DNA of 64,000 bases from Lepidodermella squamata (taxonomy: Eukaryota > Animalia > Gastrotricha), in contig JBLDXI010000002.1 of the NCBI GenBank assembly GCA_047495785.1, positions 1 to 64,000 of the forward strand. The letters are read 5' to 3'. The notes below the pieces were generated by a model, which was not told the origin of the DNA, ran no database searches, and worked only from the letters and a program-made list of their open reading frames with translations. The position numbers were made by a program, and so were the translations under genes. Each line of letters opens with the position of its first letter. The first letter of the stretch is position 1. Positions 1 through 64,000 of this stretch are shown here, piece after piece.

Positions 1-163
1 ACACATCTCGTGAGAGTGGTATGGTATGCTAAGATGTGTCATTCACACAATCAATTCTTTACTGCTGCGTTAGCTAGGGTGCGAACAAGGATCCTGGAGC
101 TGCCAGAGATGGATAATGTAGTCATTGGTATTTCTTGCTGTATATTTTTAGGGGTCTTAGATT

Positions 164-609
164 TACCGGAACCAAAATTGCCCGTTGCGGGACCAAATTT
201 GGCCGGAAGAGGTAATTAATTCGTCCAAGAGTGGATTTTCCAAAATGTCTGACATTTTCCGATAAAGTTTTCTGAATTAATGACCATAAAATTCGCCGTC
301 AGAACAAAGCCCGGCAATCCAGTGCGCGAAGTACGGGGGGAATGAGGGGTATCGTACCCCCCAGTTCACAAGACAAAAGTGGAAAATCCACTAAAAAAAC
401 CACAGGAGGGACCCTTTGGTCATAAAATTTTGTCCCGAAAATACCCCCTAGCTCGAGGATTCTACTTCGCGCACTGTGGCATTCAATTTACGAACAGCAC
501 ATGATCATGATAACACAAATTATTGGAAAAATGGCAGTTTTCGATAATTTGCGTTTGGTGCCAACTACTGAAATTTGGTTCCGCAACAGCCAAATTTGGT
601 TCCGCTAAA
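164..609. mobile_element. Degenerate MITE-like element (~40-bp imperfect inverted repeats) containing a nested hAT MITE
   Basis: ttaccggaaccaaaattgcccgttgcgggaccaaattt (~164-200) is the imperfect reverse complement of aaatttggttccgcaacagccaaatttggttccgctaaa (571-609). No clear TSD. Confidence 0.55.
320..476. mobile_element. hAT-type MITE (157 bp)
   Basis: Perfect 14-bp TIR CAGTGCGCGAAGTA / TACTTCGCGCACTG. Flanking 8-mers cggcaatc / tggcattc match 6/8 (decayed TSD). Confidence 0.75.
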
Positions 610-1403
610 AGATATTCTGTATTTTTAGCCGGAAAGATGAGCAAAGCGAGATGATTCCGAAGATTTTCAACTTAAACAAGCGCTACGACTTCGCAAAATG
701 ATGAAACAGCCGGCTTTTCGTTTACCTTTCCGATCTCGCCTAGCTGGGGATGAGGTGAGAATGAGGTGGGCGGGGGTTGTAAATCTAACCCGGGTTGCCT
801 CCTATCTCAATATCGCTAAAACTATTACTGCGGCCATGAAAACCTTTATTCTCCCTGTCGTACCGTACCATAGATAAAAAGTAGCGTAAAAAACAGAACG
901 TGCTGCGTGTAGGAAGATAAGAGCAGTACACCAGTAAGATAAGGATAAGGTGAGAGGAATTGGGTGACATATACATTATTATCTTATCATCGCTTTCAGC
1001 TGCGCATAAACTTTGGAATGCCGGGATGATATTTTGAGAAGTTTTTCAATTTAATTTCGAAATCAATGAAAAGATGACTGGTTTGGAGAATTTTCTGTAA
1101 TTTCCAGCGAGTCGAAAAAAGCGTGTTCACTTGGAGGAGGGCTATTCTTGGATTCCAAGATGTTCTAACTCAGATGTTCTTAAAGATTTTAAATATTCAC
1201 ATTCCTTAGACAAATCTCCCTTAAAACACGGAAACTCCAAAAGTTGCCCTGAAAAGTGCGACGTACGCGATTTTTGTAAATCAGCATTTGTCGCCTATTT
1301 TCTCAACAAACCGTAGTATTCTCCAGTTAACAGTCAAATCCTTAGAAAGCATAAGTAAACGAATTATACTTTATTTCGTGAAGTAGCTACTTTAGATATC
1401 AGC

Positions 1404-3316
1404 TTACATCAAGCAACAATGATAGCCAACAAAAACAGCATGAAGCATCAAATCACTAAGTGGACTGCAGTTGCTAAGCATAATTTTCAACGAACTCATC
1501 CGTAATGACCTGCCCAAACATTTTGTTTTGTTGAAATAAATCGTTGGGAAGTAGAAGTTATTGTTATAGTTGAAACTGTCATCGCAAACCAATACAATGT
1601 CAGCATACTTGAAGCCCATTTTCAAAGTCTCATTTAGCGTTGAAATTCGTTGAAATTCAATGTGGACTTCAAAGTTGATAGTAAAAGGCTGACTACATCG
1701 CTTGCCCAGTTTGTATGCGATTCCGATTTTCGGCAGGTAATCACATCCCAAATTCATCATGAAATCGCTTTGTTTAAAAGCCAATTGAACCCAGTTTTGA
1801 CCACTTTCGGGTGAAGACGGTGGTAAGTTGAAGTACTGAACATTTTCCCCAGCTGTAACAACAACCTTTGCTCGATCGTAATTAGCTAGAAATCGTTTGA
1901 TGCTAGTTTCAACACGGGATGAATGATTCTGTATCGCTTCAATCAATTTTGTCGTATTGTGGAAGGTCCTTTCCATGGCAATGAAACAATTTGCGGCTGT
2001 GAGCCATGTGCTATTGAAAATTACAGTCACATGACCTATTGGATTGACCTGAGGTGCAAGTTTTGATTTTACGAATGAAGTGGAGTCAGGTAGCGCCTTA
2101 ATCTTCTTCAGGCGATTTAAAAGACTTTGAAATGAAATTTTGAAGTAATTGGTGATCGAAACTGCGATTTCGTGGTGCATGACTTCGGACGGATGAAATC
2201 CATCACTGGAGGTGTAAATTTCTGAAAATAAAGGTTTCCTGTTCTAAAATTAATTGAAATTCAAAAACTTTAAATTTGTCAGAATTTTTCAACATTGAAT
2301 TCGGGGTAGTTGGCAGTAAATTCTTTGAAATTTGCAATTTTTCAATTCAAAAACAGTATCTGTAGCATGCCTTACTTCGAAGTCTGTCTTGAAATTCCGT
2401 CTCCAGATTGTAGCTATCCAGATGGTCACAGATCCTATGCTTCCAAGTAATTGAGGTGAGTTCGTAATGGTCAGCCAAAGTTGCGAAATGCTCATTCTGA
2501 TAGGATTCACAATTCGGTTTGTAACTCCGGTTCCACATCCTAGAAAGTGCGTGGAAGTGGACTAGGACGACGTGAAGATCCGGCGCTTCCCTTCGAATGA
2601 CTCGAATAAGCTCTTCCATCGCATGCGCCTCTCCCTGTGAGAATGGAGCCATTTTACGCTCAGCGGCCATATCGTCGTTCACTGTCAGCTCGATGAAAAT
2701 GACATCGTAATCGGTTAGATTCAGGTGCTCTTTGATACAGGCTGAGTAGTAATTTGATGAGACAGCACTTATAGCTGCATTCCTAACTGAAACTTTTCTT
2801 CCGATTGAATTGAACACGTCACGCAACCAAGCACCAACTTTCTCGGTGTAAACAAGGCTCGTCTGTTATCAAATCATGTTTCAAATTATTGATTAAGTAT
2901 TGGAGTTGTAATAAGCTAACATTTTCAATGCCATGCGCTGCTGAGATTGAGCCGCCGATTGCAGCGATGCGTAGAGGTCGACTAGAATCCTCAAGCACTT
3001 GGATAATTGCCGAGTGAAGCCGAGTTTGATCGCCAAAAATCTGTATCGCTTCTTCCTCCAAATCGATGAATCTCCCTGTTAGTCTATCGAACCCGGTGAT
3101 ATTTGTTATTATTGCCGAAACTGGTAAAGGTTGCAAAATTTGATGGTTTCCGAGGCTGCAGGTTAGATTTATCCAGTAATCGAGTCTCCTTCGTAAAAAA
3201 TTGTCGCCATTATCAACAGAAGAGAGGTTGCGATCCGCTGGGAGGAGATGATAGCCGAAAATGAGTAGACAGGAAGCTATTGCTATTTTGGCAGCCTTTA
3301 CTGCACCTTGAGCCAT
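1404..3316 (-). CDS. GGSI-type SGNH hydrolase-fold protein, signal anchor, Cys-rich C-terminal domain (G1; exons 3316-2921, 2862-2376, 2221-1404)
   Basis: GT-AG splicing gives one open frame with blocks AAIGGSISAAHG, NAAISAVSSNY, ELTVNDD and YTSSDGFHPS. Hydrophobic N-terminus; ends GYHCCLM. Confidence 0.88.
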
Positions 3317-3913
3317 TCCATTTAGGTGAATGTCGCTATATTTTCATCGCGTGGTCGGATGCGGCGTGAACTTATGAGAGGGGCACTGAGCGAATGAATC
3401 CACGCGCATTGAAAAGGTCAGTTCATTGAGAATTGAGCCCTTTTTTCATTTCATTCTAGTAGCTTGTCACACCTGAATGGTTTTAAATCAGAACGTATAC
3501 ATACTCTTTAGCCCCTGATTCTATTAAATTCAATTTCCGAACGTGAATGAATGGCTAATTTCGATTTTCGTTAATAGATACAGTATGTATGTTGGCAGTG
3601 AAAATTAAATTTATTTTGAATATAATCTCATGTCGAGGAAAATATTTCCAATCAGTTCAAGGACAAAGGGAAAAAATGCAGTCGCGTCTAAATCGAAAGT
3701 TTCCAAGTGAATAATCCCTTCTGAATCCGATCAATAATTATTGGTGTAAATTGTAGTGAAAAACGAGAAAATAATGCATAATGAACTAGGTCAATGCTCC
3801 ACGCCCAGTAACGCTGCCAATTCATCTAACAAAAAATGTCGGGTTTTAAAAATAAATGAGAGAAACACGTGCCAAACTTTTTTCACAGCCGATCTTGCAA
3901 GCCTTCATTAAAC

Positions 3914-5635
3914 ATGATTTTTGAAATTTTATGCTTCATTCTCGCTGTTTCTCATTCGGTTAGATCAGCGACGCCAGAAACTTGCGAAGCTACCATCATC
4001 GATCAGGCTAACTACAAGCAATGGTGCCGCCTTAATGACACTACCTATTTTCCTCACAAAAATGATATCCAGACCTATTTTGTCGCCTCGAATTCAACCT
4101 GTTTGCAGTCGAAATGTTCAGGAAGTTCAGCCTTCAATCCGAAGCTCTGTTCTTGTCGTTGCCCAGCCGCGCCTCCAAAACCTTGCCCTGTTCTGATGTC
4201 ATACTTCTACGATGAGGCGAACCAAATCTGCGAATGCCGCTGTAACGCCTCACCTCCCGATGCTGGGCCGATTTGCGAGAAAAATGGCCGTAGAGCTAGC
4301 TCTCAACTGTCGACAGCCTATTACCAAGTCGATTCGAATGGCTGCACACAACCGAAAAGAAACTGCCCGGCTGGCACTTACAACGCAACGTCTTGCGAAT
4401 GTGAATGCCCAGCTGGCTCAGCATCGAATCCAGCTGTCATCCGGGGGAATCAATGTACGCGCAATTCGAAGCGATTTGGTGGCGTTAGTGGGAAGAGTTA
4501 CTTTGACGAAACGGTCAACATGTGCTATAAACCAGAGGTTACATGCCCGTTTCCTAATCAAGTCTTTGACACGTCTGACAAATGCGATTGCGTTTGTAAG
4601 TTGAGTTGTCCAACCGGCTATCAAGTGACCGAAACATGCGATTGCGCTTGTCTCCCTCCACCGCAAAATGTGTTGATTGACGATAGATGCCCCGTCGGTG
4701 CGAATTCTTATAGATATGTTGCTAGCGATAATACTACCGCCTACTACGAATCCGATGCAAACGATTGTATCCCTCAAAGCCCAACTTGGTGTGACTACGG
4801 CAGATTCTACGCTGGAGGCATTTGTGGCTGCCAATGCGAACCATCAACGTACCGATCCATCATCGATATGATACCCCGGAGCCCTCGTTACGAAGCGAAA
4901 TGTACAGGGGGTGAGTTGAGATATGGGTCATTCTCCGATCCTAAGACCTACTACCGACTGGAATTGCCAACCAAGTGCTACCGCGAGATGAAGTGTTCGA
5001 ACCCTGGCGAAATTTTCGACCCTGAAACCTGCAGTTGTGCGTGTTTGAAGCCGATAGTTCAGGGTGAATATGTCGAGGCTGAGCCGACTTGTCAGGGTAA
5101 TTATATGTACCCTTATGTCCCGGCGAGTTCTGCGGATGAGGTTGTTGCTGAGCGGTACTACGTTATGGAGAATGGTTGTAAAAACTGGAAGAAATGCCTA
5201 GCCGGTTCAAGTTTCATCTTCCAGGGCTGCAAATGTGCTCCCAATCCAACAGTAAGTCACCCTAAAATTGATGAAACTATAACATATTGAATTTTTTAGT
5301 TCACTGTCATAAAAAATCCAGGCTCGATGAACAAGAGTTCGGCCGTCGCGGCATGCAGCTCGAAAAGCCTTTCGCCAGCCCGCATTCTCAACGATCTGTA
5401 CTACAGCCGAATGGTTCGACTAAACTTGGGCGAGTCGCGCTTTTGGATTGATGGCACACCCGAGATAAACTCTGTCTACAAGTGGAGCGACGGCAGTGAA
5501 TTTCTGCTTCGATATTACCCGTTTACATCGGTTTCCGGCGGCTTCAACACTGAACAGTGCGTGCTGCTTTCGAACTCGATTGAGACCGTTAATTGGTGGT
5601 GCGACGACTTGCAAGACGGGGTCATTTGCCAATAA
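3914..5635 (+). CDS. Secreted Cys-rich repeat protein (chitin-binding type 2-like / CXCXC modules) with C-terminal C-type lectin domain (exons 3914-5251, 5300-5635)
   Basis: Signal peptide MIFEILCFILAVSHSVRS. About 6 modules of the form C..(Y)Y...C...C..G..F(N/D)P..CxCxC. A 48-nt phase-0 intron joins to a CTLD (A..AC, FWIDG, YKWSDGS, CVLL, WC..GVICQ). Confidence 0.8.
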
Positions 5636-5957
5636 ATCATTTATCTTCTCTGACTTTTTGCTTTGAAAAAATATGCGGTATTCGCAACGTGTTGTGATCT
5701 TCGGAATTGAATCATTGTGAAAATTTATTGGCTTGAATAAAAAAGTAGTCCTCAAATCGAAAGGAGGCTTTGAAACTACAAGCTACATTAATAGGTTTAA
5801 CTTGGAAAAACAATCGGGGCATCAAAATGCAAAATAGTCAGATCAATCTCCGGGGAGGGCAACCGCACTGACGACAGATTTTCCTTTGATATTTCGCGCT
5901 ATACCGCCAACTTGAGTGGGGGGGGGGGGTAAATTACTAGGCTACGCCCAATGTCAG

Positions 5958-6328
5958 CATGTGACGTAGATAGGACGCCGCACTCAGAGCACGCCGGTTG
6001 ACCAAAAAACGTCACTTTTTAGCTCATGAATATTCAGAATAATTTTAAATTAATTAGTTCAAGTTCCAAAGATCGCTAAAAGTAGTGTTTTTGGCGGGAT
6101 TTCCGAGATGAGATGCATCTTTGAAGATGAATTCAAATGACGGATGGCGGCATCTGCTCAAAGTTTGATCAACTGCTAACACAAATAGCACAAGAAAAAT
6201 TGGGGTCGAAAATAATTACATGATTCATCTCATTAAATTTGAAACGATGAACTTTGCTCCTTATTAGTCTGACTTCAGTTTTTCGTGTCCGAAAACCTCT
6301 TAGAGCGGCGTCCTATCTACGTCACATG
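5958..6328. mobile_element. hAT-type MITE (371 bp), same TIR family as the nested element at 15804-17474
   Basis: Perfect 24-bp TIR CATGTGACGTAGATAGGACGCCGC. Perfect 8-bp TSD AATGTCAG at 5950-5957 and 6329-6336. Confidence 0.93.
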
Positions 6329-6642
6329 AATGTCAGCAGTTACGAATATTGCATGATATAGTATGAGTAGCAGGAGTAGGAGGAACGTTTCATTCGTTTT
6401 ACTCGATCTATATTTCATGCTACTCGAAAATATAGTTCTACGAATACTGTATCGTGAAATATTGCATGTGTGGGAATATTTTCGCAACGCACAAATAAAA
6501 GAAATTAAAAAATCCATCTTAACAAATCGTCAAAAAATGGCTTCCCATTCATTTTTGCTCATTTTTCTCATTCCGTCGAATTTTGTTTCCTTTTGAACGT
6601 CGTTTTGCATGCTATTCTGCCCCACCGAATCGTCGAAATTCT

Positions 6643-7270
6643 CGCCCCTAGTGAAAATTTCGATTGCAGAATATTGCAAAATTTAGTGTTTTTAAGGCCA
6701 TTTTCTGGCTTTCAGATTAGCGCATAATAGAGCACTTTTTGAGACCCCCAAACAAGACTAATCTGAATTTTGGCTTGGATACGTCGATGTGCAGAATTCA
6801 GAATGCGCAATTTTACAATATGACAGCTTTGTTATAGCTATACTATGATAGCCAATTTACCGGTTTTCGTGTATTTTTATGTCAAATATCGAACCGTAAA
6901 GGTACTGTATAGGTAACGTATGGTGGGTGGCAGGCCATTTGCCAGACACCTTTTAGGCCTTATGGACAGCTGGGGGCCCTCACGGCCATCAAGTGCCGCA
7001 ACTCGAAAAATGTGGAAATCATTAAAATTTTATGGGCATTTTTACTTTGGGTGTGGGTCATAAGGTGAAATTATTCAAAACCAGTAAATTCGTTTGCATA
7101 TGCACCACCGCCCTAAACCAAAACCTTCAAGTCCACGCCAATGAGCATGGTTAAATTTGCCAAAATGCATTTTACTCGTTAGCAAATGTAAAATAACGCA
7201 TTCTTGGGTTTCACTGAACCCTGCTTAAAGTGGCTTTGCAAAATTTTACCCCATATTTTCACTAGGGGCG
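6643..7270. mobile_element. Non-autonomous TIR element, superfamily unassigned
   Basis: Perfect 16-bp IR CGCCCCTAGTGAAAAT (6643-6658) / ATTTTCACTAGGGGCG (7255-7270). No coding content and no clear TSD. Confidence 0.6.
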
Positions 7271-7568
7271 AATTAATAAACCCAGAACTCTGCCCAGATT
7301 GGCCATACTGCCGCCTTCGAATCGTTCGACCGATCAATGATCAATGACGTAGCCTGCTCTTTCGTCAAAATCGAAGCTCGTGAAAAATGTGGCACCTCCC
7401 CCGAAGAACCCAGAACCCAGAAGAAGCTGGCTCAATGTGAGCGCTGGTTTGTAGCGATGGAAGCGAATCGGCCGCAGTCCGACGAATTTCATCCTGATTC
7501 TCTCATTGCCGAGTGGCTCGATTTTGAAGACGCGCGTCGCAATTGTTGCTCGGTACCTCGAATTCGTC

Positions 7569-7818
7569 AACTGGATCACAATCGTGCAATCTTTGGCAGG
7601 CTGGTACAAACCCAGGCCCGGATTTCTCGGGGTCGAAGTGCTCGAAATGCTCCCGAATTCACGTATCTTTCGATTAGTGCTTCTGGTTCGTTCGATCGAT
7701 GCTTAGGTCGAAATGCTGCCCAAATTGTGCCTGTGAATTTCCTGTGTGAACTGGATCACAATCGTGCAATCGTTGGCAGACTGGTACGAACTCAAGCCGG
7801 GATTTCTTTGGGTCGAAG
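7569..7818. repeat. Local direct duplication (~70-bp unit, 180-bp period)
   Basis: aactggatcacaatcgtgcaatc..tggcag.ctggtac.aa.....ggatttct..gggtcgaag occurs at 7569 and 7749. Confidence 0.75.
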
Positions 7819-8285
7819 GTCGAAATGCTGCCCAATATGTTGCCTGTGCATTACCCCACCAAAATTCTGCCCGTTTTTGTTTACTTTTTTTTAATAAATT
7901 GCGTTGCGAAAACTGTTTCCCTCTGTTTCAACTGTTGAACTAGGTACTAGGTGTTCTATATTCGAAATATAGACGATTCTTGACAAAAATATAGTTATAT
8001 CTATGTCTATATATTTAAAATATGAAAAAATATTAATCCCTCACTCAAAGCGAAAAATATGAACACAATGCTATATTTCTCGTTTCTCACGTTTATGAAT
8101 AAAACAGAACAAGGGGTCGAAATTGGAGCGTTGTTATTCTGTCGTATTCCCAGTATCATGGCAAAATCGATTATGTCGAAATCAGCCCACGCCAATTATC
8201 AGGGGAAGAGGCAGGGGGAGTTGTGTATCCTCACTTGCACTTTCGAGTTTCTATTGGTGTTTTTGAAATCGCGGCAATTGTTGGA

Positions 8286-9769
8286 ATGCTGCACATCATA
8301 ATCATTGCCTCTATTTGCCTATTTGCTGTGGCCAAAGCATACGTGCCACCTGAAGAGGTACTTCGAGCCGAACTTGCTTCTCAATGCAAAATCTACGCCC
8401 GCCATTCGAGACCAGTTCTCGATGTCAAGGATCCGGTCCAATTAATGATTGGTTTACTGCCCATGAGTTTCAGAGCCATTGATGAAAAATCTCAAACTTT
8501 TTCAATGCTGATAGAGCTCGACGTTGGGTGGACGCATCCATGCACGGCGTGGTCAGATTGGAATGATACGCGGCTCCAAAACATTTCCAGCATGAGGGAA
8601 CAAGTAAGGGTTACTTATGTTGAAATTAAATTAGGGTGCGTTGCACACATTATTATGTGCCCCCTAATGGCTATTGGCACATGACGCTAATTTCAATTTT
8701 CGATGGTTCTGAAAATCACCCATCGAATTGTTCCACGAGTTTTTCGTCAACGGGGAATCGAATGGCGATATCGAAATTGCAGGCAAAGGCCCGCGAATTG
8801 GGGAATCCGTCATCCAATGGGTAGCCCAGGTAGAGTAAATTCAGTCGAAAACAGTCGAATGCAAAATTGTATGTGCCAATTAAGTGACACATAATTATGT
8901 GCCAATAGCCACACCGATTAAATTAATCTAAATTTCAGGCTGATTCAATATGGCTTCCATCTATACACCATCTCAATGCTGCAGAAGATGTTAATGTTTT
9001 AACAACTTCAGCCGTTACTAATTTTGTTTTCCTGGATGGATCAGGATTTGTTTCTTGGAATGCGATAGTCGGCATATCATCTCTTTGCGAACTGCGTCTT
9101 CGAAAATTTCCATTTGACACTCAGATTTGCGAACTCAAATTCGAATCTTGGGAAAACTCCGGTAAAGTCAGCATCCAACTGGAGGATCCAGCGATTCTTC
9201 TTGAAGAGAAAGATTTCAAAACTTTTATCAGTCAAAGTGATATTTGGCAGCTTGAAAACATTACAGCTAAACTCGAGAATACTGAATATGTTGGTTACCC
9301 TAAAAAATATGATCGAGCAGTGTATACATTCACGATTTCTCGGAAAAGCGGCACCTACGTCCTCCTGATTGTGTTCCCTTCGATTTGCCTATCAATGTTG
9401 CTGATTTGTTCCGGGTTTTTACCGCCTGAAGTTCCAGATCGGCCCGTCTTCAGCTCCACGGTCGTGCTAGCATTTTCGGTCATGCAATCAAGCACCGGCG
9501 ATTCGATTCCGAGAACATCTGAGCTGCCATACATTCTGATGTTTCTCGCTTTTCAACTGGCCTCTTCGGCAATCTGCACCATTTACACGCTGTTGGCTAG
9601 CCAATTCGCGCATAGAAAATGGGCGGCGGTAACGCACCGCGTGTCACTTGGGCGATGGACTGTCTTATCGGTGACAAGATTGAGACTAGTGGATCTCATA
9701 TTTTTCACTATTTTTGCTGCCATAGAAATTACAGTCTCCCTTGCTACATTTTTCGCTCTCCTGCTATGA
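8286..9769 (+). CDS. Cys-loop ligand-gated ion channel subunit, orphan (LGIC1; exons 8286-8603, 8939-9769; ~382 aa)
   Basis: Signal peptide, SRPV, AIDEKSQTF, IWLPSI, Cys-loop CELRLRKFPFDTQIC, FESW, four TM helices, IPRTS in the M2-M3 loop. Spliced frame open throughout. Confidence 0.92.
8634..8916. mobile_element. MULE/Mutator-like MITE in the LGIC1 intron
   Basis: 9-bp TSD ATTAAATTA (8625-8633, 8917-8925). Degenerate TIRs with cacat(a/t)attatgtg. Absent from the homologous 51-nt intron of LGIC3. Confidence 0.8.
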
Positions 9770-10409
9770 AGCTTCGCGGACAGGTGATCAAATAACAAAA
9801 TGTAGTGACTTCATATTGTTCTTCCTGTTGTTTTGAATTAAAGTTATTGTATAAAAATGTTGAAAAGTATGATTTTATTATGACTTTTCTAAAATTGGGG
9901 CGTCACGTGATGATAATTTTACAAAATTTTTAAAACAATCTGAAGCCATACATTTTCAATACATCGTTTCAATACATCAACATATCGAAATTTGCGATCA
10001 CTGTTGAACCGCTCAAAAGTCCAATCCTGATGCGCTCGCCTATTGGTCAATACATGTAGATCGTTGCTATGACCCCTACATGAAACGTTCAGTCGTGGGA
10101 TCCACAAAAATGTCTGCAAGAATTTTTTTACGCAGCTAATATGGAAGTTACGCTCGTGGTCAATGGAGACCGTGCAGAAGTGCTGTCGCCATGTCATTTT
10201 TTACATGAATATGAAATGATTTTTCATTGGATCGCAATGCAGAAAATGTTCATCCCGGAGTCAAGGCAACGATCAATTGATTAATCAGCATGAGCGCCAG
10301 AGCTCAAATTTGTAGTGGTTCCACAATGCATGTAACAACTACGGATTATGAAGCACTCAGGAACACGCAATCATCTAAATTTACTCAGGTTTATTTTGCA
10401 GTTTCACTA

Positions 10410-12268
10410 TCAATTACAACATTCATAGGCTAAAATGAGGCTATGTATTTCAGCCATTGTTTTAGGATACACCAGGCGAAGCGTGACCGTCATGCTTTCG
10501 ATCTTCACGTCTCTAGTCCTACATTGCGATTCTACTTCATCAAGGTACATCGGAAGCAGGTAGTGAACACCTCTCAGCCTCCATGGAGCGGTACAAAGCA
10601 AGGGTGCAGTTGGGTGGCGATAAATTCGGTTGAAATTTCTGGAGCCACCAATGGCGAGGACGAACTCGATTTTAACATCAAGAGCAGACGGAAAACCTTG
10701 ATTGCTATAGACGCTGTCAATAACATAACCAATCCCTAATTTCGGCACGTATCCGATTTTATCAGCGCATGGCAGCTTGCCTGTGTTCACCGAGAAATCG
10801 TTACTGTTGAATCGGAATGTAACGAAAGAGCCCATATTTGGCAGGAAAAAATCCACCAGATATTCGCCAGAGTTTGCCTTGACCCTCCTGTGGCGGTAAT
10901 CTGCCACGAACACAATTTGTGTGAAAGAATCGTTCGATTTTGCGATCATTGCGTCGACAAGTCGGTTGCTTCTGACGTGTGGCCGATCCATAGCTAGAAA
11001 ACAGTCTGACGAGCCGATTTTCGAAGCATTTGTCATAAGAGGCGTTTCTTCGATGTCAAGCTTATCAATCGTCGCGAGAGAAACCATTCGATTAGAACCA
11101 TTGTTTGCGATGTCCTTTGAAAGTGTATCCAGAAGGCGCTCGACGGATGCCCTTAGGTAGGATGCCAAACCATTTGCAATTTCGGCATGCATGAGACGCG
11201 ATGGATGAAAATCATTTTGGGACGTTGTGTAAGCGCCTATGACAATATCAAATTAATTATAGATTCAAATAGATTAAATTAACTAGAACAGCATTAAATA
11301 GAATATGAACCTATGGGGCTTAACCTTGCCAACATAAACTTACGCTTGATTGCATCCATTTGAGAGTCCCATGAAGCTGCGTTGTAGCAATTGCAAACGC
11401 GATGGTGCCATCGAATCGTCGTCAGATTGTAATGTTCAGCAACCTGCCTGTGAATTGCCTGATAGATCCGGGAACAATTAGGGGGCTTCGCGAGTACCTT
11501 GTTAGCGTCAGGAAAGTTCATGAGAATAACTTCAATCTTCGGATTCTGTCGTCTAATGACGCGAATCAGTTGTTCGAGGTTATGCCCATCATTGATGAAA
11601 TAGTCATCTAACGGGATATTTACAGCAGAATCATCGTTGACCATCTCATCGATGAAAAAAATGTCAATATCGGTAAGATTCAAATGGCTTTTCACGCAAC
11701 CGGTGAAGTAGTTCGATGTAACTCCACCCAATCCGGCTTTGTAAGCTTCGACTCCAATCCCGACTGAAGCTAGCCAGGAACTCATCCATTCTTTGATCAA
11801 GACATGATATACTTCGTTTTCGTTCACACCGTGACCTGCCGTGATCGACCCTCCGATTGCAGCTATTCGTAAAGGTCGTCGCTTTTCGCCTTTTTGAAGT
11901 AGCAAGTTGACGAGTCGGAGGTGGAATCGGTGTGTGGATCCAAGCGTCTCAAATGACTGCTCGTCGATAGAGTCTGCAGTCAACTTCGGATTACCTTTGA
12001 TTATCAAATTAATCAAGAGTTTTGATCCCATTGGTCGTTTCGGCAAACTAAAGTTGGCTAACAGGCGGAGTCTATCGACAACCGTAAACCAGTCTTCTCG
12101 AGATATCGGCATCTCGGCGTCATTTTCGCTCGGTTTGAAATTAGGCTTGAGGAGGCTTATCGAGCTCGGAACATTTTGAAACTCTAAGTCAAGATACATA
12201 ATAATCCCGAAAATACTTGCGACCGAGAGAATCGAGAATATCCAACCGTTCGACAAAGAAATGTGCAT
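10410..12268 (-). CDS. GGSI-type SGNH protein, 2-exon subfamily (G2; exons 12268-11344, 11236-10410)
   Basis: TM anchor WIFSILSVASIFGIIMYL. Blocks GGSITAGHG, AGLGGVTSNYF, DEMVNDD, YTTSQNDFHPS; ends AYECCN. A phase-1 intron keeps the frame. Confidence 0.9.
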
Positions 12269-12361
12269 TGGTTCGCAGAAACTGAAATTGCCAAGAAACG
12301 TAAGAACGCTAAGGAGTTAATTTTGTTGCATGCTGTTTTTTACGTTGTTGTTTGTGTTTTT

Positions 12362-12410
12362 TTTTATTACTATCAGCCATTCATAATTTCGATTGATCCG
12401 CAGCGAAAAT
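12362..12410 (-). promoter_or_regulatory. Conserved upstream element of 2-exon SGNH genes (candidate core promoter)
   Basis: ttttattactatcagccattcataatttcgatt..tccgcagc recurs upstream of G7 (37546-37592) and partly upstream of G6 (~29455-29485), while surrounding intergenic DNA differs. Confidence 0.5.
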
Positions 12411-12944
12411 CCTCAGCCATTTGAAATGATCCAACTGAAGTCGTAGCGCTCCTATTCATTTTTATAGGATTATTGGAAGATATTATTGACAGCATTCATA
12501 GACTCCGCAGACTCAGAATCTCAGACACTGTTATAGGTTAAACTATAAGCGATGCGGAGCAGCCATACTCATTTTCGCGTCGCCGGTACAACATTGTGCA
12601 GTTACTTGCAGTTACAGTCGAGGTACGACGGCAGGAAATAGTGAACGCTTTGATGCAAATTTTGCGTCACACACTGCAGAGAGGCGGTCGAATAGGAGCA
12701 ATGATTTACGAAATTCCTCATCAGTTTTGTACCTACTTGCGGTAGCCCACTTGGAGTATGCAACATCGTTGTGCCTCATTCGTTAGGACCGAGTCTAAAT
12801 CGGACCCGTCTCCTTTCGTCGACGGCGCCATAGTTGTCTCAAACCAACACAAATGTATCATCGACTCGTGAAGTATCTCGTCATAGGACAAGAAACTAAC
12901 TAATAATGACGTAATACGTAACATGTCGTTAGCGTCGTTGAATA

Positions 12945-13370
12945 CCGTATTTCATCGATTAATAGCCTCCCTCGAATAAAAGCTCCCTCGAATAATAGCC
13001 TGATATATTCGGCTGTTTTCGGCATTTAAAACTAAATAGTAGCCACGCCTTGCCTTGTCCGAAGCAGGTAGCGCGCTGGAGGGGGGAAAAAGCTGTCCTA
13101 ATTTCGTCGCCTACAACTGCTAGGCGGATTATAGGTGTTAGACGTAAGCCGCTGTTTGCGGATGTCGAGGACAGATTAGCATTAGCAGCGCGGGTCAGAC
13201 AACAGAGAAGTCAACCACGGAAACGACTTGCGATGATGAATTTTGCCAATTGCCTATAAATAATAGCTCACCTGGAATAATAGCCCCTCGAATAATTGCC
13301 TCTTTTTGGACCATTTTCGGAGTTTCGGAAAAAATAGTAGCCATGATGGCTATTATTTGATGAAATACGG
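12945..13370 (+). mobile_element. pogo/Tigger-like (Tc1-mariner) internal-deletion element
   Basis: TA TSDs. TIR CCGTATTTCATCGATTAATAGCC / GGCTATTATTTGATGAAATACGG. Internal remnant RRKPLFADVEDRL..VRQQRS resembles a CENP-B-type HTH. Confidence 0.85.
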
Positions 13371-13862
13371 TAACTCCGATTTACGATTGTTTACGTCAGG
13401 TTGAAGGTGAGAAGGGACAAGTAAAAAAATATCTCGACTTTGCATTCATTTCGTCATTTCGGAAATCGACCGGCCGGGAAAGTGAGATTGGTCATCCAGA
13501 AAGTCGAGGTTGATTTAGACATTAACTTAAAATCGTCGAAAAAAATGACCAGAGTCGCAGAGAAGCCTATTTTTCAAGTTTTTTTTAGGCAAATTTCATA
13601 CTTCAAACTTCTAATTTTGAACCCTAGATAGGGATGAGTAAGCTGATGGGATATGCCACCACTGTAGATTGTCAAAATATTCGGTCAAATATATTTACTC
13701 GGGTTTATTTTGCAATTACAGCATTCAGAGGCGTAGCCAGGAATTTTTTTTGGGGGGTGTTCTGTTTTTTTGGTCACCGCATTCATACGCAAAAGTGGTG
13801 AGCAAAAAGTCAATTTAATCGAGAAAGCTCGCTTTTTTATTTTGACCAAGTGTAGCTAGAAG

Positions 13863-16800
13863 CTAGAGAACAAAATTCAGCCTGCGGGCCGATTGTCTGG
13901 CGAAAATGTTTATTATTTCCTCAATGTCGACGTCGATTTTGTAATGATAGGCCAGGAGTGCCAGCCCAGTTAGCCGATCTTCGACCATTGTTGACCTTAG
14001 CCATGTTTTGAGACGGCGCAGAAGCGAAAAAGTTCTTTCTGCAGAGCATGTTGTTACCGGCAGCGTACATAAGATCTGGAAAAGGACTGCCAGATTTGGG
14101 AACGTGTTGTCTGCTGCTAGGGACAGAATTTCCATGGCGGTTTTCGGTAAATCTCGCACGGCAATTTTCGAACAAAAGCCTTGCCAGCGGAGAAATTCAG
14201 CTTCGATGATTGAAATTAAGTCATCAGGCAGGTCGGATTTGTACGTTTCGACCAGTGGCCTCACGTGAATTTCGAAATCTGCATCATCGCAGAATTCTGG
14301 AAGAATATAATGGAAACCGGTGAGAAGTCCTTTGTGGGCAACAAATCGCTCTTTCATCTCCGAAATGACACTGTCGACGTACGGGAGATGCATGTTATCG
14401 TAAAAATAATTGCGAGTCGAAATTTCTTGATCAGCTCCGCGTGGTTTAGTGATATCAAACTCGAGCAAGGTCGCAAATTTTTGAGCTTTCAAGAAAACAT
14501 CGTCGAACCGTTGATCGTCGCGTAGCTTGGCTAGTGCATCTAAGACGTTTTCAACTTCCTCTAGGCAGCCAATTAGATCCATTTGCACAGATTGCAGTTT
14601 TCTCGCCAACTCAACAGTCACAGCTAGAACTTTTTCTCCAACAGCGATTCCCATGATGAAGTTGATGACTTGTTCCATCATGGCGAACATGTTTTGGAGG
14701 GATCGAATCAAGCTCTTTTTCATCAATGACAGATTCAAGCTGTGGTTCGCGCAGTGAACTCGCGGAGCTCTTGGGGCTTTTTCAGCAATGACGGCAGCGC
14801 ATCCTTTCTCCTTCCCTGCCATAGCCGCACATCCATCGTATCCTTGACCACGAAGGTTATCAAGATCAACATCGATTTCGCTCAACTTGGCCATAATTTT
14901 CGTAGCAATTGCTTCACCTGTTGTTCGTACCATTTCAGAGAATCCGACAAAGTCTTCGCACACTTCACGCGCATTCATGTCTACATACCGAAGGCAAAGA
15001 GACAATTGCTCTTTTCTGCTGATGTCAGCCGTTTCGTCCGCAATGACGGAGTAAAATCGATTAGCTTTAACTTTCAGAACAATTTTGGAAACGATGAAAG
15101 TAGCACACGCATCGATGATGGCATTTTGGAAATCTGGGCTCATTGCCGCATTGCCGCTGACAACATCCTCGTGAAGATCAATGCCATTGGTTTTCAAAAA
15201 TCGAAGCAATTCCCGAAACAGGCCCTCGTTTACAGTTGAATTATCCTTGAGAGGGCCGAAATCACGATGGCCTCTCAATGGGAGACCGTGCTTACCAAGA
15301 AAAACAACAACTCCCACTCTTGGTCGTAACATTTCACGGTTCTTTTCAATTTGCCGCAGTCTCGCTGTATTCAGATGGTCGATGATTTGAGGTTTTGTTT
15401 TCTCAATGTCGGAGGCTTTCAGATTAGTGTACTTCTGCGCATTTTCACCGTGATACTGTTTCGTAGCGTGATTTTTTATCTTCTCAATAGCTTTGTGCAG
15501 CTGAGTATTGTACGGCTGATCAACAAACGTGATTGCCTTGGATCTGTTACCGCCAGAAGTTGAGGAACAAGAAGTGCCAAAAAGTACGCAATACAAGCAA
15601 TACAGTCCACCGTGAAGATCGCTGTATGCAAGGAAGGGAAATTGCCGAAGCCAGGAGTGTTGCACGCTGAGGTTTCTTTCGCCGCTTGAAGGAAAGTGAA
15701 AGTTGGTCGGAGGAGTCCAGATGTTCTTTATCAATTCAAGTCGTGAATCTGGGGTCATGCGACCGACGTAATTACCGATGTCATATCGCCTGCCCTCGAA
15801 AGTCATGAGACGTAGCTAGGACGCCGCAGCTGGGCTTTTTACGAGAAAAAAGTGAAATGAGAGATAATGAGGTCGAAGGTCGCGTTTTGAAAATAATGAG
15901 ATGAATCATCTCATTATCTTTTGGCGCCAGATGTTGTGATGAAATTTCGAGAAAAAAAGAGTCGTTCATACGCCGTAAGTGCTACTTTGCAAGTGAAAAG
16001 ATGAAAAAAATGCCACGATTAAAAAGATGAAACCATGGATCAATTTTAGAAAATCATGATTTTTATTGCTTCGGTAAATATTTTCACTATCACAAGGGTA
16101 AAGCCGAGCAAATCGGACGAAAATCGTCAAAAATAAAACGGAAAATAATTAGTCTTTTTTTGAATTGCTTTAGACTTGAACGCAGTGATAAGGAGGATGC
16201 TCCAAATTTTTCGCGATAAAATCTCACGGTTCTTCGTGCCAAGATGTATTTGAGGCGGCACAAAGTCGGGAGAATGATCGATTTTTCTTTGATTTTGTTC
16301 AACTCGCCGCCCATACGATTTGCCAAATCATCCAGATTTTTGAAAGTAATCAAATCTTCACGGTACTTCGCTGAAAGAGCCACCTTAATGATGGCCACAA
16401 CGTCGCTGGTAATTTAGCAAAGTAAATTGACCAGTCGAAGGTTGACGATAGTAAATTCAATAGCAGGCTGTCATCCAATAACTGCAGACGAGAGTTTGCA
16501 AGGACAATTGCCACGACAATAACTGAGAGGAACCCTCTCATTCTTGAATCTTCTTCAGTTCCAACTTCAATAAATTTCCTTCTAAATTGAAAATAGGACC
16601 AGGTAAAATTGAAAAATCCGGCAGAAGCTCCCGCCTACAGAACATTTTCCATCAAAACATTTCAAGTAAATAAATTGATAAAAAATCTAAATAAATCGAA
16701 TTTTAACGTGACCAGGGCCAAGTTCAGGTCCATTCCAGCTCGCTCTATCAATTTAGATGGTGAAAAATGAAGCCCAGCAGAGGGACAAAGTGAACTGGAA

Positions 16801-17710
16801 CTTGTCAAGTAGGCCAACTTCGGTTCAAGAATGATTACCATCGATAAATCACTAGATTCTTTCCAGAAAGTCGTCGGTAAAAGTGCCAGTAACATCAGCT
16901 ACGGTAAGAATGGCAAAGGCCGGTGATTTTGACCAAAACTTGTATAAGAACCAGCCATGTAACACCCGGGTCGGAATTTACACCAGTCAGCCTTAAAAGA
17001 GGCTTTATTACGCTCGGATTTCGAGTAGAAAAAGACGAAAATTATTATACTTAAATGAGAACTAACACTTTTACTCAAGCTGTGTTCTCTCTTCAAGTTG
17101 CGCAACATACATAAAGTTTTCGCATTTTAATGAAAATTGAATCGTTTCCTAGATTTTAATCAGGAAATCCTGAAAACTGAATCCAGCCTAGACCTTTCCG
17201 TGGCTTATTCAGAAACTTCGAAATCTTCTCCGAGGCTGGAACCTGGATCCAGCTTGGTAACTATGGAACCGGAACATTTCTTCTCCTTTTTGAAATTGAC
17301 CCCGCTTTAATTTATAAAAATTTCAGGGAATATTCAATTTTCTTATCTTTTTAAACCCTGAAATTTTAATTTTTACAGTATAAGAATATTCTTGAATATT
17401 CATGCATGAGACCAGCATGACACCCCCGTTTGCATGGCGGGGTTCAAGCTGCGGCGTCCTACCTACGTCTCATGTCGAAAGTAGGATCCTCCTCTCTCGT
17501 CCTTTTGTTATCAGTCAAATTCAATCCGTCATCAAAATCGAGCATTGATAAACTGCTTTGGGCCCCAGATCGCTTGGAAGCTCTAAACGACAACGAGCTT
17601 TCAGGCCTAGTAGGAGATGACGTACTGCCGATCGGTGCAAAAACATCTTCATCACTCGACACATCTTCATACCTATATTGAAGCAGATTGCGCCTTGCTT
17701 CGCTATTCAT
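13863..17710 (-). pseudogene. hAT transposase of the PRKRIR/ZMYM1-like type, interrupted by a nested element and internally deleted
   Basis: Motifs GLYCLYC, LPLRGHRD, YSVIADETAD, GQGYDG, RVHCANHSLNL, CSAERTFSLLRRLKTWLRSTM. Removing 15804-17474 plus one TSD fuses ORF 17710 (..EEDPTF) in frame to EGRRYDIG. The segment bearing the usual TRW motif is missing. Confidence 0.9.
15804..17474. mobile_element. Nested non-autonomous hAT element (1671 bp) inside the transposase gene
   Basis: 28-bp TIR CATGAGACGTAG(C/G)TAGGACGCCGCAGCT with 1 mismatch. Perfect 8-bp TSD TCGAAAGT (15796-15803, 17475-17482). Confidence 0.95.
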
Positions 17711-17989
17711 TTTACAACCTCTAGGAATTCAAAAATTTGGAAATTTCGGAAAATTTGGAAAAATTGAAAAAATTGAAAAAATCTGAACACAGGGAAAATA
17801 AGCTGTAAGAGAGCTATTTCAGCGATACAACTATCAACTATCAGCTTGTTGTTTATTCTTGGGCAAACACAATATGAGCATCTGTGACAACAGATGTCAC
17901 CCGGTGACCACTTTCAGGATTTCTTTGGGGGGTGTTTAACACCCAACCCCCCCCCCCCCCCCCTCCCCCTGTCTACGCCTCTGACAGCA

Positions 17990-19487
17990 TTAGTTACAAC
18001 ATTCGTAGGATAAAATCAGCTATGTATTTCAGCCGTTGGTTTTGGATAAACCAAGCGGAGCGTTACCGTCATGCTTTCGATCTTCACGTCTCTGGTCCAA
18101 GATTGCGATGATACTTCATCCAGGTACATCGGAAGAAGGTAGTGAACACTTCTCAGCCTAAATGTAGTGGTGCATTGCAAGGGCGCTGTTGGATCGCGAT
18201 ATTCGGTTGAAATTTCTGGAGCCGCCTACGGCGAGGACGAACTCTATTTTAACATCAAGAGCTAGCAGAAAGCCTTGATCGTTACAGACTTCGCCGACAA
18301 CATAACCAAACCCTAATTTCGGCACGTATCCGATTTTATCAACACACGGCAGCTCGCCTCTGTTTACCGAGAAATCCTCATCGCTGAACTGGAATGTTGT
18401 GAAAGAGCCCATTTTTGGCAGGAAAAAATAGACCACATATTCGCCAGAGGTGGCCTTGATTTTCTTGTGGCGGTAATCTGTGATGAAAACATTCTTAGTG
18501 AAAGAGTCGTTCGATTTTGCGATCATTGCGTCGACAAGTCGGTTGCTTCTGACGTGTGGCCGTTCCATAGCTAGAAAACAGTCTCATGAGCCGATTTTTG
18601 TAGCATTTGTCATAAGAGGTGTTTCTTCGATGTCAAGCTTATCAATCGTCGCGAGAGAAACCATTCGATTAGAACCATTGTTTGCGATGTCCTTTGAAAG
18701 TGTATCCAGAAGGCGCTCGACGGATGCCCTTAGGTAGGATGCCAAACCATTTGCAATTTCGGCATGCATGAGACGCGATGGATGGAAGCTATCTTCGGGC
18801 GTCGTGTAAGTACCTTGAAAAATAGTAACATTTAAAATATTAGAACACCACCTTAAAACTGGCGTGAAAAACATAGCCGAAAACTTACGAAGCAGTGCAT
18901 CCATATGAGCGTTCCATGAAGCTGCTTTGTAGTAATGGCAAACGCGATGGTGCCATCGAATTGTCGTCAGGTTGTAATGCGTAGCAACCCGCTTGTGAAT
19001 CGCCTGATAGTTCCGGGAACAATTAGGGGGCTTCGCGAGTACCTTGTTAGCGTCAGGAAAGTTCATGAGAATAACTTCAATCTTCGGATTCTGTCGTCTA
19101 ATGACGCGAATCAGTTGTTCGAGGTTATGCCCATCATTGATGAAATAGTCATCTAACGGAAGCCTAAGAGCAACATTATCATTGACCATTTCATCGATGA
19201 GAAGAATGTCAATATCAGTAAGATTCACATGGCTTTTCACGCAACCCGTGAAGTAGTTCGACGTAACTCCACCAACTCCGGCACTGTAAGCTTCGACTTC
19301 AAGCCCGACTTGAGCTAGCCAGGAACTCATCCAACCTGCGATTAAGACGTGATAAACCTCGCTTTCGTTCAAACCATGACCTGCCGTGATCGACCCTCCG
19401 ATTGCAGCTATTCGTAAAGGTCGTCGCTTTTCGCCTTTTTGAAGTAGCAAGTTGACGAGTCGAAGGCTAAATCGGCCTGTGGATTCT
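17990..19487 (-). pseudogene. GGSI-type SGNH pseudogene (G3), 5-prime truncated
   Basis: Paralogous to G2/G7. In-frame TGA at 18584-18586, 2-nt deletion near 18200, lacks the N-terminal ~110 codons. Intron 18814-18888. Confidence 0.9.
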
Positions 19488-19829
19488 ACCCAGATGAAAA
19501 TTTACCGCGATAATCTCGGCCTAAAATTTGGCTCATCTTTCTGATACCCCCAAATAGGCGAAACACTTCGACCAAATATCGGCGAAAAACATTCTCGGCC
19601 AAAATTTCAGCTAAATCTTTTGCTGAAATCACCAAATTTCGGCCAAACAGATTGACGAGACTTTCGGCGAAACTGCTTTCCGGGTTAAAAATTAGACCAA
19701 AACCACTTGGTCATATCATCTTCGCTCTTCATTCAAATAAGACGACAATCTTGTAATATTCAACTGCCCGGCTCCATGTCACTGCGGTTCTTCATGTTAC
19801 TCAAGTCAGAACTCAGTTATTCGCATTTT

Positions 19830-20006
19830 ATTGTAGCAATTTTTATTCAAGGTTAAATTCCGATAATCATGGCAGAGTTAATTATCGGATGTATTAATCA
19901 ATAGATTAAAATTGTTCGAGATGCAAATTTTCGAAGCCGTCCCGAAGCCGATCAGAGTTGAATAGCCACAAGAGCCGAGAGCCATTCGCATTGGCAGCCA
20001 TTGGCA
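19830..20006 (+). pseudogene. Highly decayed, inverted SGNH exon-1 remnant
   Basis: ccgagagccattcgcatt(g)gcagccattggc reads PRAIRI/AAIG with a 1-nt insertion, resembling the family RPLRIAAIGG block. Confidence 0.35.
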
Positions 20007-20529
20007 CGGCATTGCCATCGAACCATCGACCTATAAATTCAAAAATATAATTAGATTAATAATTTATTAAAATTCCGAAAATTGAAATTTAATAATAATT
20101 TCAATTTTTTCCTGAACCGCAATTTCTTGAAAACAGCCGCAGCTTCGCGGATGCGAGATTTCGATCTCGATTTGAAAAAATTGAAATTAACAAAATTAAA
20201 AATTGAGCTCTTCAAGTAATTATTTGAATTTTCGATAATTCTTCCTACAGAGAACACATTTTTCGGGAGTTTTCTATAGTTTTTCTTGAAATTTAAAGAT
20301 CTTCTTAAATTTTTCTTGCAATTTAGAAAAAATTTTAAATTTAAATATCAAAAATTTGTATTTTCAAAATTTGAATTTGATATTTTTTCAATTTCTAGAA
20401 ATACTATTTCTGAAAATGTGTTGTTCTGAAAATTATCTAGAGAATAAAAACCGCTTCAAACTAATGTGTTTTCAGGCCAACTGGGAAATTATTCCAACGG
20501 CTCTATCACATATGCTATCACATGCAGAG

Positions 20530-20870
20530 GCAATGAGGGGCAATGGTCTAATTATTGCATCGCTAGGCCGAGGATGATGCCTTTCTGTGAAAGGTTTAAT
20601 TCCGACTTGGATATATATGCCGAAGCGAGTCGAACGGCTGCTGAGAAACTCGGCGCGACTTTCATTGATTTTCATGGAGCTGCAACTAAGGCTGGAGCTC
20701 GTCGAAGCTTGGACCAACCTATTTCTGAACATGAACCGACTCGATTCTTTGTCGATGGTTTGCATCTGAATGCTGAATCTTCAAAGCTGTTGTTCAAAGT
20801 TCTGTGGCATAAAATCAGAAAATTCACGACTTCGTGCACTGATATTTCACCTTTTTGGGCTTCTGCTTAA
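20530..20870 (+). pseudogene. 3-prime fragment of an IAH1-like GDSL esterase
   Basis: NEGQWSNYC..PFCER..DFHGAA..FFVDGLHL..ISPFW. No GDS block or TM exon found upstream. Confidence 0.75.
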
Positions 20871-20967
20871 GAAATCTGTATGAGGAGTTTATTGAAAATA
20901 AAAATGAATGTTTTTGAGGCTGGGAGTTTATTTTCCAGAGCTAGAACGAAGGAGCACCGTTTCAAAT

Positions 20968-22672
20968 TCACTCGCAGTGATAACCAATTATAATAGCGTG
21001 AAAAATGAAGGATGTCGCTTGATTAGCTGTCGTAATCGCCACAGCAAGTGACAAAAGCTCCAATCCATCTTCGTAACAACCAGGTAGAATCGGCTCAAAG
21101 TAATGCACGCTGTTGTAGTTGAATTCCTGGCTGCAATCTAGCTGAACCCCGATGTAGCTCAACGAAGTTTTTTTGACTAAACCAGGACTACGGCCGAGGT
21201 AGAACTCGACTTCAGCCTCAAGATTGATCATAAAGCCGTGGCTGCAATTTTTACCGATTTTGTAAGCCAAGCCAAGCCTCGGGGCCAGGCAAGTATTAAA
21301 AACAGATCCTGTAAGATCGGACTCGTTAAATTTGAAAGTCAGCGATGCAGATCGATCAGGCAGGAAGAAATACTGGACGTATTCTCCAGATTGAACGTTA
21401 TACTTCGCATGACCATAATTTGCAATGTAATGTTTCAGTTTCAGCGTGAGATCGCCGGATTGGCGAACCAAAGCATTCATCAGCCGACTGTTGTTCACAA
21501 ATTTACGATCGGTGGTCAGAAAACAATCGGCACTTGTAAGCCAAGTTCGCTTGAACATTGGGACCATCTCTTTTGCTGAATGTTCAGATTTTCCGATCAG
21601 CCCATATTCCAAGAAATTCTGAGCTGATTTCCGGAAGTAATTCGCTAGGAATGCTGCCATCTCGTAATGCATTAGGGCTGACGGGTGGTAGTTATCTTCG
21701 GACGATATGTAGCGACCTGTAAATCAAAGCCGAAAATCAATCAAATCAACCAAAATTCACTCACCCCACATTTTCTCCTGCAGGTCCATCCTATTGTAAG
21801 CTGTGAGGTGATCACAGATCAGATGCTTCCATTGAACCACGGAAATGTCGTAATACTTCGCAACCGCAATGAAATTCGTATCTTGATAGGTAACGCAGTT
21901 AGGAACTGGTGCAAGCCACAGCATATGCGTATCAGGGAAGTTGATGCTTATGATGTGGATTCTTGGATTTAACCGGCGAATAACTCTTATGAGTTCCTCG
22001 AATGGGCTAACGTCTTCGCTGCTGTAGCCTTCGAGGTTACGGTCGATTGATTTGTGGTCATTGATTGAAACTTCAAGGAATGCTACGTCGTAGTTGGTTA
22101 GGTTCAATAATTCTTGAACGCAGGCTGAGAAATAGTTGCTTGAAACTGCACTCGTGGCAGCGTTGTCCAAAATAATGTTGATTCCAAGCTCCGCCAGCCA
22201 GATCTCCAGCCAGTCAAACAATGAGTTGAGATAAAGGTCTGTTGCCTGTGAACAACCTGATTTATCCCGGTTCTCAAGCTAAAGCTCAACTTACATTTAT
22301 CCCGTGAGCAGAAGATATGGATCCTCCGATAACTGCGATTCGCAATGTAGTTTTATTGCCGGAGATTAATTGCCGAAATACGTCATGTAGAGATCTCGGG
22401 TCGCCAAAATTGAGGATCGATTCGTCATCACTTACGTTGAAGAGATTTCGTAACAAAAATGAATCTTCTCGCAAATCCGGTAGAGGAAAGCTGGCTAGTC
22501 TCTGCAGTGTGTCATTCAATCCTACATTTGCAGCTCGGTAGGAGGGATTAGGCGGGAAGATGAGTTTAACTTCGATCGATTTAGCCAATTCATACGAGGT
22601 TGAGTAGATCAGAAGCAGCACAAGTAAAACTGAGGCGGTAAATATCCAGAATATTCCTCTGTTCGTTTTCAT
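20968..22672 (-). CDS. GGSI-type SGNH protein (G4; exons 22672-22295, 22245-21765, 21716-20968)
   Basis: TM anchor GIFWIFTASVLLVLLLIY. Blocks GGSISSAHG, EVSIND, YISSEDNYHPS; ends GYHCE. Near-identical to G9. Confidence 0.9.
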
Positions 22673-22876
22673 CAATTCAGCGAAATGAAAGGGGGTTTCT
22701 GAAAGCTTGAACCCATTCAAAAACTTGAAAGGAGCTGTACATAAAGCTTATTGTAAAATACCTGTTCTGAAAGACATAGTTCGTTTTTGACCAAAATACT
22801 TCATTCAGGTTTCATTCATTATCCTAATAAATGAGGTTGAACTTCAACAAATCAATTTATTGTTTATTCAATGAAA

Positions 22877-23293
22877 CTAGCAGCAGTGGTAGCCTAATAC
22901 AACAGCATGAAAGATGAGCTGCGTCTCGGCATTAGCAGTTTGCAGTCGAACTTTCATCGTCTCTATTCGCACTTTGTTGTCCCAGCAGCCCTCTTCGATC
23001 GACAATGGCTCAAAGTAATGCATGCTGTGGTAGTTGAAGCCCTCACAGTCCAGCTTAACGTTTGAATACGATTTCTGCAGCTCATTTCCATTCGATAGCT
23101 TCAAATCCAGGCTTGCAGTCACGGAAAAGGGTTTGGTTTCAGAGCAATTTGTACCAATTTTATAGGCTATTCCTAATCGAGGTAGATACTTGGAGCATGG
23201 CTGGACGAAATCGTTGCGATTGAACTGAAATTGAACCCAAGATTCAGTGTTTGGCAGACGTAAATATTGAATATACTCCCCATAGTTTACTTT
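22877..23293 (-). pseudogene. 3-prime fragment of an SGNH gene (G5), copy of the G10 C-terminus
   Basis: Nearly identical to 44223-44640. Homology stops at ~23293, where a MITE begins. Confidence 0.88.
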
Positions 23294-23487
23294 CGGTAGG
23301 ACGTCAAAACAGCGAATGCGCAGAACAGCGAAAGCGACATAACAGCGAAAGCGACGAAACAGCGAAAAATCCTCCCCAAAATGCTGTGTAATGTGCTATA
23401 TTAAAATCGCTGTTATGTCGCAAATTAGATTTTTCGCTGTTTTGTCGCGTTCGCTGTTTCGGGTATTCGCTGTTATGGCGGTCTGCC
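23294..23487. mobile_element. MITE with internal AACAGCGAA repeats at a duplication breakpoint
   Basis: Four to five aacagcgaa units in the left arm and tcgctgtt units in the right arm. Ends ggtaggacg / gcggtctgcc. Confidence 0.65.
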
Positions 23488-24007
23488 TATAATTATGCCT
23501 TTTATATATGAGCAAACTCAGCGCCCATATTGGTCAGGATGGTCGATTTCGGCATGCACATGGCGCGAGAACCAGCAAGCAAGCGAGGAATGAATAATGT
23601 TTCGCTTTCACAATTCAATTATACCTAAGCAGTTCTTACAGACATTTTATCATCAAGTATTGCGTTTTTTCGGTAGCCCAGCCCATTTCTTAAAGTTGTT
23701 CATAATAATGTGGCTCAGCGACTGCGGAACAACGATAAATTCGGACTATTTCGAAATAAATGCGCAAGGGACAATAATTTTATGAAAATTTAATGCGCAA
23801 GTGAGGTATACCCTGAATAATACAGAGGAGGTGATCGGAATTTTAGCGTTTTTATTCTGTCGTATTAACAGTATTATCAAAGCGAAATCGATTATTTTCG
23901 AAATCAACCAACGCCAATTATCAGCGGTAGGAGGTAAGAGTTGTGAATCCTCAGTTTGCACTCGCGAATTTCTGTAGGGTAATTTTGAAATCGCGACAAT
24001 TGTTGGC

Positions 24008-25112
24008 ATGCTGCTGATCGTAGTCATTGCCTCCAGTTGCCTATTTCCTGGGGCCAAAGCATACGTGCCACTTGAAGAGGAACTTCGAGCTGAACTTTCT
24101 TCTCAATGCAAAATCTACGCCCGCGATTCGAGACCAGTTCTCGATGTCAATGATCCAGTCAAATTAAAGATGGGATTTCTACCATACAGTTTCAGAGCCA
24201 TTGATGAAAAATCTCAAACTTTTTCAATGCTGATAGAGCTCGACATTGTGTGGATGCATCCTTGCGCGGCGTGGTTAGAATGGAATAACACGCGCTTCCA
24301 AAACATTACAAGCATAAGGGAACAAGTAAGGGTTACTGATGTTGAAATTAAAACTATAAATTAAGTAAAGGTCAATACATATAAAATTCGATTAATATAA
24401 AGAAAGTACTACACTAATAAAGGAATAAGTACGTAGCAAGAACATTTTCTATTATTAGTGTAGTACTTTCTTTATATTAATCGAATTTTATATGTATTGA
24501 CCCTAATCTAAATTTCAGGCAAATTCATTATGGCTTCCATCTATTCACCACCTGAATGCTGCTGAAGATATTGATGCTTTAACAAATTCAGCCGTGAGCA
24601 ATTTTGTTTTCCTTGTCCAATCAGGATTGTTTTCGTGGAATGCGATAATCGGCATATCATCTCTTTGCCAACTGCGCCTTCGAAAATTTCCATTCGACAC
24701 CCAGATTTGCGATCTCAAATTCGAATCTTGGGAAAACTCTGGTAAAGTCAGCATCGAACTGGACGATCCAGCGATTCTTCTTGAAGAGAAAGATTTCAAA
24801 GCTTTTATCAGTCAAAGTGATATTTGGCAGCTTGAGAACATCACAGCTAAACTCGAGAATACTAAATATGTTGGTTACCCCAATATGAAATACGACCGAG
24901 CAGTGTATACATTCACGATTTCTCGGAAAAGCGGCACCTACGTCCTTCTGATCGTGTTCCCTTCAATTTGCCTATCACTGTTGCTGATTTTTTCAGACTC
25001 GTTGATCTGGTATTTTTCACTATTTTCGCTGCCATGGAAGTTACAGTGTCCCTTGCCACCTTTTTGCACTCCTGCTATGAAGATTCACGTTCAGGTGTTG
25101 GTAACAAAATGA
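24008..25112 (+). pseudogene. Cys-loop channel paralog with M2-M3 deleted (LGIC2; exons 24008-24325, 24519-)
   Basis: Near-identical to LGIC3 up to LLLIFS, then jumps to the M4-coding region. The 271-bp deletion (equivalent to 34289-34559) shifts the frame. Confidence 0.88.
24369..24503. mobile_element. Tourist/PIF-Harbinger-like hairpin MITE in the LGIC2 intron
   Basis: Perfect 51-bp inverted arms (24370-24420 / 24452-24502), flanked by TAA on both sides. Confidence 0.85.
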
Positions 25113-25840
25113 AGTGATGTTCTTACCTGTTGTGTTGAATTAAAGTAGCATTTATCTTGGGAGTGTAAGGGGTGATGCCGGCTGACATCACGCCATCGAA
25201 CCAACTAGCTTGAGATAATCATGTGATAATCCATGCCTTGTTCGCATTAGTTATTTCTCTATGATAAGTAGTCAAGGACATGAATGGCAGATCCTCAATG
25301 CTCGAATTATTCAGAGTCCAGGGTCGAGCAGTAGAGGGAGACAGCTAAGGGGGCTGTGAGTTAGGGATAAAAGCTCGATACTCTTGACTGATTCTTTTGG
25401 TTTGGTTTGCCATCGCCAGAGTTGGAAAAAGTGTCAAGCCGTCCGGTATCGAAACTCGGAAATTTCCGCTAATTTTGGCCGAAAAGCACAACTTTTCGTG
25501 GTATTTTTCGGAAACTTCCCGAATTTTCCCTATTTTCTTCCTAATTTTGCCGAAATTTCGGCTACATGCCGCCTTCCTGAAAGTCGCGGGGAAGTAAAAC
25601 AATGAAATCATTTTCATTTTGATATTCCGATACACACGACGGTCAAGGCATGAAAAACACTCAAAAAACACCTACGCGGCCCACTCAGAAATCGATCAAC
25701 TTTTGATTTTTACTTTGATTGTTCACTTTGTTGCATATACATTTTAATCTAAGCAAGTTTATTTTAATCATGCTGTTGTGATCACTCTGGCTGTGAAAGT
25801 CCGGTCATAAATACACAAAAGTCTGGTTTACTGACTTGTA

Positions 25841-28800
25841 TCATTTGCAACATTCATAGACCAAGTGAAGGCTGTTAATTTCAGAAATTGTATCAGGATA
25901 AACCAAGCGTAGCGTGATCGTCATGCTCTCAATTTTCACGTCACTCGTCCAGCATTGAGACGTATCTTCATCCAGGTATAAAGGCCGCAAATAGTGTACG
26001 GTGCGATGCGAGAATTTTTTCGTACATTGCAATGCGGCGGTCTGGACCTTGCTCTTCCTACTTGTAGAACCGCCGATTTTGAGAACGAATTCAATTTTAA
26101 CATCGATAGCCAGAGGAAGGCCGAAACTGTTGCAATCTTGCCAAACTGAATAAAAGATGGCTAATTTTGGTAAGTAGCCAACTTTTTCACCGCACGGATA
26201 TTCGCCTCGGTTAACTGAGAAATCGTCGTACTTGTCAAAGCGGAACGTTTGGAAAGCGCCCATTTTAGGCAAGAAAAAGTGGATCAAATGTTCGCCCGAC
26301 GTTGCCTGCACCTTCTTTCGACGATAATTGGTCAAGAACACTTGTTTAGTGTACGAATCAGGTGATTTATCCACCATAGCATCGAGGAGTCGAGTGTTAT
26401 TGACAAATAGCCGCTGCATAGCCAAGAAGCAGTCAGCTGATCTAATTTTCGAGTAATTAGACAAAATAGGCCACTTGGCAATGGTGAAATCATTGATCCG
26501 CTGAAGAGATAAGGCATAATCAGGACTTGCAGAAAGTCGATCCAGGAAAAAGCTGGCTGATTTCTTCAGGTAAAATGATATGCTGTTCGCGATTTCCGCA
26601 TGCATCAGCCATGACGGGTGAAGATGGTCCTCCGACGTTTCGTAAGCTTCTGCAAAACATCAGCATTAATTGATAGCTAATAAAAATTGACAATCGAATA
26701 AACTAGTAAATCCCGTCGCTTATTGCTAGAAAGAAGTCGCGACGCCGAAATTGCGTCGCAAGATACAATCTAACAATAGAGCAGCCTGCTGGAATAGGTC
26801 TTACAGGCTGAATTTTTGTATTCGAGTATGGGTTGGTAAATAAGGATAGTAGGCGAAAAATGAGCCGGTTTTGCTGCAGTAACGGCAAGTTCTGATGTTC
26901 AGATTTTTCTTGAGACGCAATTTCGGCGTAACAATGCGCATTTGTGGCAAGTAGAACGCGCATGACCCCGAAATGCGCGTGTTCAAATATATTTGCTGTA
27001 CGCCTAAAGTGGATATATAGATATCCATAAAGTGGATAAAGATAAAGTCATAAAATAAAGAGATAAAGTGGATACAATGCCGGTGCTCATCGGTGCTCAT
27101 CGGTGAAATACAATGCTCATACCTTAGCCTAAGCCTCCAGGGTATGAGCATTGTATTTCACCGAAATAATGGCTGAACCGTGAACCGTGACTGTGGATCA
27201 TCAATCGATTGCTGTAATCGAGGTGTCCGATCTATTTAAGCGCGGAACTTTTGGGAATATGCTTGTTTGCCATCGAAGCTACAAAAGATGCACTATCATC
27301 GCGTTTTTGGGCCGAAAGGTGACCCCAAATTTAGCGCGTTGGCTTCGATCGCACACCAAACGATAGCCATTGATTACTGCAATCGATTGATTATAATGAA
27401 CTGTACTGAACATCACGGTTCGGCACTTAAAAATATCGCTAAATCCCGCATAGGCGTTAATCTTTCAAGGCCGAATTTGTTATCTCTGTAAGAAAAAATT
27501 GTTGAAAGATGATCTATCATGCGTTTTACGGGGCGGAGATCGCTATTTTGAAACTCGTTGGTCTCTATCTCTCACCGTTCAGACTGTGTGGAGTGTTCAA
27601 AATCGCATAATCGGCCCAGCTATGATTTCAGGCGATGAACATGATTTTGATATGATTTTGAACACCCCGATAGGGCGATTTCGAAAATAGTTATCCTATT
27701 TTCAAAGTGAACTAAATCGAAATTTCGCACCTTGCTTACCAATTTTCAAGTGACTATATTTTCAAAATAGGGAAAGATAGCGATCTGATTATTTCGAATT
27801 CTTGTAGCCAGGATTGAGAAATAAAAATTCTCAACAAATTCATTGAACTGAAATTACAGTGGACTGACAAAGTCAAAATTTCGAAATCATCTTTCTGGCT
27901 TTGAAAGGGTTAAACGTATGCCGTATCAGCTTAGATCCTCAGAAGGCGTACAACGATAGCGACGCGCATAAATAACCACTCTGATGACTCATTCTATCGA
28001 ACTTTAAGGAGCCTAATGTAATGACAAAGGGCGCTCGGCTTTTTTGAGCACTGATTTGCATAATTTGCATAAAAAAATCTATAATTAGTTTGTTATGGCT
28101 GCGTCGTTAACATTATTTGGATATAATGAAATCATTACCAAATTATTTAATTCAGTACCAAATTATTCCAATCCAAGTTCCCTATTTTAAGACCCAGCCT
28201 TTAACCCTAACCTTAATCCAACCAGTTAAACAACCGAAGAAATTGGTTAATGGTTAGGTATTGAATTAAATTTGGAACCGCCGTAATGTTTTCCTAACCT
28301 TATTCAAAATCATTTTAAACAGCTAGCGATGATGCATTGCTAAACATTGAATTAAAATAAAAACCAATGTTCTGATGTAACTGAGATGAATCATAAGGCA
28401 GCTTACCAACGACTTGCTGCATTTTCGGACCCCATGATTTGGCGTTGTAGTACTTGCAAACGCGATGGTGCCACTGAATAATCGTCAAGTTGTAATGCTC
28501 AGCAACCTTCTTGTAGACGGCCTCATACGGCCACCAACAGTCAGGTGCCTTGTCGACAACTCTCTTCGGCGCAGGAAAACTAACCAATATAATTTCTAAT
28601 TTCGGATTAAGCCGCCATAGCTCACGTATCAGTTGCTCGAGAGGATGGCCATCATTGACATAATAGTCCTCCAGCTGCACTGACACGCCATAATTCTCAT
28701 TAACCATCTCATCGATGAAAAGCAGGTCAATATTCTTCAAGTTGAGGTGATTCTTCACGCAAGCAGAAAAATAATTTGACGTTACCCCACCGACGCCAGC

Positions 28801-29346
28801 GTTTAAAGATTCGACGCGAATTCCGATTCTCGCGAACCATTGACTCATCCATGCTGCGACTTTCGCAAGATAAGCTTCTGTTTCATTGATGCCATGACCT
28901 GCAGTGATTGAACCTCCGATTGCCGCCATACGAAACGTTCTCTCCGTGTTGTTTTTCCGGCGCAGAAGTTCAAGGAGTTTGAGGTGGAAGCGCGACGGAG
29001 ATCCCTGCGTCCATATGGACTGCTCATCCAGGTCATTCGCTGAGATTTTCGGGTTGACTTGGTTAATCACATTAAGCAAAAAATTCGACTCGACAGGTCG
29101 CTTCGGCAGAGAGGCGTTGGTGAGTAGGCGCACACTGCTGATAATCGATTGCAAGTCTTCTGGGGAATCAATTTTGTACTCGATCGATTTCTTTAGGGGT
29201 ACGGGTTCGTTGATCGAGAAAGCCGAGCTTACAGAACTAGGGATGTCCAAATAATCCAGGTTAAACTTTAAAAATCCCGCAACTGTTAACATCATAGCCA
29301 CTGCGAAAATTGAGAAATATCGTGTTTTGATTGAATATTCCTGCAT
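25841..29346 (-). CDS. GGSI-type SGNH protein, 2-exon subfamily (G6; exons 29346-28407, 26649-25841)
   Basis: TM anchor YFSIFAVAMMLTVAGFL. Blocks GGSITAGHG, DEMVNE, YETSEDHLHPS; ends VYECCK. The 1.76-kb phase-1 intron is at the conserved position. Confidence 0.88.
27101..27163. repeat. Perfect 23-bp hairpin (mini TIR element) in the G6 intron
   Basis: CGGTGAAATACAATGCTCATACC / GGTATGAGCATTGTATTTCACCG with a 17-nt loop, preceded by two tandem cggtgctcat units. Confidence 0.8.
27175..27421. mobile_element. Degenerate MITE in the G6 intron
   Basis: Inverted matches gaaccgtga / tcacggttc and tcaatcgattgctgtaatc / gattactgcaatcgattga. Confidence 0.5.
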
Positions 29347-30179
29347 TGCTCCAAATTAGTAAAAATAGTTAAAATTGAAATATGGTTATTTCCTATTTAA
29401 TATGACAAGAAACAGACATGCTACCGAATGAAGTGCGCTCGCGTGCCGCATCGATTTTTATTTTTATCACTACGACCATTCATCACTTAGTTTCACGTCA
29501 GTTAGCTGTGGGAGAATTTTTTAATTCGCGACTGAAAATTTCTAGAATCGTCAACTGTATTTTCTACAGATTCGAATTAAAATACTGAAAATACAACCTT
29601 ATTTTTTGCTACAAAAACTGACATGTGATTTCAGGTGGCCTCGAATTATCTCAAAAGACCCCACCTTAAAAAAATACCGCGGCTAAAAGCATTTAAAATA
29701 TCGATTCATAAGAAATGGTGTGAAAAATACGTCTCAAAGAATACGTTTTTCATGAAAAATGATTAGGTTTCAATCAACTAGAAATGGCCGCCTAAAATAT
29801 CGCGTCATGTTGAACAATTCTGGGAAAATTCTGTTCAAGGTAACTTGAAACACCTTCGTGGCCAGTGATTTGTTGTGCAATAAATGCGGGCGACTCGCTT
29901 TTACCAATTACGGGTTAAAATTCGCGAAACAATAGGAGCGCGCGCGCGGAGCAAACACCGGTGTGCAGGAAAATGTGCGAAATTCTAACGTTTTTTAAAA
30001 AAGAAAGGGTTAGAAAATAAATCATGCTATCATGTCGTATTCCTAGTATCAAAGCAAAATATTATTATTTCAATATAACCAACAGCAAGTATCAGGGGGG
30101 GGGGGGGTCATACATCGTTTGGCCTCATTTGCACTTTCGAATTCATAATTTCTCATTTTGAAGTCACACAGTTATTGGA

Positions 30180-30560
30180 TTGCTTCACGGCGTAATCCTC
30201 ATTTTTAACCTATTCCCATTGGCCACGGCATACGTGCCACTTGAAGAGGTACTTCGAGCGGAACTTTCCGCTCAATTCTAAATCCACGCCCGCGAATCGA
30301 GTTTCGGATCGGCCTGTCATGAGCTCCCCGGTAATGCAATCAAACACGGGCGGTTCAATTCCGAGAGATCATCTGAGCTGCCTGACATTCTCGAGATTCT
30401 CTCGTCGGCCATGTCACCAATTACATGCTGCTGGCAGGTCATAGAAATTGGGCGGCGATAACGCATCTCGTTTTACTAAGGCAGTGGACTGTTATGTCAG
30501 TGACAAATTTGAGACAATTTAAAATATCTGATATTTTTCTCTATTTTTGCTGTGAAATTT
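30180..30560 (+). pseudogene. Heavily deleted Cys-loop channel remnant
   Basis: gcatacgtgccacttgaagaggtacttcgagc (AYVPLEEVLR), then fragments matching gatcggcc, atgcaatcaa, attccgaga, agaaattgggcggcgataacgca and gtgacaa. Upstream 30020-30180 matches the LGIC 5-prime flank. Confidence 0.85.
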
Positions 30561-30740
30561 GAAAATGAAATGAGCATATCAGCGTGTTTGTTTTCCGTTT
30601 GTTTGCCGAAGATATGCTCTGAACCCCAAGGGAACTGGGTCTATTGAAAACACAGCCACATCGGTCGTAAAAGAACGCAAAATCATTCAGAGTTAAACTT
30701 TTCAGATCACTGATCACATTTACTCTTCTCAATTACGATA

Positions 30741-31007
30741 TCAGGCACAACATTCATATGCTAAAGTAATAATTTATTTATTTATTTATTTATAAGCTTT
30801 AACGCCCAGATGAGGGCAGCTTGACAAGAGGTAATTTGAAAGTGAAACATGTAATTGCAGGACAGTTTACAGATGAATAGGACATTGGCAAATGATAACA
30901 AAAATTGCTTTTTACGAAATAATGGGAATTTTGTGCAATTGTATTAGGGTACACTGAGCGAAGCGTGACTGTCATGCTCTCAATTTTCACGTCTCTGGTC
31001 CAACATT
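30741..31007 (-). pseudogene. SGNH 3-prime remnant, interrupted by an insertion with a (TAAA)n tail
   Basis: CWTRDVKIESMTVTLRSVYPNTIA at ~30934-31007 and AYECCA-stop at 30741-30765. Confidence 0.8.
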
Positions 31008-31175
31008 CAGTGCTGTTGAATAGATTTGCAATCAAATCTATTTTAGTATCAGGTTTTTCAAATCAAAATCAAATCAAATCTCACATGTTAAAAAGTCAAA
31101 TCAAATATAATCAAATCACCACAATCAGTTTTAGCTTCAAATCATTCCCACTCAAATCAAATCAAATCAAATTAA
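31008..31175. repeat. AAATC-rich subterminal repeat array, probable end of a hAT-like element truncating the SGNH remnant
   Basis: Starts cagtgctgttgaatagatttg, followed by about 10 (c)aaatc units. Second end not found. Confidence 0.45.
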
Positions 31176-31932
31176 AGCTGTTTTCTTTAAAGAAAATGGT
31201 GAAAGAGCTTATATGCGGTCTTAGGACTGATATTAGACTTTAATTATTGAGTCCTTAGTTTGGGATAGCATTAACGCGCGGTGCGTGTGCGATTGCGAGC
31301 CAACCATTCAGCCAATAGCGTTACGATACACATGCACACATGTGTAAGGGTAGCTTATTTACTTAGGAAAGCTTGATAGCCAATAGATTTGCCGTCACAA
31401 CATTTGTTTACGGGCATCAACTGATAGCGCAGCCGAGCATAGGTTCACGTGCGACAAGCTAATAGACGGGCGCACTAATGCCAATTTCGTACATCCGCGC
31501 TCGTTGCCCGCACATAGCATTGATTTAATGAAAGTGTCCAACATAGACAACTCTATACAGATCGGAAACTAGCGATCTTCCTATAGTAAATAAATTCACC
31601 CCAAAACGTGAAAAAGTGGGCACGCGACCTTCATTTTTATTCACTCATCGGCCTATCCGCCCATAGTAATTTTTCCGATTTTTAATTATTTTCTAAAATT
31701 CCCAGAGAAAATCTTTCATTTCCCAAAAATTTCAAACAAATTTACCGGAATACTAGAAGCGTTCCTCTATCGAATGAGCCCGGCTCATGAGACGGTTTTA
31801 TTTCTAACTTTATTAAAATTTTCTTAAAGTTGGTCACTTCTACGAAAAATTGCCATTTCAATCGTCTTTCAGGACGGTAAAATTTTTCATTTTGAGCCGA
31901 AAAATTCCGAGAAAAATACTATGATCTTATTC

Positions 31933-32184
31933 GATTTTTGCTCTATCCAACGATATAAACCTTGAGCGAATCAGAATTTGTTTGAATTTCGCGAAATGTC
32001 GAAAATGTAATATTGGGGTTTCGCGTAAAAACCCCACGCTTTTCTAAAAATAGCTATTAGGTTTTTGTAGCTATTTTTAGCTCGCTCAAAATATTATCAA
32101 GCAAGCGCAATTTTCGCGAAATTCGCGAAATTCAAAAAAATTCTGATTCGCTCAAGGTTTATATCGTTGGATAGAGCAAAAATC
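31933..32184. repeat. ~62-bp near-perfect inverted repeat (non-autonomous DNA element)
   Basis: gatttttgctctatccaacgatataaaccttgagcgaatcagaattt.. and its reverse complement ending at 32184. Confidence 0.8.
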
Positions 32185-33443
32185 CCCAAACGCCAAAAAT
32201 GCGACTTTTGACGCGTCAAAATAAATACAAGACAAATTAGCGTACCGGTAAGATTTGGCTGGTTCAAAGAAGGCGTCGAGGAGAACCCATAGGCCAAAAA
32301 TGGCCGGTACGGAAATTTGTCTCTAGACAGGAGAGCAACTGAAATCACTGCAGAAACGTCAAAAACCTCAAAAGTAAACGGCCGGCTCACCCTCAATTTC
32401 GATTTTAAATTAGATAAAAAAACTTTAATGCACTTTACAAAATAATACTTAATTTTGCTGAATCTGATTTTCAAAATTAAATTAAATTCATGTGAAGGTA
32501 TAAATTGCGCATTTTTTCTCCGTCTAGTTTTAACTTCAAGTTTGTCGCAACGAAAACCATCGCTTTTTGCTGCGCCAAGTTGTCAAATAGTTGCATCTTT
32601 ACACGCTAACAGATAATTCTGAGAAGATTTTACGCGATAGTGGCAACGGACAAATAGATTCAGAATGAATAGCTCTAAATGGTGGTATTTTTTTGATTTC
32701 ATTATCTTCTGGGCCGATTTTCCATCTTAACGCCCCTTGTCCTTTGACTGTTTCAGAGTTGCCGAGCCTCATAATTTTAAATTTTTTTATTGAAAATTGT
32801 AAACACGTATTGCGATAGCTGTCGCGGTTGTCTAGATCAACTTCGTTCGACTGCCTTGGGTTGCTAGGCTGTTATTCTGTAATTCTTAGATTGCGCAAGC
32901 TATTATTCATTAATTATCCTTCCAACTGAGTAAACTCAGCGCCCATATTGGTCAGAACGGTCGATTTCGGCATGCACATGGCGCGAGAACCCACCAAATC
33001 GCAAGCGAGGAAAGAATAATGTTTCCCTTTCAGCATTCAATTATAACTAAGCAGTTTTACAGACATTTTATCATCAAGTATTGCGTTTTTTCGGTAGCCC
33101 AACCCATTTCTTAAAGTTGTTCATAATAATGTGGCTCAGCGACAGCGGAGCAACGATAAATTCGGACTATTTCGGAATAAATGCGCAAGGGACAATAATT
33201 TTATGAAAATTTAATGCGCAAGTGATAAATGCGCAAGTGAGGTATACCCTGAATAAAACAGAGGAGGTGATCGAAATTTTAGCGTTTTTATTCTGTCGTA
33301 TTAACAGTATTATCAAAGCGAAATCGATTATTTTCGAAATCAACCAACGCCAATTATCAGCGGTAGGAGGTAAGAGTTGTGAATCCTCAGTTTGCACTCG
33401 CGAATTTCTGTAGGGTAATTTTGAAATCGCGACAATTGTTGGC

Positions 33444-34646
33444 ATGCTGCTGATCGTAGTCATTGCCTCCAGTTGCCTATTTCCTGGGGCCAAAGCATAC
33501 GTGCCACTTGAAGAGGAACTTCGAGCTGAACTTTCTTCTCAATGCAAAATCTACGCCCGCGATTCGAGACCAGTTCTCGATGTCAATGATCCAGTCAGAT
33601 TAAAGATGGGATTTCTACCCTACAGTTTCAGAGCCATTGATGAAAAATCTCAAACTTTTTCAATGCTGATAGAGATTGACCTTACTTGGATGCATCCATG
33701 CACGGCGTGGTTAGAATGGAATAACACGCGCTTCCAAAACATTACAAGCATACGGGAACAAGTAAGGGTTACTTATGTTGAAATTAAAACTCTAATTTGG
33801 TCTAAATTTCAGGCAAATTCATTATGGCTTCCATCTATTCACCACCTGAATGCTGCTGAAGATATTGATGCTGTAACAAATTCAGCCGTGAGCAATTTTG
33901 TTTTCCTTGGCCGATCAGGATTGTTTTTGTGGAGTGCGATAATCGGCATATCATCTCTTTGCCAACTGCGCCTTCGAAAATTTCCATTTGACACGCAGAT
34001 TTGCGATCTCAAATTCGAATCTTGGGAAAACTCCGAAAAAGTCAGCATCGAACTGGACGATCCAGCGATTCTTCTTGAAGAGAAAGATTTCAAAGCTTTT
34101 ATCAGTCAAAGTGATATTTGGCAGCTTGAGAACATCACAGCTAAACTCGAGAATACTAAATATGTTGGTTACCCCAATATGAAATACGACCGAGCAGTGT
34201 ATACATTCACGATTTCTCGGAAAAGCGGCACCTACGTCCTTCTGATCGTGTTCCCTTCAATTTGCCTATCACTGTTGCTGATTTTTTCGGGATTTTTACC
34301 GCCTGACGTTCCAGATCGGCCCGTCTTCAGCTCCACGGTTGTGCTAGCCTTTTCGGTCATGCAATCAAGCACAAGTGATTCAATTCCGAGAACATCTGAG
34401 CTGCCTTACATTGTGATGTTTCTCGCTTTTCAACTGGCCTCTTCGGCAATCTGCACCATTTACACGCTGCTGGCTAGCCTATTCGCGCACAGAAAATGGG
34501 CGGCGATAACGCATCGAGTGTCACTTAGGCAGAGGACTGTCCTATCGGTGACAAGATTGAGACTTGTGGATCTGATATTTTTCACTATTTTTGCTGCCAT
34601 GGAAGTTACAGTGTCTCTTGTAACTTTTTTCGCTCTTCTGCTATGA
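33444..34646 (+). CDS. Cys-loop ligand-gated ion channel subunit, orphan (LGIC3; exons 33444-33761, 33813-34646; ~383 aa)
   Basis: Cys-loop CQLRLRKFPFDTQIC, signal peptide, four TMs. The 400-aa ORF reads through a 51-nt stop-free GTAAGG..TTTCAG intron at the same position as in LGIC1/2. Confidence 0.93.
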   Translation: MLLIVVIASSCLFPGAKAYVPLEEELRAELSSQCKIYARDSRPVLDVNDPVRLKMGFLPYSFRAIDEKSQTFSMLIEIDLTWMHPCTAWLEWNNTRFQNITSIREQVRVTYVEIKTLIWSKFQANSLWLPSIHHLNAAEDIDAVTNSAVSNFVFLGRSGLFLWSAIIGISSLCQLRLRKFPFDTQICDLKFESWENSEKVSIELDDPAILLEEKDFKAFISQSDIWQLENITAKLENTKYVGYPNMKYDRAVYTFTISRKSGTYVLLIVFPSICLSLLLIFSGFLPPDVPDRPVFSSTVVLAFSVMQSSTSDSIPRTSELPYIVMFLAFQLASSAICTIYTLLASLFAHRKWAAITHRVSLRQRTVLSVTRLRLVDLIFFTIFAAMEVTVSLVTFFALLL

Positions 34647-35190
34647 AGCTTCACGGCTCACGTATCCAAAATTGTTTGTCAAAGTTGGGGCCCGAACGCG
34701 TACGGAAAGAAATCGGGCCCCAACAAAAACCTATTGTTCCCGAAGGTTGTGCGTCTTGTGCGTTAATATATATATTTTCACACGTAAAATGTCTATGAAC
34801 TTTGAAGAAGCAGAAGACCTCTTGCATTCGAAATGTTTGTTGACAATGGAACCCTCAGGGAGCTGGGTCCCATCGAGACACAGGTCATATCGGTCATTGA
34901 AAACTGCTACAAAATCATCAATAATAATCTGATTAGCCAAGTTGAAATTTTGAGATCGCCGAGTTGAGAAGGTTTCTTTATCAATACAATTCCAGATTCC
35001 AGACCAGCTAGTGATGTTAAGGATCCAGTCCAATTAATGCGTCGATTTTTGCCCTTTATTATCTCACGTTATCACATGAAAATGGGCGCTTGTTTCATAA
35101 ACATCGCATAAATCCGAAGCCATTGCTGTGGATTAACAAGCTCAATCAGTCAAATAATTTAACTCGTGGTTTTACTTCGCTATTACGATA

Positions 35191-37292
35191 TCAAGTACAA
35201 CATTCATAAGCTAAAATAAGGCTATGTATTTCAGCCATTGTTTTAGGATAAACCAAGCGGAGCGTGACAGTCATGCTTTCAATTTTCACGTCCCTGGTCC
35301 AACATTGCGACGATACTTCATCAAGGTACATTGGAAGCAAATAGTGAACACTTCTGAGCCTAAATCGAGCGGTACATTGCAAGGGCGCAGTCGGATCGCG
35401 ATAAATTCGTCTAACATTTCTGGAGCTGCCAATGGAGAGGACGAGCTCGATTTTGATGTCAAGAGCCAACGGAAGGCCTTGGTCGTTACAGACCTTGTCG
35501 ATAACATAACCAATCCCCAATTTCGGCACGTATCCGATTTTATCAGCGCACGGCAGTTCGCCTCTGTTTACCGAGAAATCGTCGTTGTTGAACTGGAACG
35601 TTGTGAAAGAGCCCATATTTGGCAGGAAAAAATAAACCACATATTCGCCAGAGGTAGCCTTGATTCTCCTGTGGCGGTAATCTGTAATAAACATATTTGT
35701 AGTAAAAGAATCGTTCGATTTAGCGATCATTGCATCAATAAGTCGGTTGCTTTTGACGTGGGGCCGTTCCATAGCTAGAAAACAGTCCGCAGAGCCGATT
35801 TTCGAAGCATTTGTCATAAGAGGCGATTTTTCGATGTTGAGTTTATCCATCGGGGTCTCGAGAGAAACTGTATAATTGGAATAATTGCTTGCGAAGCCCT
35901 TTGAAAGCGTATCCAGAAGGTGTATGGCGGACGCCCTTAGGTAGAATGCCAAACCATTTGCTATTTCGGCGTGCATAAGATAAGACGCGATGGATGGAAG
36001 TCATCTTCGGACGTTATGTAAGCACCTAGGAAAAATGTAAAATTTATCAGAAAAGGATAAGTTAAAATACGAGCACGCTTATGAAATTGAAGGTTCCTTA
36101 TTGGGAAAGCCGAGAAATTTCAGGCTTGCTACCGGGAAGGCCTGCGAGATATCTCGTGATATATCGTATCCAACCCACCTTAATAACAAAAACTGCACAT
36201 TTGCAATTCCATTTCGACTTATTTCAAAACTAAGGGGCGCCGGAAGCGAACAAATTGGAAATAAAGAAAACGGGACAAAAAATAAAAACATATTGGGGTA
36301 GCCATCCCAGCAGTGAGCAGTGAGCGTTAAATTCAAATTTTAGTAATGCAAGTCTAGCTGATTCAAAACTTACGCTGGATTGCACCCATATGAGCTTTCC
36401 ATGAAGCCGCTTTGTAGTAATTGCAAACGCGATGGTGCCATCGAATGGTCGTAAGATTGTAGTGATTCGCAACCTGATTGTGAATCGCCTGATAGTTCCA
36501 GAAACAATTGGGGTGCTTCGCGAGTACCCCACCAGTTTCAGGAAAGCTAATCAAGATAACATCAATTTTCGGATTCTGTCGCCTTATGACGCGGATCAAT
36601 TGTTCAAGGTTATGCCCATCATTGATAATATAGTCATCCAGCGGGATATTTACGGCAGAATTATCATTGACCATCTCCTCGATGAAAAGAATGTCAATAT
36701 CGGTAAGATTCAAATGGTTTTTCACGCAACCGGTGAAGTAGTTCGAAGTAACTCCGCCAAATCCGGCGCTGTAAGCTTGGACTTCAAGCCCGACTTGCGC
36801 TAGCCATGAACGCATCCATTCTTCAATTAAGACATGATACACTTCGCTTTCATTCACGCCGTGACCTGCTGTGATCGACCCTCCCATTGCAGCTATTCGC
36901 AGGGGTCGCCTTTCGCCTCTTTTAAGTAGCAAGTTGACGAGTCGAAGGTTAAATCGGTCTGTGGATCCAAGCGTCTCAATCGACTGCTCGTCGATAGAAT
37001 CAGCTGTCAAGTTCGGGTTGCCTTTCTTTATCAAATTGATCAAGAAATTTGATTCCATCGGTCGTTTCGGCAAACTAAAATTGGCTAATAAGCGGAGTCT
37101 TTCGGTAACCGTAAACCAGTCTTCTCGAGATATCGGCAAGTCGGAGTCATTTTCGCTCGGTTTGAATTTGAGCTTGAAGCTCGTCGAGCTAGGAAAATTC
37201 TGAAACTCGAAGTCAAAATTCACAATCATTGCGATAATTGCTGCGACCGAGAGAATCGAGTAAAGCCAACCGCTCGACGAAGAAATGTTCAT
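35191..37292 (-). pseudogene. GGSI-type SGNH gene with a 5-bp frameshift after the catalytic His (G7; exons 37292-36374, 36025-)
   Basis: The duplication taagataaga at ~35976-35985 makes the spliced frame read YITSEDDFHPSRLILCTPK-stop. The C-terminal domain (ends AYECCT) is open in another frame. Confidence 0.82.
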
Positions 37293-37879
37293 TCGTTCGC
37301 TTGATGAGATTAAAAAATAAATATTCTATTTCACGCACATTAACTGTGGAATTAAGCTATAGTTGCAAATTGCCCTCCGAGTTATTGCAAATTGCAAATA
37401 ATGGCAAAGACCTTGCAAAACTTTAGTAGAAATAGGTTATATGTGAATATGTAAGTCAAAACAAATAACTGAAATCGCTATCAGTTTTAAGGTATGAAAC
37501 GAATCGCTTGAAGCGTGCCGCTTTTTCTAGACTTCGAGCGTGGGTTTTTTATTTACTATCAGCCATTCATAATTTCGATTACATCCGCAGCAAAATTTCA
37601 TTGATATAAATGAATGCGGACAACCAAGAAATTATTCATTTCCCGTTATGCTAAGCGATCCCCCAATCGATCGGTCGAATGGAATTTCAAGATCAAATTG
37701 TCTGACTTTAGTAAATTTGTTACCTCGTCGGTGACGCGCCGTCGATATATTAATTTTGTTTTATATAATAAATATATATTATATTTATATAATATGCTTT
37801 ATATATTATATCTGTTGTAATCGCTGCTGCGGTGTTTGCAAGACAAATAAATTATATAAATAAATAGAATTTGAATTTG

Positions 37880-38021
37880 GAATGCCCTTCGCTCGCCTTA
37901 TTGAAGCAGCAATTTGAAGCAGCCTGAGATGAAACCTATCCTGGAAACCTGCTATCCATTTTGACTGCTCATCGAGATCAGCTGCGAATACTCCGAAGTT
38001 CCCTTGTTTTAACAGATCCAC
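37880..38021 (-). pseudogene. Decayed SGNH exon-1 remnant
   Basis: DLLKQGN..AADLDEQSKWIAGFQDRFHLRLL..IAA aligns with G6/G7 NLIKKGN..DEQSI..G..RFHL(R/K)L. Confidence 0.65.
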
Positions 38022-38631
38022 TAGATATCAGTCACTGAGAGCTCATCATTAGGATACATATTTGTTTTACTGTACCGGCTCCATTATGTACAAGGTTTTT
38101 AATTGAGGATACTCCACTCATCTGGCACAATCGTAAATATAAAATTGAACAGTTACATTCATCTTAGTAGTTTATAGATTTTATAGCTCTACCTATATGC
38201 GATTTACACCATTACTATAATATTGTTGCCCCGCATACCTAAACTAATAAGCAAGGTTCGAGATAACCATTGTCAATTTTCGAAACAAATGTTGTAGCTT
38301 TCTGTTAGGCCTAGTTTCCCGCATGCGTGTTATTCAGAGATAAATTGTTGTTTAGAGTGAGTGCGAGTTAGAAAACAGACTTGTAATTGCCCTAATCGGA
38401 TGCAAAGGGTAATCGCAATGTCGGATGCGCAGCTGAAACGACTAAAGCTGGTTTTCAGACTTGGTTGTTTCTCCGAAGATCAAGTAAAATCGTACGAAAA
38501 TGAGAAAAAGCAAACGCACAGAAATGTATTACTAATATGTCTTCTAAGTGTAAGTTGTGATAAACCCGTGACATTCAGGTTATTCGTAATTTCTCTGTAA
38601 TCATGATTAATTTATTTCGTTTTCAAGCTTA

Positions 38632-39528
38632 ATGCGTTACTCATGCTACAACCGATTTCAACACTCGCTGGTGTCTACATCTTCCGCGAAAATACTAACC
38701 CTAATTCTAATCGCTGTGCTTCTAATCACCGCCGTAGCCTATCGCGAGGTTGTTTCTAAGAAAAAGCAAGTTGAATCAAATCTATCTAAGAAGCCTTAAT
38801 CCCCTTATTTTAACAGGCATGATGTAGGATTTGTGAGTTCCCCACTTCCAAAACTTTTACTCCTCGGCGATTCCCACACTGAAGTATCGTGGCGTAGTTG
38901 GGCGGCCGTGCTGGCGAACAAACTTAAAAGGCGATGTGACGTGATCAACCGCGGCTTCACAGGCTACACCACCGAAAAGACTCGCCATAGTTGGCCGCAA
39001 ATCATATCTTCGATCAGCAACGAATTAGACAGCTTATTCGCGGTGGTCATCATGTTCGGCTCCAACGATGCTGCGTCCAATGCACTGCAGCACGTACCCG
39101 TCGACCGATACTTCGATAATTTGGTGTATTTCGCAAACTCACTTGTTGAAAGCTCAAAATTGCTGACGTCCAGTCACATTCTCATCGTTTCCCCTCCACC
39201 CTTGGACGAGGCACATTGGATGGATTATTGTAAAATGTACCCAGAACTCAGGCCATACTGCGAACGCCTGAATTCCGAAGTAGATCTGCATGCCGAGGCC
39301 AGTCGAAAGGCAGCGGCGCATATAGGAGCCAATTTTGTCGATTTCCACGCTGCTGCTACAAAAGCTGGGGCCAGGCGCGAAATGGATGATAGTGATAATA
39401 ATGTCCCACAATACTTTTTCTTCGACGGTTTGCACCTGGCTAGCAAAGGAACCGAATTGCTGTTTGATACCTTGTGGCCTGAGATTGAGAGACTCACGAA
39501 TTCTACAAGGACGTTGCTACCGGACTAG
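38632..39528 (+). CDS. IAH1-like GDSL/SGNH esterase with N-terminal TM exon (I1; exons 38632-38765, 38817-39528; GC-AG intron)
   Basis: PKLLLLGDSH, DVINRGFTGYTT, FGSNDA, QHVPVDRY, VSPPPLDE, DGLHL. Upstream exon ..KILTLILIAVLLITAVAY. Confidence 0.82.
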
Positions 39529-40109
39529 TAAAGTATGTACCGGGAAAAGGAGAAAAATTCTTTGAAAAAATCGAATAAACCTGGCTGGTTAATTAGGCTG
39601 ACTAAAGCTTGAAAATCCATTTTTAATCAATTTCTTTGTTCTGGACGGTAAAATAAAGCCGAAAAACATTAGCTCTTAGGGTCCAGCGAGGCGAACCTAG
39701 GACCATGAACATCATCGCTACGCAATCCAAAGAAAAGTCCTTTAAATCCAATAAATCCTCATAAAATTAGGTGCTTAGGCACCTATCGAAGTATCTATTT
39801 CTTACATTTTTTACTCGAATCTTTAACACATTGACAGATGCATATGTGACATGGCACCTCAGGTGGCATAATTGATCGGCTTTATTCTTTGTGGCTAAGT
39901 GCAGTTTCCTATGACATGCACGTTGCTTAGAAAAAAACGCGTCAGTGGAGCAAGCCTGCTTATACTTAACGTACAGGTGTACTGCTGATGTAATGTAAGT
40001 AATGTAATTCATTCATGTGCCTCAAATTTAACAGCACAGCTGTATTATGCATTTTTTATAAATACTTGTAGCCCGATTTCTATAATTCCGCTATGAGTAA
40101 AATTGTGCC

Positions 40110-41049
40110 ATGAAGCTGGGAACCGATGCGGGTTATCGCGATTTGAGTCCATCGAGGATTGATTTCTCAAAACCGATTTGCAAACTCATATTGGCTGTTG
40201 TAGCCGTCTTCATATTGACCCTTTTGGCCGTCTTAGCTTTAAAAGTATCATCCAGAGCCAACACTTTCCCACCCGAATCTTACAGGTAACCTTGCTGTTA
40301 TGGTACATTTGTTTGTGATCCTATTGGAATGCTGATCTTTATCAATTCACAGCAAACCAACAGCTGGCAGTTCAAATGCTTGCAAATTCCTACTATTGGG
40401 CGATTCTCTCGTTCAGAAAGCCTGGCGAATTTCCGATGAAAAAGCTGGTTGGACTTCACTGATAGCCGACCGCTTGCAGGGCCGATGCGACGTCATCACC
40501 CGCGGCTTTCCGGGATACAACACGGATATGCTACTACAGCATCTCCCAGCAATTCTCGACTCGATTAGCAGCGATCTTCCCAGCATTCTTGGTATAGCGA
40601 TTATGATGGGTTCAAATGATGCGGCTAGTAACACGGCGCAACACGTATCAGCTGGTCTATTCGAAGAGAATCTAGTTCTTATCGGTCGATCTCTACTGAA
40701 TTCAACCCAGATCACAGCAGACCACATCGTGATAATCTCCGCGCCTCCTTTGAATGAAAATGATTGGCAAATTTATTGCAGCAACAAGCCAAAATTGATC
40801 CCCTATTGCGAAAGGCTGAACGTGAATGTTGATCTCTACGCCGATGCGAGTCGCAAGGCAGCTTCAGAACTCGGATCTACCTTCCTCGATTTCCACGCAG
40901 CGGCTTCGAAAGCCGGGGCGAGGCAAATTAACGGTAGCAGCTCGGACGACTTTTTCATTGATGGTTTGCATCTTGGCAGCAAAGGCGCAACACTGCTGTT
41001 TCAAATGTTGTGGGCGGAAATTGATAAAATGACAAGCAGGGTTGCCTAA
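40110..41049 (+). CDS. IAH1-like GDSL/SGNH esterase with N-terminal TM exon (I2; exons 40110-40285, 40353-41049)
   Basis: LLLGDSL, RGFPGYNT, MGSNDA, DGLHL. Exon 1 ..LILAVVAVFILTLLAVLAL. Phase-2 GT-AG intron. Confidence 0.85.
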
Positions 41050-41208
41050 ATTCTTCCCGACTGGATGAATGCGTAACCCACGGAAAAAAATCCTGCACGT
41101 GCTTGATCTGCTTTCATTCATTTTTTTGAGGAAAAATATTGTCATTTTTCGAGTAAACTGAATCGTAAATCCTATGATGTTAACAATTTGAAATCGTGTT
41201 AACCTAAT

Positions 41209-42166
41209 ATGACAATGGCAATAGATACTGATGGCCGAAAACAAATTCCCACGAGAAAAGACTTGCTGCGAATGGCAACAAAACTTCTTTTTGCGAGCAC
41301 TTTTGCTTTATTATTGGGAATCGTAGCATTTTTCTACTTCGCAAAGACGCCTGAAGGTCTTCGAAGCTTTTCTATCAGGTACAGTTGAATTCCCAAATTT
41401 TCAAGTTGAAATTCAATCTAAGAAATTTATAAATCTTTATTTTAGAGCTGCGGAAAATAAGAACAGATTTCCAAAGCTTCTACTTCTCGGCGACTCTCAT
41501 ACACAGAATTCGTGGGGTAGAGCAGGATGGGCCTCGATGATCGCCAACCGCTTGCAAGGCCGCTGTGACGTCATCACTCGAGGCTTCGCAGGCTACAGCA
41601 CACAGATGCTACTACGCCATTTCGCCGCTATCCGCCAATCGATTGAGAACGACCTCAACAACATCATTGGGCTAATTATAATGATGGGTTCGAATGACGC
41701 GGCTAGCAACGAGGTTCAACACGTTCCTGTTGATCAATACATGGAAAATCTGGTCGAAATCGGTCGTTTATTTCTGATTTCATCCAGTTTAACGGCAGAC
41801 CGAATCGTGGTTATCTCTCCGCCGCCAATAAATGAGAAGCAATGGACCGATTATTGCACTGCTAAACCTAAGCTGCTGCCTTACTGTGAAAGGTCGAATT
41901 CCAACTTGGATTTATACGCTAATGCGAGCCGAATGGCCGCTGGGAAACTCGGCGCGACTTTTGTTGACTTTCATGGAGCGGCAACCAAGGCTGGGGCTAG
42001 GCAAAGCTTAGGCAAACCTTTTGATAAGCGAGCGCCTCATTTTTTTGCTGATGGTTTGCATTTGAATGCTAAATCTTCCCAGCTGTTGTTCGATATTCTT
42101 TGGAGTGACATCGAAAGAATTACAGCTTCATGTAAAGATATTTCACCAGGTTGGATGCCTGCGTGA
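41209..42166 (+). CDS. IAH1-like GDSL/SGNH esterase with N-terminal TM exon (I3; exons 41209-41378, 41446-42166)
   Basis: FPKLLLLGDSH, RGFAGYST, MGSNDA, DGLHL. Exon 1 ..LLFASTFALLLGIVAFFYF. Phase-2 GT-AG intron. Confidence 0.88.
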
Positions 42167-42265
42167 GAAATAAGGGTTATAAACAGTTGATTGAAAAAAA
42201 ATAAAAAATAGAGACGACTGGAATTTTTTTATTTTGCTGCATGGAGCACCTTTCCGATAAAAGAT

Positions 42266-44022
42266 TTATCGAGCTCCCTCACAGTGATAACCAATTATTA
42301 TCGCGTGGAAAATGAAGGATGTCGCTTGATTAGCTGTCGTAATCGTCACAGAAAGTGACAAAAGCTCCAATCCATCTTCGTAACAACCAGGTAGAATCGG
42401 CTCGAAGTAATGCACGCTGTTGTAGTTGAATTCCTGGCTGCAATCTAGCTGAACCCCGATGTAGCTAAAGGAAGCTTGTTTGACTAAACTAGGACTACGG
42501 CCGAGGTAGAACTCGACTTCAGCCTCGAGATTGATCATGAAACCATGGCTGCAATTTTTACCGATTTTGTAAGCCAAGCCAAGCCTCGGGGCCAGGCAAG
42601 TATTACAAACAGATCCTGTAAGATCGGACTCGTTAAATTTGAAAGTCAGCGATGCAGATCGATCAGGCAGGAAGAAATACTGGACGTATTCTCCAGATTG
42701 AACGTTATACTTCGCATGACCATAATTTGCAAGGTAATGTTTCAGTTTCAGCGTGAGATCACCGGAATGGCGAACCAAAGCATTCAGCAGCCGACTGTTG
42801 TTAACAAATTTACGATCGGTGGTCAGAAAACAATCGGCACTTGTGAGCCAAGTTCGCTTGAACATTGGGACCAGCTCTTTTGCTGAATGTTCAGATTTTT
42901 CGATCAGCCCATATTCCAAGAAATTCTGAGCTGATTTCCGGAAGTAATTCGCTAGGAATGCTGCCATCTCGTAATGCATTAGGGCTGACGGGTGGTAGTT
43001 ATCTTCGGACGATATGTAGCGACCTGTAAATAGCCGAAAATCAATCCCATCAACCAAAACTCAAAAACTTCAGTTTTCGGGGTATTTAGGAATGGAAATA
43101 CCAAAATTGCTCACCCCACATTTTCTCCTGCAGGTCCATCCTATTGTAAGCGTTGAGGTGATCACAGATAAGATGCTTCCATTGAATCACGGAAATGTTG
43201 TAATACTTCGCAACCGCAATGAAATTCGTATCTTGATAGGTAACGCAATTAGGAACAGGCGCAAGCCACAGCATATGCGTATCAGGGAAGTTGATGCTAA
43301 TGATGTGGATTCTTGGATTTAACCGGCGAATAACTCTTATGAGTTCCTCGAACGGGCTGACGTCTTCGCTGCTGTAGCCTTCGAGGTTACGGTCGATTGA
43401 TTTGTGGTCATTCATTGAGATTTCAAGGAGTGCTACGTCGTAACTGGTTAGATTCAAGAATTCTTGCACGCAGGCTGAGAAATAGTTGCTTGAAACTGCA
43501 CTCGTGGCAGCGTTGTCCAAAATAATGTTGATTCCAAGGTCCGCCAGCCAGATCTCCAGCCAGTCAAACAATGAGTTGAGATAAAGGTCTGTTGCCTGTG
43601 AACAACCTGATTTATCCCGGTTCTCAAGCCAAAGCTCAACTTACATTAATCCCGTGAGCAGAAGATATGGATCCTCCAATAACTGCGATTCGCAATGTAG
43701 TTTTATTGCCGGAGATTAATTGCCGAAATACGTCATGTAGAGATCTCGGGTCGCCAAAATTGAGGATTGATTCGTCATCACTTACGTTGAAGAGATTTCG
43801 TAACAAAAATGAATCTTCTCGCAAATCCGGTAGAGGAAAGCTGGCTAGTCTCTGCAGTGTGTCATTCAATCCTACATTTGCAGCTCGGGAGGAGTGACAA
43901 GGCGGGAAGATGAGTTTAACTTCGATCAATTTAGCCAATTCATACGAAGTTGAGTAGATCAGAACTAGCACAAGTAAAACTAAAGCGGTAAATATCCAGA
44001 ATATTCCTCTGTTTGTTTTCAT
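42266..44022 (-). CDS. GGSI-type SGNH protein (G9; exons 44022-43645, 43595-43115, 43023-42266)
   Basis: TM anchor. Blocks GGSISSAHG, EISMND, YISSEDNYHPS; ends GYHCEGAR. Confidence 0.9.
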
Positions 44023-44222
44023 CAATTCAGCGAAATGAAAGGGTCTGAAAGCTTGAACCCATTCAAAAACTTGAAAGGAGCTGTACATAAAGCTTATCGT
44101 AAAATACCTGTTCTGAAAGAGATAGTTCGTTTTTGACCACAAGACTTTATTCAGCTTTCATTCATAATCCTAATAAATGAGGTTAAACTTCAACAAATCA
44201 ATTTATTGTTTATTCAATGAAA

Positions 44223-46087
44223 CTAGCAGCAGTGGTAGCCTAATACAACAGCATGAAAGATGAGCTGCGTCTCGGCATTAGCAGTTTGCAGTCGAACTTT
44301 CATCGTCTCTATTCGCACTTTGTTGTCCCAGCAGCCCTCTTCGTTCGACAATGGCTCAAAGTAATGCATGTTGTGGTAGTTGAAGCCCTCACAGTCCAGC
44401 TTAACATTTGAATACGATTTATTCAGCTCATTTCCATTCGATAGCTTCAAATCCAGGCTTGCAGTCACGGAAAAGGGTTTGGTTTCAGAGCAATTTGTAC
44501 CAATTTTATAGGCTATTCCTAATCGAGGTAGATACTTGGAGCATGGCTGGTCGAAATCGCTGCGATTAAACTTAAATTGAACCCAAGATTCAGTGTTTGG
44601 CAGAAGTAAATATTGAATATACTCCCCATAGTTGACTTTCACCTTAGCCCGGCCGTAATTTGCAATGTAATGCCTAAGGGTAAAATCGAACCCAGGTGAT
44701 GCGGCGACAATTGCATCGAATAGTTTGGTATTCCTTCTGAATGACCGTTCTGTTGCAAGGAAACAGTTAGCAGCTAACAGCCAAGAGTCTTCACAGATTG
44801 GTTCGATGATTTCGACGTCTTCGCTCAACTTTTCTCTGATTGACTCGAGTGATTGGGACTCTTGCATACTGGCTTTGAGTGAGCTGATCGATTTCATGAA
44901 ATATTTCGCTATGGCTATAGCGATTTCTCGATGGACGAGGGAAGATGGATGGGCATGGTCATCAGGTGAAACGTAACGACCTAGTTTCTAATATAAGTTA
45001 AGATGGAGTTAACACTATTGAATTTTACCGATAAAATCGTCATTCGCCTCTTCGTCATTCTGCAGCACTTTTTCGAAAGTTTCATAGTGCTTGCAAATCC
45101 GATGCTTCCATTGGATTGATGTGACGTTGTAGTGCCTCGCCACGTCCAAATAATGGCTGTCTTGAACCGAATCACATCTTTCCGATTCAGTTTCAGTCGT
45201 CCATAGGTAGTTGATAGGGAAATTCACAATGATGATTTCGATGTTAGGATTTGTTCTCCGGATGCTGCGAACAAGTTCTTCCATGCAGTGCGCGTCTTGG
45301 TATTCGTAGCCTTCGAGCAACTGGCTCATTGATAAGTCGTCGTTAGTCGCGAAGTCGAGGAAGATCACGTCGTAGTCACGAAGATTGAGATGTTCGTTGA
45401 TACAAGCGGAAAAGTAATTGCTTGAAACAGCGCCAACTGCGGCATTGTGAGCGACTACGTCAATATGGAATGGTTGTAGCATGGTTTTGAACCAATTAGC
45501 CAAAACTTGAAAATACACATCCTTTTTCTGGAAAAAAAATCAATTTAAACAAAGTTATATTCAGCCTAGTATTGGAAATGCGAATTTTAAGAATTTTTCA
45601 ACACAAAATCGAGGTATTTCAAGCTTACGTCTATTCCATGGCCGGCCGAGATGGAACCGCCGATAGCCGCCATTCGAAATGTTCTCCCAGCTGCAGGATC
45701 TGTGAGCAAATCGACCCATCTTCTGTGGAATCGACTTTGATCGCCATGAAATTGAATAGCTTCTTCGTCGAAATCAAGATTTTTGGTTGGCATGAATTTC
45801 GCGTACTTCTCGACGAAAATGGTTGACCTTGCGTCTTCTTCCGGCAATTTTTGACCCACGAGACGGTTCAATTTACCGATCAATTCATCGGGAGATATTA
45901 GTTCCCTTGCCTTATCGGGGAAAGGATCTGTTCCATAGGAAATCGGATAGCTTGAGGATTTCTTAGCGTTTGTAACTCTTATTGGTAATGAGTAGAGCAC
46001 GATTGTGAATAAGGCTATTGCGATAATTAAGGCTAGTTTAATTTTACGAGAGACTACTTGTTTTTTTCTGAACACGAGAAATTGCAT
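44223..46087 (-). CDS. GGSI-type SGNH protein (G10; exons 46087-45629, 45527-45029, 44980-44223)
   Basis: TM LALIIAIALFTIVLY. Blocks GGSISAGHG, NAAVGAVSSNYF, DFATNDD, YVSPDDHAHPS; ends GYHCC. Confidence 0.9.
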
Positions 46088-46561
46088 TAGAGATACGAGA
46101 AGTACTATAGAATTGCGAGGTAATGCTCTCGGTAATGCATTATCAGACGGAAGGCACAACACTTGATCATGTCGACAGCTGTACAAATCTTTTACTGTGA
46201 ATGATAAAGTAGATGCGCCATCGTGAATGGAAGTTGCGAGCACTATCTAAATGGATCCTGCTCTAATAGTTGACGTTGTAGTATTTGTTGGTGTTGCTTG
46301 CTGCCCCATCCACGTAAAATATTTTCGTAATATCTGCAGTTTCGTTTTGAACGAAACCCGATCTGGTAAAAAAAATATATACCTTTCGGGATACCTTTTG
46401 TCTTTTTTGTAGTTTTATTTTTACACCGTAAAATATCTTAAGGAAACACTGTCGGGTTTTATTTTTAATTTGTCCATTTTGTATGAATATTTTCATTACA
46501 TGAGAGGTCAATAATCAACAATTCAATATATAATTGTGTGCCATCCCAAATACAGCAAATT

Positions 46562-48460
46562 CTAACAGCAATGATAACCTAGAACAATAGCGTGAAAAAT
46601 TAACTTTGTCACAGAATTCGCCGGTTGCAGCTTTACGTTCATCGAATCTATGACAACTCCCTTATCCCAACATGTATCCTCGCTGTGACTGATCTGGATA
46701 GGTTCGAAATAATGAACGGTGTGGTAGTTGAAATCATCGCAAAACAGTTTGACATCGTTATATTTCTTCGTCAACATTCGCGGTCTTGTCCAAGAAAGAT
46801 GCGATACTTCCAATTGTAGAGTAACGTCAACCGAAATCTTAGTGTTTTCGGAGCAATTCTTGCCGATTTTATAAACGATTCCTAGCCTGGGGATGAACGA
46901 TTCCGAATACTGACAAGGTCTCTCATTGTTCGGCATCAAATCACTTCGATTAAACTGAAATTGGATCCAAGCGTTTTTGTTAGGGAGGAAAAAGTACTGA
47001 ATATTCTCTCCAGAATTCGCTTTTGTCTTACCGCGGCCGTAATTCGCGATGTAGTGCTTGAGAGATAGATCTGCCTCTGGTGATTTTGCTACAACCGAAT
47101 CCAGCAATTTTGTGTTGTTTTTGAATGGTCTCTCCATTGTAAGGAAGCAATTTGATGTGAGCTGCCAAGTTTTATCGAAAAATGGGACAATTCCTTCAAT
47201 AGAACCTCCAAGTCGATGAATTGAGACTTCTTTATCAGAACCCGAAAGGCTGTCCAACAAAGCGTTAATAGATTTTTTGAAGTAGTAGGCAAATGATAGC
47301 GCTATTTCTTTGTGGAGAAGCGGAGATGGATGAGCGTTGTCGTCTTGAGATACGTACAGTTCTATAAACGCTTTACAAAACGAAACAAATTGGAATTAAG
47401 AGAAAATACGAACCAATAATTTTATCATGAAGCCAATCGCTCTTTTCAAGAAGTATCTTGACCTCGTCGTAGTATTTACAAATTCGCTGTTTCCACCCTA
47501 TTGACGTCACGTTGTACCATTTTGCGAGTTCGTAGAAATGAACGTCTTGAATCCGTTCACATTTGCCAGACTCTTCCTCTGCCCATTGGTAATAGTACGA
47601 AAAGTTGACGATGACAATATCGATCGCAGGGTTCGACCTTCGAATGTTGCGCAGCAGTTCTTCCATACAATGACCGTCGTCGTACTCGTAGCCCTCGAGA
47701 GAAGAAGCTATAGATAAGTCGTCGTTAACTGCGAAATCAAGGAAGATCATGTCGTACCGGCGAAGGTCCAAATGCTCGTTGACGCAGGAAGCAAAGTAGT
47801 TGCTGGAAACTGCTCCAACTGCGGCATTTTCAGCGACTACTTCGATGTTGAACGGTTCGAAGAGAGATTTTAACCAATTCGTTAGAACATTGACATAAAC
47901 GCTGGCGCGCTATTGTAAAAAAATTGAGTTGTTAGTAGGATCAGCTAATAATCCCCCACGCTATCAATTCTGATATTATTTTTTTCTGCACTGTCGACAA
48001 TATGTATATGGTAACCTGAGGCGAGGAATCTCGAGGAATGACTCACCTCAACTCCGTGACCTGCCGAAATCGAACCACCGATTGTTGCGATTCGGAACAC
48101 TTTCTTAGCAGTTGAATCTGTTAACAGCTCAATCAACTTGCTATGGAAACGGCTCTGATCCCCAAAGAACTGAATCGCTTGATCATCGAGATCGTAACCA
48201 TCTGGTGGAAGAAATTGCCGATAGAAGTCGGGTAGAATCGACGATAGCGGGTCTGACTCCGGCAACGGGTGGCTAGCCATGCGTCTCAATTTTTCTATGA
48301 CACCCTCGATTGATGATATCGCAACTCCATTTTCCCTGGGAAATCTTTCCACCTCCATTTCCAAATAAGGAAATCGCAAGAGAATCAGTATGAAACATGC
48401 GATTATACAAGCGTGAAAAGTAACAATTCGTCGTGCTGGACATCTGATACAAGAAACCAT
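46562..48460 (-). CDS. GGSI-type SGNH protein (G11; exons 48460-48047, 47909-47414, 47361-46562)
   Basis: TM IVTFHACIIACFILILL. Blocks GGSISAGHG, DFAVNDD, YVSQDDNAHPS; ends GYHCC. Confidence 0.88.
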
Positions 48461-48932
48461 TTCAGGTCGGCAGAATAACAGATTAACCTTTTCAGAAATG
48501 AGCTGATTTTTTTCGTCTTGCCTTCGCAGCTGGTTAAATATTGTAGAAATTATAATCCCACGCATCCCGTAGTTCAATATATGAACGTCCACGTGAATAC
48601 AGCGTTATGAGCAAATCGCTCAATTCCGGACGCCACGTAGTCTCGACATCATTGCTGGCGCTCGAACTTGGCAATGTCTGTCATTGCGCTAAAAATTCTG
48701 CTAATTTCTGCTAGCAATTCAAACAAACTGCGATTTTGTCTCAAGTACGACTTGGACTTCTCATTTTTGATTGTGACCGAATACGAATATCAGTCTTGAG
48801 AGGGGTAACTATTCATTCCTTCAGCTTTCGCGTTTTCATAATAGATCTTGGAATCTAAGGTGATCAGAATTTCCAGTTTATTGGAGGTCAGTAATCCACT
48901 GTTTATTGTGCCCTTAAATTTCGAATCAAACT

Positions 48933-50838
48933 TTAGCAGCAATGATAACTTAGAACAATAGCATGAAATATCAATTTTGTGTCAGAACTTGCCGGTTGCA
49001 GCTTGACCCTCATCGAATCTACCACAAAACCCTTGTCCCAACATTTATCCTCGCCATGGCTGATCACAACAGGGTCGAAGTAATGCACCGTGTAGTAGTT
49101 GAACTCATCGCAAAACAGTTCGATATTGTCATACTTCCTCTTAAAATTTCTTACCTTCTTCGTCCAAGAAGGATGCGATACTTCTAATTGAAGAGTAGCA
49201 TCCACAGAAAACTTTGAATTTGCAGAACAGTTCTTGCCAATTTTATAAACGAGTCCGAGCATTGGAATGAACGATTCCGATAGATGGCAAGGTCTCTCAG
49301 TATTCAGCATCAAATCACTTCGATTAAACTGAAATTGGATCCAAGCGTTTTTGTTAGGGAGGAAAAAGTACTGAATATTCTCTCCAAAATTCGCTTTTGT
49401 CTTACCGCGGCCATAATTCGCGAGGTAGTGCTTAAGAGATAGATCTGCATCAGGGGATTTTGCTACAACCGAATCCAGCAATTTTGTGTTGTTTGTGAAT
49501 GGTCTTTCCATCGACAGGAAGCAATTTGTAGTTATTAGCCACGTATCTTCGTAAAATGGAGCTATTTCCTCGACAGATTTAGGCCGAAAGAAAGCGACTG
49601 TCTCTTCTGATTTCGAAAGACTGTCTAGCAAAATGTTGATGGATTTTTTGATGTAGTGAGCGATCGTTATAGACATTTCCTTGTGGAGAAGTGGGGATGG
49701 ATGTGTGAGATCTTGACGCGAAATGTAGGTGTCTGCAAAAGCGTTGGGTAATAACTGCTAAATCGTTTCGAATATTTACAAACCCCTGAACTTATCCATC
49801 AAGTCGCCAACAACTTTCTGAATCTTATCGATGTAAGGGCACACTCGCTGCCGCCAGCCGATCGCTGTGATGTTGTACAGCTTGGTGAGACTCGGGTAAT
49901 AAACGTCCTGCATCTGGTCGCATTCGCCACTTGTGTAAACACTCCACAGGTAATCGTTCGCGAAATTGACGATAACGATATCGATAGCAGGGTTGGTTCG
50001 TCGTATGTTGCGTAGCAGCTCTTCGAAGCTATGAGCCTCAGGATCCTCGTAGCCTTCCACGAGAGCTCCCATTGACAAGTCGTCGTTAACTGCGAAATCA
50101 AGGAAGATCATGTCGTACTGGCGAAGGTCCAAATGCTCGTTGACGCAGGCGGCAAAGTAGTTGCTGGAAACTGCTCCAACTGCGGCATTTTCAGCGACTA
50201 CTTCGATGTTGAAAGGTTCGAAGAGAGATTCCAACCAGTTGGTCAGGAGATAGAAGTAAACGTCGCTTCGCTGGCGTTAACATAAAAGTAAAATTCAAGC
50301 AATTCCATGGAAATTGCGACAAAGCCAATGCGTGAAGTTGAACCCCTCCCTTTCTAGTTTGAGAGGTCCACGAAAGGGACCGAAATAACCTTCTTGTTCG
50401 TAAACTGACCTTAACGCCGTGAGCAGCTGAGATGGAACCGCCAATCGCAGCTATTCGAAACGTCTTATTAGAATCGGAATCTGCTAGCAGCTCAATCAGC
50501 TTGCTGTGAAACCGGCTCTGATCGCCAAAGAATTGTATTGCTTGTTCCTCGTAATCGAACCCTTCAGGTATGAATTCTTTGTAAGCCTCGGGTAGAATCG
50601 ATGATAAAGGATCATCCTCCGGTAGCGGGTGTCTAGCCATGCGTGTCAATTTTTCTAAAACAATCGCTTTCTTCTCGTGGTCCTGCAATATCGACTGAAC
50701 TTTTTCGTCGGGCAATGGCAGTAACTGACGGTTTCCAAGCAACGCATAATGGATGAATTGCACGTAAATTAATAGTCCGATGCAGACAACAATCAGGCCA
50801 GCGATAGCCCTGATTCGCCGAGTAAAGTATCTGAACAT
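48933..50838 (-). CDS. GGSI-type SGNH protein (G12; exons 50838-50410, 50270-49784, 49732-48933)
   Basis: TM AIAGLIVVCIGLLIYV. Blocks GGSISAAHG, DFAVNDD, YISRQDLTHPS; ends SYHCC. Confidence 0.9.
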
Positions 50839-51033
50839 TTTCAGTTATATACGTAATTATCCTATAGTATGAGAAGGCCGGATTCACTCTGATAAAATCA
50901 TGTTTAATTACTGCAGCTGGTTAATTCTGCGCTGGACAAATATATTGAGTAGCCACCTAAGCAGTGCGCAATTGCCTGTTTTAGTTAATTTTGCAGATTT
51001 TCGAATTCATTCTCTCGACTAGAAATGAGGTTA

Positions 51034-51216
51034 ATATGCACATTTCCAAAATAGTTAGAAATATGCAAATTTTTCAAGAAAATCATGAATATGCAAATTT
51101 AAATAATTATCAGAATTCTTTATTTTGACAACTATTCATGAAAATTATGCATATGCAAATTTTTCTGCGTAAATCATGAATATGCAAATGCTTGTGAGTA
51201 TTGCGAATATGCAAAT
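51034..51216. repeat. Cluster of (GA)ATATGCAAAT repeats containing five perfect octamer motifs upstream of G12
   Basis: ATGCAAAT at 51063, 51091, 51153, 51182 and 51209. Confidence 0.7.
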
Positions 51217-51291
51217 TAGATGCATTTCGGATGAAATAAGTCGGAAGGTCCAGGAAAAATTCCACTTATTTCATTAGGCTCATGAATATTT

Positions 51292-51637
51292 TCAATAAGG
51301 TAAGTCATTGACAAAAATCTCTCTCAAATTGCTGGCCATTTTCTGATGCCGAGCTATCGTTTTGTTATCAACAACTTCGCTGTAAGCCACACTGTTATTC
51401 GAGGTCAATGTCTCGACGACCGTTTTCGATTCGATGATCAGGCTGCTGGTTTCATCGTAGTGAAGAGCCGCGTCTTGACTACCAGCTTGGTACGCTGCGT
51501 ATTGAATGAAGGCGAGACCCATTGATGACGAAGATATGGCGATCGCTACGAATAGGTACATTTTAATCATGCTTCGGCCCTCATTTCGAGCTATCAGCAA
51601 CTGCTCATCGTCCTCCATTATGTAAAATAGTAGGCTC
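51292..51637 (-). CDS. Small protein or terminal exon with one hydrophobic segment, function unknown
   Basis: 108-aa ORF with coding-like composition and hydrophobic MYLFVAIAISSSSMGLAFI. A ttttcag acceptor lies at 51638-51639 after AT-rich intron-like DNA. Confidence 0.5.
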
Positions 51638-52079
51638 CTGAAAAATTGAAAAATAGGGGAAATAAAATAGAGAATAATTTTTATTTATTTTAATAAGGCA
51701 TCAAAAACTGAAAAATAGTGGACAAATATTTAATTCGATTTTAAAAAATTAAGAAAATTCGAAAAGTGAAATTTAAAGAATTCGAATTTCAGGAAAAATT
51801 ATAAAGAAAATCGCATAATCAAGAGCAAGATTCGAAATATTTTTGAGTATTCGAGAGGTAATATATTAATTTATTAAAAGTCTAAAATTTGCCACATTTC
51901 CCTCTCCATAGATGAATTTGCTCACATTTCTCAGTGCTTACGTGCTCAGCAACATATCCGGGAACATTTCGGCAGCTGATTAAACTTGACCTAGTCGCAA
52001 AGTTTCATGTGATCAACAAAATAATTCGTCATTTTATTACCAGGTATGAAAATTACTACGGCTCGGTTTTATTTTTTGT

Positions 52080-54276
52080 TCAGCAGCACTGATAACTCAA
52101 AATAATTGCATGGAAAATAAATTTTGACACTCGGCTCGTTTTAGTGACTGTCACGTTCATTGAGTCTATTTTATAATTAGCCGACCAGCACGATTCATCG
52201 CCATCGCCAAGATACATCGGGTCAAATTGTAGAATATTGGAATAAGAAAATCGCCCGCATTGGACTTGAACATTTTCCTGCGAAAATTTGTACCTCACGG
52301 CCTTGCTGGACCCAGGCAGCCGTAGAGCCAGGGTGACTACAGCGCTGATAATCAAAGGGTCAGTTTCCGAACAATTATTGCCGATTTTATGAGCCAGTGC
52401 AAGTCGCGGAACGTAATGTCCGGATCTAGGGCAATTTTCCGCGGATGTATTCGCGAAATTCGAACCATCGAAATCGAATCTCATCCAAGAATCTTTGCCA
52501 GTGAGATGGAAAAAATCGATATTTTCACCCGATTCCACGTGAAATTCGGCGTGGCCGTAATTTGCGATGTAAAATTTTTCGATTGATGCCGATGAACCGG
52601 CCGATTTAGCTGATAGAGCTTTGACTAGGTGGGAATTTCGCCCGAAAGTTCGGTCGATCGATAGAAAACATTTGTGGGCGAAATTCTGTGAATTTTCGAA
52701 AACAGGATCCGGCAAATTTCGCTCTGAATTGTTCGAAAATAACTTGAATTTAGGATTGAGAGATGCTTTGTCCATTGAAGAATTCATTGATTTTTGAAAG
52801 TGGCGAATTATCGAATAGACCAGTTCGCTATGCATCAGAGGCGAAGGGTGTAAGCCATCATTTGAAGTGTACAATTCTAAAGAAAGTTGAAAAATGATAA
52901 AAATGGTTTTTCGTGAAGAAATAGTAAAAATTCAATTTCCAATTTTAAAATTTTAATTAATATCTTTTTGTTGAAACAAATTGAGGTTTTCTCTCATTTT
53001 GAAAATTCATTCTCTTTCATTTTTAATTTGAATATTTGAAAAATTCGAAAAAATTTGAAAATTAGGAAATACCTGCAATTTTTATTCTGAAATCCGGTTC
53101 ATCCCGAATGCGGCTTGAAATCGCAGCTGTTTTGCATATTAAAGATTTCCAAGTGATCGAGGTGATATCGTACTGTTGAGCGATCGAAAGGTGATTTTTC
53201 TCGACTTCAGACTCACAAAATTGCCCATCAGTGTTGTTTTTCAATTTAGCAACATCCGGGAAATTAACGATAATAATCTCAAGGTCAGGATTTCGAGTTC
53301 GCAAAACTCGAATTAATTCTTCAAAACTTGGAGCGGCATCTCGGCTGAATCCGGCCAGATTTCTATTGATCGCGATTTCGTCATTCAGGGCAAAGTCGAG
53401 GAAGATCAAGTCGTATTGAGGTAGATCAAGGTGTTCGGTTATGCAGGATGAGAAATAATTACTGGCAACAGCACCCACGGCGGCATTGTCCAGGGTGACA
53501 CGAATGTCCGAAGGCTTTAGAGCTGAACTCATCCAGGTTGCAAATTTACTTGCGTAGAGATCATCTGGCTAATGGACAAAAATGAGTCAACTCAATTCGA
53601 CCTGGAAAATTCTCTTATGCGAAAAATTTTATTTTCAGGGAATCAAGTTGATAACAGAGATTTTTCATTATTGATTAAATTTAATAATTATATTGATATT
53701 AATAATTATATAATTAAAAAATTTTAAATTTCAAATTTTTAAAATGAATTCCTAAAATTTCTTAAAAATTGACATTTTCAATTTTCAATTCAATTTTTCA
53801 CACAAATTTCTAAATTTCAAGATTCAATTTCAAATTCTGCCCTCGAAATTATTTCGAAAAAGCTCATTTTTTGCTACTTTTCCGCTGATTATTTTTCCGC
53901 TCACCTTTATTCCATGAGCAGCCGAAATCGATCCGCCAATAACCGAAATTCGAAGGATTTTCTCATCGCCAGAACTCTGATTGAACATTCTGACAATTTT
54001 TCGGTAAAATTTAGACAGATCCCCGGCGTTTGAAACTGAGTAGTCATTGAGTTCAGCCAAGCGTGACAGCAGCGATTCGTCTTCCAGCCTTGGCAGCGGG
54101 TAATTGACCAGATTGTGCAACGCCTCGGCTAATAAATTCGTTTGATTTTTCACCGATTTTCCGATGAAAAAGCTTGGCAATATTTGAAGATAGGAATTAG
54201 CCAACATCAGGGTGACTAGAGCTGGCACGGCGAGGAAAAGCCGCGGCTCAACGGCATTCAGGCGGTTCCGCTTCAT
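52080..54276 (-). CDS. GGSI-type SGNH protein (G13; exons 54276-53905, 53568-53073, 52876-52080)
   Basis: TM LFLAVPALVTLMLA. Blocks GGSISAAHG, NAAVGAVASNYF, DFALNDE, YTSNDGLHPS; ends SYQCC. Confidence 0.9.
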
Positions 54277-55807
54277 TTCTGCTCACCAAACATAAAATTA
54301 TCAAAAAATTTCAGATTTTGTTCACGAGAAAAACCTGAATCGCATGATGATCGATTTGCAAAATTAGCCAAAATGGTCGCGCGATCTTACGTTCCGCTCG
54401 AGAGAGAGATTTTCATCTTGAAAAAAATTGTTTTATGCAGAAATTGTTTTTCTCATCGAAATTTGTATACGCTGTTGCTATTGTAAAGTGTAATTCTTTG
54501 TGTTTACACGCTCAGTCGCCAGTGCATGTTGCTGATATTAAGACACCTGGTTATACACAATTTTTTATGAAAAAATACATCATGCGGGATTTATACTTCA
54601 TGAGTGGTTAAGTGATGCGTGACGTCATTGGTAAAATGCCGCGCTGGATAATAATTTTTAAAAAATTTCAAATTTCTTGTCAAATTTTTTAAAGTTTTTA
54701 ATAATTCATTTCAAAAAGAAATATTCAAAAAATATGTTTTAATTCACGCGGAATTTTCCGCTATATTTTCTTTAAAATTCTAATCAATCGTACTATCAAC
54801 TAAATACTTAATAAAAATAAAAAATTAGGTAAGCTTTTGCACTACGAATTCAAATGAGACAACTTTCTGGAAAAAAAGCACCTGCGGAAATGAAAGCGTT
54901 TCAGAAAATGGAATTTTAATGATCGTTGATGAAAGTGAAGCTGTTATCTGTTGTCATTGTTGTTTGAATGCTGTCGCTAAATTGACACGCCGGTGACAAC
55001 TTGCGAGTCCTCAGGCGAGTTGACACCAGACACGAGATGAGCCGCATCGTGTAACGGAGAGCGCAAGAGCGGTGTTTTATTTTATAATATAATTTCAAAG
55101 AAGTCTTCAGATAATACTAAAAATGTATGAAGGTCAGTATGAATAACGTTCACTGACTTAAGAGATGCTTTCTAAATATGCATGATTATTTACATAAATT
55201 AGGTGAGAAATTAGGAGCTTATTTGCGAATCTCTATTGTAAAAAGTGAAAAATGCGCCACAGGTTTTTTTTTAGAAATTTTGGACTGTGCCAGAGGGTTC
55301 AATTCGAAAAATCTGGCGGTTTCAACATATAATAACAGTTCAGACGATCCTCGATCGATTTAATTAAGAGCTTTCGCGCGAGAAAATTAATGCGCGAAGA
55401 AATTTGCGCGCAAAGGTAAGTCGATTGCGTGCGCAAATTTTATCACGCGCGCAGTTTTACGCGCAAGTAGGTCATTAATTTTAATTATAATTGTATTAAT
55501 CAAATTATTAATTTGATGATTGAAGGTTTGACCGGCACACGAGTCTCCCTTTTGTTCACTTATCTCAGGAATCCTCAATTTCAATCCTTATTTCTTTTGA
55601 ATTTCCATTTCTCTTTGGGTCTTACTCTTAGTGAAACCAAATTTTTGAATTTTCATAAGGGCGGAAATCATATTAGGAAACTTTCAAGCATGCCCTGATT
55701 GATCAGCATAATTTCAAATAAATCGTCACGAAATTCAGCGTAATTCTGTACAATCTGGAGGTTCATTATTTCCTCTGATTTTTCATATTTTCTAGGATTA
55801 TTATCTC

Positions 55808-58800
55808 ATGAAATTTTTATTCACGTTATTGTTTCGTGTTTTCCTAAAATCACTCCTACCTGCGGCCATATTGAGCTGCACCATATCTTCGCCAAATCTA
55901 AAGGAATCTGTTCATTCGGTGAAAATTCAAGATCAGCAGCCAAGTAAGATCAGCGAAATCGTAACAAAAATCATTGAAAAATACATTTTATTTCTGAAAT
56001 TTCAAACTCAGAAATTGTGTACATCTATGCAAATTGCAACAGCACAACGCCTTCAAATAGCAAATCTACTGTCGATATCGCAAATTTTATCGATTCGGTA
56101 ATTTTTGCTGATTTCCCCAACAAAATTCGGGAACAATTTAATTTTTCCAGGATCATTGTTCAGTTCCTGTTTTGACTCGAGGCCGACTATCAATTGGCGA
56201 TCAGCTTCTGAACACCGGCGATTTGGTTCAGCGAAATGTTGTAGTCACCCTAGATTGCGCTGATCAAATCACTCATCAGTTCACATGTGATGGCAATAAT
56301 CAGTGGAAACCAGCTTTACAAAATTGCTCCTCAGAGCAAAAATCGACCGTAGCTTATGTTGCTCAACCTTTGGATGAGGATGAAAATTTGGGAAATTTTG
56401 AGACTCACGGTTCTCAAGTGACTCCAAGAGTGGCCGATATTCCAATTTTCGAAATTCCCGAATCAGATTCGGAATACGAAGACGATGATGTTGGCACTAC
56501 AACTACAGCTAGGTCGAACTCAAAAGTTAGAATGGCTGAGAAAAATCGATCGAAACCGCAGCAGTTCGATGATCAAGACCCGCGGCGCGATTTGATGATG
56601 GCTTTCAAACGCCGGACGATTCAAGTCGATAGCGAGGAGAACAAGATTGAAGAACAACCGCTAGTTGAGGATCGTTATGAAAAATTGAAGCTGATCACGG
56701 TGGCTACAACGCATTCGCCAGGCTCCGATTTTCGAACGACGAAAGTTGGAGTTTCCGAACCGAAGGTTCTGGGCCTTACAACAAAGCAAAGCTCGAAGGG
56801 GAAATCTACTCCGCCGACAATAGGGGTTCGCATTTGAAGATATGAAAATTGGATTGAATCGAAAATTCAAAAAATTCCGAGAAAATTTAATTTCAATTTT
56901 TTCTATTTTTTTGAAAATTTTAAATTCTTTTGGAAATTTGTAAAATTTGTAAAATAATATTTCCGCATTTTGAATATTTTAAAATTTAAATTCGAATTTT
57001 TAAAATTTTAAAATTATGAAAATTTTTTAAATGTTCATTTTTTCTCAAATTTCAAATTTGGCCCACCGGTTTTCAGGAATAATTTGAGTTTATTGACGAA
57101 ATTGAATGTTTAGGTCTTCGATCCCGAATTAGGACCAGCCGTAGCAAAGGGCAACGAGCCTCTGATCAAATCAATCCTGGAAAAAGGCGCCGATATCAAC
57201 GCGGCTCGTTACACCGATAACTGCGGCTGGGGTTCGATTCGCCAGCCGCCGCTTATGATCGCAGCTGCCTGCAATAAGAGTCTGTCAATTTTTCGAATTC
57301 TCATCGAGAAAGGTGCCGATGTGAATGGCCATGATGAATTTAATCAGTCTGTTCTCAACGCGGCTAGTTGGCGGTCAAATCACGATGCTGTTAAATTGCT
57401 GATGGATAACGGCGCCCGGGTTAATGCGACAGCCTCGGACGGCTTCACGGCTTTGATGTGGGCGGCGATTGGAGGGGAGCTTAAAATAATTTGGCTTTTA
57501 CTAGTCAGGGGTAAGGAAAATTCAGAAATTAATTTTAAAAAATTAGGGTGCCAACTTTCATACATAAATATGTTTGAAATTTTTAACTTTCATACATTCA
57601 TACATTTCATACATTAACTTTCATATTTATGTATGACAAAATTAACTTTCATACATATTTTTTTTCATTAAATTCAAGCTGAAAACAATAGGGAAATGCC
57701 AGATGACTAGCTTTCGGTTTATGAAAAAGAAAAACGTGGTTCCGAAAGCGTAGTCAATTTTTTCCGCGAGAAAATGGTTATTGGGGAAGCGCAAGAGCCC
57801 AAAAATCCAGCTTCGTAGAAACCCGAAACTCGAAATTTCCTAACCCTAACCTTAATCCTGAACCCTAACCAAACCCTAAACCTAACCCGAACCCGAACCC
57901 GAACCCTGGCACCTAACCCTAACCCCTAACCCCAATTCCTAATCACAGTTTGGCTGAAAAACACGATTTTATGAAAAAAAATATGTATGAAAGTTAATTT
58001 TGTCATACATAAATATGTATGAAAGTTAAAAATTTCATACATAAATATGTATGAAAGTGCACTTCGAAAAAATTAATGAAAATGAATTACATTTTAAATT
58101 AGAATTTCTTTCATTTTTTTATTTAGGTCAGACTGGAAAAATTCAGAAATTTTAATTTTAATTTTCAAAAATCAAAATTCAAACTGTTCATTCTCAATTT
58201 GAAATTTAAAAAAATTCAAGCATAATTTTCATTTTCATTTTTTATTTTTAGGTGCGAATGCGAATGCTCGAGATATGGACGGTTGGACGCCGTTGATAGA
58301 AGCTGCTAATAAAACGCGGCCTGACATAGTTAAATTGCTGCTCGACTACGGCGCTGACCCAAATGCGGCGACCAACGATAATTACACCGCGCTCATTTAC
58401 GCGGCCTCACATGGCGACCACGAATCGGTCAAATTGCTCCTCAAATTCGGAGCTGATGTAAGAAATTTCAAATGTTCAAAAATTTCGAAATTTTAACTTT
58501 TAAATTTTAATTTCAAGGTTAACGCGACTGCAAATGACGGTTCAACAGCCTTAATTTGGGCGACAATCAACGGCAATCCTAACACAGTTCGGCTGCTATT
58601 AAGCCATCAAGCTGACGTTAACGTTCGAGACAGCGATGGGTATACGCCCTTGCTATGGGCTGCTACCTATTCGAAAATGGAAATGATAAGAATTCTCCTT
58701 GTTGATAAACGACTCAACGTTAATTTGGCCGATAAGGACGGCGTCAGCCCACTTATGATTGCGGTGAAAAATAATTTGACACAAGTGATTGATTTATTGA

Positions 58801-59512
58801 TTGAACGAAATGCCGATGTGGATGCTAAGGATTCGGATGGTTGGACAGCCTTGATTTATGCAGCTTCCACAGGTAAAATGTCGGAAATTAATTTTTTTTT
58901 GAAAAAATAATGTCAAGATCAAATTAATTTAATTTAAATTTTTTTATTTAATTTGATCATTTTTCGTTAATTTTCAATTTTCAATTTTAATTTCATTTTT
59001 TAATCGAAATTTGAGTTTTTGAAATTTAAAATTTAAAATTTTAATTTTAGAATTTTTGGACTAGCCATAGATTTTTAAAGATTTTTGAAAAACATTAAAC
59101 TAGATAATTTTATTTAGGAAATTCAACGATGGTGCCCGTGATCAACAAATTATTAGACAAAGGTGCCAACGTAAATGCTCAAGACAATGCCGGAAATACG
59201 GCTCTGAGTTATTCGATGGAATACAGCAATGGCGAAATGACAATTTTCCTGGTTTTACTCAAGCGTGGCGCAAATATCAATGTAAAAACGAAAACTGGCA
59301 CAACCCTGCTGATGATGGCAGCTCAGAATGGGCATAATGGCATTGTGAAGTTGCTGCTGGACAGCGGGGCTGACATTAATGCGCGGGATAATAATCGAAA
59401 TTCAGCGATGGTGTTCGCGGCGGCGAATGCTAAACTTGAAACTTTGAAGCTGCTGCGGCAACGCGGCGCGACTCGTGATGGTTGTATGTATTTTCTATGC
59501 TCACAAGTCTAA
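55808..59512 (+). CDS. Signal peptide + sushi/CCP-like domain + acidic linker + ~13 ankyrin repeats (exons 55808-55943, 56012-56097, 56151-56825, 57114-57510, 58252-58457, 58518-58872, 59118-59512)
   Basis: All six introns are GT-AG and phase-compatible. CSVPVL..G..LDC..FTC..QWKPALQNC, then repeated G.T(A/P)L..A..G....KLLL..GADVN. Linkage of the first three exons to the ankyrin exons and the 3-prime end are less certain. Confidence 0.75.
57546..58066. mobile_element. MULE/Mutator-like MITE with long TIRs and internal (CCTAAC)n-like tract
   Basis: 9-bp TSD AAAAAATTA (57537-57545, 58067-58075). About 110-bp inverted arms built of tttcatacat units. Telomere-like repeats at 57839-57943. Confidence 0.85.
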
Positions 59513-59979
59513 ATAATGTAAGATATTACGCTAAAAAGGAGCGAGGAGCTCTTTTTCAGACATTCCTGAATAAAATTCAAATAAACGAATACCCGTGGAG
59601 AAGAGCGTCAAATAGGGCGATTTGTGGCTTGGGGCAGTTGGGTCGCTTTGGCATGCCAAACTCGGATTACATTGATAGGATTGAAATGAAAACTTCGGAT
59701 GTGCCAAGTGCGCGCCCTGAATTAAGGGTTCCAGCACTAAATTCCCCGTGAATAGGATTTTCCGAGTTTCTTCCGTTCACTACAATCTCAAATTATTTGT
59801 TACCATGGCAGACCTTCATATTACATATATTTCGCGCTATGAGCGGTCAGTTTGCGAATTATACTTAACCTTATAGAGCCGATATCGATTTCAAGTATCG
59901 ATTTTACAAATCAGTGATTTTCCCAATATAAGCCGCCTTGGACTCAACATCGATAATTTTTCTACGTAGCTTATCTCTC

Positions 59980-60640
59980 CTTTGAGCATTCGTTGTGCAC
60001 CACCCCGACCCGGTGCTCAATTTCGTTGAGCATCTTTGAGCATTCCGTTGAGCAGCGATGTGCACATTGAGCAAAAAATGAGACATTTCTTCAGGCACGG
60101 TGTGCTTCTTTGAGCAGCCTTCGAGCACTCGTTGAGCGGCTCTTGAGCACCGCGTTCAGCACCAGATTAAGCACCAGTCGTCAATGGCACAATTAAAGAA
60201 AAATCAGTCGCGGGCAGGAATTGAACCAGTGATCACTACTCTCAAGCCCGCAATCAAATCCATTGCGCCACTGGTTCTTCATAAATGGATACTATTAAAA
60301 TCGACTTATCGATAATTTCATTTGTTTACAATTTTGCAGCTTTTGCAGTTTTTGGTAATTGTAACCGAGCCATTTGCAAATGAAAAAATAAAATTGGGGA
60401 AAAAAATATAAAAAACAACCAGTCGCGGGCGGGGATCGAACCAGTGATCACTGCAATCACACTCATTTTTGTTATCTTTGGAGAGCTCAATGATAACCTG
60501 TTATCCTGTTGAGCACAAGTTGAGCACTTTTGATAGGTTCCGGCTGATGTTGAGCATGAATTGCGCGCAAATTGAGCACCCACTGAGCAATCATTGAGCA
60601 TTTTGAGCACAAGTTGTGCAATGGAGCAAAAGTGCTCAAA
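59980..60640. repeat. TTGAGCA-rich repeat element containing two tRNA-like segments
   Basis: Many (t)tgagca units in both flanks. Direct repeat cagtcgcgggc.gg.at.gaaccagtgatcact at 60205 and 60420. Confidence 0.55.
60205..60274 (-). other. tRNA-derived (SINE-head-like) segment with Pol III A and B boxes
   Basis: Minus strand reads AGTGGCGCAATGG ... GGTTCAATTCC. Acceptor and anticodon stems do not pair, so it is not a functional tRNA. Confidence 0.5.
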
Positions 60641-60860
60641 GGAGAGATATTATTAGGGCACCATGTAGCTAAAACAAAAAATCCTGATAGTGCAATACTG
60701 CAGCAGTTGATGCAAAAAGTATTATAGAGCGTATGGTCGAATGTTTGCATTCCGGAGTCATGTTAAACGATCGATTGAGCAATCATCGTGCGCAACTGAT
60801 ATGGTTCAGTGAATTCTCTTCAGCCGATAATTCATGGTTCATAGCCTCTGCTTTTACACA

Positions 60861-63225
60861 ATGAAACAATTGTGGCGAATTGTATGTTACCTGATTTATT
60901 TCACGGTTCTCATATCACCAGCGGATAACTACAACACGACTTTCAAGATGGAAGAATTGCAGGAGAAATTTTTCGAATTATGTCCTATAGCCAGGTCGAA
61001 TAACCTGCCATCAGCTAATCATCTCCAAACCGATAACTATTCATTGCCTATCCAGGGGTACCTGGCATCCAGGATATTACAGATAATTGAAGTCAGCGAT
61101 TCGTCCATGAGGTAAATCTTGTTGGATATTTGTCTTTTTCCTATAACATGTTGTAAAAGCATGACGGTTACCATGGTTTTTCGAATGATGTGGGATATCC
61201 CATGCGGTCGCGATATCAGAGCTGAGCTCATTCCTGGCTACAGCAAGCTTCCACCAATGCAGATTGAACGATTTCAATTCGAGATTCCGGCCAACTCCGT
61301 TTGGTGGCCAGATATGCAGCATATCAACGCCATTGGGGAGTCGAGACCACTGAGAAAGTAAACAATTTTTCTTCCCTCAATTTAGGACCCTAAAAGGTGA
61401 GCATAAAATACGAATTGCGTGCGCCAGCAGGTTCCAGCATTTCAAGAAATTTAGGACCACTCGCAATGATGCTACTTGCGTATCTAGGCCAAAGCCAAAG
61501 CCTAACCTTAACTCTACCCAATAACCCTAAAACTTATCTCATACGCTAACCCTAACCTTAACCCTGAACCTAACCCTAGGCTTAGATACGCATGTGAGAG
61601 ATATACCCATACCTTCGAAGCTTTGGCTGGTTTCATAGCAAAGTAAAATTCAGACAATTTTCGTCCACAACTTAGCTTTTCCAAGTACAGTAAAACCTGT
61701 TATCTCGAACTCTGTGAAGGTCGAAAATCTGTCATGTCGAACACTTTTCGTAGAACCGTCTATAGTTCACATAAGCTAAATTTCTCTCTCTATGTCGAAA
61801 CTCTCTGTATGTCGAATGCATTTTTCGGAACCGTAGCCCTTCGAGATAACAGGTTTTACTGTATTGTTTTTTCTAGAGCGAGCATTATCTACTTTTTCCT
61901 TCAGACATTTTTCTCAATTGAAATTTAAAGGCTCACCACCACAGCGTAACAGAAATAACCAAAGTGCAACACAAAATTTAATATTTTGCAGCGCACATTT
62001 TTGCAACACACGACCTTGTTTTGGCGTTAGTGAAACAAGTAAAATTCAGGCATACCAATAGATGTTATCGGGGGCGCGGAATACGACCGTGGTAATTGTT
62101 TGAATGTCAGGGACGTTGGTACCGGGTAAACCGGGTAAAAACCGGGTAAAAATTGAAAATCGTCCCTTTCGGTTTTCATATTCGGATTGAGCGTAAAAAA
62201 CTGCCCCCATCCTATATCTTCTTGTTATATCGAACTTACAAGTTACAAAAATAAGTTATGTGTTGCAATTTTATCCTGCTGCAAATTGGTGTTTTGTGTT
62301 GCGCTGTGGTTTTAAGTGAAATTTAAATTGACCGCTAAATTTACTGAAACTAGCCATTTGACAACATCGCGCGAGCTGCAGAATTTCTGGAAATGGACGT
62401 TAAAACGAGTTGCCAACTTTTGCTAACTTTGCTCACAAGGGGCCTGTAATTGAGCTTTAGTTTCGTAATTGTTGCCGAAATTCCTTAATGTTTTCAAGCG
62501 AGAACTTCGTCAAAGTAAGACCTCTCCGATATCCGGGGCCAAAGTTTATGATTTACTGCGTCCGCCCGTTCACTTCAATGTGTTTCGGCTTCAAGTACAC
62601 GAAATTTCCATTCGATACCGCGTCGTGCAGTTTCGAGTTCGAAAGCGAAAATCTCGCCGAAGAACTTGCAATGGATGTCGAATCAGCTGATATAACAGAT
62701 GGCTACTTGTCTCTGCGAAGCGACGATATTTGGTCGTTTGTAAGCTACAATGGAACACTGTTTACAGCGACTGGATATCCTCATGTAACTCTTACGCTCA
62801 AACTGAAGCGAAAGTATTACTATTATGTTGGAAATGTATTTGTGCCCACGATAACATTGTACATACTTCAAATATCTGGCTTGGTTATGGATCCTCGCCA
62901 TCCAGACAGACCGACTTTCTGCGTGACCGTGAATTTAGCCCTGGCAGTGCTCTTGAGTCTGATCTTCTCACTGATACCCAGGACTTCTGAGGAGGTCTAT
63001 CTCATCAATATTGTCACGATTTTTATGGTGGTTTGCGCCCTCATCACCGTGTATACTCTGCTTGCTTGCTGCCTGAGCAAGATGTCTATCGGAAAGCGGG
63101 TGTATTTCGAAAAGGTGAGAGGTGGTGTGACATGTGTTCGTTTAGCTGATTTTCTGACTGCGAGTGTGTCTCTTTTTATCGGTATTGGGGTTCTGGCGTA
63201 TTATCTTCAAAAAATGCTTGAGTAA
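60861..63225 (+). CDS. Divergent Cys-loop ligand-gated ion channel subunit (LGIC4; exons 60861-61111, 61160-61357, 62499-63225)
   Basis: Signal peptide, IIEVSDSSMSMTV..W..PC, VWWPD, loop CFGFKYTKFPFDTASC, LKRK before M1, PDRP, IPRTS, four TMs. Confidence 0.82.
61477..61592. mobile_element. Short IR element with (CCTAAC)-like core in LGIC4 intron 2
   Basis: tgcgtatctaggcc / ggcttagatacgca inverted pair enclosing ctaaccct repeats. Confidence 0.55.
61688..61861. mobile_element. Tc1/mariner-pogo type MITE (174 bp)
   Basis: TA TSD and perfect 22-bp TIR CAGTAAAACCTGTTATCTCGAA. Confidence 0.9.
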
Positions 63226-64000
63226 ACATAAGTAGTTGAAATTCTGGGCGCACGCCTATTGGTCAATCGATCGTTGCTGTGATTCCCGGATGAAACTTGC
63301 ATGGATCATGGATCGGTCAGCAATAATCGGCTCATGTATTGATGACACTTAGGCCGCCTCATGTGTGTGATGAAATGTGATCCAAGTGCAAAATGTCGAA
63401 AGGCGAATTGCGCAAATGAAATATGAGTATGAGAAGAAGTTGAATCATAAACAAGTTTTTTGTCGATTTTGTCGGTTTTTTGTCGGGTAACAATTTCATC
63501 TGTGTTGGAGATAAAGAAATGCACCCTATATGAAGTCTCCCGCGTCTTGCTGGCTCATTTGGGTTTCTACAGTGCTCCCTCGATAAAAGCACTGGGTCGG
63601 GAGCCAGACCCGGTCTTTAAACAAGGGAAAGCTATAACGAGGGCTGTAATTGAATGCAGGAGCTAAAAATAGACCGTTTCTACGCCTTAAGACAGTTGCC
63701 ATGCCAACGCGCAGAAAGAGACGGACACGGATTACGTGTCATTACAAATTTCGCTCGCTAAAGGCTGTTAAACAATGACACTATGAATCATTAGTTCTTC
63801 GCCAAGTTTTTATTCTTATTTGCCAGGGCGGCTTTGATTTAACTGGTTGGCCTTGTTTTTTTACTCTAATTTTAAGTCCTGCCTGGGGTTAACGAATAAA
63901 AAAAACCTGGAATCTCTTTATTTCAATTTACTTCAAAAATGCCAAGCTCGTCCGATTTCGCAAACAAATTTCATTTGAAATCACAGCTCATTTGACAAAA

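What the first reader, a model, noticed from the sequence alone, without database searches (positions are those of the whole stretch)
1404..54276. Large tandem family of membrane-anchored GGSI-SGNH enzymes with an unrecognised Cys-rich C-terminal domain
Seen: 9 intact genes and 6 broken copies share one architecture. It is a short N-tail, TM helix, stem, SGNH core (GGSI(S/T)xxHG instead of GDS; block III ND/NE; block V (D/N)xxHPS, which lies just after an intron and before most called ORF starts) and a ~230-aa domain (CFL, Y(G/R)(R/H), (P)(R/K)LG, terminal YxC(C)) that I cannot assign. Established: TM-stem-catalytic topology is typical of Golgi or cell-surface glycan-modifying enzymes, and SGNH-fold proteins such as plant TBL/PMR5, CASD1, NXPE and AlgX/AlgJ add or remove O-acetyl groups. 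GGS-type SGNH blocks are familiar from bacteria, algae and Cryptococcus Cap64/Cas3-like proteins. Inference: a lineage-specific battery of glycan O-acyl transferases or esterases, possibly with a new carbohydrate-binding module.
Basis: partly seen in the sequence, partly recalled or inferred. Interest (0 to 1): 0.85.

Follow-up and report, generated by a model that had tools for sequence, protein, structure and literature searches.

The report
Membrane-anchored CE17-like acetylesterase gene array
An animal-type genome carries a tandem array of nine intact, expressed genes for membrane-anchored enzymes whose only detectable relatives are bacterial two-domain sugar deacetylases (family CE17). 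The "unknown" C-terminal domain is predicted to be a carbohydrate-binding-type beta-sandwich.

Summary
On the minus strand between 1404 and 54276 there are nine intact genes (535-583 aa), two near-full pseudogenes and four fragments. All share a short N-tail, one hydrophobic anchor, a stem, an SGNH core and a Cys-containing C-domain of about 210 aa. The core has IGGSI(S/T)xxHG, VND/VNE and (D/N)xxHPS.

RNA contigs confirm three of my splice junctions. dN/dS between paralogues is about 0.2-0.25.

The core is not an orphan. Its best solved relative, by sequence and by fold, is RiCE17 (6HFZ), the founding CE17 2-O-acetyl-mannan esterase, built as SGNH plus a C-terminal CBM35. The only homologues in 5.8 billion proteins are bacterial two-domain proteins of that type.

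The C-domain has no sequence relative anywhere. A modest AlphaFold model gives a jelly-roll whose best matches are CBM35/CBM6 modules and Cry toxin domain III.

Best reading: luminal or cell-surface CE17-like glycan O-acetylesterases, possibly from an old bacterial transfer, with a remodelled binding module. Activity, substrate, topology and origin are inferred. This is a new variant of a known kind.

The parts
1404..3316 (-). c1, intact gene, 566 aa. Three exons: 3316-2921, 2862-2376, 2221-1404.
   Evidence: Spliced model has no internal stop. HMM pieces. Junctions.
10410..12268 (-). c2, intact gene, 583 aa. Two exons: 12268-11344, 11236-10410. Block V reads NDFHPS, so Asn replaces the triad Asp.
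   Evidence: The donor C|GTAAGT is conserved in c2, c3 and c8.
12614..12718 (-). Short family fragment matching C-domain HMM positions 493-527.
   Evidence: hmmsearch on the six frames, E 0.0026. Weak.
18019..19483 (-). c3, pseudogene. N-terminus is missing. There is an in-frame stop after ...KIGS and a frameshift near the 3' end. The 75-nt intron is open in frame, which gives the 288-aa ORF 18584-19450.
20968..22672 (-). c4, intact gene, 535 aa. Three exons: 22672-22295, 22245-21765, 21716-20968. Ends in HCE.
22880..23293 (-). c5, fragment of the C-domain only (HMM positions 415-567).
   Evidence: E 1e-57.
25841..29346 (-). c6, intact gene, 582 aa. Two exons: 29346-28407, 26649-25841. The intron is 1757 nt. 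Block III is VNE.
30934..31017 (-). c7, short C-domain fragment.
   Evidence: E 9e-6.
35191..37292 (-). c8, near-full pseudogene. A 5-nt TCTTA duplication just after HPS shifts the frame. The intron is 348 nt.
37905..38021 (-). c9, short fragment of the stem region.
   Evidence: E 0.004. Weak.
42266..44022 (-). c10, intact gene, 538 aa. Three exons: 44022-43645, 43595-43115, 43023-42266. 95% identical to c4.
   Evidence: dN/dS against c4 is 0.25.
44223..46087 (-). c11, intact gene, 571 aa. Three exons: 46087-45629, 45527-45029, 44980-44223.
46562..48460 (-). c12, intact gene, 569 aa. Three exons: 48460-48047, 47909-47414, 47361-46562.
   Evidence: An RNA contig carries the spliced exon1/exon2 junction.
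48933..50838 (-). c13, intact gene, 571 aa. Three exons: 50838-50410, 50270-49784, 49732-48933. Its last exon was used for the C-domain model.
   Evidence: RNA joint 49732/49784 skips 51 nt with CT..AC ends. AlphaFold model.
52080..54276 (-). c14, intact gene, 554 aa. Three exons: 54276-53905, 53568-53073, 52876-52080.
   Evidence: RNA joint 52876/53073 skips 196 nt with CT..AC ends.

Best explanation
These are paralogous single-pass (signal-anchor, type II) membrane proteins. Their luminal or extracellular part is a two-domain carbohydrate O-acetylesterase of the CE17 type.

Proposed mechanism:
- The SGNH domain uses the Ser of IGGSI as nucleophile.
- The block III Asn, plus a block II backbone NH, forms the oxyanion hole.
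- The His of (D/N)xxHPS acts as base.
- A C-terminal beta-jelly-roll of the CBM35/CBM6 kind holds the glycan over the active site, as the CBM35 clamp does in RiCE17.

The paralogues (28-67% identical, apart from one recent pair at 95%) probably differ in which acetylated glycan or position they accept.

What is shown: gene structures, splicing of three junctions, SGNH membership, closest relatives, purifying selection.

What is inferred: esterase (not transferase) chemistry, a carbohydrate substrate, topology, and the role of the C-domain.

The gene may descend from a bacterial two-domain gene taken up long ago. It then acquired introns and duplicated in tandem. The N-terminal hydrophobic segment may derive from the bacterial signal peptide.
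For: - Pfam PF13472 hits every core tested.
- The best PDB sequence match of the window core is 6HFZ/6HH9, E 1.9e-5. Block I, II and III motifs align, and tpeDsfHPs aligns to tpD-DlHPn. A profile including the window sequences gives E 1.9e-33.
- Foldseek of the core model puts 6HFZ chains at ranks 1-4.
- 6HFZ is RiCE17, an SGNH + C-terminal CBM35 protein and a 2-O-acetyl-mannan esterase (PMC9487903). Its catalytic residues are Ser41-His193-Asp190 with Asn110, and its CBM35 clamp is needed for activity (bioRxiv 10.64898/2025.12.12.693890).
- The only homologues in 5.8e9 proteins are bacterial proteins of 356-445 aa with IGGSITAG, block V DxxHP and a C-terminal beta-domain of about 150 aa. One of them hits 6HFZ at 6e-38. 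Their C-domains weakly match CE2_N and CBM_35_2.
- hhalign of the nine spliced proteins against the bacterial set gives 99.4% probability and E 3e-21. The match runs from the stem helix, through block V, into the linker.
- The C-domain model is a nine-strand sandwich. In an unbiased search of 48,161 PDB chains the top rows are Cry domain III (Z 9.1-9.3) and CBM35 modules (Z 8.1-8.8). 6HFZ's own CBM35 scores Z 7.2.
- The last exon encodes block V and the C-domain together. The phase-1 intron before it is shared by both subfamilies. So the two domains were already one gene before the intron arose.
- Secretory-pathway features: 4-12 NxS/T sequons and ten conserved Cys columns.
- dN/dS is 0.20-0.25.
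- The genes are expressed and spliced.
Against: - The C-domain shows no detectable sequence homology to the bacterial CBM35-like domains (hhalign probability 0.1-0.4%) or to anything else.
- The C-domain model is only moderate (mean pLDDT 60; 65-88 in most of the sandwich). Z of 8-9.5 is not far above the aligner's stated background of 7-8.
- The domain is about 70 aa longer than a CBM35, with an extra helical N-terminal part that carries the invariant CFL...R motif.
- The block II Gly is Ala in seven copies, and c2 has Asn at the triad Asp.
- The window clade sits on a long branch (1.84 substitutions per site) from the bacterial sequences, so substrate specificity cannot be transferred from RiCE17.
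- The core model used the pseudogene c3 with 25 intron-encoded residues. I could not read coordinates, so Ser-His-Asp distances were not measured.
- No activity data exist.
Confidence: 0.6

Rival explanations
1. They are Golgi-resident glycan O-acetyltransferases. The same Ser-His machinery forms an acetyl-enzyme that is resolved by a sugar hydroxyl instead of water, as in plant TBL proteins or bacterial PatB/OafB SGNH domains. The paralogues would decorate the animal's own glycans.
For: - The type II anchor + stem + catalytic domain layout is the classical Golgi enzyme topology (established knowledge).
- SGNH transferases PatB (7tjb) and the OafA/OafB periplasmic domain (6se1) are among the fold matches of the core (ranks 31-36).
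- RiCE17 itself transacetylates in vitro.
Against: - The closest relatives by sequence and fold are hydrolases (CE17, TesA, CE2, CE3).
- No acetyl-donor partner (AT3/Cas1/RWA-type multi-pass protein) is seen in the window.
- Transferase matches rank well below the esterases.
Confidence: 0.2
2. They are membrane-bound lipolytic or general acyl-hydrolases (lysophospholipase/TesA-like, or detoxifying esterases). The C-terminal sandwich would then be a protein- or lipid-binding or oligomerisation module, not a carbohydrate module.
For: - TesA/lysophospholipase L1 structures are strong fold matches of the core (ranks 5-15).
- Source names of some bacterial homologues read 'lysophospholipase L1-like esterase' or 'acyl-CoA thioesterase'. 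These are automatic names.
- The same jelly-roll fold also occurs in non-lectin proteins such as the Eph ligand-binding domain, APC10 and hinokiresinol synthase.
Against: - The specific best match is the two-domain CE17 esterase, not single-domain TesA.
- The IGGSIT motif and the two-domain architecture are shared with the CE17-like bacterial set.
- CBM35/CBM6/CBM22/CBM36 modules dominate the named matches of the C-domain.
Confidence: 0.12
3. The array is not functional animal DNA. It is bacterial contamination, an assembly artefact or a decaying repeat.
For: - Six of fifteen copies are broken.
- The only homologues are bacterial.
Against: - The genes have spliceosomal GT-AG introns of 48-1757 nt, and three junctions are confirmed in RNA contigs.
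- G+C is uniform at 0.36-0.44 across the window.
- The array is interleaved with animal-type genes: Cys-loop channels, a hAT transposase and IAH1-like genes.
- dN/dS is 0.2-0.25.
- A second run holds 79% of the sampled words of 48900-54300.
Confidence: 0.02

Closest known systems
CE17 carbohydrate esterases, founding member RiCE17 of Roseburia intestinalis (PDB 6HFZ/6HH9)
   Same: - N-terminal SGNH domain with GGSIT-type block I, then GIGG(T/V)xS, VND and DxxHP, followed by a C-terminal beta-sandwich.
- Best sequence match and best fold match of the core.
- The C-domain model aligns to the CBM35 part of 6HFZ at Z 7.2, and to other CBM35s at Z 8.1-8.8.
   Different: - The window proteins are eukaryotic, intron-bearing and anchored by an N-terminal transmembrane segment with a 60-110 aa stem.
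- The C-domain is about 210 aa rather than about 140. It has 6-7 conserved Cys and a helical N-terminal extension, and is not alignable by sequence.
- Block II Gly is Ala in seven copies.
- Core identity is only about 20-25%.
- CE17 has been characterised only in Bacillota.
Uncharacterised bacterial two-domain 'SGNH/GDSL hydrolase family proteins' (P0001-P0008, P0010-P0017; Abditibacteriota, Verrucomicrobiota, Bacteroidota and metagenomes)
   Same: - They are the only homologues found in 5.8e9 proteins.
- 24-37% identity in BLASTP local alignments covering 29-59% of the core query.
- Same motif set and the same domain order.
- They also share the helix before block I (GDxxRL... against GDxSRFH...) and the linker after block V.
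   Different: - They have signal peptides instead of an anchor, and no stem.
- Their C-domain is shorter and Cys-poor, with weak CE2_N/CBM_35_2 signal.
- They are separated from the window clade by a long branch.
CE2 esterases and CE12/YxiM-type rhamnogalacturonan acetylesterases (SGNH plus an appended jelly-roll CBM)
   Same: An SGNH catalytic domain is combined with a galactose-binding-like beta-sandwich that helps bind the polysaccharide (PMC9487903). CE2 structures appear among the fold matches.
   Different: In CE2 the sandwich is N-terminal. The core motifs are GDS-type. Sequence similarity is much weaker than to CE17.
   Same: Type II or luminal topology and Ser-His chemistry on glycans (established knowledge, not tested here).
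   Different: None of them appeared in any sequence, family or fold search here. They use GDS-type blocks and other accessory domains.

Membership tests
SGNH/GDSL hydrolase superfamily (Pfam clan, PF13472 Lipase_GDSL_2) | Significant match to the family profile above the curated cut-off | tested here: met
   PF13472 scores 41-46 bits against a cut-off of 32.9 for c3, c6 and c8 cores.
SGNH/GDSL hydrolase superfamily (Pfam clan, PF13472 Lipase_GDSL_2) | Four conserved blocks: Ser (I), Gly (II), Asn (III), Asp-x-x-His (V) | tested here: met
   - Ser135, Asn205 and His316 (c13 numbering) are invariant in all nine copies.
- Asp is present in eight; c2 has Asn.
- Block II Gly is kept in c2 and c6 and is Ala in the other seven.
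SGNH/GDSL hydrolase superfamily (Pfam clan, PF13472 Lipase_GDSL_2) | Three-layer alpha/beta/alpha fold with five parallel strands and a converging Ser-His-Asp | tested here: inconclusive
   The model of the c3 ORF shows five strands alternating with helices (pLDDT 80-90 in the strands, mean 67). It matches SGNH structures with probability 1.00. Inter-residue distances could not be read from the tool output.
Carbohydrate esterase family 17 (CE17) | Significant sequence similarity of the catalytic domain to a characterised CE17 member | tested here: met
   - 6HFZ is hit at E 1.9e-5 by a single window ORF.
- It is hit at 1.9e-33 by the mixed profile.
- hhalign to bacterial relatives gives 99.4%, and those relatives hit 6HFZ at 6e-38.
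- Similarity is distant (about 20-25% identity). Formal CAZy assignment was not checked.
Carbohydrate esterase family 17 (CE17) | C-terminal CBM35 domain following the SGNH domain | tested here: inconclusive
   Domain order and the predicted jelly-roll fold agree: CBM35 at Z 8.1-8.8 and 6HFZ at Z 7.2. There is no sequence homology and the model has mean pLDDT 60.
Carbohydrate esterase family 17 (CE17) | Aromatic clamp residue of the CBM over the active site (Trp326 in RiCE17) | not testable with these tools
   This needs a full-length model. Spliced proteins could not be handed to the structure tool by reference.
Carbohydrate esterase family 17 (CE17) | 2-O-acetyl esterase activity on beta-mannans | not testable with these tools
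   Biochemical.
Type II (signal-anchor) membrane proteins of the secretory pathway | A single N-terminal hydrophobic segment of about 19 or more residues after a short, positively charged tail, with the rest luminal | tested here: met
   - There is one 19-mer of KD 1.6-2.6 at residues 6-36 in all nine copies, with no second comparable segment.
- Seven of nine tails have 2-6 K/R residues.
- There are 4-12 sequons and 9-12 Cys after the segment.
- No dedicated predictor was available. A cleaved signal peptide is not excluded for c1 and c14.

The most novel reading that the evidence does not exclude
An animal lineage captured a bacterial CE17-type two-domain acetylesterase gene. It gave the gene spliceosomal introns and turned the signal peptide into a membrane anchor with a stem. 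It rebuilt the CBM35 into a larger disulfide-stapled jelly-roll that no longer resembles any known sequence. It then expanded the gene into a fast-diverging tandem battery of at least nine enzymes. This would be the first CE17-like family in Metazoa and a new carbohydrate-binding module family.
Probability: 0.4. Interest if true: 0.7.

Novelty: new variant of a known kind. Interest (0 to 1): 0.55.

Why it matters
Animals have few carbohydrate esterases of their own. CE17 is so far a small bacterial family, characterised only in gut Firmicutes.

A membrane-anchored, multi-copy CE17-like family in an animal would add a new case of a domesticated microbial CAZyme. It would give a natural series of diverged paralogues for mapping what sets acetyl-position specificity. 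It would also define a new sequence family of CBM35-like modules.

The report also shows that the 'unassignable' domain can be placed at fold level, and that the architecture has a solved bacterial precedent to guide experiments.

Tried and rejected
- **C-domain by single sequence.** Searched against 1.84e9 representatives. The one hit, P0009, is a 2223-aa bacterial repeat protein matched on a 33-residue stretch. I judged it spurious.
- **C-domain by profile.** Searched against the 5.8e9 collection, the PDB, Pfam and NCBIfam. Nothing was found.
- **hhalign of window against bacterial C-domains.** Probability 0.1-0.4% in three modes.
- **ESM Atlas by features.** The last exon gave unnamed algal clusters at 0.93-0.94, but the recognition score was below the tool's threshold. 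The profile search did not recover them, so they remain an untested lead. Atlas by shape gave only generic sandwiches.
- **First mixed alignment for the core model (A3).** It misplaced the last-exon rows and was discarded for A4.
- **The search for related loci with alignment A5.** The bacterial genomic context was therefore not examined.
- **Organism identity.** It could not be established. Run names are coded, and word searches of earlier notes gave nothing.
- **Contamination or artefact.** Rejected on introns, RNA joints, neighbouring genes and dN/dS.
- **Full-length models.** Not attempted. A spliced protein has no reference, and typing about 570 letters is barred.

Full report
**What is there.** The window has uniform G+C of 0.36-0.44 and many minus-strand ORFs that fall into two recurring kinds. 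tblastn with these ORFs and a family HMM run on the six-frame translation place every family piece on the minus strand between 1404 and 54276.

From three-frame reading and an enumeration of frame-keeping GT-AG pairs I built nine complete spliced models of 535-583 aa. They have no internal stops.

The family splits into two subfamilies:
- Subfamily A (c2, c6, and the broken c3 and c8) has one intron.
- Subfamily B (c1, c4, c10, c11, c12, c13, c14) has that same intron plus a second one just after IGGSIxxxHG.

The shared intron is phase 1 and sits immediately before block V in every copy. Its donor, C|GTAAGT, is conserved in c2, c3 and c8.

The broken copies are:
- c3: N-truncated, with an in-frame stop and a frameshift.
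- c8: a 5-nt TCTTA duplication after HPS.
- Four fragments: 12614-12718, 22880-23293, 30934-31017 and 37905-38021.

**Expression and constraint.** Contigs of run X1, which the tool itself marks "RNA?", carry joints 49732/49784 (51 nt skipped) and 52876/53073 (196 nt skipped). Both have CT..AC ends and are identical to my c13 and c14 introns. Depth falls to zero inside the c14 introns. A loose end at 50179 is absent from the genome. It equals the spliced exon1/exon2 junction of c12.

dN/dS is 0.25 for c4/c10, 0.25 for c12/c13 and 0.20 for c2/c6. These are therefore real, spliced, constrained genes. Contamination is excluded.

**Architecture.**
- Each protein has a single N-terminal hydrophobic 19-mer (KD 1.6-2.6). 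Seven of the nine have 2-6 K/R residues before it.
- No second hydrophobic segment is comparable.
- There are 4-12 N-glycosylation sequons, and ten Cys columns are held by at least 7 of 9 copies (three in the core, six or seven in the C-domain).
- This fits a signal-anchor protein with a luminal or extracellular body. No dedicated predictor was available.
- Ser of IGGSI, Asn of block III and His of HPS are invariant.
- The triad Asp is present in eight copies (Asn in c2).
- Block II Gly is kept in c2 and c6 and is Ala in the other seven.

**The core has a close known relative.**
- Pfam sees only PF13472.
- The best solved relative of a window ORF is 6HFZ/6HH9, E 1.9e-5. Blocks I-III align, and tpeDsfHPs aligns to tpD-DlHPn. 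A profile gives 1.9e-33.
- 6HFZ is RiCE17, the founding CE17 enzyme: an SGNH domain followed by a CBM35, specific for 2-O-acetyl groups on mannans (PMC9487903).
- Its catalytic residues are Ser41-His193-Asp190 with Asn110, and its CBM35 clamp carries Trp326 (bioRxiv 10.64898/2025.12.12.693890).
- I modelled the core on the only uninterrupted ORF, the pseudogene c3. That ORF includes 25 intron-encoded residues. The model gave the five-strand alpha/beta/alpha pattern (mean pLDDT 67, strands 80-90). Foldseek ranked 6HFZ chains first.
- I could not read coordinates, so triad geometry is not measured.

**Distribution.** Two searches of the 5.8-billion-protein collection used a length range that includes full-length relatives. 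They returned only 8 and 13 proteins, all bacterial, of 356-445 aa apart from one partial 193-aa sequence.
- These proteins share IGGSITAG, NAGIGGTxS, VEFAVND and DxVHP.
- They also carry a C-terminal beta-domain of about 150 aa, which weakly matches CE2_N and CBM_35_2.
- One of them hits 6HFZ at 6e-38.
- Profile-profile comparison of the nine spliced proteins with the first eight of these bacterial proteins (those) gives 99.4% probability and E 3e-21. The match runs from the helix before block I through block V into the linker.
- In a maximum-likelihood tree the nine window proteins form one clade (100/100) on a long branch of 1.84.
- This points to one origin followed by local duplication. 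The tree is unrooted and thinly sampled, so it names no donor and does not prove transfer.
- Other first-stage notes on this genome list several candidate bacterial-type genes with introns. These are leads I did not test.

**The C-domain.** No sequence method finds a relative:
- phmmer over 1.84e9 representatives: one spurious repeat hit.
- A profile over the 5.8e9 collection.
- The PDB, Pfam and NCBIfam.
- hhalign against the bacterial C-domains: 0.1-0.4%.

AlphaFold on the last exon of c13, with ten paralogues as the alignment, gave mean pLDDT 60 (65-88 in most of the sandwich). The model has the last SGNH helix, a poorly defined helical stretch that carries the invariant CFL...R motif, and nine strands.

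Fold matches:
- Foldseek lists CBM6, CBM22, CBM36, CBM61, Fbs1, PP2 lectin, APC10 and Cry toxin domain III.
- In an unbiased alignment to 48,161 PDB representatives, the top rows are Cry domain III (Z 9.1-9.3) and CBM35 modules (Z 8.1-8.8). Z is still 7.1 at rank 50. 6HFZ's CBM35 part scores Z 7.2.
- The tool states that a typical best Z without a true match is 7-8.

So the fold class (galactose-binding-like jelly-roll) is well supported. A specific CBM35 ancestry is not.

An independent argument for common descent with the CE17 module comes from gene structure. Block V and the whole C-domain share one exon in all copies, so the two domains were already contiguous when the family's oldest intron arose.

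**Reading.** The most economical explanation is a family of membrane-anchored, luminal or surface CE17-like glycan O-acetylesterases. The binding module has diverged beyond sequence recognition, and the genes have been duplicated and diversified in tandem.
- Hydrolase rather than transferase chemistry is inferred from the nearest relatives only.
- A Golgi acetyltransferase role is the main rival.
- A lipid or thioester hydrolase role is less likely.
- Substrate identity cannot be carried over from RiCE17 at about 20-25% identity.

**Novelty.** The architecture is known in bacteria (CE17). I found no report of it in animals and no eukaryotic homologue. The anchor, stem and enlarged Cys-bearing sandwich are new features. 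I rate it a new variant of a known kind, of moderate interest.

Noticed in passing
window 51292-51618 (-): A 108-aa ORF with one predicted transmembrane helix lies between c13 and c14. It is covered by RNA contigs of run X1 (depth 17-34 over 51072-51640). It is unrelated to the family.
   Followed up: partly
window 38833-42166 (+): Three IAH1-like GDS-type SGNH esterase ORFs (PF13472 and PF00657 for the one tested, 38833-39528) are embedded on the opposite strand inside the array. They are a different SGNH subfamily.
   Followed up: partly
window 13863-15806 (-): A 647-aa hAT-type transposase ORF (DUF4371 + hAT dimerisation domain) lies between intact c2 and the truncated pseudogene c3. Transposon activity may have broken c3.
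   Followed up: partly
window 26650-28406 (-): The single intron of c6 is 1757 nt, while its paralogues have 75-348 nt at the same site. This is probably an insertion. Its content was not analysed.
   Followed up: no
window 3869-5290 (+): A 473-aa Cys-rich ORF with a signal-peptide-like start and repeated CxCxC-type units. It has only a sub-threshold Pfam CXCXC hit.
   Followed up: no
window 33444-34646 (+) and 62488-63225 (+): Two Cys-loop ligand-gated channel ORFs. The first, the one tested, matches Neur_chan_LBD plus a weak Neur_chan_memb. They interleave with or flank the array.
   Followed up: no
window 35979-36032 (-), copy c8: The frameshift in c8 is a tandem 5-nt duplication (TCTTA TCTTA) directly after the catalytic HPS codons. 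It could be a recent inactivation or an assembly error. No reads were laid on it.
   Followed up: no
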